From: Monocercomonoides exilis PA203 | Taxonomy: Eukaryota; Protista; Preaxostyla | Assembly: GCA_001643675.2 (NCBI GenBank) | Contig: LSRY02000003.1 | Location: 1,240,001-1,304,000 of the forward strand | DNA length: 64,000 nucleotides | Reading direction: 5' to 3' | Shown: positions 1 through 64,000 of the stretch, piece after piece | Layout of the letters: every line of letters starts with the position of its first letter | Numbering within the stretch: the stretch's first letter is position 1 | Made by a program: the position numbers and the translations under genes | Notes under the pieces: model-generated | What the model was told of the DNA's origin: nothing | Databases searched by the model: none | The model's input: the letters and a program-made list of their open reading frames with translations, nothing else

Positions 1-3000
1 TGAAAAGTGGAATTGACCACATTGACAGAAGTGGAACAGAAGGAGAAAGGAAAGTGAAAGTGAGGGATGAAGGGACAATTGAAGATTCTTATTCATTCAC
101 AGATGCACTTGTGATTGATGGATGTGTGAATGAGGGAGATGAAACCAAGCACAAGCCAATTCATTTTGAAGGTCCAATCAAAGGGAATTCTGCATCATCT
201 GTTATTTCATCAACTGCCTCACTCGACTTGTTATCTTTGAAGCTGCAGATTCCAAGTCAATTTGTACCAAGTATAAATACACTGATCTCATCGAGTGGAG
301 ATCTTCAACTCGAAAACTGTTTATTTGAGATCCGATCAACAGATATTATTCAATATTCGTTGATAACCACAACAACTGGAAGTTGCACATTGAAAGGATG
401 CAGTCTGACAGATTGTTCATTTGCCAAATCTCCATTGGTGATGGCTTCTTCTGTTTTGTTTGAAAACAGCAATTTTTCAAACATTGTGAACACTGGAAGC
501 GGTGAAGGAGGTCTTGCAACAGTGACATTAAAAAATGAGGAAGATTTGGTTATAATATCAACAAATGCATCATCTTGCTCACTTTCATCAAGCAATGGGA
601 AAGGAGGATTCTTGTATTTGGATTGTGAAAATTGTTTGAATGAAAATCCATTTATTTTTGATACTGGCGTAACATTTGAGAACAACAATGCAACTTTTGG
701 AAAGAATATGTTCATTTTGGCAAAAGATTTTAATACTTCTGTAACAAATATATCATTCAAATTTGAATATTCCTCAATGAAGGATGATAAAACTCTGTTT
801 GTTGGAAGTGATGACAAACATCAAGAAAAGGATTTATTCATGTTTCTGATTCCATACAGCTCATTTGAGATATTTATTTCATTGAACGGATTTGATGTCA
901 CGCGTTGTGGAAGTGAGGAAGAGCCATGCAAAACGATGTGGAAAGGGATGAAAAATATGAAAGAGGAGAATGGAAAGAAAACAATTCATATTGAAGAATC
1001 AACAATTATTCGAGATTCATTCAATGTTTCAAATTATCAGATCAAAAAGGATGCGAAGATGGGAGATGAAAATGCGAAAGCAACTTTGAATTTTGAAAAG
1101 GCAGTTGGAAGTCAACTGGATTATTTCATGGTGAATGATATTCATCTTGAATTGTCCAATATCCAATTTCAACTAACATCAGGATTTGACAACTCAGCCA
1201 AAACGATTATTTCCAGCAAAATTGGAGAATTGGTGATAAGTGAATGTTCATTCCATTCAGAAGCAGGAGCGAACAATGGATTTGATTGTGTATTTGTGGA
1301 TGTGATTGGAGGAACTGTGGAAGTGAATGATTTATCGATTGAATCATGCAATGTTGGAAACAGTATTTTTGCAATTAACAATGCTGTAGTTGTTTGCCAT
1401 TTAGTGAATGTTCGAGTGGAATCATTGAATGAAAGCGGCGAATGCCTTCTTCTGATCAAAGGAACTGAATCAACAACAAAGATAAATGAAGCAGACGAGA
1501 AAATGAGTCTCAAAATTGATAATTCATCATTTTCAGGGGTGAAAAGAAGTGATAATGGACCAAGCATTTTGGAGTCGAAAAGTGAGAAAAAGATTGATTT
1601 GGTTGTAAAGGAGAGCAACATTACAGAAGATAAGGCAGAAGAAAGTGAAAAAGGAGGAGCAATATTCTTCACTTTGGGTTCATCAGGATCAATGAAGATG
1701 ATTGGCTCAACAATCAGCCATTGCAGCTGCAGCAACAATACAGGAAGAGGAGGAGGAGTGTATTTGGCAACAAAGGAACGAGGAGAATTGAACTTCACAT
1801 TTGTGGGTATGAAATTCAGTTCAAACACAGCAAGAGTCGGGAATGATATTTTCATTGAATGCTTCAACATCACATCGCAGATCAATGAAACCCAATTCCA
1901 GTTTGATCTCCGAGAAGGCCATTACAATCGTTACAATGCGATATATGGAAGAGATGAGTGCAATTTTCCGGACGATACAGATCTGATTGAATTTGTGACG
2001 ATTCATCAGAGTGACACGATCATTGTGAGCAGTGTGAATGGAACGAATGAGAGACAATGCGGAACAAACACACTTCCATGTTATTCGATTGAGCATGGCC
2101 TGATTCATTTGACTTCGGAGCTGATTAGTCAAATACTCGTGATAGAAGAGAGTGTAATTGAAGAAGAGATAAATCTGGAGGAAATGAGTTTGAGCTCGAA
2201 AAGCAGAGGTTTGTGTGAAGTTGAAGTGAAAACAGGAATTGAAAAGACAAGAGAGACTTTGATAACAACAACAGGAACAGTTTCATTGGTGAGAGTGAAC
2301 TTTGTATTTGACTCAATTTTCATCTCTTCACATGAATCACTGATATTGCCAGAAGGAGGAATTCTTGAAATTATGAATTGTTCATTCACCTCAAAACAAT
2401 CAGCAGAAGAAGGAAATGAATATGCAAGCATTCCATTTCGTATTTTTAATATGGAAAAAGGAGAATTGCAACTTGATGGATGCACAGTATCAAATCTAAT
2501 TCTTCAAGAATCTGCATTTCATCTTTCTTCTCAACTTCCATCAGTGATTGATTCATTAACGATTTGCCATTCGACAATTTCAAAATCTCTGATAGATATT
2601 AATGAGTGCGGGCAATTAACAATTAAGGATTTCAATACAGAAAATATCACAGTTGAAGGAAAAGAAGAATCATTGATATCTTGCTTGTCAATGAAAAAGA
2701 CGATGCGATTAGCAAATTGCACAATGGGTGGAGTCTGTTCAAAGACTTCAAAAGGGAAATTGATGAAAGTGGAGGATTGCACAGAAGTGAAAATGGACAG
2801 TTGCATTTTTGATGGGAATTCAAATGAAAGAAATGAACAGAACATCAACGAAAATGAAGAGATGTGCAAATGGGATGGATCTCTTGTGGATGTTGTGAAG
2901 AGTTCTGTGATGATGAAAGACACAACAATATCGAATTCACCAGAAGGTGGAATAACAATGAGTGGAGGGGCATTGACTATTATTGATGGAAGATTTGAGA

Positions 3001-4892
3001 ACAATAATCCAACTATTGAAGGATATCCATCATTGAGAAGAAATATCATCTGTTCAGATGCAGGAACATTGAATGTTAGAAGTTTGAAAGGAGGAGATGG
3101 ATGGGAAAGAAATACATCGCTTTGGATGTTGAATGATGGGTGCAGTTTTGGAGGGATTGTTTCAGAGAGTGATTCATCGTTCTTCATTCCAGTTCTGGGG
3201 AGTGTGGAAGCAAAAGAAGAGACAGATAGAATGAAGCTGATATTCAAAGGAATGCTTCTTGTTCCATGCAATCTGTCATTCTCAATTGTGAAGAGAAAAG
3301 GAGAAGAGAAAGAGATTGAAAAACATGATTTTGATTCAAATGGATTTCTATCAGAAAGAGAAGTTGAAGGAAGTGTGGCAAAAGATCTGATCAATGGTTG
3401 TGGAAATGAAATGGAAATGAGTGTGCACATTTTGTTTGGGAATGCTGAATCTCCTTCATCAACAAATTCATTCATTCTGAAGAATTCAACTGTATCTGAT
3501 GGAGATGGAAACATTGCGAAAGGAAGAAATCTGACCAGTTCATTGTGGATAATAATAGTCATGGCAATCATTCTTTTTGTTGTTCTTATTGTTGTAGTTG
3601 TTCTGGCTGTTCGATGGAGGAAAGGAAAAGAAGAAATTAGGAAATACAAGGAGATTGTGAACGATAACATCAGAAAAGATCAGAAAGCATTTGAAATGGT
3701 GACGATGGAGATGTCGCCAAAGGAGCAGTGGAGGAGAGCAGAGAGCGAGGCAGAGAAGAAGAATGAAGAGAGGATAAAGAAGAGGGTGTATGAGACGAAT
3801 ATGGTGCATTCAGAGTCTGAACAGTATTTGCTGAGTGAGAGTGGATCGACTGAATACATTCTTGGACAAGACTCGGATAAAAATGGAGAATGGGAATTAG
3901 AGAAGGAAGAAGAGACACAAAAGCGAATTCCATCACCATCAGTTTCATCCACAGATACAGAAACCACATTTGTTCGAGGGGAGGATCTATTCCCAACAAC
4001 CTCATCGATGTCGAATCTGGTGGATGCAATGGCATGTTCATCGCCTTATGAAAAGCTGATTGTGGATTTGAGGGATTCGCTGTTCATGCTGCTTCATGGG
4101 AAGAATGAGAAGAAAGAGCTGGCGATTGGCACATTGAAGGAGAGAGAAGTGACGGGAACACAGATGCTGTTCTGGGTGGCGAATGGGGCTTTGCACTCGC
4201 TTGAAGATGAGGAAGACGAACTTCCCTCTTTGCGAGACCTGAGCCCGCACATTGTGCTTTTGTCAGAGCACATGGTGATCTGCATTGCGCTCCACTCCGA
4301 CTGCTCCTCTTCATCTGATGATTCGGATTCTTCCTCAATCACATCAACCACGATTGTGACATTTGCCAGTGTTGATGATGATGATGATGATGAAAGAGAT
4401 TCTCTGCCCTCATCAGCGTTTGAGGATGATGAGGATAAGTGGAAGGAGTGTTTGAGGTGGAAGGCGCCAGAGCTGGTGAAGAACAGGAAGATGGGAGCAA
4501 CAGAGAAGTCGGTGGCATTCTCGATTGGGATGATGCTGTGGGAGTGTGTGACACTCGAGATCCCGTTTGGAGAATACGAAGGGGAAGTGGCAGGGCAGAA
4601 GATTGCTGATGGAGAGAAGCCGAATGAGAGGGGAATTGAAGAGAGCGTGTTGAAGAATGTTGTTGATGCGTGTCTGTCATCAGAGGCATCGAAAAGACCA
4701 ACGCTCACTGAAGTGAAGAAAGAGCTGGTTGGGCTGTTTCCTGCTGGAACATTTGTTGTGTCGATGACAGATGCGATCATGCTTGAGGAAAGCAGTGAAG
4801 AGCAGGATGAAGAAAATGATGAAGGAAAAGAATGTGAAAAGGAAGGGGAAATGGAAGTGAATGAAATGAAAGACATGTTTGACAAGGAATGA
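1..4892 (+). CDS. Giant type-I membrane receptor-like protein (modular Cys/Gly-rich ectodomain, TM, degenerate TK/TKL-like pseudokinase); 5' truncated by the window edge
   Basis: Frame is open from base 3 (KSGIDHIDRSGTEGERKVK, colinear with the paralog at 22375-31482), so the GTG at 54 is not the start. Has CGxxxxPC modules, a TM helix (LWIIIVMAIILFVVLIVVVVLAV, ~3543-3611) and kinase C-lobe motifs LRWKAPE, SVAFSIGMMLWE, IPF, RPT. Confidence 0.85.
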   Translation, partial: KSGIDHIDRSGTEGERKVKVRDEGTIEDSYSFTDALVIDGCVNEGDETKHKPIHFEGPIKGNSASSVISSTASLDLLSLKLQIPSQFVPSINTLISSSGDLQLENCLFEIRSTDIIQYSLITTTTGSCTLKGCSLTDCSFAKSPLVMASSVLFENSNFSNIVNTGSGEGGLATVTLKNEEDLVIISTNASSCSLSSSNGKGGFLYLDCENCLNENPFIFDTGVTFENNNATFGKNMFILAKDFNTSVTNISFKFEYSSMKDDKTLFVGSDDKHQEKDLFMFLIPYSSFEIFISLNGFDVTRCGSEEEPCKTMWKGMKNMKEENGKKTIHIEESTIIRDSFNVSNYQIKKDAKMGDENAKATLNFEKAVGSQLDYFMVNDIHLELSNIQFQLTSGFDNSAKTIISSKIGELVISECSFHSEAGANNGFDCVFVDVIGGTVEVNDLSIESCNVGNSIFAINNAVVVCHLVNVRVESLNESGECLLLIKGTESTTKINEADEKMSLKIDNSSFSGVKRSDNGPSILESKSEKKIDLVVKESNITEDKAEESEKGGAIFFTLGSSGSMKMIGSTISHCSCSNNTGRGGGVYLATKERGELNFTFVGMKFSSNTARVGNDIFIECFNITSQINETQFQFDLREGHYNRYNAIYGRDECNFPDDTDLIEFVTIHQSDTIIVSSVNGTNERQCGTNTLPCYSIEHGLIHLTSELISQILVIEESVIEEEINLEEMSLSSKSRGLCEVEVKTGIEKTRETLITTTGTVSLVRVNFVFDSIFISSHESLILPEGGILEIMNCSFTSKQSAEEGNEYASIPFRIFNMEKGELQLDGCTVSNLILQESAFHLSSQLPSVIDSLTICHSTISKSLIDINECGQLTIKDFNTENITVEGKEESLISCLSMKKTMRLANCTMGGVCSKTSKGKLMKVEDCTEVKMDSCIFDGNSNERNEQNINENEEMCKWDGSLVDVVKSSVMMKDTTISNSPEGGITMSGGALTIIDGRFENNNPTIEGYPSLRRNIICSDAGTLNVRSLKGGDGWERNTSLWMLNDGCSFGGIVSESDSSFFIPVLGSVEAKEETDRMKLIFKGMLLVPCNLSFSIVKRKGEEKEIEKHDFDSNGFLSEREVEGSVAKDLINGCGNEMEMSVHILFGNAESPSSTNSFILKNSTVSDGDGNIAKGRNLTSSLWIIIVMAIILFVVLIVVVVLAVRWRKGKEEIRKYKEIVNDNIRKDQKAFEMVTMEMSPKEQWRRAESEAEKKNEERIKKRVYETNMVHSESEQYLLSESGSTEYILGQDSDKNGEWELEKEEETQKRIPSPSVSSTDTETTFVRGEDLFPTTSSMSNLVDAMACSSPYEKLIVDLRDSLFMLLHGKNEKKELAIGTLKEREVTGTQMLFWVANGALHSLEDEEDELPSLRDLSPHIVLLSEHMVICIALHSDCSSSSDDSDSSSITSTTIVTFASVDDDDDDERDSLPSSAFEDDEDKWKECLRWKAPELVKNRKMGATEKSVAFSIGMMLWECVTLEIPFGEYEGEVAGQKIADGEKPNERGIEESVLKNVVDACLSSEASKRPTLTEVKKELVGLFPAGTFVVSMTDAIMLEESSEEQDEENDEGKECEKEGEMEVNEMKDMFDKE

Positions 4893-5208
4893 GAGCTGAA
4901 AACAAAAGAAATTGTTTTCAAAACTGAATATGAAATGAGAGAGAAAGAAAATTATTTCGTCACTTTTGCATCAATTTTGATCAAAACTGAAATTCAAATC
5001 ATTGAGTTTTAAGATATGTGTGTTGACAGGACGTGGGCTTATGGAAAAGGTGAATTTTGAGATCGGAATGTTTTCAAGAGAGTTTCGTATGATTATATTA
5101 ATTTTCTTTAAAAGCTGAAAAATTGGAAAAAAAAAAAGGGAAATAAAGTTATCTTTTTGTTGAAATTTTTTAAAAAAATTAATTTATTTGACACACGAAT
5201 AATACACC

Positions 5209-5275
5209 AAAAATAATTCTAATTCCAAAAAAGAATAATTCTAATTCCAAAAAAGAATAATTCAAATTCGAAAAT
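5209..5275. repeat. Subterminal tandem repeat, 22-bp unit AATAATTCTAATTCCAAAAAAG (~3 copies)
   Basis: Directly visible; degenerate inverted counterparts lie at ~9575-9627. Confidence 0.85.
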
Positions 5276-5562
5276 TAAAAGTTCAATTTCGTAATTTATT
5301 AATTCGATTTTGAAAAGGGATAAATCTATTTCGAAATTGATTTTAAACAGAAAATGAAAATATAAACTGTTGATGGATTTCTGATAATTTCAAGTTATTT
5401 TTAAATCAATCAAATGTCATTACTCAAATGACTGTTTTTTTTAATTGAAACAATCAATAATTCTGTATTTTGAAGTTTATTTTTAAAAAAAAAAAAAAAA
5501 CAAAAATCATCACTCTGACGAAAAAAACATTTTAAAAAATTCATTCAATTGAATAACCATAT

Positions 5563-8500
5563 GGGTGATAATTTTTGAAAAATCACCACAGATCAAAAAA
5601 ATAAAACCATCATAGTTAGTGAAGTTCGTTGAAAATTATTTAAATTAACAGTTAACTTCGTTTTTCATCAAAAGTGAATTTTTTCCCCCTGGAAAAGAAA
5701 TTACCAAAAATTAAAAAAAATGCAAACGATCAAAATATATCAGTTTTTTCTCAACTTGCATTTATTTGCTTTGAGAAAAGAACACTTTTCAAATCAAGAT
5801 ATTTTGAGTTTCATTTAAACATGAGATTTCATATCGAACAATCTGCAGGTTAGCACAAAATTTACGTTTGTTCAATTCTGTAATTTTTCTAAGTTCGAAT
5901 TGCGTAAGAAATAAATGCTATCCAACAATCGTGTCGAATAAAAGCTTATTCATTCAAAGATATTTAACATTTATTAAATGTTTCAGCCAGAAACGTATTC
6001 TGCAAAAAATTCTTTCATTTCAATTATTCCAATTCACCTTTATTAAAAAGAATGGCAATTGCATTTTCTTCTTTGCAATTTGTATGGGCAACAAAAGATT
6101 TAAAGGTTATACAGGACACTTTTTTATTTTTTTATTAACTTCAGTTTCCTTTTTTGTTACCATAGCATGTCAATAAACTTCGCTGTGTTGAATTTGACTC
6201 TTCTGCAAACAGTACTACAACAATCTCGTCTCTTCTTTTTCTTCTTTAGCTTCATTACATTCATCCTGGTCACCACCTTCAACGTGTTCTGCAACTTTCA
6301 CTTTTTCCGCCAATTCGACAACTAACACTTCCTCCTCCTCTTCTTCCTCGTTAGTTTTTTTGAATGGAATTTGTGAAGTTTCTAAATTGCAAGCAGAACT
6401 GCGTACAAGGTTTTGGATTTTTTTTTCCTGGAGCGAAAAGGAAGCGAAGACGGGACAGATGGGATTTGTTTTTCGAAAAAAGCAATATTTGGGAAAGAAA
6501 AAAAGAAGAAAGTCAATAAAGAACAATCGGTGAAAAAAGGCATGGACATATTTTTGAATATGTAACTTTTCATTCATTGCTTTTTTAATGTTATTAAGAT
6601 TTTGCAAGGATGTTCAATGACAATGGTTGAACAAGGAATATGGAAAGAGTGCGCATTGGATTGACTAAAGAAGTCAGGATATAATAATTGGAAAGGCGTA
6701 TAGAGGAAAGAACAGGTGAATAATACAAAAGAAAGGAAAGAAAGATGTTTTTATAAAGGCATTGGAATGTATTAACGATGAATCTTGTTAAAAGCGAAAA
6801 AAGAGGGAAACAAAAATTGATGATATGGCAAAAGAAGAAATTTAACGAAAAGCTGAGAGGAAAAAGATATTTGACGGGAAGAAGAAGATATTTATTATCA
6901 TTTGACTGAATGAGACGACTTTGGTAAAATGGTAGAAAAAGTGAAAACATAATATAGAGGGATTTTTGAAGATGAGTCAAAAGAAAGGAATAAATGAAAG
7001 AAAAGGAAGAAGAAGAGAAAGAGGAAGAAAAAGAAGACGACGAGGAGGAGGATGACAACGCCGCTGACGATGTGGGCGGTGAAATCGAAGGATCGATCAC
7101 GCCCAATGCACACTCAAAGGACAGCAGCATGTTGTTGATTGCCATCTCCATTGAACTCAGAACTTATAAGTGTTGCGCTAAAGAAGCAAATAATTGTGAT
7201 GCATAGAAAGATGTGGCTTCTCTTTCCTCTTCAATGCAATTGTCTCGTGAAACTGCATCACTTGCCTCACGTATACAAGCAGCACCCGAAAGCAGATCGC
7301 CACTTCCATCTCGTTCTTCCCCAGCTGCAGCTTCACATGCACCGCCTGCAGCTGCGCCGTCTGGAACAGCGTATGCCACCCTTCTTTCCTCCCCACTTCC
7401 GTCTGCACAGCCTCCACCAGCCGCTTCAGTCCTGCACCTGCACCTGCCCCTGCAGATACCCACGCCGTTACACACGCAGACACCCCCGCTGATACCACCG
7501 AAAGCACCTGCACCTGATCATCCAGCGCCGGTTAACCATCTTTCCAACTGAGCTGTTCCACGGTAGGAATGGAAGAGATCTGCAGTTGGAAGCATCGCAC
7601 ACATCTGCATGCATTACGCACAACATGAAGAAATCGTTGCTCTGGAACACCTCCAGCACCGATTCAAACGATGGTATACAGAACCGCCGCAGCTAGTTCT
7701 CATCACTGAAGATTCGCAGCGACAGCATCATCAGCATTTTCGTTTCCTTCTCCGTCTTGTTCATCTTCTGCCTCATAATTACATCCAATCCTCCTTAACA
7801 TCCAATACCACAACCGCCGCCATTGGACCTAAAGCTGTTCTTCTCAGATCTCTCGCTGATCAAAGATCTCGTTCCCTCACTTCCGCCTCCTCCTTACCCA
7901 CAGCTGTTTGCTTCTCCTTCAACACTTGCCCCACTTTCCACTTTCACAGAAAGCTCCTTCTTTCTATTGTCTGGCCCAATCATCACAGTGCCACGATCTC
8001 CGATGCTCGCGGAAAACTTCTCCTGAAACTTTTCATGCAACTCCGAAGGCAAGATCAATTTAGCTGAAGACGGAACCATCCTTCCACACACAAAAACTGG
8101 CAAAGAAGACGAGGCAAACTACGACACCGAACTCTCCAGCGAACCCGCGCTATCCCCACTCGCCACCCCGCACTGCTGCGTCCGCAGCTTCTTCTCCTTC
8201 TCAATCCCCGCATTAATCAGCTCTGTCTTCTTCTTCATTACCACCAGCTGATCCTGCATCTCCTTCACATCTCAGTTGCATTTCTTGCTCAGCTCCAGAA
8301 TCTTCCTCTCCTGCAACAAGATGATTCAGCCCTTTTCCTGAAGTTGCTCTTCCAGTTTGCCCGTTCGCTTCGAAATTTGCACGTCAGAACGAACCTCTTT
8401 CAGCAGAACGTTTTTCTTTAAAAACCTCTTCTCATTCTTCAACTACACCTCCTCGTTCTGCTCCTTCTGCTTCCGGACATTCCGCCTCAGCCCACATTTC

Positions 8501-9266
8501 CCCCACACCAACTCTTCCACCATCTCCTCGTTCTTCCAGGGAGTTCAGCTATGCATCTACACTTCATTCGCCTTTAATGAAAAAGCTGATCTATGAGCTG
8601 GATGTATTGAAAAAGATGATGAAAGAGAAAAAAACGAAGGAGTCAATAGTGATATGAAGATAAGAAAAGGAAAAACAAATAATTCATTTTCACTTTCTTT
8701 TCATTATTTATCTCAAAGATAAATAAGAACTCTACATATCATTTGTTAATTCTTTTTTGTTTTTGCTTAAATGCACAAAAATCTTCAATTGCTTTTTTTT
8801 TTGTCAAAATACAAACAAGTTCTATCAAAATTATTGTCGTGTATTTTTGGATTCAAAAAAAGTGTTAAAGTCGAAAAACTGATTTTTTAAAAAATTTGAA
8901 AATAAACGTATATAAAACATTTATAAAATTAAAAATTTGCATAATGAGATTAGATAGATAATGATTTTTATAATTCAAACAATTGATATGTGAAATTCAT
9001 TTAGTCAAAAAAGTTACAAAAGAAAATTCAAGTTGAATGTGTTGCAGTTTTATAACGACAAAAATAACAAATAAACTTCAATTATTGTTCCATAAAGTAA
9101 ATGTCAATGATAAAAATTTTAAAAAGGAAGGAATCAAATGCTTAAGTTTGAAAAAAATGAATGAGTAAATGGAAAAAGAAATAATTACGGTTAACAAAAA
9201 TATGTCTTGGATTTAATGTGGGACAGATCAGGCTAAAAAAAGGTAATTTTTCAAAAATTTTCACCC
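5563..9266. mobile_element. 3.7-kb TIR element with GGGTGA termini and 4-bp ATAT TSD, carrying a decayed non-transposase gene
   Basis: 25-bp TIRs, 23/25 identical (GGGTGATAATTTTTGAAAAATCACC vs GGGTGAAAATTTTTGAAAAATTACC). ATAT at 5559-5562 and 9267-9270. Confidence 0.75.
6215..8545 (-). pseudogene. Decayed coiled-coil/low-complexity gene remnant inside the 3.7-kb element
   Basis: GC-rich island. One minus frame reads WKNEEMVEEL..EEV*LKNEKRFLKK..QEKG*IILLQERKILELSKKCN*DVKEMQDQLVVMKKKTELINAGIEKEKK..VS*FASSSLPVFVCG.. with repeated in-frame stops. An acidic terminal exon-like piece lies at 6215-6430. Boundaries are approximate. Confidence 0.5.
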
Positions 9267-9627
9267 ATATAAAAATAATAATTTTTCAATCACATTTATT
9301 GAATAACAAAAAACAAGAATTTTTTCACAAACAATATTTTTAAGTCTCTTTGGTGAAAAAATAGAAAAACATCAATTTTTTGTACGAAAATGAATACATT
9401 TTCTTATTGAAAAACTTTTATTAAAGAAATACACATTCAAAATGAATGAAATTTTTATTAAGGAAATGCATCATTTTTTAAATATTCAAGAACAATGTGG
9501 GCTCACGAGATCAAAATCAAGAGTATTTTGACAGCAAAACATAAGTTAATAATTATACTAATCAAATAAATTTTCGTCTCGAAATCGAATTATTCTTTTT
9601 CGAAAATGAATTACTATTTTTCGAAAT

Positions 9628-9867
9628 GGGTGATTCTTTTTGAAAAGTCGCAAAAGTTTAATTTTCAAATAAATCAAAAAATTCATATTTTGCTCAAATT
9701 TTTGTTAACACACACCAAACTTCACTAACATGGAATCAATATCTTGATAATGCTATTTCAAACATTCTTAAGAAGATTCGTGAGTGGAAACAGAAATTTG
9801 AGCAAAATATGAAATTTTTGATTTATTTGAAAATTAAACATTTGTGACTTTTCAAAAAGAATCACCC
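9628..9867. mobile_element. MITE, 240 bp, ~80-bp TIRs starting GGGTGATTCTTTTTGAAAAGTC, AAAT TSD
   Basis: Near-perfect long inverted repeat with AAAT at 9624-9627 and 9868-9871. Removing it restores the right end of the 5205-9887 element. Confidence 0.9.
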
Positions 9868-10266
9868 AAATAGAATTATTTTTGGTGTATATTTTTTTAT
9901 ATATTTTTGGAAATTACTCACCTTAAATTGTTATATAAAATCGAAAAAGTTTCAATCAAAATCGGAAAATTCAATAATATGGAAAACATTAGAAAATATT
10001 GCAAAATCCTGAACCAAATCAGTTGAATATCAATAATTGAATGATTTGAGAAGTTCGACACTTTGCAACATTTTGTACCTTTTGTTGATTTTTTTCTTTT
10101 ATTCTCTTTTCTTTTTTTATTTTTAACCTTCACCATTATTGATTGAATATTTTATTATTGGTAAATACCTGATTTGGATGTTTTCAACAAAAAATGAAAT
10201 TTGTTATGCATCAAATTTTTCATTCTCCTTTTTTTTCAACCATATTTCAACTTTAAAAATATATAT

Positions 10267-10471
10267 GGCTGATCCTTTTTGAAATCATTCTTTCGTTCGA
10301 GTTTTGATCAAAAATTAAATCTTAATGGGATTTTGAAAAATTGAACCAAACTGATAATACATGTTGTTCATGATGTTGTTATTGCAGAAACAAAATTTTG
10401 ACAAAAATCCCATCGAGATAAAAATTTTGATCAAAACAAGAATGAAAGTTAGATTTCAAAAGGGATTTGCC
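10267..10471. mobile_element. MITE, 205 bp, ~75-bp imperfect TIRs starting GGC, ATAT TSD
   Basis: ATAT|GGCTGATCCTTTTTGAAATC ... GATTTCAAAAGGGATTTGCC|ATAT; the inverted match continues through GTTTTGATCAAAA and ATGGGATTTT. Confidence 0.85.
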
Positions 10472-10689
10472 ATATATAAATAATTCATGTTGCAATCATG
10501 ATAATATTATTTTTTTTCTTTAATAAGTGAATATTGAAAATGGAAAAACTGTTTGAAATATAAAAAAGAATATGAAATGAATACAGCAAATCAAAATTTT
10601 CAAACATAAAAGGTTAAACATCACTTTCAACGTGCATGATTGTTTTTATTCTTCGTCTGCTGAAATTTTCTGAAAAGTTTGAAACGTTT

Positions 10690-11663
10690 TTGATATGAAA
10701 TGAGAATAAACTTCCCATTTCAACGAGTATTCTCAACTTTGGTTTTCCCGATACCAAAAACGTTTTTGATTGGATTTTGTTCAAGAGAGTAAGTTGCGTT
10801 GAAGAGAACTTTGGATTCAGGTTGCTCTATAATTTCATCTGGATTTTTGTGTGAATAGATGCATTGTCCATAACGATAACTGATTATTAATATGATTTGA
10901 TTGATCACAAAAATATTTTCAAATAAGTTTCAAAAAATTCGTGGTCAATTGAATGTCGAACAAGTTCAGTTCATAACATTCCATTAATTGCAATTGGCGT
11001 TATTGCAATAAGAGAATGAAGCAAAGGAGTAAGAGGAACAAGAACCTTATCTTCTTATTCTGACCATCCGTGCTTAATGATTCAGCTTATGTTCCACAAA
11101 GCCTCATCGATGAAAAAATGAACATCACCGTCCCATTGAAATTGGAAAAGCTTCTCAACATTGTTTATTCTTTGTTATTAATTTTTATCTGTATTTCCAG
11201 CAGATTGTCTCACGGTGATTCTTTTTAAGGAATACAAAGGAAACATGTGAGTCTCACAGTTTAATTCTTTCAAAAATTATTGAACCGAAGATTTCCCAAT
11301 TGAATGTCCTGAATTTGTCATTTCAAGTGCAACTTTTCTCAAAGTTGTTTGCGAGTTTTGTTTCATTTTTACTCTGAGTATCTGATACAAAGAATCATTA
11401 TCGACAATTCTTTTCTTTCCTTTTTTTTTCAAACTGTTGTGTGACGTCCACACCAACTCGCAACTTTAATTAATTCCTTAAAGTTGTGACTATCGTGAGA
11501 AAACATTCATTTGCAAATCATGATTCTGTCTTTGCCAGACCACGAATACGAAACAAATATATTAGCTTTTTTCCAATTTCCAACGTGGTTGGACAGGATG
11601 GTTTTTTGTTGATTTTAATTTCGCAATCGTTTGCTTCCCGGATTTGTTAACTTATTTGTCATT
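10690..11663 (-). pseudogene. Decayed IS630/Tc1-family (DDE_3-type) transposase
   Basis: Minus-strand fragments: HTH-like QTTLRKVALEMTNSGHSIGKSSVQ, FFIDEA (first D, ~11110), MDNASIH (second D, ~10860) and YSLEQNPIKNVFG (YSPELNPIE motif with E changed to K). Stops and frameshifts throughout; TIRs not found. Confidence 0.8.
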
Positions 11664-12527
11664 CAGTTTCTTTTTTCTTTTATTCTGCTCTAATTCGTTT
11701 TCAATGATGAATTCAACCTTCAAGCTGATGAATTGAGCGCATTATGACTGGACTAACGCAATATTCTTCTACAGTTGGGACATTTCGAGTTGTCAAAAGT
11801 TAATTTGTGTTGTTTGAGCTTGCAATTAGTAAAAATGTGTGATTATTTTTGAAATCATAACTTTTATCTGTGTGTTTGTTTTAATGAAATTTCATTGTCA
11901 TTTGCAAAATAATTTCAAACAAATTTAAAAAACATATCTTTCGTTTCAAAAACAAAAGTTAGACTCGAAAAAAATATAAGAGGCCCCACATAATAGCTCT
12001 ATCACTTTTCAGGGTTCGTTGATGAACATTTTGAACAAAAATTCAATCCGAAAATTATGACAGAAATTATATGATTTTTAAAATTGAAACCTATATTGCT
12101 CACAAAGATACTATCAACAGGTTTTTATCAGTTATTTTGGTTTTGAAATTTTACACAATAATTGGTTCCAGCAATTTTATTTTTAAACAGATCAACATTT
12201 ATTTTCGAAAGATAGAAACATAAAAAGGAGTGATTTGTAATTTTCTTCATTTTTTTAATCTAAGCATTTTTTCTATCAACCACCAATTGCTTTTATATTC
12301 TTTTTCATTTTTCTCAATGAATCTTAATGTCATTGTTGTTAACATTTGTCATTGAAGGGATTGAATGTTGTCGTATCATATTTTATGAATTTAAAATAAC
12401 AAACCGGAAAAATGTGTTAAATTGAAAACAAAAAGTTAATTCAAAATTCAAAATTTTCTAACGGAAATATTTTCAGTTTCAAATTTTGTCCTATATGTCC
12501 TCCAAAATGGAAGATGCAAAATGAATT

Positions 12528-12615
12528 CTTTATTTTATTTTATTTTATTTTTATTTTCATTTTCATTTTCATTTTTATTTTTATTTTTATTTTTATTTTT
12601 ATTTTTATTTTTTTT
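12528..12615. repeat. (TTTTA/TTTTTA)n simple repeat
   Basis: Directly visible. Confidence 0.9.
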
Positions 12616-12999
12616 GACAATTCTGATAATTAAAATAAAATAAACATTCTCTATCTATGGAAAAAATGAGAATTTTTATTAATTTGAATTGAAATGATAC
12701 TTACGATAATCTCATTCTTGAGCAGTTCAGTGCAATCCGACAATTGGTCATTTTCTTACAAATGAAACATTTACTACAAATTTTCAATCAATCATTATAA
12801 AATTGAGTACTTCGAGACAAAACAAAATTGAAAAGAAATTTAAAATAAAATTATCCAAAATCGTTCTTTTAAATATAATAATAATAATTATAAATTAAGA
12901 ATTAAGAATAGAATAGAATAGAAAAGAAAAAGAACAACTTTAAAAATATATACAAAAGAAATATCAGGAAAAATTCAACTAATGTGGACTTTTGCTTCA

Positions 13000-15900
13000 T
13001 TATCGATAATTTCCATTATTTCTTTGATATTTTTGATTCGAATATCGAGAATGTGGGGTGGATGCAGAATAAGATGGATGATAAGATGAATATTTTGTGT
13101 GTGCTGAAAAGGAAGAAGAAGAAGAAGATGATGATGATGATGAAGGAGAAGCAGATGAAGAAGAAATCAACGACGATGACGAATATGATGAAAGCAATGA
13201 TGTCGATGATGAAGCAGGGGTGCGTGAGGTGGATGCGCCAGAACGCAAAGAAGAAGAAGGAGAAAGAGAAGGAGAAAGAGATGATGACGATGAATATGAT
13301 TCTGGAATAGGCTTGTAAGTGCGAGAATTCCTTGAGCGAGCAGCATATGTTGTGCTTTCAGCAGTTGATGGCTTAAAAGAAGTAGTAGTAGTAGTAGAAG
13401 AAGAAGGAACTGCTGCTGAATTAGACTTATACGAACTGTAAAAATTAGAAGCCAACGAAGAATAAGTCCGCTGCGTTGGCTTGATTTCTTCTCTTTCTCG
13501 TTCTCTTCCTCTTCCTCTTCCTCGTTCATTTTCTTTGTATCGTTCATTCACTTCTCCCTGCATCGAACTTTGAGACGAAATGGAATTACGTTTTGGAAGC
13601 CTTTCGCTTCCAGATTGAAGAGATGAATAGCTTTGGGTCTCTTTATAAGAAGAGGAAGGATAATGAGAAGAAGGAAAAGAAGAAGGAGAAGGAGAAGAAG
13701 TTGATGATGATGCCGATGGTTGCGGTTGTGATTGTGGTGGTGGAAGTGGTGGTTGTGGCATTGAAGAGGGTAGAGAAGGCGAAGAAGCATCAGAAGAATC
13801 TCTCAAATATTCAGACGGGATTGGTGGAACACGCCGTGTTGGTTGCATTGATGAGGAGGAAGAGGAAGAAGAGGAGGAGGAGGAAGACGAGGAAGAGGAA
13901 GAGGAAGGAGAAGAAAAGATTAAAGGAATTGGAGGGAAAGAGGATCTATGAGAAAGGAAAGATGAAGATGGAGTAGCAAGAAGATAATATGAAGATGAAG
14001 ATTCCGATGAAGGAGGATAAGAAGAAGAGGAAGAGGAGGAAGAAGACGATGAAGAAGAGGGAGAGGAGGAAGAAGACGATGAAATAGAAGGTGTGTAACT
14101 GAAAGGAGAAGAGGATGAGCTTCCAGAAGTTCTTTGATTGGATGAGACAGATGCAGCAGCAGAAGAAGAAGGGGATGATGAATACGAAGAGGAGGAAGAG
14201 GAAGAGGATGAAGGATATGAGCCATTCGAGACATTCTGATGAGACTGCTGTTGACTTTGTTGATTTTGTTGATTTTGCTGCTGCAGAAGTTGCTGAGGAT
14301 GCGGCTGTGGCAATGCAGGCATTGGCAGCTGGGGCTCCTTGTGCATCAGCGCTGGCTGGGATGGCTTATAAGATTGGATTGAATGAGTTGACTGTGTTGA
14401 CTGTGCTGATTGTGCTGATTGTGTTGGCTGAGCAAGCTGTGTGGAATAAACAGACTGTGCTGTTCTCTGCTGGTGCATGGACTCGGTTTGAGTGGCATGT
14501 GGTGAGTATGAATGACTGCGAGGCTCATTCTGAGGCTGAATCTGCGGCTGTTGGTGGTATGGAGGTTGTGGGATGTATGCTCTGTTCTGGTCCTCAGTGC
14601 ATTTTGGTGAAGGAGAAGATGATGATGAAGAGGATGAACCATTCGAAGAAGCAGAGGCAGAGGCAGATGAAGGAATGTTTGGAACAGCAGGGAATGTGAT
14701 GTTTTGGCCATTGTGAGAAGAAGAGAAAGAAGAGAAAGAAGATGATGGAAGCAATGGAGATGACGATGCTGATGTAGGCTCAGCAGGCAAAGAATGAAAT
14801 ACCACATGTGCCGATGAAGATAAAGAGGAGGATGCTGAAGAAGAAGAAGAAGAAGAAGAAGAAGAAGAAGAAGAAGGAGGAGGAGGAGGAGGAGGAGTTG
14901 AAGAAGTAGTATTTGAGTTCATAGCAACAGCAGAAGAAGAACGCTGCGCATTGGTCACATTCGATACATTCGAATGGCTTGCATACGAAGAAGCCCCTTC
15001 AGTTAAAGTGTGGCCTTGTGTGTTTGCAGCGGGAGCAGAAGAGAAAGAAGTCGGCTTTGTCCAGTGAGGCGGGTTGCTCAGCACACTCGCGCTCTTCACA
15101 CGCTCTATCACCACTGCAATCCCATCTATCACAGACAGATGCCGCAGCGCTGAGGTTGCAAACGGATAAGCCGAAGAAGAAGAAGATGATGATGATGATG
15201 AAGACGGGTGAGAAGAGGAAGCTGTCATGTTCCCTATCATGTTGCCTCTTCCTCTCCCTCCTCTCATCAGCCTGTCTTCGCCTTCCTCTTTCTTCCTCGC
15301 ATAGTTTGCATACTCCTCCCTCGCCTTTGAGGCAAGCGCCAAGACAAGCTCTGCCTCCTCTTTGCTTCTGAACTCCACAAGAACATTCTTTCCCCTCTGG
15401 AACGTCTGCGCTGGCTTCACAGAACTGCCCTTTTCGATCGCTTCGTTCACTTTCTTCTCGTCCACACGCAGTATCGCATTGGAATAGCCATTGCGAGAAG
15501 ATGCCTGGTGATAGGAAGACGCATACGATGCAATGGAAGAAGAAGAAGAAGAAGAAGACGATGCCAATAAGGATGAATTTGATGGTGTGATTCCAGATGG
15601 ATGAGGTGGAGGTAGTGTCAGGTATCGGTCATATTGCACTGGCTTGACATACAAATACCTCAAAAGTTCAAGCTTTATTGCTGCTTCGGCATCAGGTGAA
15701 ACTGATGCTGCAACAGTGGTATTGTCAATAAGCGGTCCATTTGACGGTGCTTGCGCTCTTTTGAAGCTTTCTTCTTGTTCTCTGCTTCTTTCTCTTTCTC
15801 TTTCTCTTTCTCTCTCTCTCTCCTGTTCTCGCTCGTTGGCCTCTTCCATCTCTTCTCTTCTCCTTCGCTCCCATTCTCTTTCTCCTTCCTTCATAATCCG

Positions 15901-16728
15901 TTCCTGCTCTTCCCTTTCTTTGATTTCTCTGTCTTCCTTCTCCTTTCTCTCATCTTCCTCTGCCTTTCGCTCCATTTCCAGCTTCCTTTGGCGCTCTTCC
16001 TCTTCCCTCGCTTTCTCTTCGCGCTCCCGCTTCTCAACTTCAATCCTCCTCTCCAACTCTTCCAGTTCCCTTCGCTTCTGCTCAAGAACTGTTGCCTGAA
16101 GGCTTCCACCCAATGCAGAATCAAAGCCAGGCACAATTGTCTGAGGAATTTGAAGAGATCGCTGATCAACAGAAGCACCTGGAATAATTTGAGGCAAGTT
16201 CAATTGAGACGCTTGCATCATCTGAAGTAATGATGATTGCGTAGTCGAGGGAAATGATGGAGGAAAAATCTGTGTTCGTTGAGCAGGAGCTGGTAAAGTT
16301 CCAAATTGTGGAGATGATGGAACCAAAAGTTCAGGAGTCACAATCTCATTGTTCGAATAAACATGCAACATTTCACAGGAAACAAATAAGCGCTTTTTCT
16401 CGTCGGGCTTCTGTTCAAGGATAAAAACATGAGTGAAAGGAGATGCAGTTTCTGCGCCTGTTTCAATCCATCCGTCAATGGTCACAAGCGCAAAACGATC
16501 AAAACTCATCGATTTAGTGAACTGAAGAACAGTTTTTCTTTTTTGTTGCGCTTCATAAAAGGATTCGATCTCATCATGGCCTTCTAGAATTGAATCTTTA
16601 TCTTGAAAACGTTCAAAACGTACGGCATAATCCGCATAAAAGTTTGTTAATTCGGCTGGCTCTGTTTCAAGTAGCTTGTAAAACTGTGAAGCAAATCTTG
16701 GCCCTATTTTTTGCCCTGTAAGAGACAT
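13000..16728 (-). CDS. G3BP/Rasputin-like protein: NTF2 domain, charged coiled coil, split RRM with RGG, long Ser/Pro/Gln tail
   Basis: N-terminus IGPRFASQFYKLL..FY..GHDEI..FTHVFIL..LFVSCEMLH fits the NTF2 fold. RRM-like strands YLYVKPV, VLVEFRSKEEAELVL and GIAVVIERVK; RGGRGRG motif. Confidence 0.7.
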   Translation of the reverse strand: MSLTGQKIGPRFASQFYKLLETEPAELTNFYADYAVRFERFQDKDSILEGHDEIESFYEAQQKRKTVLQFTKSMSFDRFALVTIDGWIETGAETASPFTHVFILEQKPDEKKRLFVSCEMLHVYSNNEIVTPELLVPSSPQFGTLPAPAQRTQIFPPSFPSTTQSSLLQMMQASQLNLPQIIPGASVDQRSLQIPQTIVPGFDSALGGSLQATVLEQKRRELEELERRIEVEKREREEKAREEEERQRKLEMERKAEEDERKEKEDREIKEREEQERIMKEGEREWERRRREEMEEANEREQERERERERERERSREQEESFKRAQAPSNGPLIDNTTVAASVSPDAEAAIKLELLRYLYVKPVQYDRYLTLPPPHPSGITPSNSSLLASSSSSSSSSIASYASSYHQASSRNGYSNAILRVDEKKVNEAIEKGSSVKPAQTFQRGKNVLVEFRSKEEAELVLALASKAREEYANYARKKEEGEDRLMRGGRGRGNMIGNMTASSSHPSSSSSSSSSSSAYPFATSALRHLSVIDGIAVVIERVKSASVLSNPPHWTKPTSFSSAPAANTQGHTLTEGASSYASHSNVSNVTNAQRSSSAVAMNSNTTSSTPPPPPPPSSSSSSSSSSSSSASSSLSSSAHVVFHSLPAEPTSASSSPLLPSSSFSSFSSSHNGQNITFPAVPNIPSSASASASSNGSSSSSSSSPSPKCTEDQNRAYIPQPPYHQQPQIQPQNEPRSHSYSPHATQTESMHQQRTAQSVYSTQLAQPTQSAQSAQSTQSTHSIQSYKPSQPALMHKEPQLPMPALPQPHPQQLLQQQNQQNQQSQQQSHQNVSNGSYPSSSSSSSSSYSSSPSSSAAASVSSNQRTSGSSSSSPFSYTPSISSSSSSSPSSSSSSSSSSSSSYPPSSESSSSYYLLATPSSSFLSHRSSFPPIPLIFSSPSSSSSSSSSSSSSSSSSSSMQPTRRVPPIPSEYLRDSSDASSPSLPSSMPQPPLPPPQSQPQPSASSSTSSPSPSSFPSSHYPSSSYKETQSYSSLQSGSERLPKRNSISSQSSMQGEVNERYKENERGRGRGREREREEIKPTQRTYSSLASNFYSSYKSNSAAVPSSSTTTTTSFKPSTAESTTYAARSRNSRTYKPIPESYSSSSSLSPSLSPSSSLRSGASTSRTPASSSTSLLSSYSSSSLISSSSASPSSSSSSSSSSSFSAHTKYSSYHPSYSASTPHSRYSNQKYQRNNGNYR

Positions 16729-17265
16729 TTTTAATTTTCGCTAAAAATATGTTATAAATTTGGATTATAGAAATAAAATGTTAATAATTCGTTAAAAATT
16801 GTATTTATAAGTTAAAATAATAAAATGAAACGAATTAGAATTAAAAAAATATTTTATTGTCGCTGGAAACAAACAATGATCAGGCAAAAAACTCTATTTT
16901 CAATTTTCTATTATGGTTAAATAATCATTTTTATTTTTGAATGGAATATTATGATTTCAGTTTCTAGAATAAATTTTTATTATTTTATGTTTAAAACGTT
17001 CATCATAATACGTATTAAAAATGTGATAAGAGATGTTTATTCTTTCCTTTTATAATATTGATAAATTGTAATACATACAAAGAAAGAAATTATAAAATCA
17101 CTTAAATTAAAATTTGTTTCAAGAAAAAGAAGAAGAAGAAAATAATTAAATAAAAAAACTATTGTAAAATAAGCGAGAAGTATTGAACAATGAAATGTTG
17201 TTGTAATTTCATTTTGCTTTTCACAAATATCACTTTAAAACTTCATCTCTCCTGTCATATCAAAT

Positions 17266-18096
17266 TTATTTTTGATTATATGTAGCCGAGTACGATGATT
17301 GAATTGGTGCTTTATCATCTCCTAAGGCAAATCCTGCTTCTCTTTGTTGTCTTCCCGTTCCTTTTCCTTGATGGCGACTTCCTTCCGAATCATCTCTTGC
17401 CCATGGAGCTTCACTGCTTTTGCTTTTTGCTGAAATATTGCGCAATAAAAAATAAACAAGAATGGGGAGGGAAATAGGGAAATTATTAAAAAAAAAATAG
17501 AAAAGTTTTCACAAACTGGAGTATCCAGCAGCAGGTGCCTCTTCATAAGAAGATTTGGAAGAAGGTGTATAATCTGATTTATAAGAGCTTGATGAAGTCG
17601 TTTTAAATCTCCCTTCTTCGCCAGAATCTCCGATTGAAACAATCACATCACTTGTTCTTGGTTGGCGAATAGACTGTTTCCCTCTAGGTTTTTCCGAGCT
17701 TTCCTCTTCCGTATTTCCGAGTGAAAAATGAGATTTTCTCAAACGGTCTTTATCATCCTGCGTCAAGCGAGAGGGTTGTGCATCTCCCTCACTCGAATGT
17801 GACGTGTAAGTCGACTGACTTGTCGTTTTAAATGTATCAGAACTTCCTTCATCAGATCCAAAATTGAAAGACTCTTTTTGCATGTCTTTTTGGTGAGATC
17901 TCGCTGGCGCAACATCAACTGTTCTTGGATCTGCATATGACTGGAAAAAATGTTCAAATTATGATTATTATTTCACATTTAATTTTTTTTCAAGTTGATT
18001 AAAAGAAAAAGTTCATACTGCTTGGCTGCTACTTTGAAAATGAGATTCTCCATCTCCTAATGAAAATCCAGATGTTTTTCTTGCTGATTGTGACAT
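17266..18096 (-). CDS. Small repeat protein resembling TEX45/SAXO-type microtubule inner proteins (3 exons)
   Basis: Spliced frame MSQSARKTSGFSLGDGESHFQSSSQA|SYADPR..GYST|KSKS..GFALGDDKAPIQSSYSATYNQK* using GT-AG introns at ~18018-17941 and ~17515-17430. Five F-x-L/F-G...F-x-TT/SS..Y repeats. The family call rests on motif resemblance only. Confidence 0.55.
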
Positions 18097-18507
18097 ATTT
18101 TATAGAGATGTTTTTGAGGTTGTTTCAAATAACTGAAAGAAAGGTTCAATTTAAAATTAGTAGTCTGAAATAATGGTTAGTATTAAAAATGTTAGTGAAG
18201 ATTAATAAGGATTTTTTGAGAAGTTATGTTCATTCCTAAAAAGAAAATACTGCACATGACATTTTGTAAATGAAAATAAGAATGAAAAACGAACGTCGAA
18301 TTACAAAAAAACAAAAAAAAAAATTTATTTGACTATTTTGAAAAAAATATCTTTAAAATAGTATCTCAAGAAAAAAAACCAGAATGAACTCAAAGAATGC
18401 TATGTGTGAATGAAATAAATGCATATTAGCTGGAGGTGAAAGAAGATAAAATTGGTTCGAAAATAGCATTCTTCACAAATGGATAATCCATTTTAATTTA
18501 TATAAAA

Positions 18508-19356
18508 TTAACATTCGACTGAAACTGAATAAAAATTGCTCTCCACACCACATTCGTTTGCCCCTCTAAGCATTCTAAAGAATCCATTTTCTCCCCAATC
18601 ATCTCCCCATGAATTTTGCAATATCCAATAAGGAATTCCATTTTCCACTCCCCATCCAATAAGAGGAACAGCATGCCCACCACAAGCTGTTTTTGATGCG
18701 TGCTGATAAATTCCTTTTTCATAATTCATGAAATCAAGATAAATCATAAATCGAGCGTAAACAGGCCCATTTGTACATAATTCTTGCTGAATCTGATTCA
18801 CTGTGAAATGCTGTAATTTTTTTGCTTTATATCTTTTGATGAAAGATCCATTAACGCATTTTTGAGGACATTGAGGAATTCTTCCAGAGCCCGAAACATA
18901 TGGAATGCAATCTTCCGTCGTGATCCCATGGTCAATCACCCATTTATATGCAAGTGTTGCATTTCCTTTTTCACATCCAAAATCAGTCGAATCACACGAA
19001 ACAAGATCTTGGACAGATAGCATGCCCTTCGGACAACCATTAATAGCAAAGCGATCGCTAACAGTCTCTGCGGTTGTAAAAGCCCAACACGATCCACAGG
19101 CTGACTGTCGATATGAGCCGTATATTTTTCCAGGCCATTGCTCTCTTGCATCAAATGACTCAGGAAGATTTTCTGGTTCAACATATTTTTCTGCATCTTC
19201 CATTTCAAAAATTTCTCCAAGCATAGACATCATTTTCTTGTAAGTTATAATATCTGGAGAATAATCCTTCGCTTTCCATGTTGATTTGGGGTTATTGTTA
19301 ATATCTTCAATTAACGATGCTGCGACGAACGACAATAAAACAATTGGAAGAAGCAT
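18508..19356 (-). CDS. CTSB: Cathepsin B-like papain-family cysteine protease
   Basis: Signal peptide MLLPIVLLSFVAA (true start 19356), LPESFDAREQWP, QSACGSCWAF (Cys), GGHAV (His), QNSWG (Asn), ANECGVES. Confidence 0.95.
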   Translation of the reverse strand: MLLPIVLLSFVAASLIEDINNNPKSTWKAKDYSPDIITYKKMMSMLGEIFEMEDAEKYVEPENLPESFDAREQWPGKIYGSYRQSACGSCWAFTTAETVSDRFAINGCPKGMLSVQDLVSCDSTDFGCEKGNATLAYKWVIDHGITTEDCIPYVSGSGRIPQCPQKCVNGSFIKRYKAKKLQHFTVNQIQQELCTNGPVYARFMIYLDFMNYEKGIYQHASKTACGGHAVPLIGWGVENGIPYWILQNSWGDDWGENGFFRMLRGANECGVESNFYSVSVEC

Positions 19357-19433
19357 TATCCAGACACTCTTCACCAGACAATTTAAATAGAATTTTCTGA
19401 TTAAAAATATTAATTTATACAACATTGATCAAA

Positions 19434-19984
19434 ATGATCCACTTTTTTTATCTTATAAACCGTTTGGGCAGAATTAGAGTTGCAAAGTACTATGTGCCAT
19501 ACGAAGATGAAGAAAAGCGTTCGCTCGAGTCGCAAACACTAAGAATGATTACAAAGAGGCCAAAAGATTTCACTCATTTTATCGAGGTTTAATTTGTGCT
19601 TTTCAAAGTGAAAATTTTTAATTTTTTGTCATAACACTTATCGTCACATTTAGTATAAAAGCATGAAGCTTATATTCCGCCGTTATGCCGGATTGTATTT
19701 TATTGTTGGCGTTGATTACAACGATAATGAACTTGCATATCTTGAGGTTATCCATCTTTTTGTGGAGTGTCTTGATGATTATTTCGGAACCGTTTGCGAG
19801 TTGGATGTTGTGTATACTTTTTACAAGGTTTGCTCGCTGTATGTTGCATGATTTTTTGAGATTAATTATCTGTTTAAATCAGGCTTACGCAATCATTGAT
19901 GAGATATTTCTTGGGGGAGAAATCCAGGAAACAAGCCGCAGTGTTGTTGTTTCAAGATTGAGAGATTTGGATATGGAAGATTGA
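19434..19984 (+). CDS. AP2S1: Adaptor protein complex sigma subunit, most like AP-2 sigma (exons 19434-19586, 19654-19827, 19883-19984)
   Basis: [23 protein letters not shown]..|[51 protein letters not shown]|[18 protein letters not shown]; two phase-0 GT-AG introns. Confidence 0.9.
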
Positions 19985-20339
19985 TTCCTTTTTCTTCAAA
20001 ATTTCTCTTTTTTCTGATTATTTCAAAAGAAAAATCAAAATTTTGAATTTTTATTTTTAAACTTGTTATTCTGGATCACGTAAAATACATTGCAATGTTA
20101 TTCGAAAATTATTTTCAAAAATCGATCAAAGCTGTTATTGTTATGAAAACCGGATTATTTTTCAATAACGTTTTTTTTTTTAATTTTTTTATTTTAATTG
20201 TGTTGTCTTTTTATAGACGCTTTTTTCTTTATTGGCACCAAATTTTTTTGAAATGAAAAAAAGTTAAAAACACATCAAAAAAAAATCAGAATCAACAACT
20301 TTTTTTAACTTTTCTTTTTCTTTTTTCACATTCAAAAGG

Positions 20340-21875
20340 ATCAAATTCATCAGTCGTTGCATCGTCGTCATTCTTAATTTTTCTGAAAATCCTTTTCACT
20401 TTTTTCTCCAAAGTTAATTCTTCTTCTTCAATTTCCTTATCTTTTTCTTTAATTTCTTCAATTTTCATCTTGAGTTTTTCATTATTTTCTTCTCATTTAT
20501 CAATAAACTTTTTTTCTGCAATTTCTTTTTAGAAGAAATCGAAACAGTGTGAGTGTGAAGGAACTGAGTATTTCGGAGGCAACTGAAGTTTCATAATCAC
20601 CGATCCAGAACCATTGCTGATGACTCTGCTTTTGATGAATTCCATTTATATCACAGATGGAGTGAATGCAGTGTGAATGACTTGTGACAACTCATCTGCA
20701 ACAGCTGTTCTTTTATCAAATGAGGATGTAGATGATGGAGAGCTGTAATTGTTTGAAAGCTCCGACTTCAACACTGCAAATACGCATCTGTCCATTGGCT
20801 GTAATATGTGTGCCACTTGTGGAACGATGGTGACGATGTCTATTTCGGCTTCCTTGAACTGTCTCCATATCGTTGGATCTGCCCGCGATGAGTGTGAATC
20901 CAGGAGAAGACAACGATGAGATTCTTTAAGTATTCTCTTTCTTCTATCAATGACACAAGGCAATGGAACTGTTGAGGCGAATTTTTTGAAAGATATTTTG
21001 TCCATCCATCCGTTTGTGTTTGGCCAAAAGTCAAGCGAAGGTGCTAACAGTGTTGTCAGTTCTTTCGGAAGAGTTGCGCTCGGACACAGCACAATAGAAA
21101 GAAGCCAGATGCCATCAACAGCTATTCAAGCAACGATAGTGGCATTCGGTATCCGTTTGGTTGTTTATTTGAACCCTGATTGTTTATCAGAAGGATGAAC
21201 AACAACACCACGTTACGAAGTTGGAATGCGAAGGGAAGATTCATCGATATTGAAGATTAATTCCTCGGGATATTTGTTTTGCATCGTGTAGTGCTTGTAA
21301 TTTTGCGAACCACAGATTTAGGACTTTCTGGCAAGATGCTGCAAGTCTGTTGATATCAACTTGTTTTGGAAGCGATGACTTCAATTCCGGATGGCGCTTT
21401 ATGAAGGCGTAAACTGTCTTTAGAGTATCTGTATATTTCTTCTTTTTTTCATTATCTTCTTCTTCACAATCGTTCATTATATTTTCCATTTTAATAAAAA
21501 TTTATATTTAATTTTAATGTCAATTGCAAACCAGATCACGCGCTTTTCGTAATGTGAGGCTTGCCCCAGATCGAGATTCAATTTTTACTTCTTCCAAGAA
21601 TTGCTTTTCTTATTTGCGGCTAATAATTGGTGAGTGCTTAACTTTTGCAATCGGCCTGCCTTTTTAATGGCTTTGACAGTGTGTTTCAATGATTATTTGT
21701 TGATTCCACCATATTTTCCACATTGATCAGCCTGACAACACTATCATTCACAATGAATGTCATCCTTTCCAATCTTGTCTCATATTTCCAATAATGCAAT
21801 TACGACATTGCTTCCTTCGGAATCTTCTGTGCTTCTTCAACTTTCTTTTTCACTTTGATATCTTTGATTCATCAT
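20340..21875 (-). pseudogene. Decayed pogo/Tigger (DDE_1) transposase
   Basis: NIDESS (~21245), NGWMDKISF, CLLLDSHSSR, IVPQVAHILQPMDRCVFAVLK; the frame is broken by frameshifts and stops. Boundaries approximate. Confidence 0.85.
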
Positions 21876-22374
21876 AGTTTTGAACGTAAAAAAAACATTT
21901 TTAAAATAAAAATTTGTATTTTTTAATGTTTTTTTTTCTAATTTAAAAATTTATTATTATTATTATTATAATTATTATTATTTTTGTGAGAATAACATTC
22001 TTTTTCAAGGTTGTTTTATTGTTTTCGAATTCTTCAACCCACCATAAAAAAAAACAATTTTCTTTGCTGGATAAAAATATAATTTTCTCATTTCCTTTTT
22101 CATGTTTGAATATGATTTGTTCTAATTTGAATATTAAATTTTTTTAAAAAATGCTTTTAAATACTCATCAATACAAAACATCTCAAACCAACATTTAAAA
22201 TTCAAATCTCAAAATTCTCATTATCCAAAAAATCTTATCATATTCTCACACTCATCTCAAAGCCCAACAAAGAAAATTTCAGTTTTGATCAAGATAGATT
22301 CAAGAATGTTAATAACAATTTCTTTCTCTCTCATTTCATATTCAGTTTTGAAACTTATTTCTTGTTTTCGAATC

Positions 22375-25300
22375 TCATCCATTGCCAAACATGTCTTTCA
22401 TTTCATTCACTTCAATTTCCCCTTCCTTTTCGCTTTCCTTGCTCTCTCCGCCTTCATCCTGCTCCTCACTGCTTTCCTCAAGCATGATCGCATCTGTCAT
22501 CGTCACAACAAATGTCCCAGAAGGAAATAACCCAACCAGCTCTTTCTTCACTTCTGTGAGTGTTGGTCTTTTCGATGCCTCTGATGACAGACACGCATCA
22601 ACAACATTCTTCAACACGCTCTCTTCAATCCCTCTCTCATCCGGCTTCTCTCCATCAGCAATCTTCTGCCCTGCCACTTCCCCTTCGTATTCTCCAAACG
22701 GGATCTCGAGTGTCACACACTCCCACAGCATCATCCCAATCGAGAATGCCACCGACTTCTCTGTTGCTCCCATCTTCCTGTTCTTCACCAGCTCTGGCGC
22801 CTTCCACCTCAAACACTCCTTCCACTTATCCTCATCATCCTCAAATGCTGATGAGGGCAGAGAATCTCTTTCATCATCATCATCAACACTGGCAGATGTC
22901 ACGATCGTGGTTGATGTGATTGAGGATGAATCCGAATCATCAGATGACGAGGAGCAGTCGGAGTGGAGCGCAATGCAGATCACCATGTGCTCCGAGAACA
23001 GCACAATGTGCGGACTCAGCTCTCGCAAAGAGGGAAGTTCGTCTTCCTCATCTTCAAGCGAGTGCAACGCTCCATTCGCCACCCAGAACAGCATCTGTGC
23101 TCCCGTCACTTCTCTCTCCTTCAATGTGCCAATCGCCAGCTCTTTCTTCTCACTCCTCCCATGCAACAACATGAACAGCGAATCCCTCAAATCCACAATC
23201 AGCTTTTCATAAGGCGATGAACATGCCATTGCATCCACCAGATTCGACATCGATGAGGTTGTTGGACACAGATCCTCCCCTCGAACAAATGTGGTTTCTG
23301 TATCTGTTGATGAGATTGATGGTGATGGAATTTGCTTTTGTGTCTCTTCTTCCTTCTCTAATTCCCATTCTCCATTTTTATCTGAGTCTTGTCCAAGAAT
23401 GTATTCCGTTGATCCATTCTCAGCCAAAAGATATTCCGAAGACTCAGAATGATGCATTTTCTTTTCATATTCTCTCTTCTTTGTCCTCTCTTCATTCTTC
23501 TTCTCTGCCTCCCTCTCTACTCTCCTCCACTGTTCCTCAGGCGACATCTCCATCGTCACCATCTCAAATGCCTTCGGATCCTTTCTGATGTTATCATTCA
23601 CAATCTCTCTCAGATCTTCTGCTTCATTCTTGACCTTTCTCCATCGAACAGCCAAAACAACAATTATTGTCAGCAAAATTATAAATATGAAGCATGCAAT
23701 CACAATAACAATCCACCACGACTTCTTCTCATTTCCTCCTTCAACAATCCTTTCATCATCTTTTGGAGGAGTAATGCTCGCATTTTTCAGAATGAATGAA
23801 TTTGTTGAAGAAGGAGATTCTTCATTTCCAAACAAAACAGAAACACTCACCTCAACATCATTTCCACAACTGCTGATCAGATATTTTGCCACACTTCCTT
23901 CTGCTTCTCTTTCTGATAGAAATCCATTTGAATCAAAATCATGTTTTTCAATCTCTTTCTCTTCTCCCTTCCTCTTTACAATTGAGAATGACAGATTGCA
24001 TGGAACAAGAAGCAATCCTTTGAATATCAGTTTCATTCTGTCTGACTCTCCTTTTGCTTCAACACTGTCCAACACAGGAATGAATAATGATGAATCACTC
24101 TCTGAAACAATCCCTCCAAAACTGCACCCATCATTCAACATCCAAAGCGATGTATTTCTTTCCCATCCATCTCCTCCTTTCAAACTTCTAACATTCAATG
24201 TTCCTGCATCTGAACAGATGATATTTCTTCTCAATGATGGATATCCTTCAATAGTTGGATTATTGTTCTCAAATCTTCCATCAATAATAGTCAATGCCCC
24301 TCCACTCATTGTTATTCCACCCTCTGGTGTATTCGATATTGTTGTATCTTTCATCATCACAGAACTCCTCACAACATCAACAAGAGAACCATCCCATCTG
24401 CACATCTCTTCTTCAATATTCAACTGCTTCTCATTTCTTTCCTTTGAACTCCCATCAAAAATGCAGCTGTCCATTATCACATCTGTGCAATCCTCCACTT
24501 TCATCAATTTCCCTTTTGAAGTCTTTGAACTGACTCCACCCATTGTGCAATTTGTCAATTGCATCGTCTTTTTCATTGACAAGCAAGATATCAGTGATTC
24601 TCCATTTCCTTCAACTGTGATATTTTCTGTATTGAAATCCTTGATTGTTAATTGCCCGCATTCATTAATATCAATCAGAGAAGTTTTAATTGTAGAATTG
24701 CAAATTGATAATAAATAAATCACTGATGGAAGTTGAGAAGAAAGATGAAATGCAGATTCTTGAAGAATGAGATTTGATATTGTGCATCCATCAAGTTGTA
24801 ATTCTCCCTTTGCCACATTTATTATGTGAAATGGAATGACTGCTAATTCTTCATTAACTCCTTCTGTCAATTGTTTTGAACTGAATGAGCAATTCATTAT
24901 CTCAAGGATTCCTCCTTCTGGCAATATCAGTGATTCATGTGAAGAGATGAAAATTGAATCAAATACAAAATTCACTCTCAACAATGACACAGTTCCTGTT
25001 GTTGTTATCAAAGTCTCTCTCGTTCTTTCAATTCCTGATTTCACTTCAACTTCACAATTTTCCCTGCTCTTTGAACTCAAACTCATTTCCTTCAGATTTA
25101 TCTCTTCCCCAATCACACTCTCTTCAATCACAATCATTTGACTCATGAAATCTGAGGTCAAATGAATCAGGCCATGCTCAATCGAATAACATGGAAGTGT
25201 GTTTGTTCCGCATTGTCTCTCATTCGATCCATTCACACTGCTCACAACAATTGTGTCACTCTGATGAATCGTCACAAATCCAATTAGGTCTGTATCATCT

Positions 25301-28300
25301 TTGTTATCACACTCATCTCTTCCAAATATTGCATTACTGCGATTGTATTTCCCTTCTCGAAGATCAAATCGAAATTGGCTTTCATTGATCTGAGATGTGA
25401 TGTTGAAGCATTCAATGAAAATATCATTCCCGACTCTTGCTGTGTTTGAACTGAATTTCATACCCACAAATGTGAAGTTCAATTCTCCTCTTTCCTTTGT
25501 TGCCAAATACACTCCTCCTCCTCTTCCTGTATTGTTGCTGCAGCTGCAATGGCTGATTGTTGAGCCAATCATCTTCATTGATCCTGAAGCACCCAATGTG
25601 AATAATATTGCTCCTCCTTTTTCACTTGTTTCTGCTTTGTCTTCTGTGATGTTGCTCTCCTTTACAACCAAACAAATCTTTTTGTCACTCTTCGATTCCA
25701 AAATGCTTGCTCCATTGTCACTTCTCTTCACTTCTGAAAATGATGAATTATCAATATTGAGATTCATTTCCTCACCCACTTCATTTATCTTTGTTGTTAT
25801 TTCAGTTCCTTTGATCAGAAGAAGGCATCCGCCGCTTTCATTCAATGATTCCACTCGAACATTCACAAAATGGCAAGAAACTCCAGAATCATGATTGACA
25901 AAAATACTATTTCCAACATTGCATGATTCAATTGACAAATCGTTCACATCCACACTGCCTCCAATCGCATCCACAAACACACAATCAAATCCATTGTTCA
26001 CTCCTGCTTCTGAATAGAATGAACATCCACTTATCACCAAATCTCCATTTATATTTGAAATAATTGATTTGGCTGAGTTGTTAAATCCCGATTCCAGTTG
26101 CAGTTGGATATTCATCAATTCAAGATGTTCGTCATTTCCCATGAAATAATCCAGTTGACTTCCAACTGCCTTTTCAAAATTCAAAGTTGCTTTCGCATTT
26201 TCATCTCCCATCTTTACACTCTTTTTGATCTGATAATTGGACATGCTGAATGAATCTTGAATAATTGTTGATCCTTCAACCTGAATTGTTTTATTTCCAA
26301 TCTCCTTTTCCATATTTTTCATCCCTTTCCACATCGTTTTGCATGGCTCTTCCTCACTTCCACATCTTGCAACATCAAATCCTTCTGATGAGATAAATAT
26401 CTCAATTGAGCTGTATGGAATCAGAAACATGAACAAATCTTTGCTTGAATGAAAATCATCACTTCCAACAAACAGAGTTTCATCATCCTTCATTGATGAG
26501 TAATCAAACTTAAACGCATCGTTTGTTACAGAAGAATTAAAATCCTTTCCCAAAATAAACACATTCTTTCCATTGGCTGCTTTGTTGTTTGCAAACAAAA
26601 CGTTTTCCAAAAGAAATGGCTTCTCATTCAAACAATTTTGGCAATCCAGATGCAAGAATCCTCCTTTTCCATTCCCTGTTGAAAGCGAACAAGAAGATGC
26701 ATTTGGTGATTTCATCACCAAATCTTCTTCATTTATTAATGTAACTCTTGCAACACCTCCTTCTCCACTTCCAGTGTTCACAATGTTTGAAAAGTTGCTG
26801 TTTTCAAACAAAACAGAAGAAGCCATCGCCAAGGGAGATTTGGCAAATGAACAATCTGCCAAACTGCATCCTTTCAATGTGCAACTTCCACTGGTTGTGG
26901 TTATCCATGAGAATTGAATAATATCTGTTGATCGGATCTCAAATAAACAGTTTTCGAGTTGAAGATCTCCACTCGATGAGATCAGTGTATTTATACTTGG
27001 TACAAATTGACTTGGAATCTGCAACTTCAAAGATAATAAGCCTAGTGAAGCAGTTGATGAAATCACAGCTGTCGCAGAATCTCCATTTATTGTCTCTTTA
27101 AACTGAACAGGCCTGCGTTTGATGGCATCTTCCTCACTCACACACCCATCAATCGCAAGTGCATCTGTGAATGAATAAACATGTTCAATTGTACCTTCAT
27201 CTTTCACTTTCACTTTCCTTTCTCCATCTGTTCCACTTCTGTCAATGTGGTCAATTCCACTTTTCATTGATTGACATGGGAATATTTCACTTCCACATCC
27301 CAATGTGTCATGACCACCAGTCGACACAGACACAACCACCCACTTCAAAGAAACAAGAAATATTCGAAGATCCATTTCTCCATATTTTCCATCTTTCCCA
27401 ACATATGCATTCTCATCATTAGAATATCCCGAGTAATCAAATGCAAAACGCTCTATTTTTACACTGTTCACCAGACTGCCGCTCTTCACAAACATGTTCT
27501 TCCCAACTGTTGCACTGCATCCAGAAAACGATATCGATGACAGTTGAAATCCTCCTTCATTCAGACTGCAATCCAGATGTATCCCTCCCCCTTTTCCTCC
27601 CTCACTCTTATTCTCACAAACACATCCAGTAAATGAACTCTCTTGAATTGTAATATATCCTCCTTCGCTCAACAATATTTTCAGTGCTCCTCCTTCTTTG
27701 CTCTTTTCTGATAAAGCCCCGTTAATTGTACTTCCATTCATAACCATTCCAACTCCCACACTCCCTCCAAATACTGTTGCCTCTTCACCTCCATCAATCT
27801 CCAATCTTTGCAGTGTGCAATTTAATAGTTTCACTTTGTATTCCTGATCATTCACATTTGCTGATGAAAGTGAAAATGAAAACAACGAAACTGTTGATTT
27901 CACATCTGAAATCGTGACAAAGTCTAATTCAACCATCTTCCCTGTTGATTTGATCAAGAAAAACCCAATTGTGTTTCCCTTCCCTCCAATCACACTCATC
28001 TTACTGTTCTTCATGTTGAGCTCACCGTTTTGAGTGCTCGATTCGATCACCGATAAGATTGCTCTGTTTAAACTTGATGGAACAACAATCCCAATGAACT
28101 CCATTTCTGTCAACATTGTTGATTTCAGAATGCATTCTTCAGATCCACTCACTTCTGTTAGGCATTCAATTTCCACAATTGTCTCAGTTTTTGCCTTCAT
28201 ACACATTCCTCCCACATCTGCACACCCAGTAATATTAGATTTTTCACACACAACAATCTCCTCTTTAACATTCAGTGTTCTTTTCAAACGCCCCATCCCA

Positions 28301-31300
28301 TAATTAACATTCTTACAAGGTGCTTTCTCCAGTCCACAATACACCTCTTCCACTCCGGATGTGCCATCTACAAATATTGTATCATCAAAGAAACCATCGA
28401 AGAATATAAACAAATCGATATTCCAATCACCGAATGCTTCTGTTCTATCATGTCCAACAACCGAGTTGTCTTTCTGAGTGATGCTTGTCATGAAGGTGAA
28501 CAAGGGCTCTTTCACAGAAGCGACAAATGACTCACACACAAAATACATATCTCTTCCGACACTCGCTTTGTTGGCTGAAAACACAATATTGGTTATGGAA
28601 AAGGTTGTGGATGACACTTGTGAGCCATGGTTGAACTCGATCATGAGAGCACCGCCTCTTCCTCCAGAACTTGTATCCTCGCTCACAGAGCAGGTGGAGA
28701 AGATGGTGTCACTCACCGAAAACGAGTTGGCAGGGGCAGATGAGGCGAATGAGATGCACCCGCCATTGGTGGGAGTCTGTTGGCTCAACTGTTCTGAGTT
28801 GATGTTGGTGATGGTGCAGTTGGCGAGGGAGAGGGAGAGGGCAGGGGAGGTGGCAGAGGAGAGGACACAGCTGGTGGGGGTGGCTGTGGAGGTGATGTGG
28901 GTGATGTTGGAGGAGTTGAGGGTGAGGGGGTTTGTGAGGAAGGCGAGGTGGAAGATGCTTTGGCTGTTGAGGGCGAGTTGGGTGATTGCTGTGTGGTTGA
29001 GGGCGAGGGAGCCAGCAGTGAGGAAGAAGAGGGGGGTTGTGATTGATGATGAAGATGGGGTTGTTCCGGTGATGGTGGTTGTGTTGAGATTGAGGGAAGG
29101 GGAGTTATCAGAGAGGTGGAAGAGGATGGGGGTGATTTGGTTTGTGGAGTTGTGGGCGATGGCGAGGGCAGAGACTGTAAGGGAGCCCTGGGTCTGTTGG
29201 AAGAGGGCAGACGAGGCAGATGGATCTGGTGAAGAAGATGTTGATAATGATGACAAGGATGAAAGAGATGATGTTGATTGCGATGACTGTGAATGTGAGT
29301 TTTGTGGTTGAGGAATGCCACTGGAGGCGATGGTGGTGGCATCTGTGCCGTTTCCGGTGATTTTAGTGTCAACAGCGCTGAAAGTAAGTGTTTGAGTTGG
29401 AACAAATGTTGAGGTGAGGAGGGTGAGGGAGGCGTCTTGGAGGAGGGAAATGAAGCCGGTGAGGGCATACTCGATGGTGGCACATGGGGTCTGTTGGGGT
29501 CTGCCACAGGCATCAGCATCACTTCCACTGTTGGCAACGATTTTGTTCTGGGCGATGAGTGGGAGCCAGCCATTGTACTCAGTGTTATCAGCTGTATTGT
29601 TATTCCACACTCTTTGTGTTGGGGTTGTTGAACCACAATTCTCGAATGGGGATTGTGTGATGCTATTTCCGTAAAAGAACACATCATTTCCCCTGCCATT
29701 TGCAGCAGTATTACTATCGAAGAAGCAGAAAGTGATGAATTTGAACCCGCTCATCCAGAAATATGTGTGTCTGAAAAACATTGCAGCACCTCCCCATGAT
29801 GTTGATGAACTTGTCAATTTGTTATTTATAAACTGACAATCATCAATCAAAAATTGATTTGGCTTGTTATTCGGAGGAGAATTGAATGTAAGAGAACCAG
29901 CAGAATCACCACCTGAATTGGCAATGCACTTGCATTTGGAAAACAGGAATTGAGCACTTGTTGGTGTACTTCCCATGTTAAAATACCAACCAGTTCCACA
30001 CCAATTTGTTATTGAACAACTTTCCACTCTGTTATCTGAGAACGTCCAAACAGAATTTGATTGTGGATTCCTTGCGTGAACTGCTCCTCCATGGGCAGCT
30101 GAACAGCTTGTGAAATTGGATTTTGTGATGTCAATTTTTAACAAACTATTGCAATGTAACGCTCCACCATGATCACTTGCCGAACATTTGTTGAATGAAC
30201 AAGAAGTGATTGTGAGATTTGCATTCAAGCAAGCAACATAAAGTGCTCCGCCCCATTCACTTTCGCTTTTTGAATTATTCCATTCACACCATTTGAAGAT
30301 ATAGCTATTCAAATCAGTAAAGGACAATCGAGTTAAATTCTCTCTGTGAGTTTCATTTCCAATATATTCAACGGGATCATTTGATGAAGAGCGTGTTTGG
30401 TGGAGGAAAGAGGCATTGAAGGCAGAGAGAGAAGTGGATGGGCTGTTGAGGTTGGGGAGAATGGCTCCATCAATGGGGTTGTGAGTGTGTTTGAAGATGG
30501 ATGAGTGAATGGAGATGGATGAGTGAAGGGAGAAGGAGGGGATTGAATTGGTGTTGGTGTTGGTGGAAGAGAGAGAAGAGGAAGAGGTGGTTGAGGTGAA
30601 TGGGTTGAGCGAGTGAGAGGGAAGGGATGGAAGAGATGGATGGGATTGGGGAGATGAGATGTTGGAGAAGAGGGTGTTTGAGAGATGGAGATTGAGGTGG
30701 ATTTGGAGGTGGGGATGGGATTGGTGATGGTTATGGAGAGGGGAAGGGGAAGAGAAAGAGGAAATCGAAGGGGAAATAGAAGGAGAAGGGGAAGTGGAAG
30801 AAGATGATGAGGATGAGGATGAGAAAGATGAAGGAGAAGGGGAAAGGGAAGGAGATGGAGAAGGGGAAGGGGAAGAGAGGGAAGAAGGAGAAAAAAGGAA
30901 ATGCTGGATGAGGGAGATGAATGAGGAGAAGAAGGAGTGGGAGATGGAGAAGGAGGCAGGGATTGGGGAGTGGGCATGTGAGAGGAGATTGTTTGGGGTG
31001 GAGAAGAGGGGGAAGGAGAGGATGGCAGGTTGGCGGGTGGTGAGGGAGAAGTTTGTGAGGGCGAGGGAGGCATGGGCAGAGAGGAAGAGGGGGCAGTGGT
31101 GGTGGTGGTTGTTGTTGGTGAGGGAAGGTGGGTGGATGGTGCAAGTGGAGGAGCAGATGGAGGCAGTGGAGTGATGTTGGGCAGTGAGGAGCGGACAGCC
31201 ACTGAGAGGGATGATGTTGAGATGGGTCACACACAAGGAGGTGTTGATGATATTTAGACTTGTTTGAATGCTGCAAATGTGATTGTCAGCTGGTTTTATT

Positions 31301-31482
31301 ACTTTCTTCAATGAATTGCAAAAATTATAGTTGTTATCTCTATTTTTATCTGCAATGCTGATCTTGCCTTCCTGCATCTCCTCGTTCCATTTTTGATGAT
31401 ATTGCGTTTCTTCAATGTTTTTGCCATAACTGCAGTTTTCAACAATTAATAGCAACGCAACAATATTGAATGCAGCTCTCAT
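22375..31482 (-). CDS. Full-length giant receptor-like pseudokinase (~3035 aa), paralog of 1-4892
   Basis: Single intronless ORF. Likely start at the second Met (MRAAFNIVALLLIVENCSYG, signal-like); the ORF track starts it at 31551. GGA(L/V) beta-helix-like motifs, five CGxxxx(x)PC modules, TM WWIVIVIACFIFIILLTIIVVLAV, kinase C-lobe remnant. Confidence 0.9.
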   Translation of the reverse strand: MRAAFNIVALLLIVENCSYGKNIEETQYHQKWNEEMQEGKISIADKNRDNNYNFCNSLKKVIKPADNHICSIQTSLNIINTSLCVTHLNIIPLSGCPLLTAQHHSTASICSSTCTIHPPSLTNNNHHHHCPLFLSAHASLALTNFSLTTRQPAILSFPLFSTPNNLLSHAHSPIPASFSISHSFFSSFISLIQHFLFSPSSLSSPSPSPSPSLSPSPSSFSSSSSSSSSTSPSPSISPSISSFSSPSPLHNHHQSHPHLQIHLNLHLSNTLFSNISSPQSHPSLPSLPSHSLNPFTSTTSSSSLSSTNTNTNSIPSFSLHSSISIHSSIFKHTHNPIDGAILPNLNSPSTSLSAFNASFLHQTRSSSNDPVEYIGNETHRENLTRLSFTDLNSYIFKWCEWNNSKSESEWGGALYVACLNANLTITSCSFNKCSASDHGGALHCNSLLKIDITKSNFTSCSAAHGGAVHARNPQSNSVWTFSDNRVESCSITNWCGTGWYFNMGSTPTSAQFLFSKCKCIANSGGDSAGSLTFNSPPNNKPNQFLIDDCQFINNKLTSSSTSWGGAAMFFRHTYFWMSGFKFITFCFFDSNTAANGRGNDVFFYGNSITQSPFENCGSTTPTQRVWNNNTADNTEYNGWLPLIAQNKIVANSGSDADACGRPQQTPCATIEYALTGFISLLQDASLTLLTSTFVPTQTLTFSAVDTKITGNGTDATTIASSGIPQPQNSHSQSSQSTSSLSSLSSLSTSSSPDPSASSALFQQTQGSLTVSALAIAHNSTNQITPILFHLSDNSPSLNLNTTTITGTTPSSSSITTPLFFLTAGSLALNHTAITQLALNSQSIFHLAFLTNPLTLNSSNITHITSTATPTSCVLSSATSPALSLSLANCTITNINSEQLSQQTPTNGGCISFASSAPANSFSVSDTIFSTCSVSEDTSSGGRGGALMIEFNHGSQVSSTTFSITNIVFSANKASVGRDMYFVCESFVASVKEPLFTFMTSITQKDNSVVGHDRTEAFGDWNIDLFIFFDGFFDDTIFVDGTSGVEEVYCGLEKAPCKNVNYGMGRLKRTLNVKEEIVVCEKSNITGCADVGGMCMKAKTETIVEIECLTEVSGSEECILKSTMLTEMEFIGIVVPSSLNRAILSVIESSTQNGELNMKNSKMSVIGGKGNTIGFFLIKSTGKMVELDFVTISDVKSTVSLFSFSLSSANVNDQEYKVKLLNCTLQRLEIDGGEEATVFGGSVGVGMVMNGSTINGALSEKSKEGGALKILLSEGGYITIQESSFTGCVCENKSEGGKGGGIHLDCSLNEGGFQLSSISFSGCSATVGKNMFVKSGSLVNSVKIERFAFDYSGYSNDENAYVGKDGKYGEMDLRIFLVSLKWVVVSVSTGGHDTLGCGSEIFPCQSMKSGIDHIDRSGTDGERKVKVKDEGTIEHVYSFTDALAIDGCVSEEDAIKRRPVQFKETINGDSATAVISSTASLGLLSLKLQIPSQFVPSINTLISSSGDLQLENCLFEIRSTDIIQFSWITTTSGSCTLKGCSLADCSFAKSPLAMASSVLFENSNFSNIVNTGSGEGGVARVTLINEEDLVMKSPNASSCSLSTGNGKGGFLHLDCQNCLNEKPFLLENVLFANNKAANGKNVFILGKDFNSSVTNDAFKFDYSSMKDDETLFVGSDDFHSSKDLFMFLIPYSSIEIFISSEGFDVARCGSEEEPCKTMWKGMKNMEKEIGNKTIQVEGSTIIQDSFSMSNYQIKKSVKMGDENAKATLNFEKAVGSQLDYFMGNDEHLELMNIQLQLESGFNNSAKSIISNINGDLVISGCSFYSEAGVNNGFDCVFVDAIGGSVDVNDLSIESCNVGNSIFVNHDSGVSCHFVNVRVESLNESGGCLLLIKGTEITTKINEVGEEMNLNIDNSSFSEVKRSDNGASILESKSDKKICLVVKESNITEDKAETSEKGGAILFTLGASGSMKMIGSTISHCSCSNNTGRGGGVYLATKERGELNFTFVGMKFSSNTARVGNDIFIECFNITSQINESQFRFDLREGKYNRSNAIFGRDECDNKDDTDLIGFVTIHQSDTIVVSSVNGSNERQCGTNTLPCYSIEHGLIHLTSDFMSQMIVIEESVIGEEINLKEMSLSSKSRENCEVEVKSGIERTRETLITTTGTVSLLRVNFVFDSIFISSHESLILPEGGILEIMNCSFSSKQLTEGVNEELAVIPFHIINVAKGELQLDGCTISNLILQESAFHLSSQLPSVIYLLSICNSTIKTSLIDINECGQLTIKDFNTENITVEGNGESLISCLSMKKTMQLTNCTMGGVSSKTSKGKLMKVEDCTDVIMDSCIFDGSSKERNEKQLNIEEEMCRWDGSLVDVVRSSVMMKDTTISNTPEGGITMSGGALTIIDGRFENNNPTIEGYPSLRRNIICSDAGTLNVRSLKGGDGWERNTSLWMLNDGCSFGGIVSESDSSLFIPVLDSVEAKGESDRMKLIFKGLLLVPCNLSFSIVKRKGEEKEIEKHDFDSNGFLSEREAEGSVAKYLISSCGNDVEVSVSVLFGNEESPSSTNSFILKNASITPPKDDERIVEGGNEKKSWWIVIVIACFIFIILLTIIVVLAVRWRKVKNEAEDLREIVNDNIRKDPKAFEMVTMEMSPEEQWRRVEREAEKKNEERTKKREYEKKMHHSESSEYLLAENGSTEYILGQDSDKNGEWELEKEEETQKQIPSPSISSTDTETTFVRGEDLCPTTSSMSNLVDAMACSSPYEKLIVDLRDSLFMLLHGRSEKKELAIGTLKEREVTGAQMLFWVANGALHSLEDEEDELPSLRELSPHIVLFSEHMVICIALHSDCSSSSDDSDSSSITSTTIVTSASVDDDDERDSLPSSAFEDDEDKWKECLRWKAPELVKNRKMGATEKSVAFSIGMMLWECVTLEIPFGEYEGEVAGQKIADGEKPDERGIEESVLKNVVDACLSSEASKRPTLTEVKKELVGLFPSGTFVVTMTDAIMLEESSEEQDEGGESKESEKEGEIEVNEMKDMFGNG

Positions 31483-32132
31483 GTGGGGAAGTACCTCGTT
31501 GCAATTGAGAATGCAGGAAAAATGGGGAAATGAAAAATTCCTGCGCCCCATATTATTTTATGAATTGTCATTTTTTTCAATGAGATAACTTTTTTCATCA
31601 ACCAATTTTCTTTTGAATATGTATTAAACATTATGTCTTGCTCTTGTAAATTATTATGAATGTTGAATCTCACTGAGTTGCACATATATTTGGAAAAAAA
31701 GATAAAACATATATCAAAATTTTGTATTATTTCCTAAAATATATATATATATTTATATAAGGAGAAAGTAAAAACACTATTTTAAAGATGATATGACTCG
31801 CAAAATAAAAACGAATTATTATTAATTTTTGAAGGTAAATCAGAACACAAAAAATATTTATTCCAATAAACTGTTGAAAAATTGAAAATCGACTTTAACA
31901 TAATCAAATAAAAACAACAATTAAATGAACACATAAAGCATGAGGTGTTAATGCTACAATTCAAACGATGCGAGAGTGCTCATTATAAAATTTCGTTCAA
32001 TTCCTCAATTTTCACTTCGGTTGCAATATTTCATCCATCTAAACATATTTATCTTTCATGAATGAACTTAATACAAAGTTCCAGTCAAGTATTTTTTCAC
32101 TTGGATTTTTGGAAATTATTCTCTTTTTTGTG

Positions 32133-34509
32133 CTATATCTCTTCCAATAATTTCCAAAGCTGCAATGCTCTCACTTGCGTGTACTTTCTCTTTTCATGGT
32201 GAAATTTCACTTGAGCAAGACAGCTATCACTCAGTCCTTCTTCTTCAGCTGCCTCTATCACCTCCTTAAAATAACAATATTCTAAATTTCCTTCTCTTTC
32301 TTTGAAACATTGCTCCTCGAATTTTGTATGCTGATGAAATGGTTTCTGAATGTTCGTCTTGTTGTGACAGTCTTCGACTGAACTTTCCTCCGGGCTTTGA
32401 TTTTTCGTTTCATGAATCTCCTTCTTAATTTCTTCAGCCTTCAATTTTTGCATCCTTTCATTTTTCAAATCACTCATTTTAACCTTCAGAATGTCAAACC
32501 AATCACATGCAACATCCACAGCCTGGCGCACAATCTGGATATCTGACTCCTTCAACTCGGCAATGATTTTCATCACCCCTCGCCAACAGTGCCCGCATCT
32601 GCCTTTAACTGGGAAGCTTTCGTCTGGCCTCAGCCCCAGCAACGATAACGCCCAGCATCGTTCGTGCTGATCAAATTTTGTCGTCTGGTCATGTGATTTG
32701 AAGTGGGTGATATGATGAATGTGATTTTCAGTGTTTGTTGAGGAAGAAGATGAGGAAGATGAGAAAGATGATGCAGATGATGCAGATGATGAAGATGATG
32801 AAGACGATGAAGATGAGAAAGAAGAGTCATCCAACACATGAGGTGAACAATTGCAACGGTACTCGCAACTTTTGATTCCCTTCTTGAATGATTCTTTTTT
32901 GCTTTCATTTGCAATATCAAAGCTTTCCTCTTTTCTTTCATCTGAAATTTTCGGTTGATATGATCCTGGGCACTTGTCATTTTTTCCTTTGCAACTTGAT
33001 CCTAACATTTCTTCCACACATGTCAAAATCTTTTGACTGCCAAAAAACTGCGAATAGCATTCTTTCCAAGTTTCCATCATCCCTCGCAACGTCCATTCGA
33101 TAATTCCATTCATCATTTCTTCATGAAGTAATGCTTCTATGTCTTCCTTTTCTTCTTCTGAGTCATTTCTTCCTATTCCATCCGCCAACGCTTGCGGCTC
33201 CTGTAAGAAAGTGTGAGTAGCATTTGATATATGAAAGCTTTCATCTGAATTGATCGACTCATCCATCCCATGCCATCTCATTTTCTGCTTAGAATCCATC
33301 TCTCTTTGCAGAATCTCCATCCAGCGTTCAAAAAGCCCTTCTTCTTTCCACATAATATTCACAGACACTTTTTCAGCTTCTGGTAATAACCCATGTTGAC
33401 TTAAGATTTGCCATGCAACACATCGAGAAATCTCAGTTAAATTCACAAACTTTTTGTCTTGTTCCAAAAGACGAACAATAGTTTTTGTTATCTTACATTT
33501 TTGAAACACTTCGCCGTGATCTTTTAATCGTACAAAATGAAGTTCGAAAAATTTATTTGAAATCAATGAAAATCCAGATTAAAATTAGATAATCGAAAAA
33601 ATTATCATCAATGAAATAAAAATAAAAACCAATATATTAACAAACCTGAAGGGCATATGTGCCGGATCGCAAGCAATGCATACTCAACACGAATCTTGTC
33701 TGACTTAGATTTTATCTCTTTCGTAACTTCATTTAGAAGAACAGGAAGCGTATTTGATAATAAAAACTGGTTAAATCGAAATCCATATGGATGCAACAAA
33801 TGAAATGATTCCACTAAATCAACTAAATCTATTGCATTTTCCTTTCCAAGAAGTCTTTTTGCCCTCTGTCTCAATCCAAATGCATCATCAATCAACTTGT
33901 CCATAGCTTCTTTGAGATTTGATTTTAAATAATTATTTTCGACGTACGTTCCTGTTATAAAAATCCGACGCATAAAGAATTTTAAGAATTTAAAAGGCCA
34001 TTCTTCTTTTGCATTTGTTGCAGCTCGTCCTAACTTGTTGAAGACATATATTGAAGCCACTTTCTTTAACTCCTGCTTCTTCATTTTCTTCACTATAAAA
34101 AATAACTTTTCGTTTTTGTCATAAAAATCTTTTATTTCTTGGTGTTCATGTGAAACAATTTTTTCAAGAAATTCTGTTTTATTCACAAATATGAAAACAA
34201 AAAAAAAAAAAAAAATATGCAAATATTTTCTATCAAATATAAAGTTTTAATAACGCACAAACACAACAAATAAATTCCTTAATATAAATGCCAAGGATAA
34301 AAATATTAATAACAGTACAAAAAGACAAAAATATAACAATTATTTATCATCCTCACAATCGTCTTCAAACCTTCGAATTCAGCAACATTTTTATTCCTTT
34401 CTGGAACTGCTCCGTCTTCTTGCCCAATTTCCATCAGCATTTCCATCATCTTTTTGACAAAATCGTAAAAACGAATATTCGAAAATTTTTCTGTGGTTTC
34501 AGTGATCAT
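32133..34509 (-). CDS. Uncharacterised multi-exon helical protein, probably from a lineage-expanded family
   Basis: Three colinear minus ORFs (34306-34509, 33608-34222, 32133-33566) separated by AT-rich intron-like gaps. Motifs VEYALLAIRHI, NLTEISRCVAWQIL, IEAAEEEG. Splice sites not resolved. Confidence 0.55.
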
Positions 34510-34848
34510 GATTTTGCTTGTTGAAAGGTGCCAACAGTAAAATGAAGTTGTTTATTTGCTTCAATTCGATAATTGTTCTCCAAAATTTTAATTTCTTATC
34601 ATAATATCACATCTCATGCTAAGAAAAATTTTATTGAAAATTTCATATACATATAAGCCCAATGTTTTCCAAATACGAAAAATATCAAATAAAAAATAAT
34701 AATAAACTTAATCGCGAAATGATTCACAAAAATTACTTTCTGCTCAAAAACACAAATTTTGAATATAAAATTCAATATGACAATTAAAAATACAAGAAAC
34801 AAATTTGATTAATATCTTATAAATATGACAGCATGAAATGAAGGATTG

Positions 34849-35460
34849 CTAAAAAATCAATTTCTCTAATTCTTCAGGAGTTTTTACAGATTTTAAATCT
34901 AATTTTGAAGGAGCAGTTGCAACTTTCATTCCAGATTTCATGGTTTGAACTATTTTCTTTGCGCATTTTGGCTCTCTTTTAGAATCAAGCTCATCTGGAT
35001 CAAATGGAGCTTCTCCAAGGCTCAAGGCAATTGCATAATCAAGAAATGGATCATTTGGAGGTTTGGAGGAAACTTTATTCTCTCCAGCCGAAGCCCCTTC
35101 AATAGCGGGCGTTGAATTTGAATGTTGTTGTGGTTCTGAGTTTTTTTCAATAGATATAATATCGACAGGCGTTTTAGATGCTCCTTCAGATTCCTCGTTA
35201 TCATAAAATAAAATCAATAAATTTAATGAAAGGGAGAAAAAAATAATTTCTAATCAGCATACAGTTAAATGGTGTATGATACGATGAATTGGAAATGGCA
35301 TAATATCAGTAAGTACCTTGCGGCACGTTGGACATTGTTTCTTTTTCGCAAATGCCTGATCAAGGCATACTTTACAAAAGCAACTTTGGCAGCAAGGCAT
35401 CATCATTCCTTCTACAGTTGGACACAAACATATTCCACATTCAGGATTTTGTGTAATCAT
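34849..35460 (-). CDS. RING finger protein with UIM-like motif (2 exons)
   Basis: CGIC..PCCQSCFCKVC..CPTC; GTATGC donor at 35262; the second exon contains LDYAIALSLGE. Acceptor position uncertain (~35194). Confidence 0.7.
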
Positions 35461-35881
35461 TTTCCTTTGCAAAAAAAGATATGTGGATAATTTGTAAAGG
35501 GATTGAAGAATTGACTTTTGTATTCTATTTGTTAATACGTTCATTTTGTTTTGCAAAGAAAAATATTTGTCTTTTTAACAGAGAAGTTGTTTATTTTGAA
35601 TAACCATTATTTCTTTATTTCTGGTTGAATTTATCTGATATGTCTGTTTCTGCATATACTCCAGCTCTTTATACAAGGTTTAAAAAATTTTTAAGTAAGA
35701 ATAGTCATTGATATTATTATTTTTTTATATGAACGATTTATATGCTTTTATAGTGTTGAAGGTTAGGAAAATTTGTTTTTTTGATATTTCGTTATTATTA
35801 TTTGCTTTACAAAATTGTTTTCAAAATTTTCCAAACTTTATCGTAGGACCAACAAAAAGAAAAGTCCCAGATACAAATTCA

Positions 35882-46547
<10,666 letters not shown>

Positions 46548-47119
46548 AAAAGATGAAAGGACAAATGAAAGAAAGAAGGGTTTTCGTTGAAAGTGGTATA
46601 CAGAAAAAAAACAATTTGAGCGATTTATTCACAAATGAAAAGCTGGTTTTTGGTTGGTGATTCACTTCACAGTATCTTGTTTTGATCTCTGACTTTATCT
46701 TTATAAAATTTATTATTTTTTCATTCATTTCATTTCTCAATTCGCAAATGTGAAAAGAATGTATCTATTTTCAAACTTCTTGAAAATCAGTTCTTTATTT
46801 AGTAATTTCATTCTACTGAATCATATGACTTCGAATTTAAGATTATATCTCAAAAAATTCTTTCCAATCAGCGAAATTCATAATTTGAAATCTATTTTTA
46901 AATTCACCTTATTATTTCTTCTCATTTAATTCTATTTAAAAGAAAAAGATCTCTCAAAAAAATGTGAATTATCATTTCTTAGTTGTTACAATTTTACTTT
47001 TTTATTTTTCTTTTTTTTATTTTATTAAAATTCTAAACACTATAAAAGTATCAACAAAAAAACAATCACAAAGGCCATCTCTAGAAACATATAAAAAGAT
47101 ATCAGAAGCATTTCATTCA

Positions 47120-50100
47120 TCAAAGACCACTTCCTTTCATCGCCTGATTCATTGTGCTTCGGAGCATGTTCAATTCAGCCTGAAGATCTGTTCCGCTCAA
47201 CGTTGTTGGATCGCTCTTTAAAAAGACACCTGTGAAAAGCTTGCGAACAGCAGTATTTTCGTCTGTGGAGTCGGAATTTGCTGGTAGACTTGATGAGGAT
47301 GATGTGGATGGTTCAGAATTTGAAGAAGCAGAAGCAGAAGCAGAAGCAGAGGAAGAAGAAGAAGGTGAAGTTGTATTCGATTGATATGCATCTGTTGTTT
47401 GAAGAGGAGGGTTAACAGACTGTTGAACCGAAGAAGAAGAAGAAGCAGAGGAAGAAGAAGAACTTGGAGGAGCTGACTCAAATGAAGAATGTGTAGGCCC
47501 GATGTCTGGAAATTGAAGCGTGGATTCTGCATTGAAGCCGAGTTGTTCATCAGTATTTTTGTTCTCATTTTTAATCTCACGTTGTTTCTTCTCTTCTGCC
47601 ATGGCATTTGGAAGTGTTTCATTTGAAGCTGAATTTTCTTTCTGTTCAGACTGTTCTGTTTGTTTTGCTTCAAAAAGATTTGAAGGCGGAGTCATCTGCC
47701 TCTTTCTTTGTAGTAATTCATTCAGTTTTCTTTGCGACTCAAGCTGTGTTGGTCTGACAGTAGGTGTTGATGTTAATGTGCTTGACTCGATCAAACCTCC
47801 TTTGCTTGGTGTGAATGAAGTTGATGGAGAAACAGAGGAAGAGATTGAAGAAGACGATGACGAAGCCAATCTGCGGGATGTGATGAAAGGTTCTTCAGAA
47901 ATCAAGCGCGGGACAGAGTTTGGCGTTGTTGGGTTGGAAAGGGCAGAGTGCATGAATGAAGGAGACATCGACGATGCTGCCAATCGAGTCGATGTTGAAT
48001 GGAGTGCAGACGGCGGTGGAACTAGCGTCACCCGCTTTGCACTCGTCAGAGGTGTTATAGTTGGCGTGTTCATCAGCCCAGTTCCGCTTGCCCTGTCACC
48101 TGTGAGTGTGCTTGTGAATGACGACTGCGGATAAGCAGCTGAATGAAGCGTGTGAAGTGCAGATGTCGGCGCATTCACCAGCGTCGCAGTCCCGCTATAC
48201 GGATCCTCTGCAATCAGCGTGCGCGTCTTCGCTTTCGTCTGCTCGTTCAGCAGCAGCTTTGTCCGCTGGTTTGCCTGGTCAAACAGCTGCTCCAGCTCTG
48301 CCAGTCGCTTCGCACGCGACTCGCTCAGCGCTGTGGCATCGTTCAGTTTCGACGTCAAATGGCGTATTTCTGCACTCATCTGGTCGCTGCCTCTGTCTGT
48401 CTTCGCTTTGATCTCGTCCAGCTGCCTCTTTGTCAGCTCCAAGTTGTTCCTCAGCATCTCATTCGTGGCGCGCAGGTTGTTCAGTTCCTGGTTAGAAATG
48501 CCCGCCTCATCTTCAATCAGCCTTTTTCCTTCTCTCAGCTTCGCATTCTCCGTCCGCAGCCTCCTCAAATCTGCTTCATTTTGAGCCACTTCGTCTTCTG
48601 CATCCTTCAGCTGTGCTTCCAACACGCCAACACGCCCACGCAGCTGCCGTACTTCTTCATTCAGCGCCAGGTTCTTCCCGTCGCGTGCTGCTATTTCCTC
48701 TCCCAGTTTTTGCTCCATCGTAGCGATGTTCTCCCGCAGCATCCGGATCTCCTCTTCCATCTCTTCATGCTGCTTCATAATCTCCTTTCCAGTCGCATCC
48801 ACAAACACTTTCTCGCTCTTGATCTGTCTGTGCGTGTTCGACAGCTCCTCCTTCAGCCGCTTCACTTCATACAAATCCTGGTTCAGGCTGCTTTCTTTCT
48901 CTCCGATCGAATCAATCGCTGCCTCCAATTCATTCAACCGCGCTGCCATTTGATCTCTTTCCCCTGCCAGCAATTCCAACTCCTTCGCAATTGCGTTCTT
49001 TTCCCTCGTCGTCTCGTCCAAACGCTGCCGGAGGTTGATCAGCTCAGATTGCAGCACCTTCCGCTCGATCTCTGCATCCCTCTTTGTCTGCTGCAGCGTT
49101 GCTTCGAGTGTTGCACGGGCATTTTCGTTCTCCCTCGCTTTGTATTCGTGTTCTGTCAGCGTCCGCCGCAGCTCATCGGCCTCTCTCGTGATCATCTCAG
49201 TCCTCTCAAACATGCCGCGCTGTGTTGTCTCTCTTTCTGCCTCCTTCTCAGCCTCAATTTGCTTCATCGTCTTCCCCATCTCCTCATTCGCTGCCTGCAC
49301 TCTCCGCAGATCTGTCATCAACTTCTCGATTTCGATCTCGTTCCGGCGGGAAGTGTCAGCAAAGCGAGATTTTTCCTGCTCCTCAGCTTTCAGCCTCTGG
49401 TTCAAATCTCGCACGGTGCGCTCTTTTTCATCTATTTCTGCTTTGTGTTTCTCAGATTCTTCTTTCTTTTGGTTTTCCAGTGACTTCAGCCTCTCAAGCA
49501 GCACTCGCGTCTCAGTTGCTGTACCTCGACTGGACACAGACAGCATCTTCTCAGCTGATGCAACTCTGCTCTCCAAGTCAATTGTTTGTGCTTCTTTCTT
49601 CGCAATTTTTGAAGTAAGCTGGTTGATCTGCTCGGTTGCATTCCGCAATTTGTCTTCAAGTTCAGCAGAACGCAATCGTTCACGACGAAGCTGTTCTTCG
49701 CACTCAGTTTGTTTTTCTTCAAGCTGATCTTTGAATTTTTTTCTCTCAATTTCCGCTTGTGTTTGCATTAAGTCAGAATGCTCTAACTGTGTGACGCTTA
49801 ATTTTTTGATATACTCTTCTCTCTCCGCAGCCCTTTCATTTTCAATTTTTCGCTGAGTTTCAATCAAGGATGAAATTTGATCATGAAGCATTTCCACTTC
49901 AACTTTGTGATCGGCTTTCGTTTTTGTAAGTTGTTCCGTTGTTCCTTCGTTTTGAGCAGTGATTTGGGCAACATTTCTTCTTAAAGAATCTGTCACCCTT
50001 TGTGATTCCTGCAATTCTTTTGTTAATAACTTCAAATTATTATCCATCTCGTTATTTTGTTCTTGAAGTGAAGTAAGTCTTGCTTCCTTTTGTTTTATCT

Positions 50101-50501
50101 GAAACGATAAATTATCATTCTCTTCTTTTAAAGATTGAATCAACTTCTGGCTTTCGACGCGTTCTGCACTTAGCGAATTCTGACTTAATGTATATTGATT
50201 GATTGATTTTTTATACTTTTCTAATTCTCCACGCAATACAGTTATCAGTTTTTGTGAATCGGACGTTGACAATTGTAATCTGTGAAACTCCTCTTGAGCA
50301 ATTTTTGTTTCTTGTTTTTGTTTCTTAATAAAATGAATTATTAAAATTTGATGAAAAGTGCAAAGTTGAAAATACTTCTAATTGTTCAATTGCGGTCTGC
50401 CTTGCTTCAAGAAGTTCTTGTTGGATTTGATTCGCACTTTCTAACTCTTCTGTTTTCCGTTGAAGCTGTTCTTTTAATAAATTTATTGAGTTTTCTGACA
50501 T
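47120..50501 (-). CDS. Long coiled-coil protein with Ser/Thr/Pro-rich tail
   Basis: 1050-aa ORF plus an upstream exon (MSENSINLLKEQLQRK..IEQLE, ATG 50501, GTATTT donor ~50375). Heptad-rich over ~700 aa; no recognisable globular domain. Confidence 0.75.
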
Positions 50502-52500
50502 AAAACGTTCGAAATCTGAGAAATGACCTTTTGTGATTTTTTAATAATTTTTAAAATAATTATACCATAATTTGCTTTATAGAGTATTTTGAATTGTGAA
50601 AACATTTTTTTTTCCTTTATGAATTTAGTTCCACACTATGCTCTTGAAGATTTTTCTCAACTTTTTTATGTTCCTATATTTTATTTTGCTTGAGATTGTT
50701 AGAATTATTATTAGACAATTGCAGAAAAGTTTGGTACAAATCATTGATTTTTTCATAAATGCAAGAATTCTATCCCAATTATCAAGGTGATACAAAGATA
50801 ATAACAATTTTAATATTTTGAATGAAAGCTAAAATTAATGCATGTTGAAATCAATATTTCCAAAATAAAGCAACTTTTTGTTTTCAATAGCTTCAAAAAG
50901 TGAAAAGATATTCATTGATTTCGTTATAATTTTTATTTTTTGTTCAATAATTTCTGCAATTCTGAAATTGTGAACATAATCAACTTCTCTTAAAATCTGA
51001 ATTCAAATTTTGAAAAAAAGAGAAAGAATAACATGGATAATTATTTTTGTTATCATAGCCTTTTTCGGAATGTTGATTTTTCAAAGATTGTTTATCATTG
51101 AAAAGAGATTTCGAAAACAAATTCAAAATTTATAACAACTGTTTAAAAAACAAATGTTTTTGCTCTGATAAAGGTGAAGATGTCTTTCACAAACATTTTC
51201 AATTTTTACTGTTCTTTTGTTGATATTGAAGTTAAAATTTTTTGGTAACGAAAATTTTGAAAGAAAAATCATAGTTTCAAAAATTATCACCTATATCAAA
51301 AAATTCGAATAAATATGTACATTTACAAATTAGAAATTAAGTGTGAAATTCTTTTTGATGTATATTTGTTTCAGTTCACATTAATCGTTTTTTGAAATCA
51401 TTTTTAAATATTTGGGACAAAATATTTCACTTCAGGCATTTTCATTGAAAAATTATGCGCTTTTCATTAACGTTTTGAGATCAAAAAACAAAATAAAAGT
51501 GTATTCTTTTTTTGAAATACGCTTGAAGTTACAAAACATTTTGCTGTAACATCAATGAAGTGTGTTGACGGATATGATAATTCATTTTATTTTGAAATCT
51601 GATTATGTTAAAATATGTTATTAATGAAGCAATTTTTCAATGCCTCGTGCAAAAAAAGCTTGAAAGTCCGTATTTTCCCCCATTTGGATATTTTTTTTGA
51701 GTAATTTTGATTATTTTGAATTTTTTCTTTTGAAATTGACAAGGCTTTTTAATATCAAATGTTTTGTAAGTAATATTTATTTGTAAATTCTAATGAAGAT
51801 GTTGAATACATGAAATAATTATCTCGTGGATGGATTGGCACTGTTTTATTCATTCATCAATAAACAAAGAAAAATTATAAATCAAAAAATCTGATTATCA
51901 AAAAAAAATTTTTTTTTAACTTTTTTCAAATGAATATTCATTAACACCAACAATGTACAAAAACTTTGTAGATTTTCTTAAATCTTGAAAATGAGTTTCA
52001 TTGTTTTATGAAAAAACAATATTATAATTATTATTTTTCCGAATGTTCATTCATAAAAAGATTTCTCACACTTCGAAGTGATTTCCATGTCAAAAATCAT
52101 CAACGATAAATTCTTCTATTTTTCTATCTGAAAAAAATTCCATAATAATTATTTTTGTTTGATTTTAAGTGATTATTTAAGAAATCATGTTTTTTCATTC
52201 AAATATTACGGTTCAAAAATATCCCCTGAATATAAATTATTGATCACTGAAAAGTTAAAACGTTCAATAAAGACATTTTCTTATTTATTTCACCTGATGC
52301 ATTTATTTTAAAAACAGGTGTTATAAATATTACATTTGAATTCAAAAGTTCTTCCAAATGACAAACAATCTTTGAAAAATCAACACCACGAAAAAAGATA
52401 TGATTTCAAAAATAATTATCCATAAAAATTTATAATAAAAACTTGGATGATTATATAAGAAATCATAACTTTTTCCTGAGTGTTGATTTTTCAAAAAACA

Positions 52501-52855
52501 GTTTGCGCAAAAAATACCGGACAAGATCGATTTCTCAATAACCGCAAGAGGAATAATTCTGACTATTTTCCTATAAATATATCTCGTAAATACAAACTCA
52601 TTTGATACACGAGACTTTCAAAATAGCCTCATTTGTGCTCAGAAAAAATTATAGATTGAAATCTCGTAGAAACTCAAAATCCAATTTTTCCGAGATTTTA
52701 AAAATAATTTTCTCTGAGCACAAATGAGGCTATTTTGAAAGTCTCGTGTATCAAATGAGTTTGTATTTACGAGATATATTTATAGGAAAGTAAACAGAAT
52801 TATTCCTTTTGCGGTTATTGAGAAATCGATCTTGTCCGGTATTTTTTGCGCAAAC
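52501..52855. mobile_element. 355-bp foldback/MITE-like long inverted repeat
   Basis: Arms GTTTGCGCAAAAAATACCGGACAAGATCG... are near-perfect over ~150 bp and imperfect to ~170 bp, with a short loop. No TSD seen. Confidence 0.75.
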
Positions 52856-53193
52856 GATATTTGTTTCTTTGGAAAGAAATTATACATAAAAAAGAAAAAA
52901 AAAAGCAAAATGATTGTTGAAAAATAAATATGTTTGAGATTATATTCATTCAAAAATTGACTTTGAAAGAAGTTATGATTTTTCAGTATTTATTTTTTAT
53001 TAATCAACTCAAATCTTCACACCGAAATTTTTGATGGAAATAATTTGATTTCAAAAATAATCACTCATCTATTACATTTTAATAACTTATTTTTTACTTG
53101 CTTTTTATTCCACCTTAATTTGAGCTTTAATGTTTCATTTCATTTAAAAGTTATTTTAATTAATATGGTTACAAAAATTGGAAAAATTAAAAA

Positions 53194-54820
53194 ATGGATG
53201 ATTCTGAAGGCCATAGTTCTGAAAAAGATTTTAGGTTACTATTTTATTTGCTTTAATTGCTTTTGAAAATTATATGGAACATTTTCCCCCTCAATTTGCT
53301 GTGTTGTCGAAAATATTCTTTTTAATAAAATAATTTTTTCCTCAAATCTTCATTGACTTTCAGAGATGAAACATTCAATTCTTCAATGGTTTGTTCTCTA
53401 TTTTTTTTGCAAAACTTTTACGAAAAAGTTTTTTAATATGATACAAATACTTTTTTAATTTTTACAGAATGAGCAAGAAATGAATTTTGAGCAATATCCA
53501 TCTCCTAAATTTGTAAATAGATTTGATAAAAAGCAAGAGACAGAATATGGCTCTGCTAATAATTTAGATAATATTGAGGATTTACCATTGAAAATTTCAA
53601 AAAGATATTCAAACAATTCTCCAATTATTGAACGAGATCATTCGAAAATATCAGAACATCAACAATCATCAAACGAAAGTTTATTTATCCGTCGATCAAA
53701 ACAAGTGATATTAAAATATGAAAAATCAAAGAAAAAGAACGAGCTGATTTTCAAATGCCAAAATTTCCTATTCAATAATTGTGCAACTCCATCGAAATTA
53801 AAAAGCACAATATATTTCTTATTATGCGCTTTATCATTATTTTTCGTGATGCTCTTATTTTCATTCCCATTTGTTATTCCAACATCAAGAACATTTATCA
53901 ATATTCCAAATGATCCTTCTCTTGAGAATGCTATTCTCAAGGGCTGGAACAGAATTATGAAATGCTTAACACAAGAAGATGTTCCAAAGCGGGATGCTAT
54001 TGAGGAAGAAAAGAAAAAATTAGAAGAATTGAAAGAAGAAATTACTCTATTGAATGAAAAACAGAAGCAGATAATACGAAACATTTTCAAAAGCGAACAA
54101 ACCGAAAGCATGCAAGAAAAAGACTCAAAACAAATTGCTGAACACGAAGTTTCACTATCAATCGGAGAATCTATTGACTTTGCAAGCGAAAGATACGACC
54201 ATATAAAGCAGGACAATGATACGCAGAAAACTGGAGGCTGGATCAAACAGAACTTTAGAACAGCAATTGAAGCATCAAGGCGCCTTCTATTGAAAGTTAA
54301 AAATTCAAAATTGTATGAACAGCCAGAGATCGTATTAAGGAGTACAAAGCCAGAAATGGGCGAGTGCTATCCATTTAATGGAACATCAGGGACCATTTCA
54401 ATAAGACTTAGGAACCCTGAGCCTGTAAGGGCAGTGTCAATAAAGCACATTCCGCAATCACCTCATTATGAAAGGAGTTCTGCTCCAAATCAGTTCTCAG
54501 CAACATGCATTTGCAGAAGCAAAGTGAATGAATCAAGCAAGTGTCTGAACGAGTCAATAATGCAGCTGAATCAGACAAGTGCTGAAAAAGCTGTTTTGTC
54601 GCATAAGCTGAATGATTTCGAGATTGAATATTATGAACACATTACGAATGGAAACTACGTTCTAAACGATAAGAGCAGTCAATTATTTATGAAAGAAAAT
54701 GGCAAAGATACTTTACTTAACTGTGAGATTGTGCGATTCAATTTCAGCAGCAATCATGGAAATCCGAACTACACATGCGTTTATCGTTTAAATGTTTATC
54801 ATTCACCTTCTAACATCTGA
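53194..54820 (+). CDS. SUN-domain (Sad1/UNC-84) inner nuclear membrane protein
   Basis: TM, coiled coil and C-terminal SUN domain (GECYPFNGTSG, SIKHIP, SSAPNQF, SNHGNPNYTCVYRLNV). Two short upstream exons (MDDSEGHSSEKDFR|DETFNSSM) splice in frame to the 53480 ORF. Confidence 0.9.
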
Positions 54821-55453
54821 AAAATCACTGTTTATTTTTCGTATTTTTTCATTTTTTTCAAAACTCTTTTCATGTGTACATCTTGTTGTGATTTAAATGT
54901 GAATTGATTTTTTGTTTCTTGACCTACAAACAAAAAGCAATAATTATTCTAAATTGAGATGATCAACATTCACAAAAATTGATACAAAACCAGAATGTAA
55001 CAGAAGCCCCCAAGATGCATTGAAATTTGAATTCCATTTGAAAGAAATATTATATTCGCAATTTTTTTTTCTCATTTCGCGAATGCTTTTTTGAAAAATA
55101 TTCAAACCAACAACAAAATTAATAAAATTTAAAATCAATGAAGCATATTTCTCTTTGTTTCAATAACAAAAACTGAAAAAATAGTTTTCTTCGAGAATTT
55201 TTTCAAAAAAATGAAGGATGATCTTGTTTTCATAATAGGAACAGAAACGAAGTTTTTGAGTAACACATCTGGCTTTGAACAAAAGAAATGCGAATATATT
55301 TTTCATTTCAACAAGAAAATAGTAATGACCTTTGATTTTCCGTTGCATCCCTATTTCCAATCATATCTTCAAGGCATTGTTCAATTGTTCATTAGAATTT
55401 ATATGCTTTTGACTTTGATACGAATTAATACGGAAGAAGTCTTTGAAGATTTT

Positions 55454-56185
55454 TTAACCGCTGCTCATTTGGCATCTTTGAAAATATCTTTGCCTTGCAG
55501 CTTCAACAGAAGCTTGATCATTTCTTCGCTTTGAAGAATGCTCTATAAATTGTCTTTCTCTTTCTAATTGTCTCTGTTTTCTTTCTTCATCACCTTCGTC
55601 TCCGAATACTTTTAACTTCATTGCCAATATTTTACTATCCACCTTTTTTTTACTTGACCCTACGCTTTCAGATTTTTCATCTTTTGTTTCTCTCAATTCA
55701 TCTTTTCCATTTTCCAAGATGTCTTTGCCTTCTGTAACTTTTATTCGAATTGGATTTGTAAATTCTTCACTTTCAACAACATTATCTAATTCGTTTTGTG
55801 AAAGCTTTGAAGAAAGTTTAGCTTTATAACTTTAAAAATTACAAGTTAAAGACTTTTAAAGAGAAGCTAATGCATACGCTGGAGTTATAAATTTTTGAAC
55901 TTCTTTTTCAACCTTTTCCTCTTCGGAATTCTTCATAGCTAATTTTGCAGCTGCCTCTTCCTGTTCTGCACGGCGCTGTTTTGCAGTATCAATTAACTTT
56001 AGTAAATATTTTGGCTTTTTGGGAAAGAAATATAAGTTGAATTAAACAAATTATTTTTCTAGAATTTCATTAAAACAGCATAAAACACAAACAGCATCTC
56101 CTTGAATTGTTTTCACTTGTTTAGTTTCCTTTTTTTCGAGGTACGAGTCATAATCATAAATGTCTTCACCATCATCTTTTGACAT
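55454..56185 (-). CDS. NSRP1: NSRP1/CCDC55-like nuclear speckle splicing regulator (3 exons)
   Basis: IYDYDSY, PKYLLKLIDTAKQRRAEQE, KFITPA|YKAKL and C-terminal RRNDQASVEAARQRYFQR. Confidence 0.75.
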
Positions 56186-56535
56186 GTGCTAAATGCTTCA
56201 AAAAATAAACAAAAAGCAGAAAAGATAATTGCCTTGTATATTAATATGGGATATTTTTGGATTTAAATTTGTTTTTAAAAGTTTGAAGCTATTTGCATCA
56301 AATGGCAACAATCCCAAATAAAATTTCTTATTTGCAAGATGTGATACAAGAAAAATTAACTTCTGCGTCAGTTGAAGAAACTGTTCAGGATAAAGTTGGA
56401 AACTTTTCGTTATTTTTGATAAATGGAAACTTGCCACTTGCAAAAAATGTTTGAATTTCAAATATGATTTGATTTTAAGAATGTTCACACAATTTTCCGA
56501 TTATTTCATTTGATATTTACCATTAAAAGCTTCTT

Positions 56536-57150
56536 ATGGATGAAATGGTCATTTCAGCAATTTGCCTTGTTGAAAGAGAATTAGAGGAATTATGCCACTG
56601 CTCTCGCATTTTTCTAGGAAAAGCAAAAGAAGACTGTATTATTTTTTTCAATTATTTTCATTGTATTTTGATTAGAAAATTTAATTTTTCAATTTTTTGA
56701 TTGATAACGTTCATAGCCAAAATGATTTCGCTCAGAGAGCTTTTCCCAGAGGTATGATAACTTTATTGTTAGCCTTTTATATTCCGTTTTCGCTAGTTTT
56801 CAAAACCGAAAGCTATTATGCAAGGAGAAATTGCTTTTCAAAAGGAAAAATCCCAATGCTCACCTGATGAAAAGGAAAAATTGTATGAGGATTCGCAACG
56901 ACAATCCTCAAGCAACGCGATAGAAGATATAACAAGCAAATTGTGTGAAGGAAAAACAACTCAAGATGATGATCTTGGAGGAACTATTCTGGATTCTTCA
57001 GCAACTGGAAAAGATGTTAAGAAAGACTGCGAAGATCAGTTTGATGAAAAAGAAGAGGAAGAGATAGAGGACGGAGAAGATGGAGAGAAAGAAAAAGGAG
57101 AAGGCAATGAAATGGATTTATCTGATCTTATGATGACAATAAAGATGTGA
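56536..57150 (+). CDS. Small hypothetical acidic protein (3 exons)
   Basis: MDEMVISAICLVERELEELCHCSRIFLGKAKED|SKMISLRELFPE|FSKPKAIMQGE.. joins in frame through two GT-AG introns. Confidence 0.6.
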
Positions 57151-57461
57151 AAAAAAAGATCAATTCAGTTTCAGTTTTAAAAAAATAAAATGAAACGAGC
57201 TCAAAGAAAAGAATCGTAGAGCAGCGTTAACATATTATATGCTGACATGCGATATAAATGCTTTCAGAGATTGTTAATAGATGACGTCACGTCATTTTTT
57301 CACCATTCTGTTGAATAAAATTTCGAAAAAAAAAAAAATAAAAAATTCTCTTTTTATTTGCTTATTTTTATTTTTCTAATAATAACAGAAAATATCAAAA
57401 AAATAAAAATGTGCACAGATTCTGTGCTTTGTCATGAAAATAGAATAAAAACACATTTTGT

Positions 57462-57541
57462 AAAGAAGAAGAAGAAGAAGAAGAAGAAGAAGAAGAAGAA
57501 GAAGAAGAAGAAGAAGAAGAAGAAGAAGAAGAAGAAGAAGA
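57462..57541. repeat. (AAG)n microsatellite, intergenic
   Basis: Perfect trinucleotide array. Confidence 0.97.
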
Positions 57542-57679
57542 GAAGGAATAAGAAGAAAGTTAGTCTAATTCTCTGAAGCTATCTGATTTTGCATCTAATT
57601 GTGTTCAACATTTCTTGTTTTTCGGTTTCTTCTCAGAAACTCTTCTATTCTGTTGTTCATTTCCCACGACTCTTCAGTT

Positions 57680-59382
57680 TCAATCGCCCCAGTCCATATC
57701 TTCGTCTTCGTCGTCGTCTTCTTCTTCTTTCACAGCATTAGCTGCGTCTTTTGGATCTGACTTGTCCTGCGCACTCTTCAGCTTGTCCTGCTGAGCAAGC
57801 ATCATCATCTTGCTCAATGTCATCGTTGGTGGGGGAAGAAGTTTTTGATCTGGTTTTTCCCCCAAAAATTCGAAAAAAATTTTTTCAGTTCAAAAAAACA
57901 GCAGAAATACGACAATATTAGAAAAAAGAATGAAAATATGAAAAAGAAAATTAAAAAAAAAAAGCAAAATAGAAAATGTATAAACAAAGATTATTAAAAA
58001 AAATATTTAAATTTCAGAGAAATACAATATTAGCAAATAAAAATGACAACAACTGCATCTTGAAAAAAAAAACCGTATTTATAAGCACACTTTTCTTCAG
58101 GAAAGAAGGATGCCAAGGATGTTTGACCAGTCGATCAAACAGCTCGTCTGGAATAAGCTTAATCATTTCCATTGTCTTGTGGATGATGTCTCTCGCCTTC
58201 AGCTGCCGCAGCTCAGGCATATAAGTCATTTTGCTCATTCCGCTGCATGACCAATTGTAGAGTTTCAGCAAGATACATCATTATTAGCATTACAGCATTT
58301 TCAGCAATTATTTATCCAATAAATAAATAAATAAATTACGAATATTGTCTTCAAAAGAGAAAAAAAAATCTGATAAATGCAAACGCCTTAGTAACTTCAA
58401 AGATCTTTTCTTTCAGCAGAATGTATCGAGCACACACGCACACAACAATAAGATGCACTCCGTGAGACAACAGAAAATCCCACACAATCATCAACTCTTG
58501 AACAGGAAGGGCATCAACCAAAAATGACATAAGCGCTATGGCGAACAATTTTTGGTTAATCATTAAAAAAGATAACAGTTAAAACAAATATAAAATGAGA
58601 TGCTTAACAGCAATTAAAAAAAATATGCAAACATGAAAAAGCATAGACTGAAGTTGTCAATTGCCCTCTAAGGATATAATGGTGAAGCTCGGGCTCGCAA
58701 ATTTCAAATATCTCTTCCATGAGCTAATACAACAAATATTGTTTATAATTTTTAAATTTAATAGAATTTCAAACCGCTAATCCAGCATGAACGCCATCTA
58801 ACATTCCATAGACATAATTTGGACAATAACTGATGATAAATCGTCGAAAACAAAAGAATGCATCGACTTCAGGCATAACATACAAAAATGGCGCAAGCAT
58901 GAAAGACATTCCTTGGACGTAAGAAATATCAGATTGTATTTCACGCAAATAATGTTCTGTTGCATTTAGAACACGTACAAGCTTAACTTCAGCGACACCT
59001 TGCTTAAATTTATCGTCTTTCCCAAGAGTTCTAAAAGTATCGTCTCTAATTTTATCTCCAAGTTGGCACTTTTTGCGCGCAACCAACTCAAGATATAAGC
59101 CAGAATCGATTCTAGGAATTCTGAGTAATATTTTCCACACACGACCTCTTATACCATCTTCTCTATCATTTTCAATCTTGAAAGCACAAAAAATTGTTTA
59201 GAATTTATATTGAATTCCAGTGTCATCAAAAAAATAAAAAAAAAAAATCTTTATGCGATTCAAACTCCTTCAGAATCGGGTAATCCTTCTGATAAAATTA
59301 ACGAGCGCAATTTCCCCAAGATCTCATCGCATGTAAACGAATTAGAAGGATCTAAAAGTTTTTCATAATCAACTCTGGTCAT
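57680..59382 (-). CDS. BUB2: Bub2/Cdc16-like TBC-domain GAP, multi-exon
   Basis: LRSLILSEGLP, RGRVWKILL, IRDDTFRT (Arg finger), YVQGMS (Gln finger), CPNYVYGMLDGVHAG, VWDFLLSHGVHL, LVKHPW. Confidence 0.85.
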
Positions 59383-59514
59383 CCAGAAATATTTGTAAAA
59401 ATTTCAATGTGATCAAATCTGATCAATGAAGATTAAATTTACCATATTTATTTATGGAATATCAAAAGTGAAGCGTTTTGGTCTTATTAGAGCCGTTCAT
59501 TGTAGGAAGTTTTA

Positions 59515-62500
59515 ATGACAGATTCTCTTGATGGAGATTTCATTTGCTTTATGGAGTTCCATGACAAAGAAGGAGTATACATTTTTACAGAATTTAATTA
59601 ACAATTATTTGCTTATTCAATTTAATTAAAAGCCCATTCCTCTTCTAATTGATCCAGATACAGAAAAAATACGCAATATAGATTTTACAGAATTATGCTT
59701 AAAAATTATGTCAATTCCAAAAGACATATTGTCCCATTTTGATTGCGACTATTTACCTAGTGAAACATCAGCTTACGTTTCAATTCAGAACAGCTGCTTT
59801 AATGCATTCGTTTGTTCATGTGCTATCTTAATTTAAATTAAAAAGTTCGATGATTTAGGTTCATCATTTCCCTCTTTCAGATCTTGATTCAAGAGGATTT
59901 GCAAGAACATTTTCTCTTTGCTTCTTTTTTGAACAACAATTTAAAGCAAATTTAGTAATAAATGACCTCCAACGAGAATTCGAATTTGTTTGATTTTTCT
60001 TAACTTTTGTTGAAATTTAAATACATTATTTGTAACAATTTTCAGCTTTCTCATTTTATTCAAGCACAGTCATGGGTGCAATTCGAACTTGATTGCCTTC
60101 ATCGTATTCACACCCTTCATGTTTCTTATAGCAGATCTATTTCATGCTTTGATTCAGAGAACCTTCAACAATTGTCTGCCTTATCAAAAGAGGATAGCTT
60201 TGACGAATCATTTTTCTTCAAAAATCCTTTGCCAATCCCGTTTGCTCGCAAAGATCCGGAATCGATACCAATAAGTGCAAGCATGCAGAATGGAACAAAT
60301 GAGCTTAGCGAACTTGTGGAGGAAGAGTTTCGAATGAGACAACTTCTTCAGCATCGATGGGAAGTTTTAATAAGCAGAGGGATATTGCTTGTCGATGAAG
60401 AAAAGAAAAATTTTAAGCAGAATGAGTCGAATGATCGTTCTTCATTTAGTCATCCACTTTTGATAAAATTGTTACACTATGAATACGAGAATTTTACTGC
60501 GCTGACGAATGAAATTGAAGAAAAGAGAGCATGTTCAGCAAGATCAAATGAGCAGCTACAGTTTCCAATAATGCTGTTTCCATCGCTTTCTCATCTTTTC
60601 CCATCAAAAGAGTCGAACACATCTGCACCTGACCAAAAGCTGCTTTTATCAGATAGTAAATCAACTTCTTCTTCTGCATCGTCATCATCATCTTCTTTTT
60701 CTTCCTTATCTTCTTCTTCTTCTTCTACTACTACTACTACTACTACTTCTGCCTTGAGGCCATTTTCCAACTTGTTTGGGAACTGTTGGCCAGAAATAAC
60801 AATAACAACTTCCACACCACAATCATCTGGATTTTCTTCCTGTGAAAATACAATCCATCCAATTTCTTTGTTTTTATTGCGATTGAAGAAGATTCTTCAT
60901 TCATATTCCCGCCCTTTCTTCCATCTTCTCTGCGAAAGAGAACTTGGAAGCAGTCTTTCTTCTTCTCACTCTGCTTTTCATACAGACACTTCACAAAACC
61001 CTCTTTTGCCTTTTCTTTCATCATCGTCATCATCTTCATCTTCATCTTGTTCCTCTTCGTCCTTTCCTTCTTCATTGAAGTATTACACATCATCTGCACT
61101 GCATCACTTCACATCAAGCAACTTTCATCTTTTTTCTTCTTATCCATCAACTGATTCATATCAACCTCAATTCAATAATGATATACTTCTTCCTTCATCA
61201 TCATCATCGTCACCCCTTTCTTTCACATCGCATCCATTTCATTCTACATTCATGCCCTCTCTCTCTTTTTCTATCGGCACATTTCATCTTGCTGATTTTG
61301 TGGCAAATGACGAGCAATCTCCGAATGTTGGCTCGTTCTTTTTCCCTTCCACTGCTTCTGAATCGAGACAAAGACAGCTCAATTCCATCCTCAACAGCGG
61401 TTCATCATCATCATCTTCTTCATCATCATCTTCATCTTTTTCTTCTTCCTCTCGTGTTCATTTGTTCACATCTTTATCATCTTTTTCTTCTCCTCCTTCC
61501 TGTGGCATTTCTTCATCCAATCCATCAAAAGACAACACACTCGAAAAGAAGATATACAATCAGTCTCTTCTTCTTCCCTTCTTCCGCAATTCATTTTTAG
61601 ACAGAATGCTCATTTCTGGACAGCCTTTTCCTCAAATCATAAGAGCATCCACTCAAAATTCAATGAATTGTTCTTCAGAAGCATCAGCTTCTATTCAATT
61701 TGCAAGCACAAAGCCACAAATGATCTGTGAATCTTCTCAAGAACAGAAAATGTTTCAGCCAAAAGTTGGAGTGAATGATAACTCTTTATCTCCTCTTTTG
61801 TCCATCATACCTTCGTTTTTCTCTTTCATTCCTTCTCCCAATGATTCTTCTATCACGCATCATTTATCAACTTCTCCTGCACCATCAACTTCTTCTTCTT
61901 CTTCAACTTCTTCAACTTTAACATCCACCTCCTCATCATCCACATCATCATCATCTCCATTTCCACCCCAATCGAACGAACACGCTCCAAACTGCTACTC
62001 TCCCATCCTCTTTTCCCTCTCTCCTCCTTTTTTCTCCTTCTCATCTGTCGCCACACAATGGAAGTGGGTGGCGATGCGGTGTGCAATGAAAAAACAGCTT
62101 GAATTGTTCGGCTCTGCACTGAGTGACATGGACAAACTGGATCTCCACAGCAAGCTGGCCTCAATGGCACTATCACTTCGGGTGCTTTCTGACGCATCTT
62201 CTGCACCGATTGTGCCGTTCTCATTGAAGGCGTATGGAAGAGAAGGAAGCAGAAGCAAAGGGAGAGCTGGCAGTGTTGTGCTGATCAAAAGGGTTGTATC
62301 ATCATCGAAGATGCATTCAAGTGGGATGAGCGAGAATTCTACAGGAACTACACCAAAAGAACAGAATGAAGAAATTGGAATGAAAAATTTAACGAAAGAT
62401 GAATTGAATGTGAGTGCAAGTGGAGAGAATGGAGTGAAAAAAGAAGCAGATGAATCTGAAAGTGGTGCAATAAAAGCAGAGAATGAAGTCGGGGAAGTGA

Positions 62501-64000
62501 AAGAAGACATTTTCAAAGGAGATTCTCAAAATCCTTCACTCGATGAAAAGAAAGGAGAAAATAATGAAAGCACTCAAAGAAACAAATCATCAGAAGCCAC
62601 AGCAGAAAGAGAAGCAGGAACAGACAAAGAGTATTTAGATGCTGTTCTTGTTGATTCAGACGAGGACTTTGAGAACAAAGAAGCGACAAATCAAGTTGTT
62701 GGAAGTAGAAACAAAACAAGCAAGGAAGGAGAAGAAGAAGAAGAAGAAGGGAAAAACAACAGACACAAAACAGATTCGTTTTCTTTAAACAGAGTTTGTC
62801 AGATGAATGACGAGTTTGCGCTGAATCTTCTTCAGAAGCTGGTTGAACTTCCCAATTTAATCGAATGCGGTTCTGAGAGAGTGAGCCAAGCCGATCCTTC
62901 TTTAATGCAATTTTCTCATTCTGTGCATCAGACTCATTCATCTACTCCAACAGGCCCATCAAATACACATTCTTCTGATTTTTCTTCTTTTCCTCCAACT
63001 TCTCAAAGCAAACAGAACTCAACTGAACAACACCAACATCAACAACCACTTTCTTCCCTTTCTGTTTCTTTACTTCAACTTGCTCCTTCTCTTCTTCTGA
63101 CCAAAAGCGAATCTTTGCTTTTGCAACACAGATGCCACTCGGATTCGACTGTCTACGCAAATTTGAATTTTTTTTCTCCACTCTCTTTGCAGAGCTATTT
63201 CATAAGGTTTGAGCCATTTTGTGAAACTGATCGTTGTTCTTTGTGTGCTCACGAGTCGTGAATGCTTTTCATCATTGTGAGTTTCCTGAAGATTGATTGG
63301 AAAAAAAAATCAATAGAAAAAATTCAAGTCTTCATTAACGCACAAAAATCTGCGAAATTTTTTCTATTTTTTAAGATTTTTTGCATTCAAATGACAATTT
63401 TTCTGATATTTCTAATTAACATTTTATTTATTTCTTTTTCTTCTTCCTCTTTCTGTTGTTCTAATTCATTGATTGCTGAAATGCCATTCAGATATCCGTT
63501 TTTCCCATATGTTGTTTACAACGTGATGAAAGGCACTCCCTTGGTTGTCCACAGCACCGATGCGCAGCAGAAGATTGTTGAAAACCTCATCCACACACTC
63601 TCGTTTTTCCTTCCTGGTTTCTTTTTCTATTCTCAGACAGCATATTCATCGCCTTTGTTATCTTCTTCTCCTCATTCTCCTTCTTGTTCATCATCATCGT
63701 CGTCGTCCTCACCTTCGTCCTCCTCTTCTTTTCTTTTTCTTGTTCAGCCATGGCGCACGACCAGCCTTTCAATGTACGACCTACCTCGACTGAGGCTTTG
63801 CGGCTTGTCAAAAAGATTGAAAGTTCCTGTGCAAATGATGAACCACATTGTTTACTGGAACTTTGACAAAGATTTGATAAGGCTCTCACCAGCAAAGGGA
63901 ATCAAGGAGATTGTGGTGAGCAACAGAAAACCGTTCAGAAAGGGCGCAAAGAAGGCGATGAAGAAGCGGCTAGCTACGGACGAAGCATTCAATACAGATG
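59515..64000 (+). CDS. SMCR8: SMCR8-like (folliculin family) uDENN/longin protein, multi-exon, runs off the window
   Basis: Small exons absent from the ORF track: MTDSLDGDFICFMEFHDKEG|PIPLLIDP..LCLKIMSI..AF|VHHFPLSDLDSRGFARTFSLCF. These are followed by the 60046-63208 exon and an exon from ~63491 (RYPFFPYVVYNVMKGTPLVV). Confidence 0.8.

Follow-up and report, generated by a model that had tools for sequence, protein, structure and literature searches.

Gene content of the locus

We analysed a window of 64,000 nucleotides from Monocercomonoides exilis PA203 (contig LSRY02000003.1, here C25, positions 1,240,001 to 1,304,000), which contains the end of one giant gene (gene A) and the whole of a second (gene B):

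1..4892, + strand: gene A, last 1630 codons, uninterrupted ORF
31551..22375, - strand: gene B, 3058-codon ORF with no interruption
4893..5080, + strand: conserved 3' flank of gene A, probably 3' UTR (B equivalent ~22374..22190)

Gene A as a whole is an ORF of 3047 codons, the start of which (C25:1235752) lies 4248 bp upstream of the window. As the stop of A lies at 4892 on the forward strand and that of B at 22375 on the reverse strand, the genes are arranged tail-to-tail with 17,482 bp between them and both ORFs are unbroken, in agreement with the original prediction of two intronless paralogs converging about 17.5 kb apart. The sequence between them carries ordinary genes, including those for an NTF2-domain protein and a papain-type protease. 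The annotated model of A (P0001, 2089 aa) lacks the N-terminal part of the ORF and that of B (P0003) spans 28548..22378 only; in the three models that we checked (A, B and a third paralog, C) about 1000 N-terminal ORF codons were missing.

Using blastn, positions 1-4994 of A and 27266-22275 of B were found to be 88.7% identical over 5017 columns. Homology was expected to continue into the 3' flank and does so, with 84% identity over 100 bp by BLAST and conservation over ~190 columns in an alignment of five paralogs. Upstream of the ATG, the 5' flanks of A and B share no sequence.

Protein architecture

A and B are best read as members of a very large intronless M. exilis family of ~3050-aa type I membrane proteins, in which a signal-peptide-like start is followed by a Ser/Pro-rich stretch, a chain of modules, one transmembrane (TM) helix and a 420-aa tail. 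The membrane-proximal and tail features are:

3490..3650, + strand: juxtamembrane/TM hypervariable segment of gene A (TM helix 3543-3617; 57% identity to B)
23567..23866, - strand: juxtamembrane/TM variant of gene B (TM helix 23718..23644)
4431..4727, + strand: kinase-homology C-lobe of gene A (PF07714 positions 161-258; B equivalent 22833..22537)

In gene B, Met24 at 31482 opens the signal-peptide-like sequence MRAAFNIVALLLIVENCSYG, a conserved, hydrophobic N-terminal leader (codons 24-43), and a single hydrophobic 19-mer scores above 1.8 (B residues 2608-2640). The proteins are presumably located in the membrane or at the cell surface, with a signal peptide which is probably cleaved, and they may act as adhesins or receptor scaffolds.

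The ectodomain is best read as about five or six modules, each beginning with a 'CG-x5-PC' cap followed by a predicted right-handed beta-helix. The mean pLDDT of the AF2 ectodomain model was 44, and the beta-helix call comes from a stretch of 170-230 residues with pLDDT values of 65-80. All 50 of the fold matches listed for the module (VIA) were parallel beta-helices, the highest Z being 12; in this low-confidence model, the best-modelled module matched the adhesin EtpA with a Z of 12.0 and an rmsd of 3.5 Å over 172 residues. Searches of Pfam and NCBIfam with the ectodomain gave no family match at E ≤ 0.1, with PF02415, PF07602 and PF13229 not hit, and language-model leads were DUF1565, Chlam_PMP and Beta_helix. 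The right-handed parallel beta-helix of EtpA, autotransporter passengers, Chlamydia Pmp and DUF1565 is the same fold as that predicted here; unlike these bacterial secreted or outer-membrane proteins, the M. exilis proteins would be type I membrane proteins of a eukaryote and carry a kinase-like tail.

The best reading of the tail is that a charged helix and a linker rich in acidic residues and Ser precede what remains of a kinase C-lobe, without the catalytic motifs tested. The tail matches PF07714 at 36.8-38.2 bits (cutoff 23.1) over model positions 161-258 of 258 only, and its best sequence matches in the PDB were the pseudokinases MLKL and ILK (E ~1e-5), over the C-lobe from APE onwards. 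Among 52 tails, HRD, HxDxxxxN and VAIK-type motifs were each found in 0/52, a DFG-type motif in 2/52, a Gly loop in 2/52 and APE in 52/52. As the first three are absent throughout, these tails are pseudokinases or C-lobe remnants. The proposal that the genes encode receptor-like pseudokinases was therefore borne out, both by the type I topology (putative signal peptide and one TM helix) and by the kinase-homology tail devoid of catalytic motifs. MLKL and ILK, which are relatives from the TKL group, are likewise catalytically inactive but keep a complete bilobal fold, whereas no N-lobe is detectable by sequence in the M. exilis tails, for which the AF2 model was of low confidence (pLDDT 37.5).

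The TMKs of Entamoeba histolytica are a large single-pass receptor-like family with a cytoplasmic kinase-homology domain and Cys-rich CXXC repeats. By description, the M. exilis family resembles these, and expansions of receptor-like kinases or pseudokinases in other protists, in its size, its predicted topology and its occurrence in an anaerobic gut protist. It differs from the TMKs in having an ectodomain built as a chain of predicted beta-helix modules, a tail in which the C-lobe is all that is left of the kinase and a length of ~3000 aa.

Family size and published record

The tail motif was matched 876 times in the genome, compared with 0 times for the reversed control, and 102 of the 102 tails scored were full length. 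Most scored copies are intact frames of 2000-4200 codons dispersed over many contigs, and the copies seen here are chromosome-internal, lying among housekeeping genes. All 120 of the database matches listed were MONOS_* proteins, some of them named 'putative Protein tyrosine and serine/threonine kinase'.

The genes are those of the protein tyrosine kinase / TKL family, published as the largest gene family of M. exilis with 332 predicted members (Karnkowska et al. 2019, PMC6759080; Treitli et al. 2021, PMC8767320) and overlapping with 'unclassified repeats' (PMC6759080; PMC8767320). Both papers regard the family members as kinases; pseudokinases, the ectodomain and gene conversion are not mentioned in either. 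In contrast, the tails examined here lack catalytic motifs, and the tail motif is ~2.6 times as frequent as annotated family members (876 vs 332).

Identical and diverged tracts between A and B

Tracts of near-complete identity between A and B were found at the following positions:

244..354, + strand: exact A=B tract, 111 bp (B 27023-26913; global P=0.003)
1683..1876, + strand: A=B tract, 194 bp with one mismatch (B 25587-25394)
2946..3178, + strand: exact A=B tract, 233 bp (B 24321-24089; family mean identity here 0.83)
4419..4702, + strand: A=B tracts in the kinase-like C-lobe (4419-4622 and 4635-4702 exact; B 22845-22562)

The first three had been predicted at ~245-354, ~1683-1876 and ~2946-3178. 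The diverged tracts predicted to alternate with them were recovered as well, with 78% identity at 600-830 and 86% at 940-1250, and the juxtamembrane/TM segment, described as near-unalignable at ~3490-3650, is the 57% stretch listed above. We additionally identified the exact run of 204 bp at 4419-4622, and more A=B runs in that 4.25-kb part of gene A which precedes the window.

The longest observed A=B runs were 233, 204, 141, 137 and 111 bp, whereas placing the 1162 differences uniformly gave a longest run of 56 bp on average and 119 bp at most (2000 trials). Synonymous divergence between A and B was significantly heterogeneous, with pS ranging from 0 to 0.64 across 50-codon windows (chi-square 251.6, df 58, P = 6e-26; 0/2000 codon permutations as extreme), and the sliding comparison proposed beforehand thus showed that it is not uniform.

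Mosaic relationships with other paralogs

Gene A also shares tracts with paralogs other than B:

361..568, + strand: A identical to paralog C (L002 gene, C25:1.312 Mb), not B (global P=0.000)
642-809 and 1276-1491, + strand: A identical to C, not B
557..731, + strand: A identical to L004 and L006 (C25:1.142 and 1.195 Mb)
2148..2486, + strand: A matches L005 (C25:0.855 Mb) in two tracts, 2148-2278 and 2315-2486

An in-frame stop is present in L005. The juxtamembrane/TM variant of B at 23567..23866 is 93-99% identical to L013 (MONOS_3800, C25:0.485 Mb), compared with ~83% elsewhere. When 16 paralogs are compared, a different one becomes the closest relative of A or B every 100-500 bp, and these nearest-partner tracts reach 99-100% identity where the family mean is ~0.82. 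Full-length A, B and C are 88-89% identical in every pairing, with no stable sister pair, and C, 45-72 kb away, exchanges with A and B to the same extent as A and B exchange with each other. The description of A and B as a pair therefore did not hold up: their pairing is incidental and over most of their length they are not mutual closest relatives.

A GENECONV-like permutation test on the 16 paralogs identified 65 tracts past the global 5% threshold, 31 of which involve A or B, so that the conversion tracts looked for were present; globally significant exact tracts were 68-337 bp long (median ~120 bp). A PHI-type test gave z = -4.1 (0/500 permutations), and 56% of informative site pairs were incompatible by the four-gamete test. 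It should be noted that the permutation tests take sites as exchangeable. Trees of segments which were chosen post hoc, with the data already seen, were in conflict: A and C were identical in one set, A+B had 99% support in a second, where A+C was rejected (p-AU 0.002), and A+L005 had 97% support in a third. In 36 of 37 near-identical 120-bp windows the partner lay on contig C25, an apparent bias towards linked partners which is inflated because the 30 paralogs examined were selected by similarity to A.

Probable interlocus gene conversion and its alternatives

We consider it very probable that the A/B patchwork arose by interlocus gene conversion without crossover, within a huge family whose members are type I receptor-like pseudokinases with predicted beta-helix ectodomains. 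The mosaic itself, its significance, the changing partners, the purifying selection seen in each region, the loss of the kinase motifs and the size of the family are direct observations, and the original proposal of segmental conversion within a large family, giving mosaic genes, agrees with the 65 tracts, the changing partners, the incongruent segment trees and the heterogeneous pS. As A and B are mutually inverted and their flanks are unique, the interleaved short tracts require exchange without crossover. M. exilis is reported to have a full homologous recombination pathway and to lack non-homologous end joining (NHEJ) (PMC6759080), which suggests a repair mechanism: a break in one copy would be mended by homologous recombination, with a paralog, in most cases from the same chromosome, as template. 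Repeated short repair of this kind would turn each gene into a mosaic of its neighbours, both intact and broken, and conversion would both homogenise the family and reshuffle it.

Interlocus gene conversion is familiar from multigene families such as Plasmodium var and Giardia VSP, and from the concerted evolution of tandem and dispersed paralogs. The M. exilis genes share with these families their short identity tracts, changing partners, heterogeneous dS, incongruent trees and preference for linked copies. Unlike in var and VSP, there is no subtelomeric clustering or expression site among the copies seen here, the whole gene converts, including the cytoplasmic tail, and selection is purifying throughout.

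An alternative which we regard as unlikely is that conversion is used, or selected for, in a dedicated diversification system, producing a variable repertoire of surface receptors with clonally variable expression, as for Giardia VSP, Plasmodium var and trypanosome VSG. The very large family with its 876 tail motifs, the pervasive mosaicism and the gut-dwelling life of the cell are in line with this. Relationships of ectodomain and tail are also uncoupled across 95 members (Spearman -0.07), and the broken copies L004, L005 and L006 have tracts in common with intact genes, as VSG-type pseudogene donors would. However, selection was purifying in every region: at the level of regions, median dN/dS was 0.11-0.46, below 1 in each, and in the ectodomain the median was 0.30-0.34 with 0/120 pairs above 1. 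Identities in the variable juxtamembrane/TM stretch were distributed unimodally, with no discrete cassettes, and tracts occur in the cytoplasmic tail too, where diversity has no obvious recognition role. Most scored copies are intact giant ORFs dispersed among housekeeping genes, and no expression site or silent archive was evident among the copies seen here. Nothing indicates that conversion is programmed or serves a dedicated switching system, and the suggested analogy to variant surface proteins was not upheld.

Considerably less probable than a dedicated system is an artefact of assembly or polishing, in which Canu correction, Nanopolish or the ten rounds of Pilon blended reads from paralogs into falsely identical tracts. 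Multi-copy regions of this assembly were indeed polished less well, some having secondary short-read alignments only (PMC8767320). Against this, the tracts match one specific partner, which changes along the gene, and not a family consensus, and the 3000-codon ORFs are intact through all junctions. As the paralogs differ by 10-20%, we infer that 300-bp MiSeq reads should be placed uniquely. Ten aligned paralogs also have the same protein sequence in the NCBI set (ONT assembly) and in the EukProt set of models, and significant tracts occur between pairs which are alike in both (L004-L006, L009-L018 and L004-L007). From its ID pattern, we take the EukProt set to represent the older 454-based models.

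Least credible of all is the absence of any exchange, with identical tracts due to strong constraint or low mutation and diverged tracts to relaxed constraint, for although some regions such as 4481-4630 of the kinase C-lobe are alike among several close copies (five in this case, which may partly represent local conservation within a subclade), the tracts are identical at synonymous sites in columns where other members differ by ~17%, A matches a third copy at 100% identity in stretches where it departs from B, and the GENECONV-like tracts, the four-gamete incompatibility and the well-supported changes of topology between segments contradict it.

Implications for M. exilis and its largest gene family

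Our results re-describe the largest gene family of M. exilis, a model eukaryote without mitochondria, at least for the subfamily examined, as giant receptor-like pseudokinases and not kinases. If most copies are full length, the family could fill up to ~8 Mb, a tenth of the genome. The A/B mosaics are those of ordinary gene conversion and are no proof of a novel type of diversification system. It is conceivable, if doubtful, that the ~880 copies form a repertoire by which gut bacteria or host glycans are recognised in a combinatorial manner, reshuffled by obligatory homologous repair (NHEJ being reportedly absent) and with different subsets expressed from one cell or clone to another; beta-helix modules, juxtamembrane segments and scaffold tails would then be continually reshuffled among intact and broken copies. 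Under gene conversion these genes evolve as a recombining network, so that gene trees, orthology calls and repeat annotation will mislead unless recombination is modelled, and the family, in a eukaryote which reportedly lacks NHEJ, makes a tractable case in which to study ectopic homologous repair.

Gene layout and gene models

Two giant receptor-like pseudokinase genes converge tail-to-tail in the window. With the window joined to the upstream 10 kb, gene A (plus strand) is an uninterrupted ORF of 3047 codons, running from C25:1235752 (C25 being the contig that holds the window, at 1240001-1304000) to window position 4892, and its paralog gene B is an uninterrupted ORF of 3058 codons at 31551..22375 (-). 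Between their facing stop codons lie 17,482 bp, in agreement with the original prediction of a tail-to-tail pair at 17.5 kb. Of A, that prediction took in no more than the final 1630 codons, and its end of B, 31482, is Met24, which heads a signal-peptide-like segment, while the ORF reaches 31551. Both genes are situated among ordinary genes.

Ordinary genes near A and B
13000-16728 (-), NTF2-domain ORF, 1242 aa
18508-19425 (-), papain-family cysteine protease
37597-46547 (+), CFAP74-like ciliary protein, in two ORFs separated by an intron or a frameshift
53480-54820 (+), SUN-domain ORF

The annotated models of A (P0001, 2089 aa), B (P0003, 2057 aa) and gene C (P0002, 2040 aa), a third full-length paralog which lies just outside the window (C25:1.312 Mb), each miss about 1000 N-terminal codons of the ORF. 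These models look truncated at the N-terminus, because homology between the paralogs begins at the ATG of the ORF and the sole signal-peptide-like segment is found there.

N-terminal ORF parts outside the models
28549-31551 (-), gene B
L031:5752-10000 (+), gene A, in the region upstream of the window

Gene B also shifts in composition: its first ~1000 codons are Ser/Pro/Thr/His-rich with a C-rich coding strand, and plus-strand GC skew is +0.2 to +0.47 in 28000-31551 and about -0.3 in 22375-28000 (G/A-rich).

Homology between paralogs starts at the ATG and ends about 100-190 bp after the stop codon. The 3' flanks of A and B align for ~100 bp by BLAST (84% identity) and for ~190 columns among five paralogs, close to the ~120 bp predicted. 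Upstream of the ATG the 5' flanks of A and B share no sequence, and blastn of A against the 10-kb region of B found no receptor-derived piece outside the genes. We rejected a palindromic duplication as the origin of the pair, in view of the unrelated flanks and of the genes that separate A from B. The two 9.2-kb genes are intronless; intron density in this genome is about 0.8 per kb of CDS (PMC6759080). The lack of introns and the limits of homology are compatible with RNA-mediated duplication or with conversion confined to the transcribed unit.

Mosaic identity between paralogs

A 1-4994 and B 27266-22275 are 88.7% identical (blastn), and this identity is unevenly distributed.

Tracts of gene A compared with gene B and other paralogs (window positions)
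244-354, identical to B
1683-1876, identical to B except for one mismatch
2946-3178, identical to B
4419-4622, identical to B, absent from the original prediction
4635-4702, identical to B, absent from the original prediction
600-830, diverged, 78% identical to B
940-1250, diverged, 86% identical to B
3490-3650, juxtamembrane/TM stretch, 57% identical to B
361-568, 642-809 and 1276-1491, 100% identical to gene C (16-paralog alignment)
557-731, 99% identical to paralogs L004 and L006 (C25:1.142/1.195 Mb)
2315-2486, 99% identical to paralog L005 (C25:0.855 Mb)

The alignment thus reproduces the first three identical tracts, their alternation with diverged tracts and the strongly diverged juxtamembrane/TM segment, all of which had been read from the sequence beforehand. 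When the same number of differences was placed uniformly, the longest identical run had a mean of 56 bp and a maximum of 119 bp (2000 trials). The sliding-window synonymous comparison of A with B proposed alongside that reading gave non-uniform divergence, from 0 to 0.64 across 50-codon windows (overall dS 0.28, dN 0.09; chi-square 251.6, df 58, P = 6e-26), a heterogeneity matched by no codon permutation.

We searched the genome DNA (82.3 Mb, 101 contigs; PMC8767320) for paralogs and scored the best 32 of 1343 candidates; 13 of 30 retrieved paralogs were on C25. The family alignment covers the last 5-6.5 kb, and full-length comparison was restricted to A, B and C. Among 16 aligned paralogs the nearest relative of A or B switches every 100-500 bp, and mean family identity is ~0.82 in the columns of A's near-identical tracts. 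Each pair among A, B and C is 88-89% identical across the whole 9.2 kb, and the pair that is closest changes along the length.

Recombination was detected by a PHI-type test (z = -4.1, 0/500 permutations), and 56% of informative site pairs failed the four-gamete test. A GENECONV-like test, in which polymorphic sites were permuted and the maximum was taken over all 120 pairs, found 65 mismatch-free tracts, 68-337 bp long, that were significant globally. In trees of segments picked post hoc, the partner of A was C (identical rows), B (99% support; A+C rejected, p-AU 0.002) or L005 (97% support); for that reason the GENECONV-like test serves as the a priori test. We found 37 windows of 120 bp with at least 118/120 positions identical to another copy, and the partner was on C25 in 36 of them, a same-contig bias which is inflated because the paralogs were sampled by similarity to A. 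The juxtamembrane/TM stretch has itself been exchanged between paralogs, with B's version 93-99% identical to L013 (MONOS_3800, C25:0.485 Mb).

On these alignments and tests, the identical tracts reflect exchange and not constraint. Positive selection behind the diverged tracts was rejected, since dN/dS is below 1 and these tracts match third copies. We regard it as very improbable that the mosaic tracts are an assembly artefact: although the assembly paper concedes poorer polishing of multi-copy regions (PMC8767320), the tracts match one specific, changing partner rather than a consensus, and the 3000-codon frames remain open. Moreover, ten partner paralogs (L004, L006-L011, L015, L016 and L018) have the same sequence in NCBI (ONT contigs) and in the EukProt protein models, and significant tracts connect pairs of paralogs that agree in this way. 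The EukProt set probably consists of the older 454-based models, since neither the fused 'fu' models nor the new IDs above 17000 carry a EukProt source.

Three partners of A are broken: a frameshift common to L004 and L006 (L004:1050-1074, L006:1050-1074) falls near A residue 1270, and the frame of L005 is interrupted by a stop (~4628; W to stop within NASL*MLNDGC). These copies have tracts identical to the intact genes A and B.

Protein architecture, selection and family size

The receptor-like architecture is supported by one TM helix (B residues 2608-2640) together with a hydrophobic leader that is conserved (codons 24-43). The match to the Pfam Tyr/Ser-Thr kinase model was confined to the model's C-terminal 98 positions. 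Among solved structures, the best relatives by sequence over the stretch from APE to the end were the pseudokinases MLKL and ILK, with Roco4 and TAK1 next. Among 52 family tails, HRD, HxDxxxxN and VAIK were each found in 0/52 and APE in 52/52. The tail is a kinase C-lobe remnant without these catalytic motifs, and the label "pseudokinase" is therefore correct. An AF2 model of the cytoplasmic tail, from a 52-row family alignment, was too low in confidence to use (pLDDT 37.5).

The ectodomain has a Ser/Pro-rich start followed by modules whose boundaries are marked by a CG-x5-PC motif (residues 682, 1072, 1419, 1730 and 2114). Pfam and NCBIfam searches found no ectodomain family, and ESM Atlas leads were all below 0.9. 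An AF2 model of a 730-aa ectodomain piece (pLDDT 44) was usable only at residues about 130-300 (one module, 65-80); among the matches listed, this low-confidence model resembled right-handed beta-helices only, with EtpA at the top (Z 12.0, rmsd 3.5 A, 172 residues) and pectate lyases and tailspikes next, which suggests a beta-helix fold. The median dN/dS of the C-lobe was 0.25 and that of the coil and acidic part 0.11; the ectodomain (0.30-0.34) and the juxtamembrane/TM stretch (0.34) gave higher values. All parts are thus under purifying selection.

All of the 120 protein relatives listed were MONOS_* proteins of M. exilis. The tail profile was present at full length in 102/102 scored tails (the best 102 of 1434 candidates), most of them within open frames of 2000-4200 codons. 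The back-translated invariant motif TTSSMSNLVDA occurs 876 times in the genome, 432 times on the forward and 444 times on the reverse strand, and its reversed control 0 times; 332 "tyrosine kinases" are annotated in M. exilis (PMC6759080). Many motif matches form convergent pairs just 3.8-5.3 kb apart (e.g. C1:75544+/80870- and C7:453544+/457324-), suggesting tail-to-tail palindromes or transposon arms elsewhere in the genome.

Across 95 members, ectodomain and tail identities were uncorrelated (Spearman -0.07); the members hence form a recombining network. The juxtamembrane/TM stretch was the most variable part of these 95 proteins (mean identity 0.60); as its identity distribution was unimodal, discrete cassettes were rejected.

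Discussion

The inverted orientation of A and B, their unique flanks and the many short interleaved tracts imply non-crossover conversion. M. exilis is reported to be without NHEJ and to have a comparatively complete homologous-recombination pathway (PMC6759080). We infer a repair mechanism behind the tracts: hundreds of ectopic copies, 80-90% identical, would serve as templates for break repair, leaving short non-crossover tracts, and such repair would occur preferentially between linked genes.

The original prediction was right about gene conversion, on the GENECONV-like and PHI-type tests, the segment trees and the changing partners, and about receptor-like pseudokinases. Its analogy with variant surface protein families is unsupported, there being no dN/dS excess and no discrete cassettes; nor is there an archive-plus-expression-site layout at A and B, which sit among ordinary genes. 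In the papers searched, neither gene conversion nor pseudokinases were described for this M. exilis family. The mosaics of A and B add a new instance of an already known process, in a very large family that has been poorly described.
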